The translations under genes were made by a program, and so were the position numbers. This document shows, piece after piece, positions 1 to 64,000 of a DNA stretch of 64,000 nucleotides; positions within the stretch are counted from its first letter, which is position 1; each line of letters begins with the position of its first letter. The notes below the pieces were generated by a model. The model did no database searches, was not told the origin of the DNA, and saw only the letters and a list, made by a program, of their open reading frames with translations. Source of the stretch: Epiperipatus broadwayi (taxonomy: Eukaryota; Animalia; Onychophora). The DNA lies in contig JAQFVV010000006.1 in NCBI GenBank assembly GCA_028023455.1, forward strand, positions 310,001 through 374,000, read 5' to 3'.

Positions 1-269
1 CAGGATTAATTTTCTTTCATCAGCTGCTTTGGAATGCTGCCAACACTACATCCAAATATAATATCTACACAAATACTAGAGCGATTTGTCAATTTTTTCA
101 CGTAGTATGGTAGTTATAGTAAAGCTGAAATCACTTCAACGTTATTCACATCTTTGGTAACCTATTTATTACATTAACATAAACACTATTAACATAACAA
201 TTTTAATAACACATTAAAAGGTTCCAATATCAGAAAATTCGATTTGCTATCTTAATATAAACTGAGCAA

Positions 270-1200
270 TGATTATATACATATGTGTGAGATGATAATC
301 TGGACCACCTGATGAATGTTGGTTCAGCACAAAATATGGATATTGGAGATCATTAATCTTTTTCACATGTATGTAATCATGTGTATAGGTTACATAAGAT
401 GGAATGGATAGCTGAAGGAAGCTTGAAAATCTGTGTTCAAACCCCCTTTAGTTAAATCAACATTAATATAAATAATTCAGAAATTTTATTAGCACAATAG
501 TGTCAAGCTATAATTCTAAGAAGGAAATCAACTCTACACATTTATGATACTATAATATTCAATTAATAATGTTAAATACAAGTAAACTCTCGATCCAAAT
601 CACAAAAAAAAGTCTTTGAAAAGATAAGAATGGCTATCTTATCTTCGTACCTAAATGCGATTATATAAGCAAAATCTTAAGCATCTTGGAAAGAGAGTGT
701 GAATATATTAAATTATTCACTTTACTTACATTTCTTTTTTTATATCCCATTAACACTTGCGAAATATTGAAATTTATCATGTGTCAATATTCGATGATAT
801 ATTGAATGTAAATAATTCAGAAATTTTACTAGTCCAGTATCAAGCTGTAATTTTAAGAAGGAAACCAACCTTCCACACAGGCTCATACTATAATATTCAA
901 TCAATGATGTTAAATTATTAAGTATAACATTGTCTAATATTGACACATGGTAAATTTCAATATTTCACAAGATATATAAATAAAATGAATAATTTAACAT
1001 ATTCATGCTTTCTTTCCAAGATGCTTAAAATTTGTCTACACAATTGCATTTAGGTACGAAGTTGAGACGGCCGTTCTTATCTTTTCAAAGTCTTTTTCTT
1101 GTGACTTGGATCAAGAGTTTACTCCTATTTAACATCACGAATTGAATATTATAGTGCGGCACATGTATGGAGGGTTGATTCTCTTCTCCTCAGAATCAAT
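270..1200. repeat. Degenerate rearranged repeat with direct and inverted partial copies and a decayed hammerhead-like core; Penelope-like origin suspected
   Basis: ~471-577 repeats directly at ~811-915; ~500-720 repeats inverted at ~975-1190. ctgatga-atgttggttcagcac-aaaa at 309-334 and its flank resemble 50190-50262. Confidence 0.55.
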
Positions 1201-3031
1201 ATTAATAAATTATACCCGTACAATTTACAAGCATCACTTTATTGGTAAAAATTTGAAGATAAATGCAGAATTTAAACAATTTCCTGATTAAATATTATTT
1301 TTAAGTTTATCAATTCTTTTATTTCTTTAACTTTCAGGTATACATTTAAATTTTTATATATTTAAATTTTTATATTAAATATATTTATTAATATTATTTC
1401 AAAATTAATTCTCTTCATTCTACTGTACAGCCATATAGGGAAGAGAACTAGTCTTGAAAATCTATGAGCGAGCATTTGAGAGAATCACATGATGTCATTA
1501 ATCTATACTCCACTTTACATAAGCTTCACCATTAACACTAGGCATGAGTTCCAAAATATAATTCTATGTAAGTGCTTATGAGCTGCTACCACTTCCTAAT
1601 TTATAAAATATAGATTCTGAAGACAATTTGAATAATTTACCTCTTGATAATATTACTAATAACATGCCATAACTAAATGTTTCCTCTAATAAATATTAAA
1701 TAAATAATTTTTTTAAAAGTGGATTAAAAAAACGTAGCTATTTATAAACCTATAACAATTAAAAACCATGCACAGGGGGCTCTAGTATTTATTAATGACG
1801 ACTATTTTTTAGTCTATCAGTATTTCTTTCATTCGTGCAGTATTTAAATAACAATACACTTAAGTTACTTCCTTAAACAGAGCTGTTATAAAGGCATGAA
1901 AAAAGTAAATGAGTCCTAATATTCAGTTAGATTGTAAATAGAATCAATAATAATAAAAAATGGGACATATAATGATTTGTGTCCAACAACAATTTTAGAA
2001 GCAACAACATACACACTATCAATATTATTCTATTCGGCAATTTTCTTTAACCTCTTATTCCAGAATTATCTGCTACTAGCATGAATAATTAATGAAAACT
2101 AAATGTTAATGCTATTTCATCTGCATCCCTAACCAGTGTCTGATTTATGCCCTTTATCAGTGGTAACTCTGAATTCAAAGCTGGAACTAATTCATCCACA
2201 TACCTAGCACTTATCTTTAACTCCTGCGTCAATTAATTACCTTAATTCAAAAATTAATAAAGTTTGAACCAAAGCCTATTTATATAGAGAGAGTTGCACA
2301 CATCTGTAAATAGATCACAAACTACATATTGAGTGATTTCATTCACCCTTCAGTAAGAAAGGTTAATACTAATAAAATATTGTATACACTTTCTGCTTTA
2401 ATATGATTTCTACTGCAGTTCGCTTTATCTTTTAAAGTTTTTTTTAAATTTCAGTTAATAGATCAATAGTATAAAGGAATTGAAGGTGACTTACAAGGGG
2501 CATAAGTATATTATTAATTCCAACTTTAAAATCCTCTCTGATGAAAGCACAAACATAAACTGGTCTGAGAATATTGATGTTGCGGCACTATAATCTAGAA
2601 TCCATTAATAAGATAAGATAATCAAATGACTTGCTTGGGATGTGCCAGAAAAAAAATTGATTCAAGGACTTTACTTTCCTGTCTGACATTTTATACCCTT
2701 TCCTATTTCACACAGGGCAAATATATAATCAAATACCTTTATTCCTCAAGAATTCATAAAAAGTTCAAACACCCAAAGTGTCAGAACCGGAATTGATTTT
2801 AGGATCTTACAGTCCAGAATTTGATACTCTAGCATTGCACCATATTTACAGTAAATGTCTATGGAGTAAGTAAAAAGATCTACCCCTAAAAACATTATTG
2901 AAGGATTAGGGGCAGGAAGTTGGTGTTCTGTTGGTATTAACAAAACTCCTTTACATCAATAATAAAGAGACAGAAAATATTGACAATAACATTATTTATA
3001 ACTTAGATAGCAAATTAATAAAATTTATTAC

Positions 3032-3151
3032 CTGGAAATTCGATTCTAGAAAAAAAATTCCAAGAGCCATAATAGCATCTTGGGTTCGCTGGTCTAATCG
3101 AAATGTACCGGCTGATAAGTCCAACTGGCAAAGTTCCATTAATCGATTCAC
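3032..3151 (-). CDS. PI4KA: Phosphatidylinositol 4-kinase alpha, coding exon 2
   Basis: Minus strand reads ttattgcag|GTG...CAG|gtaata, 120 nt, phase 0: VNRLMELCQLDLSAGTFRLDQRTQDAIMALGIFFLESNFQ. Matches the PI4KA/PI4KIIIalpha N-terminus (human [39 protein letters not shown], from memory). Exon 3 not found in 1-3031. Confidence 0.93.
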
Positions 3152-3242
3152 CTGCAATAAATAAAAATAGGTCAGTAAACAATAATGAATATTTTGTTAA
3201 GGTAATGTTTTTTTTTTTAGAATTTTATACAGAATTATAATG

Positions 3243-3515
3243 ATATATATTACTTAGAATACTTCATTCATATACATTTTAATGCAAGTAATTTTCTTAA
3301 CCTTCTTTATTTTCTTCCAGTTTCGACTGTCCAGCAGTCTTCGTCATAGCTACAAGATTTGAACAATACAAATACATAATTATCATTTGTATTGTTCAAA
3401 TCTTGTAGCTCTGACGAAGACTGCCGGACAGTCGAAACTGTAAGAAAATAAAGAAGGTTAAGAAAATTACTTGCATTAACGTGTATATGAATGAAGTATT
3501 ATACTTAATATATAT
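3243..3515. repeat. Fold-back palindrome with a hammerhead-like core in each arm
   Basis: Arms of ~135 bp are near-perfect reverse complements. Plus arm: CTGACGA a gactg ccgga cagtc GAAA ctgta (3411-3442). The minus arm has C3 mutated to A. Confidence 0.85.
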
Positions 3516-4254
3516 GATTATATGAAGATATGCAAAGAAATTGAAGGAGAAGAATAATTATGATACACAGAAACACAAGCAATCTTACTAATATATTACG
3601 GTAAGAATTCAGCACACACATCTGTAAATAATTTTCAGTAAAAATATATGAAATTACCAAGTAGTCAATCAAATATTGCTTAAAAAAATTGGGATTCCAG
3701 TTCAAACTGGTAATCCAAGTAAATTACAAACCAAAAATTATTGAAATGTTCAAGAATTATTTTTATTCTCTTCATCTTAAATCCAAAACCATCTACTTTA
3801 AACTTGAGAGATCAATGGATATTAAACAGTATAGAGCTATATAATTCACATCTGGTATCCACTGATTTCTAATGCTTACAATAGATGACTTTGAGAGTAG
3901 GATGAAAGCCAAATGAACAACCACATAAGATCGTCATGTGAAATTAATTATTCTATTACTTTATAATACGGGAGTCAGAAGGAATAAAAATTTTCCAAGA
4001 TAAAATATAAGATTTTGTTAGCAAATAACAACCTTTTTTATGATGTTCACTTTTTGAACTAACATCCTGAACTTTTTTATTTATAAATACATTGAATATG
4101 GTACATATATATATATATTCTCATACATTCTCAGCTATTCATAAATGAGTATGGAAATTTCAATTCAAAAAAAAAAAAAGTTTTGTGAAGATTATATATA
4201 CCAAACCTGTAAGCCACAAATATATATCCACATAAAGAACATTCTGAATAATTT

Positions 4255-5150
4255 TTTCCCCATTTATTTGATATTTTGTGATGCTTTCTTTTCATATCTT
4301 TCAGAAATACATCAATAATATGTCTAAGTGTAATTTTCCAAGATAGTCCCTTCTTTTCCATATGTTTCCAATAAAAACAATCAATATTACATTTCTTTAG
4401 AATGGCTTTGAGATAATTTTTATAATTTAAGCGGGATCTACCTCTCATATGAAAACCATATTACATGTCCACCATAAAATATTTTAAAGGAAGTCTTATG
4501 TTCTTTACTTGTTTTACATGTCTAATCCAATAAAGTCAAATAATTTTATATTTTTGGGAAATATATATATTTTAGCACATGTGCGTGTGCAGCGCAACTG
4601 TTCCCAAAAGCTATTAATATAAAATAGATAACTAAAAATAGATCCTTTGAAAGCGCTCAGCTCGTTTATTTTTATTTTTAGTTATCTATTTTATATTAAT
4701 AGCTTTTGGGAACAGTTGCGCCGCACACGCGCTAAAATGTCTAATCCAACAAAAATTGATTTTTTATAACAATGAACTTTATAGCATCACAACCAGAAAG
4801 TTGAAGAACATTATTAATTACTTTTTATGATTTTCTATTGTATTTTTAAAATTTTACGGATATCTTCATATAGTTTCAATAGGGTATCCAAGTCTCGCTT
4901 CTATACAACAAATTACGTAAAATAACATCTCTATAAATAGGCAATTTAGTTGCAATAGTTATTTCTCTGTGAGGAAATACTCTATCTTTTAAATTGGTAA
5001 AAAGAGCATTAGCACACTGGAGTCTATATTAAATCTCAACACTCAGATATACCTTTGTTACATATAAAACAATCAAGGTATTTAAAGTGATTTATATTCT
5101 CAGGATGATAGCCATCCATTACCAAATGTTTTTCTTCCATAGTGGCTGAA
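4255..5150 (-). mobile_element. Decayed RTE-type LINE 3' fragments
   Basis: 4255-4450 reads RGRSRLNYKNYLKAILKKCNID...W (RTE C-terminal RGRPRxRYKD.LK.DLK motif). 4915-5150 reads FKYL...KDRVF..REITIATKLPIYRDVI (post-RT domain). Stops and frameshifts present. Confidence 0.6.
4570..4737. repeat. Short fold-back hairpin; loop holds the 3' half of a hammerhead-like motif (GAAA gcgc TC agc)
   Basis: tttagc...gcgcaactgttcccaaaagctattaatataaaatagataactaaaaata pairs with its reverse complement ending gcgctaaaa at 4737. Confidence 0.75.
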
Positions 5151-5448
5151 AAAGAACTTGACTTTTTTTAAACATTAATTATTAAATCAAAGTCTTTATA
5201 TGTTAAATTCAAAATATTAAGATATTTTATAAATCCTCTTTTGCAATGGTGAAATAGCACAATTTTGCTTGAAAGTTCATAGAAGTCCAAGAGCCACAAA
5301 TCGTAGAGTTGAGTCATAATCCAAAATCTGTTACTCTACCACTCCATCAAATAACCAGGGCAAAAATATTAATATGTGAAATCTACCATTCCCCTTTCTT
5401 TTTGAAACTTATTTATTAAATGAAATAAATTTAATCAAAGCTTTAAAG

Positions 5449-6552
5449 CAGGAGTGGGAACCTTTTTTCCTGCCCAAGGGTCATTTGGATATTTATAATA
5501 TCATTTGTAAGTTACAAAATTATCAACTTAAAAAAATTACTTTGCTATATTCGATCAAACAATTCATTTATCTCTAATCATTAGGGGTGGGCAATCTTTT
5601 CAGCTACAGGCCAATTTCAACTTGCCATTTTTAAATAAGATATGTAATTTTTTTGTGCGAATTAAAAGTAAAGTAACATCATTATTATTAATAGTTGTTC
5701 CACACTGTATAACAATTTTTCTAATTCACCTTGTAACTATTCTTTGTGACATATTTATATTCTCAAATTTCTTTTTTAAGTTCTGGACAGATTAATTCTA
5801 CAGTAGCTAAGATGCAATCATTTATAAATTCCCCTTCAGAAAATGTTTTCAAAGTTACTGCTTTTTTTTTGAAAAAAATGTAATTTGCTATTACAGAATT
5901 TTCTGACTTGTTTGGGCTTTTTACGAGACACGTCAGCCACTTGGTAAAGCTCGTTTTTTTCTATTTTAATATTTTTTTCTCTCCCAACAATTTTGTTGTA
6001 ATCAGAATGTTTTGATAAATAGGGCCTCTTAATAATGTGTTCTTTATTAACTGAAATACTTTCCAGACCTATCTGAAATATCAATATACTTCTTTCTATA
6101 TATATAAAAAAATACATTAAACCATTTCTATTGAAATGTGGAATTTTCTATTTCAATCTTTTTTATATTATTCAGTGTAGCCATCCTAATTATAAAAAAA
6201 AGCAAAATGATAATAATAAAACAAAATAAAATTCTAATTTTATTCTTGTGAATATACAATATCCAAAAATCACAATAAAAACAACAAAAAAAAGCCCTCT
6301 GCACTATAGATTAAATCTGTAGACAGACAGACCACATGATATAATTTATTAGAATATTGCACCTCTGATATAGCTGATGAAATAAATATTTTATTTTACT
6401 TAACTCTTAATTCAGTATTTGAACTATTCAAGGGTTTAAATACAAGTTCTATACCGGGTCATTTTATAAAAGTTTTTGAAAATGTCTGGAGAATGCAATG
6501 AGAGCTTACAAGGGCCGCAGTTGGCTTCGGGGCTGGAGGTGCCCCATTCCTG
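5449..6552 (-). mobile_element. Non-autonomous hAT transposon (SPIN/Charlie/GTF2IRD2-like) with transposase N-terminal remnant
   Basis: Identical 8-bp TSD ctttaaag at 5441-5448 and 6553-6560; termini caggagtggg / ccccattcctg. The minus ORF contains LESISVNKEHIIKRPYLSKHSDYNK, like the C..C.E..AV.KEYNLKRHY.TKH zinc finger. A second hAT-like end (aggggtgggcaa) lies near 5583. Confidence 0.85.
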
Positions 6553-7679
6553 CTTTAAAGATATTTCAAAAATTTGTCTGAAATTCAAAAATAAAAGTAA
6601 GTAATACACAATTAAATATACAAAAACATAATATTTTTTAAAATCTGAACATTATACATTTTAGCGGATAAAAAAAATAATTACAGTCGATTTTTATAAA
6701 AATAATTTTAAAAATTGATTTAACGATTAAGTGTATTATAAAAGTAGATTTTATAAAATAGGATTATTTTGTAATGTTAAGGGATTTTCTATTTAAAATT
6801 TAAATTCTAAAAATGCCATATATTTGGATATTCTTGATTTTGTATTTTATATATTTGTTGGTGTATTTTGATTTGTTTGTTTTTTATTTTTGTATTTCAG
6901 ACAAATTTCCGAAAGACCCTGTGAAGTTTAATGATTGCAACAAATAACTAAACCACTGATATGTGAACATCATATGTGCACAAACTATTCATATTAAATT
7001 AGTTTAGTAATAAATAAGTTTTTTTTTTGTTTTTTTTTTTTAAAAGAAATGTTACATTTACAAATTAATATTAATTAATTACAGAAAAAGAACAATATAT
7101 AATGTGTATAAAAAACATGTTTATATAATAAATTTAAGATTATTTTAAATGGTAAACTCAGTATAAACAATAGTGTTTTTTAAACAACAGCCATTTGGAA
7201 TAATAAATAACAAGCATTTGAATCAAAATTTTAAAACAATTTCCTGCAAAATATTCAAATCCAAATGTCAAACTGTTATACTCTTGAAGTCAGTCATGAA
7301 GGAGTATGGAAAATGAAAGTACCAATGATTGTAAAGGCAACTTTTAAACCTAATCTTGTAAAGAGTATCTTATGTTTCATGACAAAAACATAAAAGAACC
7401 AGAGAATTCCACTCAGAAATAACCAGCAAAGAAGAGATGAATGAATTCTTCCAGAATTCTTACTATCTTTAGATATCAAAATGAGTCTACAGGTCAACTG
7501 GAAATTATTATTATTATTATTATTACCTAAGTTTTCAGACAAGTCATCTATTAGAAATAGCAACGTGCAAATAACCTTAGATCAACACATTCTCTTATCT
7601 GACTTTGTAATGCCTGATTGTAAAAGTTCTGTAACTAATTAAATATGTTTATTTAATTAAACAAAATCATGTTCAAAAC

Positions 7680-7842
7680 ATAGCAAAACTCTCCATAGAG
7701 TAGTGCCATCTTGTGCCAACAAAAGCAATCAATGGATGCCAGAAGGCTTGTGCATAAAATCCCTATCTAGTGCCTACTCATCCAATATCCCCAGACTAGT
7801 TTCTGGCTTGTGGTCTTCGTCAGTGAGGAGCCTTGATAGTGA
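7680..7842 (-). repeat. Hammerhead-bearing repeat family A, single copy
   Basis: Reverse complement of 7789-7828 is cctca CTGACGA agac cacaa gcca GAAA ctag TC tgggg; the ~110-bp flank is shared with copies at 18.2-18.5, 43.6-43.8 and 60.9-61.5 kb. Confidence 0.8.
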
Positions 7843-10379
7843 TCATGTGATAAAATCATGTTCTTTTCATTTAGTTTCAATATGTAGTTATCACAACAAG
7901 TGTTTTAACTCAGTATCCAAGTTAGTTTTTTTTATATATAAAAGCTAATACAATATTTAAATTGATTCTCATTATCAAACTAATAATTATTCAAATAAAA
8001 CGTTTTTCTTTCATTACTAGTAAATAAAGAATCTGAATTTTTAAAATTCTAATTATTAAATCAAAATCTGTATAGGTTGCATCAAAATATCACTTGCAAC
8101 CAATACCATCTTGTTATAAACCTACAACTAAATACTATAGTAATAATTAAACAAATACACTTTTTACAATGTAATAATTATCAATTTGACAAAAAAATTC
8201 TTATAGTTTTGGCTGTCCACTATAAATATAAATGAATGCATAGTATATACAACATATATTAATATAAACTACTTTATCAGACCACCCCAGGTAGCACTTG
8301 GTCTCAAGCTAATATAACATATATTACATTTAAACTAAATTATATCGTGATGGCTGTTTAATTACCATTTACCTACAGATAATTATTTTCAGATTATCTG
8401 CCATGAAAAACAGAATTGGTTTGAATTAATTTATTCCCATAATAGTAGTTGACTAAGGAGTAAATCAATAGATATATGAATATCTATTAGATATATTATA
8501 TGACTGCAGATATTATGGAGCGAAAAGATTTTATCAAAAGAAAAGTATGATTTCCCTGATAATATCAGCTACTTCTCCCTAACCTAGGTTTAATCTGACA
8601 GTATATTTATGGACATCAGACTTTGTTGATCCCCAAGTGCCAATCCCATCGTTGAAAGTAAAAATTATACTGAAAGTTGCTAATGGGAGATTTTCTCATT
8701 ATGCATAATTAGGAGCCCAACCTTAGCTAGCTCAATCACAGAGTGGGTGGTGAATACACCCCTGGAAATGTTTATACTCGGAGTATATGGTATAGCAATA
8801 GATTTTGTCAGTCGTACTTAGGTCGTATTTATTTCATTTACATATAAGTCATTTAGAGCTTACAATTCAACTGACTTTCTATTGATTAATAAATTACTTT
8901 AAATATTATATACCCCTATCTGGGAGCATACATCCACTCATAATCACCTATAAATAAGGCAATGGAAAGTAATTAGAGAAAACAAAAATAAATAAATTCA
9001 TTACTTTCACGAGACTACATATATAATATCTTTATTAAGTAATAACTAACATATTTAAAGTTACAAGGCTTAAATACAAGTTTATAATAAAGGCGCAAAA
9101 TACATATATGCACTCCAATATTTCCGGGAACTTGTATCACTAAAATATGCAAATGTAAGTTTACTATGAGAATGGCCATCTAAATTGTCTTTGATACAGT
9201 TCATTTATTTCCGGCTTTCTGGAAGGTCAGTCGGCAAGATAATTTTTCTTTCAACTTGCAAAAAGGTTTTGATCAGATGCAGATTTTTGGAGATAGATGG
9301 ATGACAGGATCTATAGCACAGTTATATGTGTGCTATGGAGCAAGAACCAAGCACGTTTAAGACCTTTTACCCCATAGTCATCTTTTTTACATTGAATCCT
9401 TATTCTGTTGTATTTCTTTTCTATTCCTTGGTTTCAAATATGACAAGCCGATGAAATCTCTATTTATACTAGCAATTATTATAATTACCGAACTCCAACA
9501 TTTATGCAAATGTTTCTCCAATATGTCTACAGAGTAAATTTTACCCTAGCTCACTTTTTCGGTACCAAGGGGTAACTTGCTTCTCTTTTTTTTTTTTTCT
9601 TTCTTCTTTTTAATCAAAGAAAATATTTTATTTTTAATCTTACAGAAAATCTCAAGCTATGTATTAATTGCTTAGGAATCTTATTTGGGCTCCAATCTCT
9701 GATAACAAAAATATGTTCGATCCCTATCTCATTTCATTTTCTACTCTTTTGCTACCCTTCCAAATCCGACTTCCTCTGTCGAATTATGAAAATTTGACAA
9801 ACAAAACCTTTTAACACATTTGAGCTAAAAGCAATCTTCTCGGAATTTGGAAGGCAAAAGTCACAAAAACAAACAAACAAAAAAAAAAATTCACAAAACA
9901 AAAAAAATACATTTCTACCCAGACATGTAGAACATTTTATATATATATAAAAATCTTTTGACAGTTAATCTATCTTTTATCAAAAGAAAAAAAAAATGTA
10001 AAGTTATAATCATCATTTTTAATTTTTCTCGCATTTTATATAATATATATATATATTCTTTCATTGCACCTTTGGCAATTTAACAATCTTATATATGCAT
10101 ATCTCATGAAACAATGCAGTGAATAATAAATCACACAAACAACATGATTTATAGAATGTTTACTTCTTATATAAATTCTTTAATAATTATATACATCTCT
10201 ATGTTTCCAGTTATGTGCATTAATATCTAGTTACATTACATACCAAATATAAAAACCTTCAGAACTTTATGGGTTCATTGATAAACACCCTACTTATTTA
10301 ACAGTTAATATCATTTCTTATAGTCATTTAACAGTAACTTATCTAACCATAATATAAATATTAAATGTGTTTATAAATT

Positions 10380-11280
10380 AAGTAGTTTTTAGATTAAATT
10401 GTGTATTGTTTTGTATGAAATAGCATCCACCATTGTCAATGTTAAGTTTTTAAAGAAACTTAGATCTCAAGTAGTAATGAGATTGAGGATGAGGTGGAGA
10501 ATGAGATTGAGCGTGAAATAGTCGTTTATTCAGAAATGTGAATTAACAAAATGTTCATTTTCTTTAGTTTCATCATAAATTGATTTCAAGTTTATATTAA
10601 AAGAAAGACAAAATAAGTAGTCTCCACAAGACTAGAATATGCTGTGCTCCATCAGCTTTATTTAAATTAGTTAATCTCTTTAATATTTCAATAGAACCCC
10701 TCATGGCTCTCAAATCATACTTTTCCAAATTTGCAAGTATTTTAGCATTATAAAAATCAGGTTTGTAACCAATTTCTAAAAAATGTGAAGTAAAAGCTGA
10801 TGTATTTAACTTCTGATTGAAGGAATTTTTATATTCCTTAATTCTGACATTATTTCACATTTTTTAGAAATTGGTCATAAACCTGGTTTTGATAATGCTA
10901 TAATACTTGCTAATTTGTAAAAGTATTATTTGAAAACAATAAGGGAGTCTATTGAAATATTAAGATCAACTGGTTTAAATAAAACTGATGAAGCATAACA
11001 TATTCCAGCCATGTAGAGACAACTTATTTTATCTCTTTCTTCTAATATAAACTTGAAATCAATTAATGGTGAAACTGAAGAAAATAAACATTTTGTTAAT
11101 CCACATATTCTGAATAATCAACTACTTCACACTCAATTTCATGCTCACACTCAATCTTGTTACTACTTGAGTTTTAATGGATTTTCTGTAAAAACTTAAC
11201 CTTGACAATGGCGAATGCTATTTCGTTGAAACGTTGGGAAGTAATACAAAACAATACACAATATAACCCAAAAACTACTT
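10380..11280. mobile_element. Penelope-like element 3' end (GIY-YIG C-terminus plus terminal repeat) as an inverted duplication
   Basis: ~400-bp arms are inverted around ~10790-10850. The arms combine to SAFTSHFLEIGHKPDFDNAKILANLEKYYLR.IRESIEILR..LNKADGA.HIP.MW, the typical PLE endonuclease tail. A decayed hammerhead-like ttgacaa-tggcgaatgctatttcgtt-GAAA-cgtt follows at 11202-11235. Confidence 0.85.
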
Positions 11281-11538
11281 TATTTATATTATATAACAGC
11301 AAAAACATTACATATAAATGTATTTATGGTATATATTAATGGACAGGCTTTAAGTTGTAAAATAATCTTATATTTGATATGGACTGTAGATATGTTGTAT
11401 GTGCTATGTATTCAAATACAGTATATTTGTTATGGCTCTGTAGAAGGCTGCTGGACAGTCAAAAGTAAAAGGTTTTGTCAAGTTGAATAAATTATTGCAT
11501 TGTAAAATATGTATAAAAAAGAAATATTTGTATTATTA

Positions 11539-12486
11539 GGTAGTTTTCAGTTAGTTGTACCCTGGCCACCAGGCGACGCTGCAGAACCACCAAGAAGCCT
11601 GCAAGTGATAAATTTACAAGTACTCAGTCATCAACATTTTTGTTTTAATGCTAAAAAAAGCGGGAGACGTAATACCGCCATTTTTCCGTTAGTCACACAG
11701 CAATTTCTGCTCTTGTATTTTATAGCTACTTTTATTATCTATATTTAATTAGTATTATTCTGTTAATTATTATAGTCTTCAGTCATTATAGTGTTGAAAG
11801 TGAGAGAAATTTTATTTAAAACGTACTATAATACCGCCATTTTTTCATTTTAATGCTCCATGGGGGGGGGTGTATCTGTTAGTCACACACCAATTTCTGT
11901 TTTCGTATTTTATAGCTACTTTTATTATTTATATTTAATTAGTATTAATCTATTAATTATTATACTCTTCAGTCGTTATCATGTTGAAAGTCAGAGATTA
12001 ATTTTTAAAAAAAATGTACTGTATTATCAGCATTTTTCATTTTAATGCTCTGTGCGGGAGGGGGAAGGGAGAAAATTTTTTTTGAAAAAATGTACTGTAT
12101 TATTACTCTGTATTTAAGGTTTTGCAATTTTTTTTTTTCAGCAATTTGTAATTTTAATATTTTTTTTTTTCACGATGATTTCAGTCGTTTTATAATTATT
12201 ATTTTTTTGTCGATCAACGATTTCATCCATTATTTTATAATTTTTTTGTTTTTTCTGTCGATGATTTCAGCCGTTTTATAACATATTTTTTTTGTCGATC
12301 GACGATTTCATCCATTATTTTATAATTTTTTTTTTCTGTCGATGATTTCAGCCATTTTATATATATTTTTTTTTTTTGTCGATTGACGATTTCATCCATT
12401 TTTGAATAGAAATTTATCACTTGCAGGCTTCTTGGTGGTTCTGCAGCGTCACCTGGTGGCCAGGGTACAACTAACCGAAAACTACC
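11539..12486. mobile_element. Non-autonomous TIR / fold-back-like DNA transposon
   Basis: ~75-bp TIRs (ggtagttttcagttagttgtaccctggccaccagg...gcctgcaagtgataaatt and reverse complement); flanks tattatta / aattatta (7 of 8 match). Interior has a ~170-bp tandem duplication and short gtcgat/gatttca subrepeats; no coding remnant seen. Confidence 0.85.
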
Positions 12487-12559
12487 AATTATTATAAAGG
12501 ATTAATCAATGCCTAAAAAATGAAAGAAGAATTTTAATACTATAATCTAAAATTCCAAA

Positions 12560-12720
12560 AAAAAAATTCAAATCAGATATCACATGACCTAATTTAATAA
12601 GCTTGTATTTATAAATGTTATATCCTAGCACCTCACTGATGACACCAGTAGCAAAACCAGTTTGGGGTTGGGAATATTTTGCAAAGCTTGTTAAGAGCTC
12701 ATTTTGCGAGCTCTATATAT
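12560..12720 (+). repeat. Hammerhead-bearing repeat family E, decayed copy
   Basis: acctca CTGATGA caccagtagc aaaa ccagtt tgggg at 12630-12668; flanks match 13275-13530 and 33450-33598. Confidence 0.7.
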
Positions 12721-13274
12721 AATACTATAATCTAACACATGTGCAGAGAAATAGAACAGATATGAATATATTTACTGATAACTGCACTCTTATCAAACTG
12801 CATTTTACTAAATAATATAACTTCATAACTAAATCTTAATCATCCTATAAAAAAGTAAAATGACGAAAAAAAGGAAACCCAACACAAATAAAGAACTAAG
12901 GAATGTATGTACAGAACAAAAAATATAGAACTTCCACTAACAAGAATATTATTACTTAAATGTTTAAAATTCATGCAATTCCTTATATATGTATAAATAA
13001 TAATGACAATTCTCACTGAAATGTAACACATTAAGGACAGTAATAATACTTTACAATTGCAGATGCTAACTATCAAAATGCATTAAGGTTGCATTTAATA
13101 TTTTGAATAATTTTGCCAAATTTATGGTATTAATATTGCTTTTAACTTATTATATAAGATGTTCCTCAAAAATGGAAAGAAGTTTAATCCATTATATTGC
13201 TTTTACATATATTTAAATAAATCAATGATATAACAATATATCTTTATATAACAGCAATAATATATATAATAATA

Positions 13275-13530
13275 ATCATAAAAAAATCAAGTCAGATGTC
13301 ATATGACCTAATTTAATAAGTTTGTATTTACAAATGTTATACATAGAGCTCACAAACAAGTTCTTAACAAGCTTTGCTGAATATCCCCAACCACAGACCG
13401 GTTTCTGCTACTAGCGCCCTCAGTGCTTGAATATCCTAACACCTCACTGAGGATGCCAGTAGGAGAAACCGGTCTGAGGTTGGGGACATTCTGCAAAGCT
13501 TGTTAAGAGCTTGTTTGCGAGCTCTATATA
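13275..13530. repeat. Hammerhead-bearing repeat family E, fold-back copy
   Basis: Arms ~13340-13428 and ~13445-13530 are inverted. Plus arm: acctca CTGAGGA tgccagtagga GAAA ccgg TC tgaggt (13441-13480), with a perfect 6-bp stem I and palindromic ACCGGT stem III. Confidence 0.85.
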
Positions 13531-13800
13531 TAACATAATAATAATCATATACAAAAAAGCTTTTTTCGGAAAATATTGCAGAAAACTTTTTTGTATATGA
13601 TTATTATTATAATATATATTATTGCCATTATATACCTATATTTTATATAGAAAAGAGCTTTTTTGTATATGATTATTATTACAATATATATTATGGCTGT
13701 TATATACCTATATTTTATATACAAAAAAGCTTTTTTGTATATGATTATTATTATATATATTATTGCTGTTATATAAAAATATTTTATATTATTGAAACAG
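13530..13800. repeat. AT-rich minisatellite, about three ~70-bp units plus an inverted partial unit
   Basis: Repeated gctttttt-gtatatgattattatt...tatacctatattttatat; 13531-13565 is the reverse complement of the unit start. Confidence 0.75.
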
Positions 13801-14052
13801 TCAGCTTTGTCAATCATACTGTTTCACCTACTATATACTAAGTAGTATTCCTATCTATGTATCTATCACCAAATCCTCGTATATCAGGTTAATATTGTAT
13901 TAAAATCAGGCTAAATTTAAACCTAAAGGTATTAGTCGTGTATGTGTGCGTATATCTTAACCTACAGTATAAAAAGTATCTGTATATGTAAAAACCCATA
14001 TATACACACACATATATTTCTAGTAGTAAATAAATGAAATATGCGTTGTATG

Positions 14053-17000
14053 TGTAACAAAAGACTACATATATGCAGGAAAGAATAATGTTAACAGATT
14101 TAAAACATTATAAATTTCTTTATTTAGAATAATTATTCTAAAAGTAATATTTGAAAGTATTTTATAATTCTGCATATATCGCTAAATTAATTGATCAGTT
14201 ACATTTATAACCAGATGTTTTCCATCTGTAGATTTGTTTTCTAAAAAAGATGATCTCATAAAACTTAAATCTTTCTCGCTGTATTTTGACCTAATTACAA
14301 ATTAAAAGTAACAATTGATTGTAAAATAAATTATCCTGGGTGACCAGATGAATATCCAGCTGTAAGAAATAATAAACCGCAGGATTCCACGATTCTTGGA
14401 ATACAGCGAGAAAATTAGCAAAACAGATCTAAAAACTTACTATGACAGAGGAGACGGGGGTAAGCTGATAATATAAGCCTCTGCAGCCATTTTAAATCCA
14501 TTCGGACATTTTTTCAAGTAAATTCGTTGACAACTTATATTTAAAAATTGCTAATAGTAATGGAGTCTGAGTAGAAGGCAAATTTCTTGCCTTCCTGACC
14601 CGGGAAGTCTACCATGCAGAGAGCAGCATGAGGAGCTGTAAGAAGCAGATGCCCGTAACAGCCTTTCAATATGAAACTAGTGCCAGCAGAAAGAAGAGCC
14701 GGTAAAAACCTTCCTCTACATAAAACTAATAATTCAACTAAAATGCGATAATTCCTAAAAGCTAGCTAAATCTAAACTCTATGGCCATAATAATAATGTA
14801 CTTTAAACTCACTACTAAAATATAATTTTGTTTTCTTTATTTTAATCTTAAAATCTTGCCTGATTTGATTTGATAACTGGTTTAATAATTGTATTTACTT
14901 ACTCAATTTATGTACTGATTTATTTGTTGGTTTGCTGATTTATCTCCGATTGATTTAGTTCATCGTATTTACCTTACTCTGAGTTATTAAAAGTTATTTA
15001 GTTTTAACTTGCTTAAATCGATTGATTTTAAATTATTTATCATAACTTTTGTTACGTATGATTCTAAATGCTTTATTCTAAAATGATAATTAAGTTTCTA
15101 AGTTATTTTATATATTTTAACTTAATGATATTTGCTTTCACTTATTTTAATGTTATGATAGTATTTGCCTTTATTACTTTTCGTACACAACTTAAATTTG
15201 TATTGAACTGGGTCGATCAGATGTAAACTAATTGCGTTTCAATTTCCTTTTTAAACTAGGCTAAAACAAAGCCAAACTTCAGATTTCACTTGTGTGAAAT
15301 CTCTTTAAACTTACATTTCTTTTAGTTAAATCTATGCAAAATTTTATTATTTTTCAATTATGTATTCGTTTATGCTATATTCATTCAAAATGGAGTTTTA
15401 CTCTTAGTAAAATGCTTAGTGGGCAACAATTAAATCTCCTCACACATATATGTAATATCGCGTGTATATTAGCGCACAAAAGAAATTTCGTTTTGAAAAG
15501 AAATAAAATGTCGTATTTAAGAGATAATTAAAAGCGTACAGCTACTTTAAGTTAGATTTACTTTAGAGATAATATTTAACTAATATTTATCTGGAGTGAT
15601 TGAAATACAGCATAAAGCTATAACTTTGTATCATAATTCTCCATAATATGCTGTACTCCTCCCTAGAGTTATAAATACCTATATAGATAGCTTTAGAAAT
15701 TAGATTCATAAGCTTTCCTTAATAGCATAATTATAGATGCTATGTAATGAACTGATATACGGTAGTTTCATGAAGGAAACTATTGTTTGGCGTCCTAATT
15801 TCTATTATATAATAATGTAGCCAGCGGTGCGAATGTGTCTTTAACAAACGCTACAGCGTATATATATATTTGTTGCTGTATATTTCTTTAATGGGCGTAT
15901 GTGTAAGGGCTACACCATTACTCTCTTAGTTCGGACAACTATCTCTTCCAAATGGAGGTTGGCTACTTCCCACCCCATTCTGCATCCTCAGAAATGGAGC
16001 ATGAGACTCCCATAGTTTAATTAGTTGTTTGATCACCGGACTATAAGGTCTCTTATTTCCACAGCAATGAGTACGGTGAAAAGGGAACCGTTTCTTGGTA
16101 TAAATCCCCTAAAAAGGCACATTTGAAACGCAGAGACACAGACTTTATATTTTCTAATACGCCTTGGTATCTGAAGTCTGACTGCCATGCATCAGTTCAT
16201 CCCGCCATAATAATTGTAATTTTCAGCTTTGATCTGAATTCGAATCTAATTTCATAGGCATATAAGCTATATAGAGAATATTAAGTATTCGCGCTTAATA
16301 AAATGTCATATTCTTTATAAATGTTTATAATCGCTTTTGCTAGCTCTAGAGCGGGTCTAAATCCTATTATATAGCATAAACTAGGCATAGATAGTCATGA
16401 GCAAATTAAACTCAATCTGTAAAGTAATATTAAAGCTCATGAAACTGTAACTTAAACGTATAATTTCATCATCACCTGTGAGGGATATACTGAATATCTA
16501 TGACACTTAAAATAAATTTAACTAATTTGTAACCGGAATAATTAATGTCACCTGCGAGTGATTTAAATTGTCACATATATATATGTAAACTAAAGCTGAA
16601 TGTAACTAATTTGTAACCAGACTAATTAATATCACCTGCGAGTGATTTAAGATATCCTATATATATATGTAAAATAAGGCTGTATGTAAACCATAAATGA
16701 TTATAACCTCAATCATCACTTGCGTGTGAACCCAAAACTCAAATGTTAAACTGTATCCCTTAGTCACCTGCGAGTGAGACAATATATATCCACATTATAA
16801 TCATTATTTTCATTTATTAATTTTATTATTTGGTTTTCATTAAATTAATTTTAAATTTAACTTTTGTTTCATGTCTCAATGTTGCTCATTGGTAAGTCAT
16901 TATTGATTAGTTAATCATTAGTTAAGAATCACAATCCATATTTTATAATTATGTTCCACTACACACATCATCTATATAGCTATACTAGTTAGAAAGTCAA

Positions 17001-17231
17001 TTTCTCATAATCCTGTGCTTTACCGATGTTCTACTGCCAGCACGTGATGAAAGAGAATGCTGCTGTGGCCTCATATGTGTCATCCACAAGGTGGTAAATC
17101 TTTGAGCGTTAGTAAAGGAACTGGGGCTATATCAGACAACGTGGTTCGTATCACTCTATGCTGGTCAGCCTTGGGATGATTTACTAGAACTCTGGATTTT
17201 GTTGCGCGAATGTACAGATTTGACCGTTACA
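14053..17231. mobile_element. Possible large solo LTR or unclassified insertion
   Basis: tgtaac at 14053 and gttaca ending 17231, with 5-bp flanks gtatg / ttatg (4 of 5 match); higher complexity than surrounding DNA; internal ~84-bp repeats. No PBS, PPT or coding remnant recognised. Confidence 0.3.
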
Positions 17232-18195
17232 TTATGTTATATCATTGAATTATTTTTATATAAGATGTATGACAATTTACAATAGTTGCATTCAAAAATT
17301 AACTCAAAATTTATCTCACATTATCTTCTATTGAGGATAAGTAGAAACACAAATGTTATAAATATTGGATTAATCAAAATTTTCAGATTTAATTATGCAT
17401 TCAAATCATTTTCAAAATCATAAAATTCCCTTCAATAAAAAAAGTATAAATTCAAAAAAAGCATTATGAAACAGGCAAAACTCACTATAAATTAATAATG
17501 ATCAACTGTTTTTGTGTTTGGAATTGTAATAAAAGTAAATCATGGGATCAGTATCTATGAAGGTATATCTTCTTAGGAAGAAAGTCGGAGCTATCTCAAA
17601 AGATTTGCAAATGATGTGATGGCACACGGCCTAGCATGATTTACACCTTTTATAAAATCATAACATTTTATCATTTGCTAAATATGTTTCCTTTTGTGCA
17701 ATTTTATTGAATGAATATTTGAGTAAACAAATAAAATTCATATAAAGCAAAATATATTTTATTTTCCGTGATTGTTTTTTTTTTTTTTTTTTGCAAATTA
17801 TGATTTTGAAATGTAGGGGGTCAGACTTTAATCTAAGCAACCATGCATTCATTAATTATATTTTTGAAAAAAAAAAAACCCCAAAAGTTTAACAATTTGA
17901 CAACTTTTATTATTCAGAGTGTATATATAATTAATAATAGGTTGGTATATTCAACTAACGACTTGCTGGTTAAACTCCATAATAAATCAGTCTTAATTTC
18001 CCATGAAACAGTTCTTTATAGAGTTTGACTCTATTACTTCACTTTATTAAAAGTCCTTCATTTCAATCTAATAACTCTCTATCTTATTTTTCCACTAGCG
18101 TTTTCATCAGCAATTACTAACTACTCACCAATATCACATATAAACCACTAAACATCACATAATCACCATCTCTTATACTAGCACATAATTGTTAG

Positions 18196-18471
18196 TAAAC
18201 AAGGCAAAACTCTCCATACAGTAGTGCCACCCTGTGCCAACCAGAGTAAACAATGGATGCCAGAAGCCTTGTGCATAAAATCCATATCTAGTGCCTACTC
18301 ATCCAATATCCAAGGCTCCTCACTGACGAAGGCCACAAGCCACAAACTAGTCTGGGGATATTGGATGAGTAGGCACTAGATAGGAATTTTATGCACAAGC
18401 CTTCTGGCATTTATTGATTACTCTGGTTGGCACAGGGTGGTACTACTGTATAGAGAGTTTTGCCTTGTTTA
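18196..18471. repeat. Family A fold-back with the hammerhead-like motif as the loop
   Basis: ~113-bp arms (aaacaaggcaaaactctc...catccaatatc and reverse complement) enclose cctca CTGACGA aggc cacaa gcca CAAA ctag TC tgggg (18318-18357; G12 mutated to C). Confidence 0.88.
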
Positions 18472-19656
18472 ATATCATGTATAGCAAGCACCTTACTGCT
18501 CACTCGATTTTCTCTGACTCAGGCTAAATTGGTTTGACAATACTTCTGCCCTTCTTCACACACATTAAAGTTATGCTAATATTTATAATAGCTTTGCTAA
18601 TTTGCATACTATTTCATTATTGTTCTTATGCAAATTAGAATATCTAAGTTAACTTGTAATTTGCATAATTTTTTCTACATTTCATTATTTCTTGAGTGAC
18701 AATATTGTGCCATAATGATCAGTTCTGAACACACACAAATCTTTATTTAAAATACAAACCAATCAACACACAGCAGATTTAAAATAAAATTTTTACTGAT
18801 AAGTAAAGTTCTTGTAAATGAGATTTTTAAAAATGTTTTTTATCATATGTAAAAAAGCCCTCCCCCCTCCCAGACCGGCACAAAAATGCATTGGCCTCGC
18901 TTTTCTTGAGCCAGCTCTGGAGTAAGTTGTATCATATAGTGATAGTATTTTTTTTTAGTCAATGCTATGACATTTATCTGACCAAACCAAATTAATCTGG
19001 GATCAGTACTTTCTATCTAATACATTTAGATATATAATGATCAGCAACAGTATTTGAACTTGGAACTGTGGAGTAAACTCTATGGAAAAGCACTGCAAAA
19101 GAAATTTATGTATATTCGAGAATAAAATAAGCTGAAAAACACAAAATCAACCATATCAAATAAACCAGGATCATTTTTCAAAAATAAAAAATCGTGGAAA
19201 TTATTTATGCAATGCAATGTAAGAAAATTGCAAGAAATTTAATACATGCTAGTAATTATTTACAGCAAATAAAACCTATCATCTTCTTAATGTTCATAAT
19301 ATATTTGATTTTAAAAGCATCAATTAAGTGTTGCTTTTACGATTTCGGAAATGAAAACATTACTGCTATCCACAAATAAAATTACAAAAAAAAAAGACAA
19401 TAAAATCCTTGTCAGCACTATTTATTTTAATTTTGACGCATTACTCTCTAAATTTGAACAGTATTAAAATAATATTTTAATGTCACTTTTTTCTCTATTC
19501 AGTATTAGAAATTATTAAATTCACGGATAATTTAAAAATAAAAACAAATTAAATTGAAACTAGATTTTGTATATGCACATATCTAATCATTAGTGGAGGA
19601 ACAAAATGTCACTATGCAAAATCAAAAAATATATATTTATTCTATTTTGTTTTTAC

Positions 19657-19746
19657 CTTTTCCCATGGTGAATCCTTAATTGCTGCTAAAGAGCGAGCTA
19701 AATGTAAAACAGTTGTCGAAAAGAAGGATCCTTCGTTGGTCGCCAT
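19657..19746 (-). CDS. PI4KA: Phosphatidylinositol 4-kinase alpha, coding exon 1
   Basis: ATG at 19746 gives MATNEGSFFSTTVLHLARSLAAIKDSPWEK then a GT donor (90 nt, phase 0). Matches the PI4KA motif FxxTVLxLARSLA...xWEK and joins in frame to the 3032-3151 exon across a 16.5-kb intron. Confidence 0.92.
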
Positions 19747-20072
19747 ACTATTTTGATCGTTTAATGTTTGCGTTAATATTTATATTCTTTGATTGGTTAA
19801 TATTACCTTTTTAAAAAGAAACAAATGACTAAATAAATTATACAAATATTAATTAATATTTGTATTTTTGATATTAAATTTGTAATAATTTTTATTATTC
19901 AATTGGAATAAACCATAAAAGTTATTACAACATTCTAAAAAATTTAATTATTTTGTGCGAAGTTATAATTATGGCGGATGATTGTTTTATTCTTATTGAT
20001 AAATAAAAGGAGAAAAAATACTATTATTTATTTTTTAAATTACTGTTGTAAGAAACACTTTTTTTATTCATT
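19747..20072. promoter_or_regulatory. Shared bidirectional promoter and 5' UTRs of PI4KA and THOC5
   Basis: 326 bp between divergent ATGs. CCAAT-like gattgg near 19790; short upstream ORF ATGGCGGAT...TAA at 19971-20006 on +. TSSs cannot be placed from sequence. Confidence 0.75.
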
Positions 20073-20252
20073 ATGTCCAGCAGTCATACTAGCAATGTTA
20101 AAACTAAAAGAAGGCGCACAACAAGAGCCGATTCAAATGCTTCAGGTTCAAGTCCTCTAACATTAAGTAGTAGAGCTGAAAATAAAGATCAAGGAATTAA
20201 AAAAATAAAATCTTCTAGTACTTTGCAACAAACTGATGATAGCAAAAATAAG
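20073..20252 (+). CDS. THOC5: THO complex subunit 5, coding exon 1
   Basis: ATG...KNK|gtacag, 180 nt, phase 0: MSSSHTSNVKTKRRRTT...DDSKNK. Basic N-terminus like THOC5 and in frame with exon 2. Sequence is poorly conserved, so the start codon is less certain. Confidence 0.75.
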
Positions 20253-20559
20253 GTACAGTTATTTTTTTTTTTGATATTGCAATTTTACTTGTATGAATAC
20301 ATAATGTTCTGCCATAACATTTAATGGGTAGCAAAATACTAATGTATTAATTAAATTAAATTATCTTAAAATATTTGTATGTTTATGTCTGCATGATTTT
20401 CACATAGTAATAATATATTTCTGCGAATTATTAAATCCTTTTGAGTATTCATATTTTAAAATAATTTCTGTTATTGTACTCTAAAAGTATTTCTTGAACA
20501 TAATGATTTATTAAAATCGATTTGTGTATTACGGTTTTCAGTTAAATTAAACATAAGTT

Positions 20560-21025
20560 AGACTAATTTTATTTAATTGTTATCGTTAATAATTTGAATT
20601 ATATTGTTTTCTCAAGTTGTTATAAGAAGTTAACAAACACTCCCATGTCGACGGTTGATCTTATTCAGCGAAACAGATCAACCTTACCTCGCAAAAATGT
20701 TTCTAGGTTCTCACTGCCTTCACAAACATCCTCTGCACATAAAAGGAACACGTGCGGAGGATTTAGGTGTGTGGCATCACGGCGTATCTCATGGATATAA
20801 TCCACGTCATCATCCGTCTCCATTACTGCCATGCATTGTTTTGCAGATCCAGGAATAATGCGTTGTTTTGCTCGGCATACACGCTGTAGATGACCTATTT
20901 TCTGGCAGAAGTGGCACTTGGTTTTTTTGAAAGGGCATCCACTCGATTGTGTTGACTGCCACAACCATAGCAAGGTGGAAATTCCGATTGAGATGCACCC
21001 GAACTACATCCAGTAACAATTACAT
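20560..21025 (-). mobile_element. Inverted gag zinc-knuckle and protease N-terminal segment of the Gypsy element
   Basis: Minus strand reads CYGCGSQH..., CPFKKTKCHFCQKIGHLQRVC (CCHC knuckle), then a degenerate protease site (STVDMG) and EKTYN-like residues near 20600. Opposite in orientation to the adjacent pol. Confidence 0.75.
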
Positions 21026-21029
21026 TATG

Positions 21030-23840
21030 GGAATTTCAGCACCACTCAATATCATTCGAGGGATATTTTGATGTACATGTCCAATATGGTGTACATTCAT
21101 GCCATCTACGTTTATTGGTAACAGAGAGTCCTTGTACAAATCTATTAGGACGTGAATGGTTCACACCTCTAAATATTTCACTAACTGGAGTCCATCTAAT
21201 TACCGAACCATCTATTCAAGATATCATTAACCAATTTTCACAAGTTTTCAGCACATCTATAGAAACTTACAAGGGTCCAACTGTATCATTGCCAGTTGAT
21301 CCTAAATTTCCCCCAATCAGACTACGAGCCCAGTCACTACTACTTGCTATGAAACATAAGGTGGATGTTGCTTTAGATACTCTGCTCCGCGATGGGATCA
21401 TTGAACCAGTGGAAAACCCTGTATGGACAACATCAGTGGTACCGATTCTTAAACCAACAGGAGAGGTGAGATTATGCGGTGACTACAAGGTAACAGTTAA
21501 CAGAGCTCTTCAGAATCACCCGTACCCTATACCTGCGGTACATCATCTTCTGACTTCTCTTCCTCCTAGCTCTATCTTTGCAAAAATTGATTTAGCTAAG
21601 CCCTACCTACAACTTCCAGTTGATGACATGTCTGCAAACATACAGACAATCATCACTCATCTAGGAGCCTTCTGCGTAAAACATTTACAGTTCGGAATCT
21701 GTGTTGCACCCGGAATGTTTCAATGCATTATAATTTACTCGGGAACATTTCTGGAGTTTTTCCATATTTCAATGACATATTAATTTGTGCGTCTTCAACA
21801 ATTGATCTATGTTCAAAATTATGTACTCTGTTTAAAAGGTTTGCACACAGTGGATTGCGGGCTAATAAAGAAAAATGTGTAGATTCTGTGAAATTTCTGG
21901 GTTTTACAATCGACTGTAAAGGCCTGCATCCGTCTCCAAGTAAAGCAACTGCAATTCAAAATGCTTGCTCTCCTAGGAACAAAATAGAACTGAAAGCATT
22001 CTTAGGTCTTATAAATTTTTATAATAATTTCCTTCCAGATTGTGCAACTGTAGCTGAACCTTTACATTGTTTATTACAGACAAATGCCACATGGACTTGG
22101 TCACCACAACATGAAAGGGCCTTTCTTAAATTTAAGGAGGCATTGATGTCCAATAGTGTACTGGTTCCATTAGACCCTCACCAAAGCGTTCTACTTACAT
22201 GTGATGCTTCGCCTTATGGAGTAGGTGCAGTACTAAGTTTGCAATATCCTGATGGATCATCCGCTCCCGTTGCTTTTGCTTCACGGATTTTGTCTAAGGC
22301 TGAACGAAACTATGCACAAATTGATAAAGAAGCTTTGGCAATAGTATTTAGCGTCAAACATTTTCACCATTTCCTATTCGGAATTAAATTTAACATTTGT
22401 ACTGATCATCGTCCGCTGCTTGGCATTTTTACCTCGGATAAACCAACACCAATGATTTTATCGCCCCGAATGCAAAGATGGATGCACATCCTCAATGCAT
22501 ATTCCTTCAAACTGGAATATAAACCAGGAAAGAAAGTTGCAAATGCAGACGCGTTGAGCAGATTTCCACTTCCATCAACCGAATGCGACAATCCAAACAT
22601 GAATTGTGTCCTTTTCTTGGAGGAATTGGAAGATCCTCCTGCAACTGCTGAACAAGTTGCACATGCAACATGAAAAGACTTTTTGCTATCAAGAGTAAAG
22701 AACTATATTTTCACTGCCTGGCCAAGCAGACCCACAGACACCAAACTTCAACCCTTTTTTATAAGGCGCAATGAGATATCAACACACAAAAACTGTTTGC
22801 TTTGGGGGTCATTTGGGTCATTCTGGCATCATGAGAACCAAAGCATTAGCAAGGTCATACGTATAGTGGCCATCAATGGATAGGGATATTGAGAATCTGT
22901 GGGAAAATGCAAAAATTGTCGAGTCATAAGACATGCTTGCCCCCATGTTCCAATTCACCCTTGGGAACCACCATCCACACCATGGTCACGACTGCACATA
23001 GATTTTGCAGGCCCCATCAATGGGCAAATGCTTTTTGTTGTTGTTGACGCCTATTCAATGTGGGTGGAAGTGCACAGAATGCCTAAAACAACCTCAGTTG
23101 CAACAGCCACAGTACTACGAGAATTATTTTCCACCCATGGAATACCAGAGTGTATAGTTTCAGACAATGGGCCACAGTTTGTATCTTCAGAGTTTTCTAC
23201 TTTTCTTGCCAATAACGGAATTCGCCATGCACGGATCGCACCCTACCATCCGACAAGTAATGGGCTTGCAGAAAATGCTGTCCAATCTGTGAAGGAGAGC
23301 ATAAAGTGTATTTCTCATGGAAATTGGGAGCTACGTATTGCTCGATACCTTTTGGCTCAGCACATTACTCCATCTACAACTACAGGTCTAAGTCCAGCCA
23401 AGATGCTCTTTCATCGATGCCTTCATACATGCCTAGATTTCCTTCATCTGGATAGAGCCCCAAAGTCAGCACCATCCAAACATCATCGGTTACGTGAATT
23501 CCAATCAGATGACACAGGAAGGGGTTCTCCATGGATTCCTGCCATGATAGAACAGCTACAGGCCCTCTGTCATATGAAGTCCGAACTGATCTGGGATTAC
23601 AACATCAGCACATTGATCAGTTGCACTTCAGATCAGTGGACACTTTTTTCAACTGTCTCATCTCCTGCTGAGGAAACACCACTTGCCCAAAATTCTTCAC
23701 CCAGTGTGACACTGGAAAACACAAATAACCAAAGTTCAACACCTCCTACATCTCCACTTCAAACTCCAAAGGCTTACAGAGAACACCCCCCCACGTCAAC
23801 GTCACCAGTGCATTTCAAGGATTATGATCTTACATACTAA
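21030..23840 (+). mobile_element. Ty3/Gypsy (K02A2.6-like) pol pseudogene: protease C-terminus, RT, RNase H, integrase
   Basis: LLGREWF; RT with VRLCGDYKVTVN, KIDLAKPYLQL and YFNDIL (YxDD degenerate); RNase H LTCDASPYGVGAVL...ERNYAQIDKEALAI; integrase HIDFAGP...IVSDNGPQF...PYHPTSNGLAE. Several frameshifts and stops. Confidence 0.95.
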
Positions 23841-23988
23841 GGGGAAGGAGTGTGATGTCTTACGATCCGCGATGATTTGCTATCATGACGTCATTCAAGG
23901 AATGACTGCGGAACTAGATTATCATTATCTGCAGTATTAATGTTTTGATTGTAATAATAGCGTTAAGTCGTTTCTTAGAATCCCAACA
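23839..23988 (+). mobile_element. Polypurine tract and 3' LTR of the Gypsy element
   Basis: aaggggaaggag (23839-23850) followed directly by tgtgatg...cccaaca (23851-23988, TG..CA). No matching 5' LTR in the window. Confidence 0.8.
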
Positions 23989-24109
23989 AGTTTTGGCTAG
24001 TTTGTTATTCTAGACACTAAAACACTACACCATATGAAGTAAAACAATATTTATTACTCTGAAAAAAAAATCTTGGTAGAAGATAAAATCACAAGTAAAA
24101 CTCCAATCC

Positions 24110-24620
24110 GATGCACTATGGCTTCTCCTTTATCAGACTCAGGAATCTTTCAGCCACTATGCCCAGAGAAACCTATTAGCCACCTTACCTTCCCTTTCCA
24201 TTCTCCACCCTATTTTTTTCCCATATTTTCTCCATCCTGCTCCATCCCATTTCTACAACATCATCTTTGTCCACTTTATGGTCTTTACATCTAGATCCCC
24301 GTTATCTTATTCCAAACCCAGCATAAAAACCAAGAACCCACTTTCTGTATAATCACTTTATTTATATTCCCTCAATTTCATTATTTTACCATTTCTGCTT
24401 GTAAACATTTATATTCAATTAACAGATGCCTATTATTTTTCCATGCCTTCATTACATAACTTGAAAACTAAATCATCCACGTCTCCATTTATGTGTTTAT
24501 TCCCTTGTTGCTAACGATCCTGTTCAACTCACGCCCAATATTTTGTTTGCTTCTATATATATTTAAATTCTTTTTTACTCTCCATATTAGTTCTCCAACT
24601 CCCTATTTTTTATTAATCAA
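24110..24620 (-). mobile_element. LINE family B 3' fragment, copy 1
   Basis: Alignable by eye to 25080-25610; decayed C-terminal CCHC region. Confidence 0.75.
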
Positions 24621-25046
24621 AAACCAAGAAATATCTACTCTAGTGCCATCTAGTGTAAAATTGAGTAATTGGTGATTATCAGATGCATACAAAATCTCTA
24701 TGTTTAGTATTTAAATTTACCATCATCAGTCTGATTTCTGGCTTTTCCTTTGCCACTGGGCTAGGAAATCAAAGTTGGAAGGAATGCTACTTAGAATTTT
24801 ATGAAGAATGTAATTAATCAGAAAAAACAGAAATTATGAGATATGATTCCAGTTAAGATTTTAATATAGAAAAAAATGTAGATGAAAGTTTGTAACTATC
24901 AAGATGAGATTGCATCCTGATATCTAAAAAAGGAAAATTACTCCAAAATTATAGAATATTCATTCAGCTTTATCAGCAGCATTATTCTAGTGAAAAGATG
25001 ACTGATCCAAACTGCCTGCAATGTCATCTTCGAGTCAACCCATTCA

Positions 25047-25747
25047 TGATGTGATGTGATGTGATGTGATGCACAGTGACTTCTCCATAAACGAAGTCAA
25101 AAATCTCTCAGCAATTATGCCCAGAGAAACCTGTTAGCCACTTTACCCTTCATTCCCCACTTTAAGTTTTCCCATTTTCTGCTCCATCCCATTTCCACAA
25201 CGTATGTCAACTCTATGGCTTTTATATCTAAATCCCCCTTATCTTTTCCCAAACTCGGCATAAAAACCAATAAACCACTTTCTGTATAATCACTTTTTTC
25301 ATATTTATTCTTCCGTAACTTCATTATTTGTACCCTTTCTGTTTTCAAGCTTCTACATTCAATTAACAGATGTCTAATATTTTCTATTCTTTCCTTACAC
25401 AATTTACAGACTAAATCACCCATATTTTTCCAATTACATGTATATTCTCTTGTTGCTAAAGATCCTGTTCGAGGCTTAAACAATAAACTACTTTCCTTAC
25501 TATTATCATACATTAACTTGCACTTAATGTTCTGTTTACTTCTGTATGTATTTAAACTCTTTTTACTCTCCATACTAGTTCTCCATTTCTCTGATTCCCT
25601 ATTCTTTATTAATGAATTTATTCTTTTATCCCATTCCTTACCACAACAACACTCAACAATCCTCCTAACACAATCAACCCACCTTTGTACAAATATACCG
25701 ATATAAATTCTTTATCCATGCCATTTCCACAAAATAATCTCCCATTC
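25047..25747 (-). mobile_element. LINE family B 3' fragment, copy 2, with (ATCAC)n tail
   Basis: Minus ORF YDNSKESSLLFKPRTGSLATR...VCKLCKERIENIRHLLIEC (non-LTR C-terminal CCHC knuckle); gtgat repeats at ~25047-25072 form the 3' tail. Clade not assigned. Confidence 0.8.
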
Positions 25748-27129
25748 TAGCGCCATCTGTTATAAGGTCAAGTAATTAGTAGATGGTGTAAGAATGGGGA
25801 GCTGTTCTACTTTTATCATGCTGCTGTTATTATTACCGCAAATAAAGTGAAATGAAATGTTATTGGTCAATTGAAATGTAAATCTAACAAATTACTTTAA
25901 ACCGTTATTTATTGAAAGTAAATAACTGACTGAATATTTACCATATTTGTTCAATCTTCCACTATCTATAAATAATTAATAAATTAAACTAGTTGCCAAG
26001 TTGAAGTTTGAACCATCTGTAAACTGGAAGCTTGAAGTGACTATCTTAAATAAATCTGTTGGGATGTTATTCAGTTATCCTTTCAAATAGTTAATTGGTT
26101 TTCAATACCAATCAAGAAATTATGTAGTAACTGAATAATATATTATAAGCACTTGTACTTTAATAATTACATATTAGTTGCTCTTTACTGTATCGTTTGC
26201 ATTATATATTATGTTACATTATTACATATTCTATTAAGCAGTGCCTGTCTTATTCTATATACTATAGTTATTGTAACAAAAGAATTGTAAGGTAGATTAA
26301 TACAGAGGTACATGAAAATTTACATGTGTGTACCTTACAATTACTTAACTGACTATTCAGTTAATTTTGTTTTTTGATTAGTTATTCATGAGATCCTACA
26401 ATTAGAGAACTCATGAAGGTTGACTATAAAACTTTCATTTAATTATTAATCAAACTGAATAGTTGTTTTTGTTTTTTAATTAGCTAAGGTCAATCTAGAA
26501 AACTTAATTATTGAATCCGGCATTATGCTAAACTGTATAAAACATAACAGCATCTTTTATCTGCCGAGTTTTGTAATTCACGAAGTGTATGATTAAATGA
26601 AGAGAAAAATTTTAAAAAGTATGATGTGAAACTTGTAAATTGTTATTCCAAAGATGCATTACTTAATTAATTACTGTCATAGCACTAAGAATATGAACCT
26701 ATTTTACAGAACAAATAAGTCCAAATACGTTACTAAGACAATTTACAAGCAAGAGTCTCGTAGAATCATTTAAACAAATCTGTAAATGAAACAAGCCCAT
26801 TTTTTGTTATACCAATATCAATCTATTTTGTCATTTTTTTAGTGGACAAAAGGTTAGCATTGATATAGCAAAAAATGGTCAATATTTACGGTTTATTTAA
26901 ATGATTCTATGGGAATTTTTTGGGGGGAAATTGTTTTAATAATAATTATTTCACCATTTTCTTTATAAATTTCAAATCTTGGTTTATTATTTTATGATCC
27001 ATTTTTATTTCAGTTTTCCTCCAATGTTTTGACCATATTTTTATGAACCATTTTCTATTTTAGTTTTCGTCCTACCTTTCAACCATATTATATGGTTTTT
27101 CTGAAGGTTTGTGATGATGGTGTTTTAGC

Positions 27130-27595
27130 TGTATTTTTATATTGGACTATTTCCATCATCTAATATGTGTGTTGAATGTCTTTAGAAAAGTTTAATTTTA
27201 ATTAAATATTCCAAATGTATTCAACAACTGTTAGTAATATCACAGCAAACAGGTTAGTATATGCACCAACTGTTAGTAATATCACAGCAAACAGGTTAGT
27301 ATATGTACTAACTGTTAGTAATATCACAGCAAACAGGTTAGTATATGCGCAACATTTCGAGAGGTATTTTTCTCCCCTCTTCTTCAGATGTTGCTGGCCT
27401 GACCAGTGACAGTACTAGCATGGGATTCGAACCTGGGTCCTTAGATTCTCGATTATTGAAATTTAAGGTAACGCTCTAACCAACTGAGCCATCCTGCCAA
27501 AGGCAACAGTATGTAGTAATTTCATATACTTATCTATGAGGTTCCTCCTGATTTCTCCACTTTAGATGATGGAAATAGTCCAATATAAAAATACA
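27130..27595 (-). mobile_element. Composite repeat: tRNA-like head, hammerhead-like motif, AT-rich tail, short terminal inverted duplication
   Basis: A box TGGCTCAGTTGG (27480-27491) and B box GTTCGAATCCC (27422-27432); then CTGAAGA a gagggg..cctctc GAAA (27355-27387). 27130-27163 is repeated inverted at ~27560-27595. Related copies at 39421-39680 and 55195-55300. Confidence 0.8.
27225..27350. repeat. Three tandem 42-bp units inside the composite repeat
   Basis: aactgttagtaatatcacagcaaacaggttagtatatg(c/t) repeated three times; present once in the 39.5-kb copy. Confidence 0.9.
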
Positions 27596-27612
27596 AATAT
27601 TATATGGTCATT

Positions 27613-30600
27613 CAGTGATGATATCTAACCAGTTCGTGCAAACTGGTTGTTAAAATTAATATCCAAAAATAAATTTTATTTATTATTTTCCTAAAAAAGA
27701 GTTGGCTTAACAAATTATTTAATTGTTTCCAACAATAATCTAGAACATTATTTGTATTTTTTTGTTATATCTAACATAACAATGATTCTTTTTAAACAGA
27801 TTGGGTTCAAAATGCTTTCCCCAGAATAATTTGACAGTACGATAGAAAACATATCATTTGATCGCATGCGTATTGCGCTTGGAACGTGTGATATGCACGA
27901 TGATATTTGAATGATTAAAAATTACTCTGCAAGAAATAATTCACAACAGTTTTATTTTAAGTAATTAAATCCATTATTTATCATGTTTCAAATTAGTTTA
28001 TTTAAAAGTATACAAATAAAAAGTGTTATTTTATTAGTGATAAAGGAATCCATATTTAATTTTTACACAACAAGATAAGTAAGAAATTAATTAACTATTA
28101 GTTTACTTACATTTAACAGAGGCATTATTAAAATTAAAAATTAGAAATAAATTTGGCACAAATGTATTTATGTATTACCATAATTTTTTTAAAGAAATTT
28201 ACTCTTGCTGAAATTATTTTACTTTAAAGATAAAATAACTTCATTCAAAAGGACCTATCATTGTGAAAATAAACTGCAACATAAAATCGCTGTGATTTTG
28301 TTTTACCGATGTTTTAAATATTTATTTAACTTTTATTTTTTATTTAAATATTTTATTTCTTCACTTACATATTTATCATACAAGAGTTGTTTTTATTTGA
28401 TTAGTAAATTTAATGGATTACCAGCTGTAGTAAGTTTATAGTACATTATTTTCATTTAGTTTGCTATATCTAATGTAACAGTGTGCCTTTTACTAACGAT
28501 GAGTTCAACATATTTTTTCTAAAATAACTTGAGAAGATGATAAATACAACAATAACTTTGGCTCATCAAATAACATGACTTGTTTTCAAATATTTTTTTT
28601 TTTTTCTTTTTTTAATTTTACTATTTTATTTCAGTTTTATGATTTGTTACCACTCATTTTTATTAAAAGTTAATTAATTAGATGTTTTTTCCTAGGGCGA
28701 ATTTAACATGAGAATATAATAAAAATAAACCCTTCACAAGAAGTGAAACGAAAATGCCAAATAATATCAGATTTCTTCATAACAGACCCAAAAACTGATA
28801 CAGAATCGAAAACGATAGTAAAGGATGATATTTTATCTGTTTCTTCTGATACAACAAAAAATAAAGTTGACGACACAAAAACGCTGTCCAGTTCCAAAAG
28901 TACAAAAGATGCACATAAAATTAATATAGATATTGACCTTCCAGACTGCTGGAATATGAAACAAGCCAGTGAATTCAAAGAAAAATATTGCGGTTTATTT
29001 ATTATTGGAAAATAACTTGGGTGTTATATCTGTACCAAAATTGAGTCAATAAAAGTGAAGGTGCTCATGTGTCAAAAGAATGGAGAAGATGTAATATTGT
29101 TCCAAGTGGAAAAAATAAAATGGTTCAACAAACTTCTCTTCAAAAAAAAAAAGATAAAAAAACAATTTTCAGCAAAAACACACCAGATATGTGCGATGCA
29201 ATTAAAAGTACAAAAAATGCAATTTTCAAATCCGTAGACAAAGCTCATGAAAAGTTTATGAGCTCCACTTGTAAAATTTTCAATATGGTTTACACTTTAG
29301 CAAAATGAAACCGACCATTTTCTGATATTGAACATTTAATTCAGAGTTACAAAAAAAAGAATGGGTTAGATATAGGAGTGGGACTCCATTCTTGATTCAC
29401 GGCTGTCAAAATTGTTGAGCACATTGCAAAATACATTAAAAAGGAAGTGTTTCAAAAATAATAGATCAGAATTTAAAGATATGTGTTATAATTGATGAGG
29501 CATTAACAATATCGTGCAAACCAGTCCTTATCTTTTTTTTTTATTAAGGCTGAAGATACAGATTTTTCACCAACAAGTTTTGTAGATTTAGTGGAATTAC
29601 AAAACCAAGATGCTGAAACCATTTACACTGTTCTACTACAAAGTTTGCATTCAGTAGGATTTGATAATCCATATTTGAAGAATAATTTGATTGGATTTTA
29701 TTCAGATGGAGCAAGTGTGATGCTGGGAAGGCAGTCAGGAGTGAATGTTAAAATAAAAAACCACTATCCCGAGATTATTATTTGGCATTGTTTGAGTCAT
29801 TGCCTTCTGCTTGTGTTGGATGATTCTCAAGGACATAAAGCAAGTGAATCACTTTAAAGCATTTATTGATGAAATATACAAAATCTTTTATCAGTCTAAT
29901 AAAAACCAAATGGCACTGAATAAAATTTCAAACCATTTGGGAATTGAAATTCTAAAAATTGGTAAAGTTTTTGGCCCAAGATGGGCAGCATGCACTCATA
30001 GAACAGCAGTTGCGACATGGCAAGCCTATCCAGCATTCTATGATTTTTTTTCTACTAAAAGAAATTTTCTGGAATGGCTAAACATCTTGCCAACAAATAT
30101 TTTATGAGAGATCTGGCTTTAACATTTGATATACTAGAGGAAATTTCTTTGCTGTCAGCTGCTCTTCAAGGAAGATGTGTAAATATATTGCATGCTAAAC
30201 AATTGATTAAGAGAACAATTAAAGCATTTGAATATCTCAAAGAGAAGGGTTGGTACTTACAAAAAATAATAAATGAAACTATCTCTTCTAAGGAATTCCA
30301 ATATATTAATTTTGTTGAAGACAACAAATATGTGAGTCTTCCCCATCAAAAATTACTGAATGTCAGTGACAACAAATATGACATTAAGATTAATAGATTG
30401 TGATAGCATAAGTAATAATATTCAAGATAGAAATCATAAAATTCATCAATTAGTTCAAATTGTGAACCTGGATGCTTGTAATCTGGAAGAAGCTGTAGTT
30501 CCCTGGAAAGAATTTGAAGAGAAATTACCAGATTTTTACAAAGTATTTCATCATGAGATTTCAGTTAATGATTTCTGTGATTATGTTGAAAATGTTATGA

Positions 30601-31127
30601 GAAATCACCAGAAATATGTTGTACTCAAAGTTCCGCAGAGTCTGAACAAGGGTTTTCTGTGATGAACACAATTTATTCCGATAAAAGAAATAGCCTTGAA
30701 ATGAAAAATGTGGCAAATTTTCTAGTAATAAATTTGATAGGGCTTCCATTAGATCGTTGGGACTGCAGTGACTCAGTTCAAATATGGCTAAGAAATCACA
30801 ACACAGCTGATGATGCTAGAGTCAAAAAGCATCATCAACCTGAAGAGACATGATGCGAATAGAATGTCATTATGGAAATATCTTGCCAAATAAATAAGTT
30901 TTTTCCCAATTACAAAAATGGTTTAATTCTTTTTGATTCCATAAGTGAGATTGTAAAGTACATCATAGTGTGTATGTACACTGCTGCATTTTTTCGTGTA
31001 TGAGGGGAGGGGGTGGCATGCAAAATTTCTGAAAAGCCGCCAAAAATTTTTAGGTATGAAACCAAAAAGTGATTTGCTTCCATGCTTAGAAAGAACCGGT
31101 TCTTGGAAATTTGGGATATCATCACTG
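27613..31127 (+). mobile_element. Full-length decayed hAT transposon (KIAA1586/ZNF862-like transposase)
   Basis: Perfect 13-bp TIRs cagtgatgatatc / gatatcatcactg and identical 8-bp TSD tggtcatt (27605-27612, 31128-31135). Fragmented ORFs 28743-30853 include IDE...LIF (29490), DAETI..., FYSDGASVMLGRQSGV, WHCLSHCLLL, IGKVFGPRWAA. Confidence 0.93.
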
Positions 31128-31330
31128 TGGTCATTGTTGAGGATTATTCCTATAAAATTTATATACACACATATATGTTTACAAAGAATTTCCAAAACAA
31201 CATGATAAAAAAATTTTCTATCACATAAATTACAATTTTTTTAAACTTCTTGCTTATTTTCGTATGTCTACATCCCTTTACATGAAAATTTTTTTTTAAA
31301 ATTTACATTTACTCTTCAATTATTATATTT

Positions 31331-32310
31331 CATCATCTTTTTCAAATATTATCAATCCATTGCAGAATCAAGGTTTCTCCAAGTCCAGTTTCTCCAATCC
31401 CTAACCTTTCTTCTCCACATTACCCCAACACTTCCTTATTCTATTCATCCATTTCACATGTTGTTTCTTTCTAGATCTTGTACAATCTCGTGGAATCCAT
31501 TTTAAGACTTCAACTGTCCATTTACTATTATATGACCGGAAGAACTGAATAATTCTTTCAATGATGTCAGTAACACATGTTTGTTTTCTTACCCATGTGT
31601 TTACTCCTAACATAATCTCTCCATACTTCATTGAGTGGTCTGAAATCTCTATTGGTTCTGCTAAGTGCCCAAGTGTCAGATCCGTAAGTAAGAATTTGTA
31701 ATATACATTTATTAAAAATCTTTTTAAAGATATAGGCATGTTGTCTTTTAATACAAAGTTATTTCTATTAAAAGCACTCCAATTAAGTTTAATTCTATGA
31801 TTTTCTTCCATTATATTTCCATTTGCAGTAATAATCTGACTCGCGTATTTATAGTTGTTACCTTCTTCTAACTCATCATTATCAATCTTTATTATTATTA
31901 CAGAATTACAAGCGTATTGAGGCGCTGGAGAGAGAAGCTATAATAAATACTTATATGAATCGATAAAATACTTGACAGCTGAGCACTTTCGAGGCATTTA
32001 GCCTCATCAGTTAAACATTACATTAGTCTTTTCAGCATTTATCTTTAGTCTTACTTTCTTACTTTCATCTGAGAACTCTTGCAACATTTCCTTAAACTGT
32101 GAAGCATTATTTGCAAAAACAATTACCTCTGCAAAATCTAGATGAATTAAATAATCTCCATTTACTTTTACTTCCTTAGCTTCCCATTTCTTCAGTCATT
32201 GAACTTTTTGATCACAAGTTATAGATCCAGGATATTGTCATATCCTGAAGAATATTTATGAGAGTAAATGTCCAAAACTTTTTACAGCAATTTTTCAAGA
32301 AGTAGTTTGT
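31331..32310 (-). mobile_element. Older RTE LINE copy with 5' inversion and an internal hammerhead-bearing insertion
   Basis: 31331-32189 aligns to the 44.2-45.0 kb RTE on minus; 32190-32310 aligns on plus to the immediately upstream part (SSVIKALDHQGIDPGYCHILKNIY...SPKLFTA..QEV.C); non-RTE insert at ~31895-32020. Confidence 0.82.
31974..32012 (-). ncRNA. Hammerhead-ribozyme-like motif
   Basis: Reverse complement: CTGATGA ggc taaat gcc tc GAAA gtgc TC agctg. Core present; stem I partner not evident. Confidence 0.5.
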
Positions 32311-32436
32311 TAATCATTATAATTACACTTCTATAATTATACGATTTGTAATACTTTCTATTTAAAACTAGTTTTTTCAACTAATTTATTCAAAACTGGG
32401 TTTTCAACCGGTTTTTTTTTTTTTTCATATGTCAAA

Positions 32437-32508
32437 TGCATTGACTGGGAAGCGAACTCGGGCCAGCTACTTGGAAGGCAGCTATGCTAACCACTAGGCC
32501 ATCAACGC
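32437..32508 (-). pseudogene. Retroposed tRNA-Gly(TCC) pseudogene
   Basis: GCGTTGATGGCCTAGTGGTTAGCATAGCTGCCTTCCAAGTAGCTGGCCCGAGTTCGCTTCCCAGTCAATGCA. Acceptor and anticodon stems pair, anticodon TCC; D and T stems are broken and A58 is changed to C. An A-run and direct repeats flank it. Confidence 0.85.
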
Positions 32509-33449
32509 TTGACTTTTCAACCAGGTTTTAGTAGAAAAATATTAGGAATCTGGCATAATTATAGACATTAATTATAATGAAGTGTACCTTGTATAAAAAT
32601 TTAAATTAAAAAAAAATATTTTTAAATGTAAAAGAATGTAGACACATAAAAAGTAAGCAGGATGTAAGTTTAAAAAAATGTATTTGCCATGTTCAGCCAC
32701 CACAAATTCTGCATTTGTAGTAAAGATAGGCAGTCAAGCAGAAATTATTATAACTCGAGAAAACTTTATAACTAAAATTTGACATTCATTGCCAATAAGA
32801 TAGTAATGGAAAAGGCTAAATTAACCGAAATTAATATATACAACTTAATAATTAGGTTACATAGATTAATATTATTATAATATGATGCTTGGCCATAGAG
32901 GCATACAAAAACATAATAAAGCCGGTGTGGTCTGCAAAAAGTCCCTACGTCCACTTTTGAACCTTTTCTGGTGGAATTTACTAGCTCTTTCATAGTCCTT
33001 TGAACACTCAGCATTGTAGTTCCTTCAGATCAACCCAACCAGCTCCATTGATATAAGTGTATGAGTGAAGACCTCGATTCTTCTTACAGATGAGCTTTTA
33101 TCTTTTTTTCAGTCCTATCTGAGACAGCAACATTATAACAATGGAAAGTTCTAGAACAGTAATTACTAGCATTGTTTAGTGTCATTTTGGTTAATCTGCA
33201 TCCTGATTTATTCTTTTAGTTAAATATTTTTTAATACAGGAACGCTTATCAACATATTTTAATTTTAATATTTATGACTTTTTAATTTTTACTTCATAAT
33301 ACTTCAATATTTATTTCAACTTTACCACAATTATTTATTATTTTCCAAATACATTATTTTATTTACATTCAAAATATAGGAGTTTTTTAGATGATAAAAT
33401 ATTTTTTATTATGTTATTTTGGAAATTCTTTGTGAACATATATTTGTAT

Positions 33450-33598
33450 ATATTATATACAGAGCTCGCAAATAAGCTTTTAACAAGCTTTGCAGAATAT
33501 CCCCAACCCCAGACTGGTTTATTTGCGAGCTCTATATATAACATTTGTAATACAAGCTTATTAAATTAGGTCATGTGACATCTGACTTGATTTTTTTG
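33450..33598 (-). repeat. Family E truncated copy with short fold-back
   Basis: agagctcgcaaataa...ttatttgcgagctct hairpin around ccccaaccccagactggttt; 33540-33598 is the reverse complement of 13275-13335. Confidence 0.75.
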
Positions 33599-33839
33599 TA
33601 ATTTGTATATATATATTATAGGAATAATCCTTGACAATGACTATATAATATGGTTGAAATGTTGGAGAAAAACTGAATTAAAAAATGGTTCATAAAATAA
33701 CAAACCAAGTTTTGAAAAGAAAACGTATGTTAACTGATTTTTTAAAAATATATTGTCTTAGCAATGTATTTGAATTGTTCTGTGAAATAGGTTTATGTTT
33801 ATTATACATGCAGAAGATGTTGCCAATATAACAAAAGTG

Positions 33840-34260
33840 TAAAAGAAGGTATAATAATGAAGGCTATTTACTATTACTAGATACAGGGAAAGAATCCAAA
33901 AATGAAGTAAAGATTGGGATTATAGATATTCGTGTGGAGATGGGAAAATATTGAACACTTATTTTTGGAGTTTAGGATTTTGAAAGATGATCAGGATAAA
34001 TTGTATTGGAGTATGGGAGAACTTTAACGATAAAGGAAATGGAAGAAGTCGAGATTTTATGACTTTTTGTTTAGGTCTTTATAATGAATTTGGAAAATAG
34101 GACAGGATAATGGAATTAAAGTAAAACTTTTTTAAAATTGGGATAGGAGGAAAAATTGAAATGAACCAGTGATGGAAATATTTGGATAATAAGGAATTTA
34201 AAGATTTTGAAAAAGGAATATTTAATTTGGATAATAGAATTTCTGGATTTACAACCTATG
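33840..34260 (+). mobile_element. Highly decayed LINE 3' remnant
   Basis: Purine-rich; ggaaaatattgaacacttatttttggag reads ENIEHLFLE, as in the C-terminal knuckle of family B. Weak support. Confidence 0.35.
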
Positions 34261-34428
34261 TACAGTACCTTCCAATTTTATTTGAGGTGAGGACAGTTTT
34301 CACCATACTCTTGTCAAACTTAATTTTGAAATATTTATAAAATTTATTATATTAAAGTATATTACAAAATATTTAGTTTATTCTATAAATTATTATATAA
34401 CTATTCAGCATTATATGTTTGTTAATAG

Positions 34429-34566
34429 GTAATACATTATGAAGAAGAAGAAGTTGATCAACGTAACCCAGAACATGATGTACAGCTTTATAAAGAAACT
34501 TGTCATGATATTTCAAAAATCATGAAAGAAATATTTTTCCTGAAACATTCAGACAGGAAAGATGTT
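34429..34566 (+). CDS. THOC5: THO complex subunit 5, coding exon 2
   Basis: aatag|GTA...GTT|gtgagt, 138 nt: VIHYEEEEVDQRNPEHDVQLYKETCHDISKIMKEIFFLKHSDRKDV; compare human [45 protein letters not shown]. Confidence 0.93.
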
Positions 34567-35326
34567 GTGAGTAAAAAATTGTGATTTATGTTTATGTTAT
34601 GAGGGAAAAAATATGGTTTTAAGTTTTTTTAATAAAATGTTAAATGGTATTAATAACATAATTAATTTTCGATAATTAAGATAAAAAACTTTCTGTAAAA
34701 ATAGTTTCAAAGAGCGTAGTAATAGCATACTCAAGGTTACTATAACTGTCTCTAAAATAGGGAGCTATTTTTATTTTAATTGAAATGGCAGCTCATTATC
34801 AGATATATAGTCGTAGATTTAATTTCTGATGAAGGTACTGGTTTTAATTTTTATTTTTACATAGCACATGTTCTTAGAAGCAGTGATTCATTAAATTTCT
34901 TGTACTTCAGAACGATCTCTACCTACATTCCCAAACTAGTTTTTGCTATGGTCTTCGTTAATGAGGAACTCTTGACGTTTCCTCTGAATCCAGCAGCGAT
35001 CTTTAACATTTTTATACTGTCAAGTTAAAGAAATTAGCTTAAAATTAAAAGAAAAATCATAGCTATAAGATCAGTTACTAAATATTTTTAGAGATCTCAG
35101 TTTTATGCTAGCTATAGGCACTCTTTAGCTTGGATAGGATATATAACAAAATTTCTCGTGATTTTCTCTGCATACATTCAACATATGCTTTTAAGAACCA
35201 TAATTCACTCTTATTACTAGGATCTAGACAAAACTTTTACTCCTTTGCATCTTTCTCAATACTTTATTTATGTCTAATTATTTTGGCTGTCTAATAGTCA
35301 ATCTTTATATAAAGATATTAATAGTT

Positions 35327-35360
35327 CTGAAGAAGACTGCTAGTTAGTCGAAATTATAAT
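35327..35360 (+). ncRNA. Hammerhead-like motif (CUGAAGA type), stem III decayed
   Basis: CTGAAGA a gactgctagttagtc GAAA ttata. Confidence 0.45.
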
Positions 35361-38300
35361 ATAATTTGAATTGAATAAAGCATTGTGAAAAATGCGGAAT
35401 AGAAGTAAAAATTTTGTAGAGATTTATTAATAATTTATTGCTCTTAAAAGCTTAAATTGAAAATATGCGGAGAATGACATTTTATTGATATACTATATAG
35501 TATATACCAACAGTTAGATACAACATTAATGAAAATAATAGATGGTGATGTATTGCACTGCCTATCTACTTGATGGAACTACATTGTTCTTATCATAGAA
35601 TAAAAGAAAAATTAATCAGTAAAAAAATAAAATGTCCGCATTAGTGTATACGAAACAAAATCAAGAAAATAACATATTTTGCAATAAAAATAATTTAGAG
35701 CAAAACTCTCAATACAGTATTGCTTAATGGTTTAAAAATAATTTATTTACCATGCGTTGATCACAAATAAACATATGCCTTAATGAAAATACATAAAAAA
35801 GGTTTGCATTTATTTTTGAATTTATGATATCCGCATTCCTGAATTCACTGTTGCAAGTTTATGTTAAATACAGAAATTAATATATTTTGCAATAAAAATC
35901 TGTATTAAATATAAACAAAAGATAGTCTGTGCACTCAATGTGTATGAAATAAAAGTAAGTAATATTCAATTTTATATTCATCATGAATTCAACTACAAGT
36001 GCAGATATTATAAATTCAAAAATATATGAGAACGTTTGTTATGGATTTGCATTTCTGCAATTCGTTATACATGTATTTTTTTTTTTATTATTATTAAATA
36101 ATTGATATTGGTTTGGAAATTTATTTATTTTTTAATTTTAATTAACATAGTCTTGTAACTGTCAATTCAAGAATAAATATGGGCAATTATTGATGATTAT
36201 TTGTTAGTTTTTTTTTATTCAATAATTGGTGCTATGTAGATCTAAAGCTGGTAGATCATATTCTATATTAGCGCCATTCCATGAATGTTTGTTAAAAAAT
36301 TTTTGACGCACAATTTTATGATGAAATTATGATCGTATATTTATATCAGCATTTTTTTTAATTGAATGGGTTTGTGAAATATTTTCATTATTGTCAACTC
36401 AAGAATGCGACAATATTGCTAGATAATTTTTTACTTGGCCATGTAATCGTTTCCGATTAAAGTTCTTTAGCAGGAAGCTTAGATTTTTTCTTCCAGATAA
36501 CCTGGTTATAGGTAATCCAGTTATCATCAGAAACCATAGTCACTTATCTTTAGTTATAGGAAGTCTTTTCCCCTTCTCTTCTGTTTTGTCTAATTCCTTC
36601 CCAGAAATGCTGAGAAAATACAAATTATTTTCTCATCATTCTTCAATATCATCTGTTCATATTCTATTAAATCTTCCATTTTTATTTATATTTAGAATAG
36701 TGTTAAAATTTAGGTGTTTTAGTTTCCAATCATTATTCATCCTATAACCTTATATGGTTTGCATAATAGTAAAATAGAAGACTGGAGTTCCAAGTCCATG
36801 GATCGTGACCCAACTTTGTTACTTTCAGTATTTGAAGTTCTTATATACTCTGAATAATTAACGATTATTTATTCATTATTTTACCGTGGCTTTCTTTTTA
36901 TAATATTCTTCAACAATTTTTCCTTCTTATTCACTTTTTGTACAAATTTTTATCAGAATAGTTATACATCTTTTCCAGTTCTTAACAACTTTCTACTGTC
37001 AAGATGCTACTCAGCAATGCTATACAGTGTTGGTAGGTAAATGTTTAGTTATTATTAGCTAGAGAGTAAAGTTACAATTTGATACAAGTGATAATCTGAC
37101 TGTAAAAAGGAAAAAAAATGTGATAGTAATATAATGAGAATTTTGTGTATTTAAAATATAAATGTGGCTTACGATGCCTCGACCAAAAGTCAGAGAAGTG
37201 ATTTTCTCTAATATTCATTTAAAAAATTATACAACTATTGAATTATTTTTAATTAAGAATGTATTAATCATTTATTATGCTCACCTACCACTATTTTTGT
37301 TCAAAAGATCAAATATGGCTGAAGACAATTTATATCTGGGTTTATTAAAATATAAACTTGCTGAAATAATTTGGCAAACACAGGACATTGAAATTGTTAA
37401 AAGATTAATTTAAACAATGTATGACTAGATCTTCTGCCTCGATAAAGAGCAGAAACTGGTCATGGAAGTTTGGCTGCTTATAGTATCAAGTGTCTACTCA
37501 TTTTCCAGAATGGTGATAGAGATGTAACTTACTTGCTGTTAGGCACACTATTAGACTAAGGAGTTAAGAGGCAAAGAATTTTCTGGATTCAGTCGGTAGT
37601 TGAACTAAATAAAAAAAATCTCAACTGATCATAACTGAAAGGTGTCGAGCTTACACTCAGGTCCTTGAACATCACCTTTCTTCTGAGCAGTTAGCTATAC
37701 AATTATGCACACTTTATAAGTTCTGCAGCCATAGATAATTTGTCTTTTTTTACTAGTCTCGACTGTTAAAATCAGATAGTTTGCATCTTTACTATGTAAA
37801 ACTTATCACACGAATTGGTCCAAAAGCCTTTAATTTTACCATTGTACTAAACAATAAAAAAGGCAGTATAGAAAGTTAGATCATTATTGCCATTTTATCT
37901 AACTCCAGAAGATCGTTACGGATTTGATATTACATGCTGCAAGCCTTCCATGAATAATTTCTGACCTCCATTAAGCAGAATATTCATTTTTTTAAAGTAT
38001 CTGTTTCATCCAATGACTGTTTAATCGCATGCTATTTAAGTTAACTCCCAGACTGTTTTATTAGCCAAAGTTTATCAAAATACTTCAGCAAGCAGATATC
38101 GTATTGTTTTCAAATATAAGCTCCCTCATAATTCTTTTTGTTCTTTTGGCAAAAGCTGTGATATTTAAATTTCGTACATCATAATAATACAATTCTTTAA
38201 TAAATTCATAATTAAAAATAAGTTTATTGTTGATTTTTTTGTAATGTTTTTTTAATGAATATTGTAGAATGTCAGAAAAGTTATTTAATCTTTCTGGAAT

Positions 38301-38980
38301 TTTCTATTGGGACATCATAGAATGTATTTGCAATGATAATATAAAATGTTCGACATTTTTTTACATTGGCTATACCAAATCTTTAAAAGAAAACTATTTG
38401 TCATATACTATTTCCACAATGCCTTATTTAACTCCATTATAATACTTTCGACTGCCTGGCATTTTTCTTCAAATCTCAATAGTATGTCCTTTCACTTTAC
38501 TTACTAACCATTTTTTTTTTTAAATGGGTTTTTATTTTTAAAAAAAAGTATTGAAAAGATATATTGTTAAGAGAGCCAAAGAAAATTGTTTGTCAGTTAA
38601 AACTATTACAGGAGAATTAAAACAAAACATTGTCAGAATTACATAGGAGGAATGTAGTTTTTTTTAAAGTGTTAAAATTCTTGTCTAATAAAAGAAGCCA
38701 TGTTTTCAGCACTTCTAGAAATATAATAACTATTTACACCAATGGTGAAGACTGAAATATTGAATCTTATTGTTTATATAGGCAACATTATTAATATTTT
38801 TCTAACCAATTATTAAATCAAAACCAGTATTTTTTTTAGATACTAATAGCTACATATTAATTATGTAATGGCATTTTTAAGTTGTTCATTACTTTTTTTT
38901 TTTTTTTTGTAATGCTTTTATTAAATAAATGTGTAAAAATTACACTTTTTTGCACTTTTCATTATGCTTTTATTTAATTA

Positions 38981-39018
38981 CCTGACAGTTTCGACTACCT
39001 GGCAGTCTTCTTCAGCCC
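38981..39018 (-). ncRNA. Hammerhead-like motif (CUGAAGA type)
   Basis: Reverse complement: CTGAAGA a gactgccaggtagtc GAAA ctg TC agg, followed by an aataaa-containing tail. Confidence 0.55.
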
Positions 39019-39420
39019 ATGAAAGTGTAAAGAAATGGATTTTTTAGACACTTATTTAATGACATATTGTGGATTTCATACATGTATATTTACTAATAAA
39101 ATCTTGGAAAATGTCTGCATGAAAACACCATTTGCGTGTGCACAGATTTAATCGAAAGCACAGATTTAAGTGAAAGCAATTGCATCACTTCCTCTTTTAA
39201 GATTATTGTGTGTTGCTTAATACACAGATTTATGGTTAGTAATCAAATTGTATGCGAAGTAAAGGTAATATATGGTTTAATTAATATAGAAGTAGTGTGT
39301 GTTCCAAGCAATTTGTAAACAATGAAAAATTTTAGAAGGGGGAAAAGTCACTTTAATTGTAATTATTTATATTTCCATTTAAAGTATGATATGATGAATT
39401 CGATTATAATAATTGTATTT

Positions 39421-39680
39421 ATATATTGGACTATTTCCATCATCTAATATAAGTATTGAATGCCTTTAGAAAAATTTAACTTTATTTAAATACTCCAAAT
39501 ACATTCAACTGTTAGTAATAGCACACAGGTAAATATATGCACAACGTTTCGAGAGGTATTATTCTTCTCTCTTCAGGTTTTGTTGGCCTGACCAGTGACA
39601 GTATTAGCATGGGAATTGAACCTGGATCCTTAAATTCTTGAATATTGAATTTTAAAAGATAATGCTCTAACCAATGTTAT
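39421..39680 (-). mobile_element. Second copy of the tRNA-head plus hammerhead composite repeat
   Basis: Collinear with 27140-27480. Reverse complement: CTGAAGA gagaagaataatacctctc GAAA cgttg (39542-39576); decayed B box gggaattgaacc. Confidence 0.78.
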
Positions 39681-40914
39681 CACAAATCTTCAGAAAAACA
39701 CTATTATAATAAGTTTCAAAAAAAGAGAATCAGAGTAAATTGTATGGAAGGAGAAGAAATTTAAAAGTAAAAGACGTGAAAGAGGTTAAGATTTTATAAC
39801 TTTTTGTTTAAGTTTTTATAACAAAATTGAGAATTATGAGAGTGGGATAGTGGAACTAGTAAAACAACTTGTATTCAAGAAAGAAATGAACCAGGACTGG
39901 AAAAATAATTGAGTAATAAGGATAAGAAATACAAGAGTAAGAGTCTGGAAAAAGAGAATATTTAACTTCGCTAGTAGGGTTTCTGAACGTATAACCTATA
40001 TACAGAAACTTCTGACTGTGCTTAAGAAGCCATTGTATATCAAATTGAATTAAAAAATGATGAAATATGGAAGAAAATTGTAAAATGTAAAAATATGCTG
40101 TGATGATATGAAATGAAAAACGTATTAGGCTTGAAAGTGAATGCATGAGTTTGATAATAGATGGAGAAGTAAGATCTTTAGAAACCAGAGAAAATATGAG
40201 TAAAGGCAGTGATATAGAGGACGTGTAATGGCGATTGTGTAACAATACAGTTGACATTACGAATATATAGATGTAGAAATATTTTTAAACATGGAGATAC
40301 AAGTTAATAATTGGTTGAAGTAAACAGTTATATGGATAAATTTTTAATAGAAATTGGGATTTGGGGGGGAAGAAAAATGAATTACTGTGATATGCATTGA
40401 AATTTAAGGTTGAGAAGATACAAAGAAGAAATGAAGTGCAGTAATAGATATAGGAAACTGAATTGGAAAAATGAAGAGAATATTCCTTGGCGAAATAGAA
40501 GCCATTTATTGCATAGCATTTGAGGAAATACGCTATTGAAATATGTTTTGGGATTTAAGATAAAAAATGTATAAAAATCATGAGATTAAAGTACATAGAA
40601 GGAAACAAATCAAATGAAGTTATTCCAGGTTCTATTTATTGAAAAGGGAATGTTTCTGGAAGATGAAGTTAGTTACAGATCCTCTCACTTGCTGCATGGT
40701 TTATTCATGATGTCTTTACACTATTATTATCGAGAAATTGGACAATACACATAAAAATATTTGTAACGATACAGATATCTAATTCATAAGAAAATGTATG
40801 GGATGATTTTCAAATTTTGCAATTATTTTCTATTACTGACCAAATATATAAAAACTAAATTTTAATTCACTATATATCACTCTTCTATAATATGTTTTAT
40901 GGATTGTATTCAAT

Positions 40915-41830
40915 CAACCAATCAATAGTATTCTATCCCATGGACATGTCCAGAGAGCAGTCTGTTTTTTTCATTGCCCAGCTTTTCAATTTCATGTAAC
41001 TCTTCCCATCTCTTACATCATCCTGCAATGTCAATTTTTTCCATCCTTTCTTCTTATTTCCACTCACCGTTCTCTTCAAAGCACTTTTCATTAAACTATA
41101 CTTTTTAATATATGTCCAATCCAGTTTTTTTTTTCTGTTTCTAATTTTCTCAGTCAATCTTTTCTTTCATTTACTCTTTTCAAAACTTCATTTGTTTTTA
41201 TTCATCCAACTAATTTTTTTTCATCCTTCTTCATGACTGCATCTCAAAGACTTAATTTTATAACTCGGTGTCCATGTTTCACAATCATACAATAGTACAT
41301 TTCCCACATAGCATTTAATTAATCTTCCCCTTAATTCTGTATTTCCACAAAATATTTTCTTTTAGTAAATTCGCCCCTTTGTAAATGCTATTCTTTTAAC
41401 TTTATCTTCACTTCTTCCATCTCACTCAGCCATCTACCCAAATATCCAAATTCATTTATCTGCTAAACTAGATTGTCATGGATTTCAAGTTGCAATCTTT
41501 TTGCATTCCTCCCTATCCATAATCACTTGGCCTTCTCAACGTTCATCATTCCATATTCCATATATCCTTCCTCCAATTTATTCAACATATTCTGAAGCCA
41601 CTTTTCATTCTCAGCTATAAGAGCTATATCAACTGCAAATCTTGGACAGTTTATTATTCTATCTCCAACATTTGCTTCTCCACAGTCTAAATAATTATTT
41701 AACATGTCTTCTAAATGAATATTAAAATGCTAAAATGACATTGCATTCTTGCCTAACTCCTCTTTCTAGATTCACTTCATCAGTATCATTATTCTTCAGT
41801 CTAATTTTTATTCTTTGTATTGCACTGTAA
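40915..41830 (-). mobile_element. Decayed RTE-clade LINE, second family
   Basis: Minus ORFs GDRIINCPRFAVDIALIAENE...LQNMLNKL (RT YADD region) and RKKKLDWT..I...SLMK..L...V.G.KKKG (3' domain); tail-like (attg)n at ~40910-40926. Confidence 0.7.
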
Positions 41831-42585
41831 AAAAGAGATTTATGGAGTAGAGATTAGCATGTTCAGTTGCCATGCCATGATCTAGCATACAATTCTAGCC
41901 CAGGTGAATCTTTAAAAAATGTTCAGATCACAAACAAGTTGAAGATTTTTTTTATTTATTCAAGCAGTCATTTCAAAATCATTTACTATTGATCAGTAAA
42001 TGGATATCTTATTTTTATTGTTTAGGTGTAAAGCTAGAGCAACTCTCACACCAATTTAATTTAGCATAATCTTGAATAATCTGTGATCACCAGATGCATA
42101 TAAAATCCTTATCATTAATATTTAAATTCCCAACCTCAGACTGGTTTTTGGATTTTATCATTGAGGTTTAAAATTCAAAGTCAGAAAGAATGCAAACATG
42201 TATTCAACAACAAACCTTCAAATTCATTTTGACTGGCAAAATCATATTTTTAATGATATGCTCACTATGAAATCAAAAAAAGTAATATAATATGGCCTTC
42301 ACCATTATTGTGTTATTATACTCCTACACCCACTTACAAACATAATTTTTAAAATTATTAAAATGGCCCATTAAAATCCCATCAGTAAATTTATAAAATA
42401 ATAATATTAAATGTACTTTTTTTTTAAATCATTAAAAGTTTTTTTTTTTAATTTTCGAAAAAAATAAACTTTTAAAAATGTTTTTCTGATCACCTAAAAC
42501 TTGTTCTTTTTTTACATTATCCTTTAAGAGTATTTTAATCTGAAGGTTTTTTTAAATACAATATAAATCTATTATTATAAACCAC

Positions 42586-43203
42586 TGAAATCTTGAAATC
42601 ATTAGATCGGAAGTCAAACTCCGATAATGCGCTATTACTTCAAATATTAACATGACTTATAAATATAAATCTGTTATTATGAAATGCTGAAAATAGACTC
42701 GAGCCCTAATTTAGCATGGTCATTGAAAGTTGGTGTATTTATAGAAATGCACTCTAAACTTAAGTGATTCACTTAAGTTTTTTAAACTTTTACTGACTTA
42801 TGAGTGCAGAGATTTATAATATTTAAAGTAATAGCGCAGTATCGGAGTTCGACTTCTGATCTCATTATTTCAAGATTTTCAGGACTTTATAATAATAGGT
42901 TTACATTTATAACTCAAGTTTGTCTGTTCATGTGTGGTTAGAAATGAGACGCTCTCTTTGTCCTGCGATAGGTTAAATAGATTTGTACAATTCAAAATTT
43001 GATTATAACATCAGGCACATAATAGACTCAAGCCCTGATTTAGCATGGTCAGTGAAAGTTGGGGTATTTATAGAAATGCACTCTAAACTTAAGTGATTCA
43101 CTTAAGTTTTTTAAACTCTTACTGACGTGAGTGTGCGGAGATTTATAATATTTAAAGTAATAGTGCATTATCGGAGTTCGACTTCCGATCTAATGATTTT
43201 AAA
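42586..43203. repeat. Element with ~55-bp terminal inverted repeat and ~190-bp internal tandem duplication
   Basis: aaatcattagatcggaagtcaaactccgataatgcgctattactt (42597-42641) is repeated inverted at ~42828-42875 and ~43155-43200; 42695-42880 repeats at 43020-43200. A 15-bp direct repeat ttttaaatacaatat lies at ~42550 and ~43197. Confidence 0.8.
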
Positions 43204-43389
43204 TACAATATGTATATCATAAAAGATATTCATTTTATATTTTAAAAAAAATATTTCAGAAAAAAAGTAGTATTAACATATTTTCCAATATAATGAAACC
43301 TCGATCCATAATTTCTCAGGAGAATGGCAAACCAAAGTAATATATATATGGTAAACAACTACTAAACATCACGTGATCCCTTTTCTTTA

Positions 43390-43780
43390 TGTTTACACAG
43401 ATGATTATGGTGATTGTGGTTATTAACGAACCAAAGACATCAAAAAATATGGATGCTGAATTGAGTTCAGATCTGTATGACTATACAAGCTAATGAGCTT
43501 GTATTGAAAACATTATTGTGTTTTCATTTTGGACTCAAAGCTTTCTAGTTAGCTAATAAGGTAAAAGGTAGCTGCTGGAGGATTGCATTAGATCCTAAAA
43601 TCTAGGTGCTGTACTCTGAGATCCAAAGCTCCTCACTGATGCAAACTACAAGTTAGAAACTAGTCTGGGGATATTGGATGAGTATGTGCTAGATAGGGAT
43701 TTTATGCATAAACCTTCTTGCATCCACTGATTACTCTGGCTTGCATTGAATTGCATTACTGTATGGTGAGTTTTGCCTCT
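43390..43780 (+). repeat. Family A long copy (internal region plus hammerhead repeat)
   Basis: Reverse complement of ~60900-61310; cctca CTGATGC aaactacaagtta GAAA ctag TC tgggg at 43631-43670 (A9 mutated to C). Confidence 0.8.
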
Positions 43781-44193
43781 GTGTATATAGTAAACAAATA
43801 AATCTTATAGCTAAGAAACAGTGTAGAGATTATCATTCATAAGAATGTGTGGATTTAATAGATTGCAGTTTATTAAAAATATTATTTACTAAAAAAATTT
43901 TAAATTGTCATTTGTTTTAGACAAACTTTATGCCTCATTTTAAGTTATAGAACACGGTTTCTGTACACATAAAACAATGCTTTTAATTTCATCAGTATCA
44001 GTATTATCAAAGTTTGGCACAGCTTTTGACATACAAGTTTTGTTTTTTCCAAAAGTAATGAAATAAATGCAGGAACTAAGCTATAATTCAGATAATGGAC
44101 ATCGTATGAAGCACTTAAGAATGCACAGAGTCATTTCTAATAAACTAAAAGTTTCAAAATATCATTCTACTAATTGTCCTTGATGAAGCATTT

Positions 44194-45432
44194 CATCATC
44201 ATCATCATCATCAACCATTATCAATCCACTGCAGGATGAAGGTCTCTCCAAGTTTAATCCATATTCTCCGATCTTTAGCTTCTCTTCTCCACAACACCCC
44301 TGCACATTTTCTTATTTCATCCATCCATCTCACATGTGGCCTCTTTCTGGGTCTTTTACAATCTCTTGGAATCCAGTTTAAAATTTCAATTGTCCATCTA
44401 TTATCATCTCTTCTAGCAATATGTCCAGCCCAACTCCATTTCAATCTTTTAATTTTTTCAATAAGGTCAGTAACACCTGTTTGTTGTCTTACCCATACAT
44501 TGCGTTTTCGATCTCCTCTTGTTACTCCCAACATACATCTCTCCATACTCCTTTGAGTGGTCTGAAGTCTCTGTATTGCTCTTCTATTAAGTGTCCAAGT
44601 CTCAGATCCATAAGTAAGAACTGGTAAAACACATTTGTTAAAAACCATCCTTTTCAAACACATAGGCATATTTCCTTTTAGTATCAAGTTATTTCTACCA
44701 AAAGCACTCCAACCAAGTTTAATTCTATGATTAATTTCCTCCATTTTGTTTCCATCTGTATTAATAATCTGACCAAGGTATTTGTAACTGTGAACTTCTT
44801 CTAATTCTTCATAATCAATCTTTATTTTCATATTTTGAGCAAATCGATTAAACATTACTTTAGTCTTTTTAACATTTATCTTTAGTCCTACTTTTCTACT
44901 TTCATCTGCTAACTCCTGCAACATTTCCTGTAGCTCTGAAGCATTATTTGCAAAAACAACTACATCATCTGCGAAATCTAAATGACTTAAATACTCTCCA
45001 TTTACTTTCACTCCTTTAGTTTCCCATTTTAATCCACAAAATACTTCTTGCAGCACTGCTGTAAAGAGTTTTGGAGATATGGAGTCACCTTGTCTTACAC
45101 CTTTCTCAATGTTGATTTTTCCAGTATCATTATGTAATCTAATTGTTGCTGTTGCATTTTTATAAATATTCTTTAAAATATGACAATATCCTGGATCTAT
45201 ACCTTGATGATCCAATGCTTTAATCACTGAAGAAATGTGTATAGAATCGAATGCCTTTTCATAATCTACAAATCCAAAACATAATGACAACTCATATTCG
45301 TTTGTCCTTTCTACAACTTCTCTCAATACCTGGATATGATCTATTGTACTAAAACCACTTTTAAATCCAGCTTGTTCTCTTGGTTGGTGGAAATCCAAAG
45401 TTCTCTGTAGACTTTGGATTTCCACCAACCAA
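44194..45432 (-). mobile_element. Young 5'-truncated RTE LINE with uninterrupted RT domain
   Basis: Stop-free frame with QPREQAGFKSGFST, FVDYEKAFDSI, GVRQGDSISPKLF and LDFADDVVVF; (GAT)n tail at 44194-44213; 9-bp TSD gaagcattt at 44185-44193 and 45433-45441. No endonuclease domain. Confidence 0.95.
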
Positions 45433-45599
45433 GAAGCATTTACTCTCACTTAATGTGTTATGAAATCTCCACTTGATCCAATGAATATTGTATATCATTT
45501 CAAATTTATGAAGTTTTATAACTTTATTTTTCTTATTGCATTGCCAAATCCATATAATATTAATATCATTTTAATTCTTTATTATTTTTACAACCCACT

Positions 45600-45638
45600 A
45601 TTGACGGTTTCGATTGGCCCAGAAATCTTCTTCAGAAC
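45600..45638 (-). ncRNA. Hammerhead-like motif (CUGAAGA type)
   Basis: Reverse complement: gtt CTGAAGA a gatt tctgggcc aatc GAAA ccg TC aat; 3-bp stem I. Confidence 0.55.
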
Positions 45639-46241
45639 TGTAACAAACCCAATACAAATATATATGATATTAATATTATATACTTTCAAATTTAAAAAAA
45701 AAAAAGAATTATAGGGGAAATTTTTATTTGGGCTATGATTTTACAGTGATGAACACATTAAAATGACAATTTAGGAATCGATGGAATGAAGAGAAAATAA
45801 TTTGTATTGGGATAGTTTGAAACCAAAAAGAACAAATATAAAAATTTGTAGAAAAATGAAAGTGATGGAAATGATGCGATGAAATTTTGCTATATATAAA
45901 AACAGAAAAGCACTTTTACTAGACCATTATCTCTAATTAAATGTTATTAACATTCCTGTGAGAATTTTTTTGCCTGTTTATCATATATTCAGTTATGGTA
46001 TTTTTCTGGAGTGAATTAATTGGATATGTAATTGATTTCTGGATAATTAGCCATTTTCCTATTAGGAAGTATATAATTAGGTGAGAGTGGAATAGAATTT
46101 TACATTGTCCAATATTAATATCTTTTATATTAACGTTGAATTTTGTTAGACCAAATATATATTGTATGCCCGCTGAGAATAATAATTATGATTATTTGGT
46201 TATAAATGAATTCTATTAATATGACTTGCTCTCCTAATTAG

Positions 46242-46355
46242 ACTCAAGAAATTCAAGAGAAAAGAATTCAAGCATCATTACTTTTTATTAACTTGAAAAA
46301 GCTTAATCGGTTAGCCCATATTAGGAACAAAAAAGCTCGTGATGTAACCAATGAG
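46242..46355 (+). CDS. THOC5: THO complex subunit 5, coding exon 3
   Basis: ttag|ACT...GAG|gtatgt, 114 nt: [38 protein letters not shown], containing the conserved LKKLNRLAH motif. Confidence 0.96.
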
Positions 46356-46587
46356 GTATGTATAGATGTATTTTAATTTTATTTTACTACGATTTATTAT
46401 TTGTTTAAATTAATTTTATTTCATTTGCGAATAACTTTTAAATAAATTTAATATATTTTTTATTAAGATTCATATATTGTACAGGAATCTACGATTTACA
46501 AAATTTCTTCCACTCTTATTGTGTTAATTTTAATAAAAAAAAACCACACTTCTTTTAATACATCTTTCACAATGCTTTATTTAATTT

Positions 46588-46625
46588 ATGACGGTTTCGA
46601 CTGACTAACTGTCTTTCTTCAGATC
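46588..46625 (-). ncRNA. Hammerhead-like motif (CUGAAGA type)
   Basis: Reverse complement: at CTGAAGA aa gac agttagtca gtc GAAA ccg TC at, followed by aattaaataaagcattgtgaaa, similar to the tail at 35370-35390. Confidence 0.5.
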
Positions 46626-48159
46626 TAAGTTATTTTTTACAAAAAATATGTATGTTAATTGGAGTTATTCTTTCTTTATGTAAAAGATACTTATCATATG
46701 ATTGTTTTTGTTTTAGATATGAAGATGTTAGGTAGTCAAAACTGTCATAAATTATATAAAATATTTCTGGAACGAACGGAGAAATGGATTTTCTTGTAAA
46801 GATTCATAAAGAATTATGATTTAAAAAACTCAATAAAAAACATTGAAATTTTTATTCAATCTTTATTTAATTGAATAGATGTCTTTATTTTATGAATTTA
46901 TATCAAATCGAGGGGGGGGGGTGATTATAATAGTGTCTTTATATCCACTTTCATTTGGTTTCTAGCCATTATGTAGATGAAATTGTGTCTAATAATGAAT
47001 CCTATACAAGATTTTAAGGGAATTAAGTTTTTAAATATACACATTTAACCTTCACCAAAAATATTTAATGACATAATAGAAAAATGCAAATATGAAAAAG
47101 TTGTAAAGTAATAAATCTAAAGAGAAAGTGAGGGAGTAACCACGTAGACAATTGAGGGTGCAAAATGAGGGAATATCTAACTGAAAAATGATTCAAGATA
47201 TCACTCATAAGATGAATTTATGAATTTAAATTTTATAAATTTCTCATTTTTTTATTTGGTACACAAAGCCTTACATGACTCTCCCAGATTACATTTAACA
47301 GCAGCAATCATTCTTTCACTCTGTTTTAAAGACATATGTAAATATGAATAAATAACGAATAATAGACAATAGCACCAATTAATTTTTCCAGACGGGATTG
47401 CATATATCTGTCTAACAGCTCTCTTTACTTTTATAATACTCAAGTGAATGACTCGGTATATTTCAACATTCTGATCCCAAGTCAATTTGTTTTGTTAAGT
47501 TAAATAACTGACAGTTGATCAGCAACTACATATTTTAACGATGATTTTATGATGATTGGCTTGTTTCTTGGCTATTGAAACTGGCATGTTATTAGCTTAA
47601 AATTGTATAAAAAAAAATAAAGATTACGGATGAATTTGTATAATTCGATAGTATTAAAAAAAATAAAGATAGCTACTGGGTGGATTTATGTATTCTAATG
47701 TTCCTTTCTATATGGAGATCAAATTAGATTGAGATTGGATTGCCACTACTATTTGACGTCTTTCGGTTGCTTGTGCTTATCATAGATAGCAAGAATACAA
47801 CAATAAAAATAATGAAGATTGTAAATACTTAGAATTTCACTTTGATTTTTTGTTTAATTAAGGTCTGATGTTCAGTCAGTTATAATTGCCATTTTTCAGT
47901 TGTTAAGATTTTTCTTAAAAAAAGTTCTGCCAAAAATTATATAATCGTTTTTAATAACAACACTATTTAATTCTTCTGTTTATGCAATATGTGATTAAAT
48001 AACAGCAGCTCTTTCTCTCTATATTGCCATCTAATATAATCTTGATTAATCAATGATTATCAGATGTCTCATTTCATAACTACCTTACTTACAGCTTTGA
48101 ATCTTAAGATAAAAGCACAAGCCTGAGAGAGATCTGAGGATGGGGATTTAAATGCAATG

Positions 48160-48207
48160 AGGCGCCTAATAATCATTAATTTCTCAAGTGTTTAATAGAT
48201 GGCGCTA
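48160..48207 (-). repeat. Stand-alone copy of the GCGCCATCT stem-loop module
   Basis: Reverse complement tagcgccatctattaaacacttgagaaattaatgattattaggcgcct resembles 24641-24688 along its length. Confidence 0.6.
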
Positions 48208-48343
48208 TCATAATCAGCTCTTTTTGTCTTATCATCGTTTTTGTTTTAGTAATATGATTAATAACATAATAGTCTTAACATTATTTTAGAAAAAGTCTCA
48301 CAAATACAGTTTTTATAAAAAGAAAGTTTTTGATAATATAGGG

Positions 48344-48657
48344 CAGGGGTCCCCAACCCTATTCCCGCGGGCACCATGGCGCCTGCAGACCATTTTACGT
48401 GTGCCCGCCGCTAACCGAATACGATAAAAAATTATTTATCATACAAATAAATTTAATTTTAAAATTTCTTATAAATTATTGTATTATATTGTAATCAAAT
48501 GTTAAAATTTTATTTTTGAAATAAATATTTTTTTGTACATTATGTGTATTATTAACAATATTCAACTATAAATTTACATTGAAAAAATAAATGGTGCCCG
48601 CCACCTGGTTGGTATTATAGAATGTGCTCTTAAGTGCAAAAAGGTTGGGGACCACTG
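48344..48657. mobile_element. hAT MITE
   Basis: TIRs caggggtccccaacc / ggttggggaccactg; identical 8-bp TSD atataggg (48336-48343, 48658-48665). Confidence 0.92.
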
Positions 48658-49617
48658 ATATAGGGTTTTATTTTTCAGATTTATAATGATCAAAAATCTC
48701 CAAGAGTAACAAGAAAAGTCCTTTCAATGAAATTTTCATATTTAATTTATTATTTTATTTAAAAAAAAAAAATTGGTTCTACAAATCAAAAAATAAATAT
48801 CATACAATATTCACGATATTAAAGTTGTACTATGTTAAATACAACTGATTTTTATTTCATCCTTGAAATTAAGCATTATTAAATTCATTTATTATTTGGG
48901 TGGGTGACCTAGAAATCTTGAGTGTTGATTAACAAACATCTAATGACTTCCTGGGTCACTAAGTTATTCAACTATTAATTGGATAAAAAAATGGCTGGTC
49001 ACATCAGAAGCAGATCACCGTGTAATATTTGCAATCATGTTTTGTAAAATTAACATTGAGTAAAATATAATGTATAATGTAAAGATGTTAAAGATTGATT
49101 TAGTTATATTTGAATGTTTAAAAAATGAGATAGATCAACTGAATTTCATAGTTGGACAGGAATAGAAATGTATATATGCTAATGATTTTATTATGTTGAA
49201 TGTTAGTGAATATATGAAGGTATAAGTTTTAAGAACAAGATCACGGTAGATGGCTTGCTGTTTCTAAAAACCTTTTGTTGAATGGACTTCATTGGTATAT
49301 ATGAAAATAGTTTGTTGGCTGATATAACAGTTTTTTTTCTTTCAAATTTTAAATAATAATTTTAAAAAATTAACCTTAGCAAAAGCAAACTATTTAACCA
49401 AGAATTAATGTGTCAGTTCTTAGTTTAACGTTCACATTCATTTTTATGTTTAACTATTTCATAAGATCATCAATGTAAATCAATTTTTATCTTTTATACC
49501 TTCGATATTGTTTTGTGTTACAGTAAATAATATGATTTGAAAATTGGCTAAATATAATATAATTTGGTTGTATAAATATGAGTCATAATTTTTTTTCCTT
49601 TTTTTTTTTTTATCTAG

Positions 49618-49715
49618 GCAAAGCAGAGAGTTGATAATTTTCAGTTACAATTACAAAATTTACTGTACGAAATGATGCATTTACAAAAGGAAGTAACTAA
49701 GTGCTTAGAATTTAA
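49618..49715 (+). CDS. THOC5: THO complex subunit 5, coding exon 4
   Basis: polypyrimidine-ctag|GCA...AA|gtaag, 98 nt: [32 protein letters not shown](K), containing the conserved [18 protein letters not shown] motif. Confidence 0.97.
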
Positions 49716-50219
49716 GTAAGAAAATATATCATGGTTTTTTTTTTCTTTTTATCTTGTATAAACAAAACTAGCGAAATATTTGTTGGAATTTAATTTTCTA
49801 TCTTTACGTAATTGTCCAACAAATTCATCTTTTTAATATCTCCGTATTTAATTTTAAGAAAAAAAAAATTTCTTACTATTTTTATTATTATTTATGAAAT
49901 AAAAAAGAATGGAGAAATATAGAAGGTGTCTATCTATAAAAAAGATATTATGCATGGGAGAAAGAGAAATGTAAATAGCCATGTGTGTGCTGAAAATCAG
50001 ATATATTAATCTTTAACTTGGATTAAAGTTTATATCTGTGTTAGAGAAAATTTCTAATTTAATAAATGATTAATAATAATCATTAAGTGTTTATCAAAAA
50101 GTTGATAACGTAAATGTTGGGAGAGGAGTAAATTGATGCTTGAAAATAAAAATGAGACAATTTGCTCTACATAAGTACTCTTCATGTAATAAAGATATAT
50201 ATGAGAGATGATGACTTTG

Positions 50220-50262
50220 CCCAACTGATGAGTGCTGGTTCAGCATGAAATGCATTTTGAGG
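50220..50262 (+). ncRNA. Minimal type I hammerhead ribozyme candidate, best-preserved core
   Basis: cccaa CTGATGA gtgctg gtt cagcat GAAA tgca TT ttgagg: 6-bp stem II, palindromic ATGCAT stem III, AUU cleavage triplet, partial stem I. Confidence 0.65.
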
Positions 50263-53200
50263 GTTATTTGTCTTTTATTGTATTTTTATTTATATGAAAT
50301 AAAAAAGAATGGAGAAATATAGAAGTTGTCTATTTTTACTATTTTCCTAAGAACCTGTTTTTAATGTTATAAATATTTTTTTTAGAAGTTGCATTTAAGA
50401 CAAGTATTCATACTAAAGTAAGTCTTATGATTGGCCTGTCATTTATTCAAAAATGCAAGTGATGATTAACCTTTTATTCCAGCTTTATAAATAAATAAAT
50501 AATCAAATGCCTTTATTGCCCGGAAGTTCGTAAGTTTGAGTGTTCAAAGTGTCAGAAATGAAATTGATATGAAGATATCTAACTCTATCACTGCACATGC
50601 AGGGCATTCCAATTTTATCGTGATTGAAGCAGTCGGAAAGATTTGACAATGTGTTTGTGCGATAATGTTTTCCGTTTTTTTTTTATTAGAGAATAGTTTT
50701 TGTATGCCATTTGGTGCTGAAAACTAAAGTTATTTTGATTTTGATATTTTATAGGAAAAAAAAAAAAAAATCAAAGAAAATTAGAATAAAATTGCTAATA
50801 ATTAACATAATAATTTTTCATCATCGCATTTATTTACCACAATTGAAAATAACAAATAAAAATTTTATTACGACTATTTGTGTGTTTCAATTTTTTCTCG
50901 TCCAATTTTTATTTTCGTAAATTGAGAGCATTCATTTTTTTTTTATTATTATAAATGTTAATTTAATTTACACGTACATATGTCGTTCAATGTATCCTTT
51001 TCATTTTTGTTTGAATAAATTGTCCAAAATGTTTCTAACATTAGCGAAAGAAAAGGTTTATTATATTTATTTATTTTTTAAGTGCAATTGAGCAGGTTTT
51101 TGAATTGGAAAACCAGATTCATAGCACTCATGGATTGGCTAGGTATGCTGGGTATTTATTGACGAGTTACTAGTTATTTAAATTAGATATTTAAATATTC
51201 CACCTGCTTGAAAGTTGGATACTATCAAATTAAGATTTTAACAGATTTTTCATACAGTTTGGTTGATCAGTTTGCTTTCTAGTTTTTAAATCTTAAACAA
51301 TCCTCCCTCTTATTGTAAAAGATTGTAGCTTTTTACATATTTTTTCTACAGATTTTTAAAGAAGCATATCTATTGTATAAAAATAAAATTACTTATATAT
51401 GTACATTTTTAGAAATTACAATCAATGCTGTCCATTGTGGTTTAATGCAGTGGTAGACTGGTAGATTCAATAGTTTAAAGTCGCAGCCCAAACTTTATGA
51501 CTTCCAGTGATTGAACTTTTTTTGTTAACTCCCAAACATTAAATGATTTATTTATTTTTTTGCCCTGCATTGTTTTATTAATTTAATACAATAGTGTAAT
51601 GGTAGACATTGGAATGGACCAATCAGGGCTCTACTTCTTATGAATTTTCGAGCAATAAACATTCAGTGGATTGTTTGTGTTGTGCGTGGTTTAGCAGGTT
51701 CATGGGCTACCGCTCTCACTCTGTTACTTCTAGCATTCACGCTTCTTATGAACTATTGATTAATAACTTTACATTGTTTCAAAATATTCCTAACTACAAG
51801 ATCTTAACATTGACTCATTGTATTTTGAAAGATTTCGCGAACGTTAGTGTTTAATAGAAATTTTGGACTTAATTAGTGAAGGGTTTAACAGCTTCACACT
51901 CTCAAATCAAAATGCCTTAGATTCGTCTATATAATTAGAAAGTAGCCTTAGATTTGTCTATATAATTAGAAAGTAGGTTGAAGATAAGAGTGGCCACTCT
52001 TATCTTTATAAAGTCATAATCTTGTGTGAAGATTTGTAGAGATCCCTCTAGTGGCAAATTGAACACTCAAGCACATAGTATTAAGGTTATAGCCTTAAAT
52101 ATATATATAAATCATTTTATATTTTTTAATACTCATTCTTATATCTTAAACATGTGATTGCAGACACGGATTACATTTGAAAGTTATCAACCATTTATTA
52201 TTCATGTTTGATAATTATGCAAGGAGAGAATTTGAAGTCATAAAATTTATTTTCTAGAAAATTACTTACATCAATGCTATATGAGTATTTTTGCATTATC
52301 AGTTTCTTTATTTTTATGTGATTTTATGTATCTTACTCTTATGTGTCTGTCCAAGAAATGATCTATTTTTAAATTTACAATCTAATTAACATTTGGCATA
52401 TGAAGAATTCCTGACGACAGTACATTTTTTTAAAAGTTTGCAAAAATTTTAGCAAAACAGTATCGAAAAAGTGTAAAGTTTTTAATTTTATGTCGGATGC
52501 AGTACACTTTATGTACAAATAAAGAGTTTTGCTAAAAAGTATTCGAAGTGGTTTGGATAAATTGTATATACTACGGTATTGACATCTAGTGTTTTTAAAT
52601 TGTTTTTAAACTTTCTTATAAACTAAAAAATAGAAAATAAAAAATTAAAGAAATATTTTATTCGCATAAATGCATTAAAAAGTAAAAAAATAAATTTTCT
52701 TCAGCTCTCATCATATTCTTGATATTATCTTTCAAAACAACCTTTATTCGTACCTCAGAGACAAGCGCCAAGAGGTATAAGTTTACAAATACAAAGTGGT
52801 AATCGTGTTATTTGTTGATACAAATCTTGTGATTCCCACTGTGCGGTGACCACCTTTGTCCACCCGCCCATCAGAACCTTCAAGGATACGATTCGTTACA
52901 TATTATATTCAAACGTACAAATTTAAACTGTTGATTGGTGTATAATTATTCCTATGAGTCAAGATGTGCAGTGACTATTTTGTTTGCCTGCCCGTCTCGA
53001 CCATCACAAATATAATTCAATATATATTAATCAATCAACACACTTAGATTATCCAATTTAAAATTTCCATTTCAAATGGTTACTCAATCAAAGTTACATG
53101 AAGATTTTGTTTCTGGTCAATTGCAGTCTACTAGGAGCAGACCATGTTATGTTTTATTTACTCCTGGTTTTAGTTCTGGAGTTCAATATGGAACCCCCTA

Positions 53201-53389
53201 AAGGGGAGTTATGACCATCTCTTGATTCAGGTATTCCTTGCCTTTCCTCAATCTGATCCAACTTGTTTTGTTCTTTAATTTCTTTGTTTTTTGTCTAGTC
53301 GGTTTTTACCTTATAATTCAGTGGGCATTTTTCAACTGTTCTGAATCATCCTGACATTTTCGCTGGTTCATATTGCTTTTAAGGTGAGC

Positions 53390-53850
53390 TTAAATAGTCC
53401 ATGCCTTTTTCAAATATTTTGTTTTGCGCCGACCAGATGGCGAAATTGACATGTGTTGCCAGTCTGATCGAGCCAAACGATCCTTTTTTGATTGCCTTTA
53501 CCATATCGACACTAGCCCCATCTTTGTCTCTGATCTTTTGCAGGGTGAGAGATCGTAATTTATTCCAAATTTCGCAGTCCTGAAAAATGTGTGCAATTGT
53601 CTCTTCTGTTTTTTTCCACAGCGGACAAATTGGATCAATTCTATATCTTCACTTGTGGTGAAGGAATGCTGAGGTGGGTAGGGCCCCCAGGTTAATTTTA
53701 ATTACGAAGTCTACTAGCTTAACTTCTAGTTTCCAATACTTTGTCAACCCCTCAAGCCGCGTAATTCCAAGCTGGAATCTTGTCTTGACATTGGAACTGT
53801 GTCATTAGTTAGACCATAAATGTCCCAATATATTCTTGATATTGTAAGAT
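53390..53850 (-). mobile_element. Non-LTR retrotransposon C-terminal (zf-RVT, L1/Tx1-like) fragment
   Basis: Minus strand reads KINLGALPTSAFLHHK*RYRIDPICPLWKKTEETIAHIFQDCEIW, matching the LPT..L....CPxC...ET..H.F..C motif. Confidence 0.7.
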
Positions 53851-54371
53851 TAAAATAAAAGGGTACAGTGCTTGCGTTTAGAAATATTTGCAGACTATTT
53901 CTAAACATAAGTGTCACATTCTTTTATTTTGTTTGCATAATATCATTAATACTGTGAAAAGTGAAGAAAAGTATTTTTTACTTAATAGTGCCCTAAAAGT
54001 GTCTCTTTGTATATATATATATATATATTAGTAGTAGTATTAATTTTCTTTGTCATATTAATAACATTTCTCCAGATTGATTTATTGGCTCAAGTCTTTT
54101 ATTGTGATGATGGTCTGAGTCTCTTTTACCATCTAATTTTCTAATGAATTAGATTATCTTATAATGTAACTATGGTTTCACAATTCAGTTTTGTCATTTG
54201 ATTTTGAAATGAAATTTAAGTATGATTTGATATCCACAGGTTTGTTTGTTTTTCATGTAATGTTATTCCCAACAGTTTTCCAGTTCATATGCAACATTAC
54301 TTTTTTCTTGAATATTCATCTACAGTTAGTAAATTTTGATCTTTATTTTTAAAGATATTTTTTACATCTAT

Positions 54372-54909
54372 GACATGTGATGTGATGTATTTAGCTTCTC
54401 CTTAAACGAAGTCAAGAATATCTCAGCAACTATGCCCAGATAAACCTGTTAGCCACTTTATTTTCCATTCCCCACTCTAAGTCTTCCGATATTCTGCCCC
54501 ATCCCATTTCCACAACATAATCTTTGTCAATTCTATGGCCTTTAAATCTAAATCCCCCTTATCTTTTCGCAAACCCAGCATAAAAACTACTAACTCACTT
54601 TCTGTATTGTCACTTTGTTGATACCTATTCTCCCATAACTTCATTATCTGTACCCTTTCTGCTTTCAAGCATTTACATTCAATCAACAGATGCCTAATAT
54701 TTTCTATACCTTCCTACACAATTTGCAGGCTAAATCACCCATAGCTCTCCACCATAGTGACATCTAGCATGATTTTAAGTAATTATTGGTTACTCAAGCT
54801 AATGCTAGATGGCGCTGCTGTGGAATGCTAACAAGTTTTTCTTGGTATATTTGCTGAGAAATTCTTGACTTCATTTAAGGAGTAGCTTCAGTACATCACA
54901 TCACATGTC
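54372..54909. mobile_element. LINE family B copy 3 (minus), stem-loop module, and inverted short family B 3' end (plus)
   Basis: 54372-54745 aligns to 25060-25430; module at 54755-54817; 54827-54909 is the reverse complement of 54372-54454 including the catcacatcac tail. Confidence 0.8.
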
Positions 54910-55194
54910 TTAACATTAGAGAGTTTGATGTTTTGTTATTATATGTTGTGTCCCTTTCATCATATTCTTTATTTTCAAAAAAGCAATTTATTTTGTAACT
55001 GACTCAAACAGATCTCTGACGTTACAATAAAAATAATTAAGATATTTTTTTTATCATCACAAGAAACAGAATTTTAACTTTTCTTCATTGATTGCCTGGT
55101 AGTAATAATATACAGATTATTATAGAATATAATTTATCGAGTGTTTTTGAGTGTTGCTGAGATTAGTGCCAGATAATATGGAAATTGAATTAGT

Positions 55195-55300
55195 GGCCAT
55201 TTAGATTTTTGAATATTGAATTTTAAATGATACTCTAGTCATCTAAGCTATTCTGACAAAGGCAACAATGTGTAGAAGTTTTTATATATTTATTTATGAA
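55195..55300 (-). repeat. Partial third copy of the tRNA-head composite repeat
   Basis: ttagatttttgaatattgaattttaaatgatactctagtcatctaagctattctgacaaaggcaacaatgtgtag aligns to 27440-27520. Confidence 0.55.
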
Positions 55301-55789
55301 ATCCTTCTGATTTTTTAATTTTTTTAGTTTTTTTAAAGGGCAAGATTAAAAGATATTTTTCACATGTAGTAGGTTGACTTATGGAATTAAATGCCATTGA
55401 ATATAAGCAGCTTTTTATTTTTTCCTCTCTGTCCAATATTCTTACATTTTCTCACTCAAACATATGATTATTAATATACATATGATTTGCTAGTTGTGCC
55501 AAATCTATCCTTTTCTTTCTAATCATCTTTTAATTTGACTTTCAATATTGTGATTACTTTCATCATGTAAGTGCTTATTTAAATTTTTATTATTATTATT
55601 TCTTCTCTGTCCAGTAGTATGCTTTTGATTTTCAAATCAATATGTTCATTGAATCTTACACAGTCTATTATAAACAGATCTGCCTTTTTTTATCTCTCAT
55701 TATTAGTTTTTTGTTTGTTTATATGTTTGTTTGTTTTTTAATGAGATAACTATTTCCATAATATATGTACTTCCACCTTAGATTCTTCA

Positions 55790-55995
55790 ACTCTTTTAAT
55801 AATACCTCTCTGGACATCTCCATTGTAAGGTATCTAAGATCGATAATATTTCTTCCACCAATCCTGAATTCTCATATGCTTGCATCCTTCCTGATTTCCA
55901 ACATAACTTATTCAGTATGGAAGTTGAAATAGGTAAGAATGATGTTACACAGTCCTGTCTAACTTTTTTGCCGATATGAAACGAGCATCTCACTA
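55790..55995 (-). mobile_element. Decayed RTE RT fragment
   Basis: FHIGKKVRQDCVTSFLP resembles F.I.KGVRQGCILSP; followed by a region like G..IGGRNI..LRYADD. Confidence 0.55.
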
Positions 55996-57549
55996 CAGTA
56001 TGTTTTGACCGTAATTTTTAATCTCACTGTGGAAATTTTTCCTAAAAATAATGACATGCTGTGATATATCCATTTTTCTAATAATAAGCCGTGATTTTCC
56101 ATGATACATTGTCTAAAATATCTTGTTATAATCAATAAATGTGTGTTGGCTTTCTCTAGGCTTTTTGATTACCCTTTCTTTCATGGCAATCATGTCCAAA
56201 TCTTCCTTTGTTTCTATAACCTAAGGATTGCTCTTGCACATGACCATCATAAACCATTTTCAGAATTTAAATTTAGTATTCTGATAGAGCTTTATTGGTA
56301 TCCAACTTTTAACATTTGATTGTATTTCTTTTTGTTTATTTTTAATTTTATAATTGTGGCAGCCATATTTTTATTGTAAGTAAATCTTGTTCTTAAAATA
56401 AAACATGAAATATTTGCTTGTAAGTGGCTATTAATTACTATTATTAGAAGTCACTAAGTTGATATCAACTCATGGTTGTCATATGAATAACATTTTTTTC
56501 AGAATAATCTATCATCTGTTTGATTTTTAAGGCTCTTCAAAGGTGCATTCGTGATTGGAACAGTGGCATCCATTTCCTGTTCATCTTCCTTTCATCACCA
56601 ATCTTTTTATGCATTATTATAGCTTATATCATCCCCTGACATAATTAGACTTGGATAATTTCAATCTAATCATTTGTATAAGTAAGGTTTAATATATAAT
56701 CTGATGAAATATTTACATGTTCATTTTATTTGCTAGCAACATAATTCAAAAGCAACAATACTTTTTCTATTTCCTTTCAGTGTGCAACTTTACTATTAAT
56801 TATGCAAATAATTTAGTAAACTGAAAATATTGTTGGATAAGTAAAAATATCCATTAAATAATACCACAGAAAAGAAGAAACTCTGCCCTTATTTTCTCCA
56901 TGAATATATTAATCTTGCAAGCTGGAAAGACATTATCAATATGTAGATAAATATTACCATTCAGGCCCTTCTTACAAGCTTTATTAGCTCCACACACACA
57001 CACAGAGCTTTTACTTGTGCACTATACACCTATGGTAGACTACGTGTATCTTTGCATTCATAATCACCAAGTTTGTCCAAACATTGTGATGAACAAGCTG
57101 AAACAACAAACTCGGATAAAAAGATCACTGTGTGGCCATCTTAGTATTCCCGAAACAAAAATTTAACTTATAGATGAACATTAATACAAAACATAAAAAT
57201 TCATTGGCTGATCAAGACTTGTGTTCATAAACAAGAAAACTCACAATTGGGGATCCTTTACAATATAACGACAAAAAATGAACTAAGTTTGGGAAATACA
57301 TGATGCAGACAACATAATATGAAGAATCACAACAACCTACAACTTTCCTTTTATTCTCCCATTTACATATGCGTGTGAAAAATGGAATGAAGGTAAACTA
57401 AAATAAATATAGGCCTTTTGAAATTAAATAGTAAAAATTTTTTTATTATAAGTATTTTTTTTATGAATATAAACAAATAATACTAATTCTTCTATGCACT
57501 TTACACAATGCAGATACAATATTTTATTATTACAAACTTCTAAAAAGTA

Positions 57550-57587
57550 GCTGACAGTTTCGACTATCTAATTGCCCTCTTCAAAAC
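57550..57587 (-). ncRNA. Decayed hammerhead-like motif
   Basis: Reverse complement: tTGAAGA gggcaattagatagtc GAAA ctg TC agc (C3 mutated to U). Confidence 0.4.
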
Positions 57588-57673
57588 TATAACATACAAA
57601 AATCTAAATACCTTTTATTTTTAAATTTTATTGTTATTAAAGAAATTGTACTTCTTGTCTTTTTTTTAAATAG

Positions 57674-57749
57674 ATCCAAAGATGAAGAAATTGAATTGGT
57701 TAGTTTACAAGAATTTTATAATTCAGCCCCACCACAAATTTCTAAAAAA
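57674..57749 (+). CDS. THOC5: THO complex subunit 5, coding exon 5
   Basis: atag|A TCC...AAA|gtgagt, 76 nt, completes the phase-2 codon: SKDEEIELVSLQEFYNSAPPQISKK. Confidence 0.95.
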
Positions 57750-57832
57750 GTGAGTGATATTTTAATCTTAATATTTTTATGAACTATTCCCCCCCTCCCC
57801 CATTTTGATTGTGATTTTCTGCTTGTTTTTAG

Positions 57833-57903
57833 GAAATTACTCTTAATGATGTACATGAGCAAACACTTGCTCGTTTAGACTGGGAATTGGAACAAAGGAA
57901 AAG
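57833..57903 (+). CDS. THOC5: THO complex subunit 5, coding exon 6
   Basis: tttag|GAA...AG|gtaaac, 71 nt, after an 83-nt intron: EITLNDVHEQTLARLDWELEQRK(R). Confidence 0.96.
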
Positions 57904-58695
57904 GTAAACTTTTCAAATTATAATAAGATTTAATTAGATACATGATCGTTTGGAGGCACCACCTATTTGAACAGTAAAACACATCAACATCACAAATTAA
58001 TTTAAATTTAGTAATACAATATTTATATATAGGCAATTCTCACCATATGTTGTTAATGGATTTCACAAAATTTTAATAATGCATAAATTGAAAAAATTCT
58101 AAGCCTTTACACCCTTTTTTTAATTTAATGTTCATATTTACAGAACGTTATTGTGTGTTTTTTGTATAAAGTATATTTTTTTTGAAATATCTTATTTTAG
58201 AAGTATTTAATGTTAATGAATATTCTTCAGTTTTAACAATTTTGTGATTAATAGTTTAATTTATTGATAGTTTTTTTTTTTTACTTTGAAGTTGGATTCT
58301 TGTTTATATCTGAACAGTATAGTTAAGATGTCTTATGATATATATCTGTAAGCATGTTATAATCTAATAAAATCATTCAATTAAATCTATTAAACTTTTT
58401 TTTTTTTGTATTGTATATAAAATCTTTTAAAAACTTTGTATTTTACTTTTTTTAAAATTTGATTCAGACTTTTTTAATATAATTATTATTCATAAAAAAT
58501 TGATTTTCTTTAATTAAAAACCTTTATTTTGTTTCTGTGATTTAAATAGTAACATATGAATAATAATTATTTTATCCAATCTTTTGACCACTTTATTGGC
58601 AGTTTTTAAGGGTGTATCTTTTTAATTTACATATTTTCAGTCCTAATATATTTACATATGTCTGAAAATTGGAAAATATATATATATATTACTAA

Positions 58696-59231
58696 CTGTC
58701 ATATCTCACCTTGCCTCCAAATAATAGACTAGTCCAGATTCCTTATTATCTCAATCAGATTGAGCATTCATTGTTGCTAACCAATGCGTATATAAAGAGA
58801 TAATGCATCGCCAATGGCATGAATTGGCAATAGGCAATGATGCTCACTAAATCCGAATGTTTCCATTAAGGTTGAGGATATGGCAATAAATAGTTAGTCT
58901 TTTTGAAAGTGTGGTCAAAAAACTATTGTTAAACTGAACAATGTCAAGTACAGCCGGAAGTGTCACAGTACCTACTCAAAGGCAGCTCACAAGTTACAGC
59001 TGGAAGTGATAGAGAAATCTATAAGGGCACGTACAGTCCCTTCTTCCACAGTTCACACTAGAACTGGGAGCTATACTTTGCCAAACAACAGCAAGCAGAT
59101 ATAGCCATTGTAAATAGAGAGTAAAATACGATTGTATATTTGTATTCATGTTTCACTAATAAATATATATTATAAAATGTATTTATACATGTTTGTATTT
59201 ATATATAATCCAGACTAAACACAACCCTAAC
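58696..59231. mobile_element. Candidate solo LTR
   Basis: 536 bp bounded by tgtca...taaca; GC-richer than flanks, with TATA-like tatataaa near 58790 and aataaa near 59158. No clear TSD. Confidence 0.4.
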
Positions 59232-59306
59232 ATTATCAGTCTATCAAAAAATTTTAAATTGTTTCATTTAGAGTTGTATAGAAATTGTTTAAAGTTTAAT
59301 TTAAAA

Positions 59307-59346
59307 GAGCTCTGATGATGGCTTCTGGATGGTTGAAACTATAAGC
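59307..59346 (+). ncRNA. Hammerhead-like motif, decayed stems II and III
   Basis: gct CTGATGA tggcttctggatggtt GAAA cta TA agc; 3-bp stem I gct/agc. Confidence 0.4.
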
Positions 59347-60767
59347 AAGAAAGAATAAATTCTATTTTACATTATACATTGCATTGTAAAGAATTCAATT
59401 AAGGATTATATGGTATTTTATATATATATAAATCAATGTATAATAGGATAAGAAGTGAAAAGAAATTATATAAATCTATTAAATATGAATATTAATAATA
59501 TAAAAATATATCTGTCATAAATTTTTGTTTGAATTACCCTTCACTATCTTTTGTTTTTATTCGATATATAAACTAGGATGCTTTACTTTATACTTTTATT
59601 ATATACAATGAACAGAAGATAATAATACGTCATATACAAATTTATTGCAAACACCCATTTTGTCTTGAATCAGAGTGAATCATAGTAAAAGAGAAATAAC
59701 ATAATATAAGTTTTCAGGAACTGAAGAAAGATGCAAAAAGTACCCATATGGCAAATTTGACCATTCATTTATAATAAAATAAAATAAAAATTCTGCAGGG
59801 TTTATTAATAGAATGGCCCCGACTGGAGCTTAGGTAAGATCCATGAATCATAACTCAGTTTTGAATCACTAGCAATAAACCTTGTGATTTATCTATTTAT
59901 AGGTGAGAAATGACTACAACTATTAGTAATTCACATTAAATTTCTAGTTAGTATTGTTTCTAAATTCAGAATATTAAAAAAGGAATTTTCTGAGATGAAA
60001 TTACAATCAAATATATTTTAGTGATGAACAGTCCTAAAATTAGCATTACTGGAATTACAGAAATGAAATTGCCACTAGTACAAACCCAGTACTCTTAGAA
60101 TCATTTCTGCTTAATTGTTTATTAGATTTAAGTTCGAGCACCGGAAATATCAGAACTCTAGAATCTGATATTGTATTACTGTACTAGACCATGTCGTGTC
60201 TCACAAAATAATTGAATGATGAGAATGAAATGAAATTACATTCGGATGCTATAGTGATCTCCATTTAATCATTTATTAGATATAATTGATTAATAATAGA
60301 TCAACTTGGTTCAGTCCTATATTTAATTCTATAAAGGTAAGTAACATCATACTGCTTTTGAATAATAATGCATTATTATTACATGAAAAATCGCAGGAGT
60401 TTCTGTTTATATTTGTCATGTGCCGTGCAAGGTTTAACATAGTTGTAAGAGTCGTAATCTTTTCGGCCACTTTTCTGCTGAAGAAATTGGAAAAAATATC
60501 ACATAGGTTTAAATTGAATTGCTATACTCAGCAGCTTACTTTGGCACTTTGACATCATTCAATCTCCTATGCAATTGATTCTTACGTTATATTTATTTAT
60601 AAATGTTTAAGAAGAAATTGCTAATCATGATTAGTAGTATATGTATGTGATAAGAGATTCATAACCATATCATTTAGTCCTATTTGTGTTTCTTATTATA
60701 TAATTTCTTGCTTGTGCTTTAAATAATAAAATGGCGCTCTTTATAAAGTTTACGTAAATACTTTCAG

Positions 60768-60882
60768 GCTTGCGGAGCAGTGCGAAGTAGCTCTGGCGAA
60801 TAAAGATGTTTTAATGGAAGAAATAAAAAAGCAGCAAGAGCATCTGGATAATCTACAACCTTGGCTTAATAATATATTACAT
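60768..60882 (+). CDS. THOC5: THO complex subunit 5, coding exon 7
   Basis: ttcag|G CTT...CAT|gtaagt, 115 nt: LAEQCEVALANKDVLMEEIKKQQEHLDNLQPWLNNILH; phase consistent with both neighbours. Confidence 0.93.
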
Positions 60883-60897
60883 GTAAGTATCTATATA

Positions 60898-61480
60898 CAC
60901 AGGCAAACCTCTCCATATAGTAGCGCCACTTAGTGCAAACCAGTGTATTCAATGGATGTAGGAAGATTTGTGCATAAAATTCCTATCTAGTGCCTACTCA
61001 TCCAATATACTCTGACTAGTTTCTAGCTTTTGGCTTTCATCAGTGAGGAGCCTTGGATCTGAGAGCACTGCACCTGGATCTTAGAATCTATTGCAACCTT
61101 CCAGAAGAAGCTACCTTTTACCTTATTAGCTAACTATAAAGCTTTGAGTCAGAATGAAAACACAATGTTTTCAAGCTAACCTCATAGTCAGAATGAAAAC
61201 ACAATGTTTTCAAGCTAACCTCATTAGCTTATATGGTCGTATAGATCTGAACTCAGTTCAGCATTCATACTTTTTGGTGTCTTTGGCTCTTTAATATCAT
61301 TAGTCACCGTAATCCTATTGGGCTCCTCACTGATGAAAGCCAAAAGCTAGAAACTAGTCTGGGGATATTGGACGAATAGGCGCTAGATAGGGATTTTATG
61401 CACAAACGTTCCTGTGTCCATTGATTACTCTGGCTTGCACTGAATGGTGCTACTATATGAAGAGTTTTACTTGTGTGTAA
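60898..61480. mobile_element. Family A element with ~150-bp inverted terminal copies, each carrying a hammerhead-like motif
   Basis: 60898-61050 and 61322-61480 are inverted repeats; motifs at 61009-61048 (-) and 61325-61364 (+: cctca CTGATGA aagc caaaa gcta GAAA ctag TC tgggg). Internal 39-bp tandem duplication at ~61147-61224. Confidence 0.85.
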
Positions 61481-62870
61481 ACTGCTTGGGTTAAGCATAA
61501 AGAATGGTGATTATGTGATGTTAGATGGTTTAAGTATCTATATAATTACGGCTGTTTTTTGTTTTTAAAACTCTTAAAAATTAACTTCATTTTTTAAAAT
61601 ATATATATGCATAAGCATTTACAACCAGAAGACTTCATCTAAGCTTTTTTTTACTCACTGCAAAATTTAATGAAAGATATAATTGTAAAAATTTTCTGTT
61701 TTTCATGAAAAGTATTTGTTTTTATGAAAACTAGACTATAATTAGCCTCCCCCAGTCCTGATCCATGTCATTTAATTCTAAGTATGAATATGCATATTGA
61801 AATTTTCCAATGGTTGTGAAGTATAAATAATATATATTTGCAATATATATGCCTAATAGATGTTTTAACATATATTTTCTTTTTATACACATACCTATGA
61901 TATAATTTTATATAAAAGTCATATATATTTAGCCATCAATAAAAATATTAAAAAAATAGATCGTATATATTTTTAACACATATGGTAACATATATTTTGA
62001 ACATATACATATTATTATAGAATTAACATTAAAATATCACTCTCACAAAAAAATAACAATTTTCTAGCCTTTTTTAAAATTCTTTTTGTGATGAAAATTA
62101 TTGATGAAATTGAAAAGATAAGTTGTACTTAATTCAAAAGTTCAAGTTACTTTTCTTGCCTGAAAACAATTACATCAGACATTTTCTTGTGACATTTTGT
62201 AATTACAACTCCTAGCGATTATTTTTTAAACTAAAAATTAAAATTTGGAAAATTAAAATTCTAACTTTTTTTTCTTTAATCATTTCCATCTTATTTTTTA
62301 ATTAATATTTTTTTTGTAATAATATCTGTTCTATCACAACTTACCTTTTATATTCTGTAAATATTAATTTAATACTGTAATAACAACAAAAAAAATATCT
62401 TATATGTCTAGTTTTCTTTTTTTTATGATGGCCCAGAGCTTTTATTTTTAAAAATAATTAAGGAGTTATATCCCATATCATTTCCAGACATATAAGATAT
62501 TTTTTGTTGTTATTGGTTTTTCTTACTGTCTTTACTATTAAATAATAATTCATTATAAAATAAATTATTGAATGATTGTTTCTCATGAATGCAGATTCAT
62601 GGTTACTTAAAGGAGAACAACATAAAGATTGTCAACTACTCTCACTTTTTCATTCCTAATTCTTTACCTCTAAACTCAGATTTCACAACATGGCTTCATT
62701 CATTTTCTTTATTTATCTATTTCATATTTATGCAGTTTACTTTATTTTTAGTTTTTTGCTTATGATGGTTGTTATTGTTGTTTTGTTTTTGTTTTTAGAT
62801 TTTTAATTTATATTATTTTTAATTTTGTTTTTCAAATACATAAATAAGTTCATTATTTATTTTACTAAAG

Positions 62871-63003
62871 GCTACCAAACCTGTACAGGAATATTTGAGA
62901 TTGCCATTTGATGAAAAGAGACAGCAACTCAAAATGGCCCAGTTTCTTCCTGGACCTTTATATGTTTTATTTGTTCAGGCTAATGCCTATCACGATGCTT
63001 GTG
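62871..63003 (+). CDS. THOC5: THO complex subunit 5, coding exon 8 (gene continues beyond window)
   Basis: taaag|GCT...TGT G|gtaagt, 133 nt: ATKPVQEYLRLPFDEKRQQLKMAQFLPGPLYVLFVQANAYHDAC; compare human ASLPVQEYLFMPFD...LPPPLYVLFVQATAYGQAC. Confidence 0.96.
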
Positions 63004-63088
63004 GTAAGTAATTATATGGTACTTCTTCTTTTTTTTGATATGTAAAATTATTTAGCATGTATATATAGATAGGTAAGGGCCTCAAGAA

Positions 63089-63406
63089 GATATCGAAAAT
63101 GCAATATATGGGTAAGAGAACAAACAGATCTTACTGCATCGTTGTCAGAATTAAAAGACTGAAGTGGAGTTGGGATGGCCATATTGTTAGAAGAGATGAT
63201 AACAGATGGACAATTGAAATCTTAAACAGGATTCCAAGAGATTGTAAAAGACCCAGAAGAAGACCACATGTGAGATGGATGGATGAAATAAGAAAGTGTG
63301 CAGGAGTGATGTGGAGAAGAGAGGCTAGAGATCGGAGAAGAAGGGATTGAACTTGGAGAGATCTTTATCCTGCAGTGGATAATGGTTGACAATGATGATG
63401 ATGTTG
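63089..63406 (+). mobile_element. Short RTE 3' copy, same family as 44194-45432
   Basis: IKRLKWSWDGHIVRRDDNRWTIEILNRIPRDCKRPRRRPHVRWMDEI; gatgatgatg tail; 14-bp TSD aagggcctca(a/t)gaa at 63075-63088 and 63407-63420. Confidence 0.9.
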
Positions 63407-64000
63407 AAGGGCCTCATGAAATAGGAATAAGCTATTGTTTATTATGGGTTTGAATCTAAGATTTCAATATTTTTCAGATTCCAATTAGATTTAAGATTTT
63501 TACTTCAGATAGTTGGTCCATAGTTGATCCAACTAACTATTTGTTAATTGCTCAAATTCTCAATATCTGGTAATTAATCATCATCTTTTTTGTTTTTGGT
63601 CTGTAAGAGACTGATAGGAATAGATAGATAGGAAAGAGGTATTACATGGATTCAGCAATCCTAAAACTAAATAACAGTTTCCTTACCAGTGGTAAAGATT
63701 GCAGTATATTAAAACCGTGTATTGTTTTTATTGTTTGTTCATCAGTATTAATCTGACGAATTCTGATTGGCCTGATCTTTTACATTGTAGATAAATATAA
63801 TTATATATCCTTTGGTTAACTGCAAGTTGCTTACGAACTGTTTATCTTAAAAAATTAAACCTTTTCTGAGAAAATTCTCAGCTCTAATCCAGGTATGAAC
63901 TGGATGTTAAACCAAACAGATTAATATACTACAATTACATCATGAAGTTATAGGTAGACTATTCATTTATTGATGTTTGAAATATGTATTTACTGAAGAA

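Follow-up and report, generated by a model that had tools for sequence, protein, structure and literature searches.

Copies of one LINE family (family B, here LINE B) lie with their 5' ends against the 3' ends of two related repeats, M and M2, both in the 64,000-nt window, by which we mean the whole stretch of DNA analysed, and at loci elsewhere in the genome. This association is real and general, and its orientation is fixed. On balance, we lean towards homing as its best explanation, with LINE B preferentially integrating next to M/M2 3' ends that were already resident.

LINE B copies and their 5' junctions

Family B is a true LINE. A longer genomic copy gave an RVT_1 match (E=8.8e-27), the relatives of its reverse transcriptase (RT) are LINE-type RTs, some with an APE domain (PF14529), and the nearest of them are tick elements at 32-35% identity. 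The 3' end is fixed and carries an (ATCAC)n tail, and the 5' truncation points of genomic copies range from 82 to >2200 nt from that end. A zf-RVT-like C-terminus (Pfam) is encoded at 25115-25573 on the minus strand, within the second of the copies described below, and from its sequence LINE B appears to be an ordinary LINE of putative endonuclease type.

Three copies in the window, all on the minus strand, were mapped onto a 2.2-kb natural reference copy. Copy 1 (24110-24620, from self-BLAST and this mapping) ends ~565 nt from the element 3' end, has a degenerate tail and is old, differing from the LINE B majority by about 14%. Copy 2 (25045-25718) retains its (ATCAC)n tail at 25045-25070 and ends ~668 nt from the 3' end. 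Copy 3 (54374-54751, again from self-BLAST and mapping) ends at ~381 nt and shares 95-98% identity with many genomic copies of its own subfamily. We considered whether copy 3 might represent a fixed-length 380-bp family, and rejected this; the alignments stop where the LINE part of the query stops, and the anchor gave 111 matches. No haplotig or empty allele of copy 3 was found among its genomic matches. Self-BLAST also revealed a fourth LINE B piece of ~85 nt on the plus strand (54827-54912), which is 3'-terminal and carries a tail. It lies inverted beyond the motif from copy 3 and is 96-98% identical to its own relatives, in a subfamily other than that of copy 3. The idea that the two LINE arms here differ in age was dropped, since both are young, within different subfamilies. 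The first-pass annotation had overlooked the 54827-54912 junction, which makes a fourth case.

That annotation had described three differently truncated copies, each followed in the same orientation by a motif of the form GCCATCT...AGATGG that lay outside the LINE body. All of this holds: the copies stop at 24620, 25718 and 54751, and the motif then follows each one. Longer genomic LINE B copies run through all three stop points without the motif, so the three copies are truly 5'-truncated and the motif does not belong to the LINE body. The 'gap' of 0-25 nt between LINE and motif consists of the last ~25-30 nt of the repeat itself, and LINE and repeat therefore adjoin directly. All four LINE B 5' ends in the window abut an M end in this way, in the same orientation. 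On the repeat side, the junction either coincides with the M/M2 terminus or lies within the last ~25 nt of the repeat, and it never falls far beyond. Three junctions of a second family, family A, in the window show no pairing of the M/M2 type.

The partner repeats M and M2

We found that the motif forms the 3' terminus (~50-70 nt) of longer repeats, a family whose copies measure about 250-450 bp. A strict motif pattern had 2069 genomic matches, vs 1 for the control, so what had been taken for a free-standing stem-loop module of ~50 nt is the 3' end of M/M2 repeats. These are older, high-copy, non-coding retro-repeats of Penelope style with a conserved 3'-terminal part. The M copy whose 3' end lies against LINE B copy 1 occupies 24595-24789 on the minus strand (nhmmer with the M model, 61.8 bits) and probably extends to ~24905; the proposed module at 24641-24688 is its terminal part. 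A mini inverted dimer of the M 3' end at 25719-25835, delimited by reading the junction, includes the module at 25748-25790 and abuts the 5' end of copy 2. A second mini-dimer (54746-54826, including the module at 54755-54817) has a LINE B piece on either side, the 5' end of the 54827-54912 piece facing it as well. At 48004-48254 there is a free M copy, a LINE-less inverted dimer of ~250 bp whose ends are motif copies at 48020-48070 and 48160-48207. The latter had been listed as a free module, which was right in that no LINE is attached, but it is the right end of this dimer rather than a lone module.

Sequence comparison within the window brought out M2 as a relative of M. One M2 inverted dimer lies at 18192-18475 and another at 60891-61485, the latter with outward hammerhead-like motifs at 61014-61043 (minus strand) and 61330-61359 (plus strand). 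An M2 arm at 7636-7835 (minus) carries such a motif at 7794-7823 (minus), and in a copy at 43403-43790 (plus) the ribozyme core has decayed. Both M and M2 form head-to-head inverted dimers with their 3' ends outward. Judged by its sequence, M2 would contain a minimal CUGANGA...GAAA hammerhead-like motif with a palindromic helix-III stretch. The pattern CTGAYGA-N8-18-GAAACTAGTC occurred 3 times in the window vs 0 expected, always in M2, and a strict hammerhead core was kept in 0/30 M copies. Rfam models did not call the M2 motif, returning only long-hairpin miRNA-like matches.

When folding was compared with shuffles, 54752-54820 (z -4.1) and 25745-25792 (z -2.7) stood out, each of them an inverted mini-dimer formed by the repeat end. 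The segment 24636-24692 folded no better than shuffles (z +0.4), and typical single M ends had no significant structure (z -0.3, +0.4). The stem-loop proposed for the module therefore stands for two of the four cited modules, which fold significantly better than shuffles, and not for the one at copy 1.

We also considered M as a TA-flanked MITE of the Tc1/mariner type. Inverted ends are present in M/M2 and TA often follows the terminus, yet TA is common in DNA of 28% GC; in place of a fixed-length duplication, long direct repeats were seen at two copies (19 nt at the locus L056 and ~13 nt at 47990/48255). After the oriented hammerhead-like motif and Penelope-style dimers had been seen, we dropped this reading as the less likely one. 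The suggestion that a small, palindromic sequence of MITE type is the target of the LINE survives in part: a LINE beside a resident repeat is what we favour, but the partner is an older hammerhead-type retro-repeat and no 50-nt MITE.

Could the module instead be the LINE's own, as a 5' UTR or an internal part exposed by deletions, or could the repeat be a SINE with a LINE B tail? Adjacency alone would suggest this, and near two junctions a part of the LINE 3' region shows a short likeness to the repeat end. Long copies, however, pass all truncation points without the module, as described above, and 26 of 28 randomly drawn M ends were without LINE B (the two that carry it are L038 and L060). 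No match to the LINE B 3' model is present in the flanks downstream of M, for which reason the SINE version was rejected, and local alignment of LINE B with M/M2 3' ends scored no better than shuffles. We regard this explanation as extremely improbable, indeed refuted, because the read-through copies, the M flanks and the 3'-end alignment all contradict it.

Enrichment beyond the window, and the routes that could produce it

To assess the association independently, we used loci of the 5.6-Gb genome that were fetched for LINE B only, with the window left out. This small sample held 32 internal 5' junctions, of which 7 joined a LINE tail to a LINE and 25 were non-tandem. Strong matches to an HMM of M/M2 ends ended at the junction in 4-5 of these 25, vs 1.4% of random 103-nt windows, and at the LINE B 3' flanks in 1 of 37. 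Scored with a matrix of the terminal 36 nt, the junctions ranked far above random sequence (Mann-Whitney p=1.1e-5), with 10/25 exceeding the random 90th percentile, and the LINE B 3' flanks were not enriched. The enrichment at family B 5' ends implied by the first-pass annotation is borne out in this sample. By objective measures about 35-55% of junctions are M-like; by eye the figure was ~70%, which is subjective.

The 3' side is different in kind. No common sequence follows the LINE B tail: the 3' flanks of 29 long copies all differ, they show no relation to M, and TAGAT after the tail is weakly enriched (8/45 vs 6% background). With no conserved post-tail sequence, there is no sign of a classic site-specific endonuclease site that would span the nick. 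Target sequence on both sides of LINE B insertions was likewise absent, being present on the 5' side only. Under homing such unrelated 3' flanks are expected, because the site would be the very end of the target.

As we picture homing, LINE B would insert exactly at the 3' boundary of a resident M/M2 copy, in the same orientation, and its tail would then touch the former flank of the repeat. Its 5' end, truncated differently at each event, would join the repeat terminus, which would lose 0-25 nt in the process. Consistent with this picture, independent LINE B copies, at about 35-55% of junctions, share the M/M2 3' terminus as one position and have many different truncation points. Both sides of an inverted dimer would be open to LINE B, because the dimer has two outward 3' ends. 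The machinery may recognise the terminal sequence or structure of the repeat upstream of the nick. Older LINE B copies would be targets too, with new ones landing behind their tails; head-to-tail arrays are indeed found, each new copy beginning directly after the (ATCAC)n tail of another. That LINE B follows both M/M2 ends and LINE B tails, which are unrelated, calls for two separate routes or for something that the two have in common, and we found no such shared feature.

Template switching would handle both partners by one rule. Here the LINE B RT, on reaching a broken 5' end of its RNA, would jump to the 3' end of an M/M2 (or LINE B) RNA, and the chimera would be inserted whole. Known chimeras have this geometry, in that the partner always stops at its own 3' end, the LINE is truncated variably and the two share one orientation (PMC4476161, PMC2104539), and the unrelated LINE B 3' flanks and junctions never far past the repeat terminus fit as well. 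The repeats joined in this way should be recent, so their age bears on the choice. We searched for donors of six repeat pieces beside young LINE B copies (1.4-4.2% from the LINE majority), scoring the best 40 candidates and skipping very common words. Among those candidates, 5/6 pieces had no near-identical donor, that is, none at an identity fitting the age of the LINE. The best other genomic match among the 40 was 38 nt at 92% for the mini-dimer at 54746-54826, and 91% over 44 nt, 89%, 87% and 89% for the other donor-less pieces; the sixth piece had relatives at 95-97%. These sequence comparisons suggest that the repeat pieces are older than the LINE copies attached to them, a conclusion that we consider supported.

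The LINE arrays give a parallel case. At the locus L003, the tail of a LINE B copy of 0.9% divergence lies flush against the 5' end of an older LINE B copy, whose best genomic match is 86%; the age order means that this array was built stepwise at one boundary, and the old downstream unit, like the repeat pieces, lacks a donor. In addition, many attached pieces are decayed and would be unlikely sources of RNAs ending at the old terminus. Composites are also without flanking duplications: the first-pass annotation had looked to target-site duplications to tell co-mobilisation from a target site, and around LINE B, the LINE-plus-repeat composites and M we detected none above permutation nulls, so the classic proof of which parts moved together is lacking, and this counts against homing as well. 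The donor-less repeat pieces, the L003 array and the different subfamilies of the two LINE arms around the mini-dimer at 54746-54826 lead us to favour homing over template switching, which we judge unlikely. If it were true, a LINE enzyme would be implicated in spreading hammerhead repeats, for which the animal mobiliser is still under debate.

Alternatively, the repeat might be resident without the LINE aiming at it, if palindromic M/M2 3' ends were fragile or nicked and LINE B cDNA were primed from the flank-side end. Cruciforms, replication stalls or nicking by a Penelope-type endonuclease that builds tandem or inverted arrays could be the cause. The repeat-side junction, from the terminus to ~25 nt inside, does resemble a resected physical end, target-site duplications are lacking, there are palindromes in the terminal region, and folding of the mini-dimers is strong; Penelope-type insertions, moreover, are known for complex arrangements, both tandem and inverted, and for extensions at their ends, features attributed to their endonuclease (PMC8557442). 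Typical single M ends, however, are not significantly structured, decayed ends are still used, and at least one third of LINE B junctions is a high share for an accidental route. Exclusive priming by the flank-side end would also go unexplained. We therefore think breakage quite unlikely.

Going beyond homing as such, LINE B might recognise the 3' ends of Penelope-type hammerhead repeats as a DNA target and possibly also as an RNA template, nesting there and spreading the repeats. We think such a functional link quite unlikely; if it existed, composites of a repeat plus a LINE tail would provide the starting material from which new families of SINE type could arise. For annotation, repeat-LINE composites of this sort are easily taken for one element, for a MITE, or for a SINE with a LINE tail.

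Comparison with known systems

The pairing had been described as unlike any known element, which is too strong, as both homing Tx1-type LINEs and the U6/L1 and MINE chimeras are on record (PMC4494074, PMC4476161, PMC2104539). U6/L1 chimeric pseudogenes and the MINE elements of Magnaporthe are attributed to template switching (PMC4476161, PMC2104539). As in these, a small non-coding partner is fused by its own 3' end, in the same orientation, to a variously truncated LINE. Their partners are fresh copies of expressed genes, with one duplication per chimera, whereas for most LINE B partners the best 40 candidates included no near-identical donor, and we detected no duplication. RNA ligation by RtcB has also been described for U6/L1 (PMC6789731). 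We rejected a comparable ligation at the ribozyme cleavage site, since the LINE B junction lies ~125 nt downstream of that site and ligation to a 2',3'-cyclic phosphate end does not fit.

For the partners themselves, the comparators are Penelope-like elements and non-LTR retrozymes (PMC8557442, PMC7229834, bioRxiv 10.64898/2026.07.22.740005). M/M2 resemble Penelope-like hammerhead repeats in their head-to-head copies with outward 3' ends (PMC8557442) and very high copy number, and M2 would share with hammerhead repeats and retrozymes the minimal motif and the palindromic helix-III stretch. Unlike known hammerhead repeats, the M2 motif is not called by Rfam and the core is lost in M. The literature that we examined on Penelope-like elements and hammerhead repeats does not mention a LINE association of such repeats.

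Kibi and Koshi are LINEs that target microsatellites or tails (PMC4494074), and the LINE B arrays are similar in that each new copy starts where the (ATCAC)n tail of another ends. Tail homology cannot explain the landing of LINE B at M/M2 ends, because M/M2 and LINE B 3' ends share no similarity.

The closest parallels to homing are Tx1-clade LINEs that insert into transposons, such as Tx1 into Tx1D in Xenopus and the 'Tx1-Mar' families into Mariner-N4_AMi in crocodilians, some entering LTR elements (PMC4494074). We draw this comparison without assigning LINE B to a clade, its RT being nearest to the tick elements (32-35%). As with Tx1, independent and variably 5'-truncated LINE copies share a single position relative to another mobile element, one that is abundant and non-autonomous, and repeated insertions lead to nested or tandem clusters. 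Tx1 has its target on both sides, whereas LINE B lies at the 3' terminus of its target, with target sequence 5' only and an arbitrary 3' flank, and that target is no DNA transposon but a retro-repeat bearing a hammerhead-like motif. Homing of LINEs into mobile elements is thus known, and the M/M2 3' terminus as a target would be new. If homing is correct, the 3' terminus of another retroelement family would add a new target class to the short list of LINE targets, and the finding would show how unrelated repeats build up clusters and head-to-head structures in the very large genome of an invertebrate.

LINE B and its truncated copies

The window, from a 5.6-Gb assembly with a GC content of about 28%, is crowded with retroelements. 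Self-comparison located three minus-strand copies of LINE B, a LINE with an (ATCAC)n tail, at 24110-24620, 25059-25718 and 54374-54751, cut about 565, 668 and 381 nt from the 3' end, respectively, and an 85-nt 3'-end piece at 54827-54912 that is inverted relative to the other three. At least 40 other genomic copies run beyond the stop point of the copy at 25059-25718, a longer genomic copy encodes an RVT_1 domain and the copy at 25059-25718 a zf-RVT-like C-terminus, and a short (ATCAC)n tail terminates all copies. LINE B is therefore a genuine LINE, and its window copies are 5'-truncated. The nearest relatives of its reverse transcriptase are tick ‘transposons’ (32-35% identity).

The first-pass annotation had described a ~50-nt stem-loop module at the truncation points. 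The differing cuts and the same-orientation GCCATCT...AGATGG motif beside each of the three copies were both confirmed. Longer copies pass the stop point of the copy at 25059-25718 without the module, which places it outside the LINE body, as annotated, and refutes its reading as part of the LINE. Past the tail of the copy at 54374-54751, 16-33 nt (54342-54374) are common to a subset of its subfamily (95-97%) and may represent 3' transduction from a source copy.

Among the other elements, a Gypsy-type LTR retrotransposon pol region at 21115-23840 (plus strand; RT, RNase H and integrase core, three broken ORFs) is the sole GC-richer part of the window. A second LINE family (RVT_1, E=4e-29) has three copies, at 44180-45449 (minus strand), 31330-32189 and 63083-63420. 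A tRNA-like sequence at 32437-32508 (minus strand; Rfam, 31.8 bits), about 250 nt from a truncated end of this family, is perhaps the head of a SINE.

The repeats that carry the module

A strict pattern for the right half of the motif matched 2069 genomic places, versus one for the reversed control. Alignment of 30 matched places showed that this conserved motif is not free-standing: it is the terminal ~50-70 nt of a ~250-450 bp repeat, M, whose conservation reaches ~25-30 nt past the motif’s CTAG and then ends. The 0-25 nt gaps annotated between LINE and module are thus M’s own terminal stretch, and LINE B and M directly adjoin. The window holds four copies of a relative, M2; a model built from these alone matched 11 of the 30 M loci colinearly. 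Both repeats are mostly arranged as inverted pairs of their own 3' parts, and the supposed free module at 48160-48207 is the right end of a single ~250-bp dimer whose other end lies at 48020-48070. Among the cited modules, only 54752-54820 and 25745-25792, both mini-dimers (short inverted pairs of M 3' ends), folded better than shuffled sequences.

We first read the inverted pairs as terminal inverted repeats of a TA-flanked MITE, a reading set aside once an outward-facing motif was found in each arm of M2. The motif, located ~125 nt upstream of the M2 3' end, consists of CTGAYGA, a short helix and GAAAC, then TAGTC, which contains the palindrome. The whole pattern has three window matches, with none expected. 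Since Rfam made no hammerhead-type call in M2 and the core is absent from sampled M copies, we term the motif hammerhead-like only. The arrangement agrees with Penelope-like elements as described, in which an inverted 5'-truncated copy lies beside the unit and the terminal repeats contain ribozyme motifs (PMC8557442). Long direct repeats flank two M copies, as expected from retroposition and not cut-and-paste: 19 nt at a locus elsewhere in the genome (L056, G000:C43; p=0.001), and ~13 nt with one indel at 47990-48003 and 48255-48266. The fold-back repeats at 60971-61402 and 48010-48215 resemble plant miRNA precursors in Rfam (MIR7533, E=2.6e-15, far below gathering); we rejected them as miRNA genes and regard them as structural look-alikes only.

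Extent of the pairing

Beyond the window we sampled ~240 kb, the junction set being loci fetched solely for their LINE B content. Seven of its 32 internal LINE B 5' junctions consist of a LINE B tail followed directly by truncated LINE B. Strong M- or M2-end matches, correctly oriented and stopping at the junction, were present at 4-5 of the remaining 25, versus 1.4% of random windows from the same loci and 1 of 37 3' flanks. With a terminal-36-nt matrix, junctions clearly outscored random sequence (p=1.1e-5), 10 of 25 exceeding the random 90th percentile, and 3' flanks showed no enrichment. M/M2 ends are enriched at LINE B 5' ends in this independent sample. Counting by eye gave a higher, subjective number of M-like junctions. 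About half of the junctions in this small sample lack demonstrable M likeness, and 2 of 28 M ends drawn at random had LINE B attached. Within the window an M end adjoins all four LINE B 5' ends, and nothing M-like was found at three junctions of the second LINE family. The pairing is real and non-random.

We found no similarity between LINE B tails and M/M2 ends, and sequence downstream of M did not match the LINE B 3' model; the reading of M as a SINE carrying a LINE B tail is refuted. As a second partner class, the tails probably need the usual route through tail homology. Apart from a weak TAGAT excess, the sequence after the LINE B tail contains no motif. One array (L021:139-3667, G000:C12596) contains four head-to-tail copies that are 11, 4, 11.5 and 14% from the LINE majority and was assembled in several steps.

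Homing or template switching

LINE B could land beside a resident repeat (homing), or reverse transcriptase could jump from LINE to repeat RNA, so that both pieces are copied and inserted together. Under either route the partner end should be constant, LINE truncation points should vary and the 3' flanks should have nothing in common; the LINE B 3' flanks are indeed mutually unrelated. For the LINE, the composite and M alike, no target-site duplications rose above permutation nulls. We therefore compared the age of each repeat piece with that of its attached LINE piece.

If a repeat piece had been co-copied from RNA, its donor should be about as close to it as twice the LINE’s age allows. LINE pieces next to the tested repeats differ from the LINE majority by 1.4-4.2%, and other copies match them at up to 97-99% identity. 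Among the best 40 candidates scored, with very common words skipped, the repeat pieces best matched elsewhere at 92% over 38 nt (window 54745-54825), 91% over 44 nt (L012), 89% (L063), 87% (L013) and 89% (L015); L010 alone had 95-97% relatives. The shortfall, clear in the two youngest cases, argues against template switching. The LINE pieces flanking the mini-dimer at 54746-54826 come from different subfamilies, and each shares 96-98% identity with its own relatives. At L003, a 14%-diverged copy whose best genomic match is 86% (again among the best 40 candidates) has its 5' end in exact contact with the tail of a 0.9%-diverged copy; the older unit was already in place when the younger inserted at the boundary upstream of it. 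This is consistent with an upstream feature being used repeatedly, although the locus stops before the upstream part.

Together these three observations favour insertion beside resident repeat ends. The annotated idea that the LINE targets a MITE-like sequence survives in this form, with a hammerhead-like, Penelope-style repeat as the partner. Because the sample is small, the donor search covered the best 40 candidates, about half of the junctions are not demonstrably M-like and the two partner classes are dissimilar, we lean only modestly towards LINE homing onto resident M/M2 ends. Template switching we consider rather unlikely; that the LINE used a break produced by another agent at the palindromic end of the repeat, we consider improbable.

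Two further loci were noted. The M2-to-LINE junction of L010 is matched over its whole 283 nt (86%) at G000:C96:2528243-2528527, a locus that is either that composite in an old copy or a separate insertion within a few bases. At L065:4949-5600 (G000:C12395), a second head-to-head structure resembling window 54374-54912, 490 nt of inverted LINE B are followed by a degenerate M-like core of ~60 nt, 105 nt from the LINE B 3' end and then a LINE B copy of ~3 kb.

Chimeras such as U6/L1 or MINE (PMC4476161, PMC2104539) represent the rival kind of known system. RtcB ligates LINE RNA in U6/L1 chimeras (PMC6789731); a similar joining of LINE RNA to an end cut by a ribozyme does not fit here, because the junction lies ~125 nt from the cleavage site. 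The repeat partner is of a known kind and the LINE itself ordinary; the mechanism is most likely known LINE homing in a new form, for which the donor and array tests provide new evidence. Tx1-type LINEs have other transposons as homing targets, Tx1D for Tx1 and Mariner-N4 for Tx1-Mar (PMC4494074), and the resemblance of LINE B to them is one of behaviour. Unlike them, it lands at the extreme 3' terminus of a retro-repeat, which leaves target sequence on one flank only.
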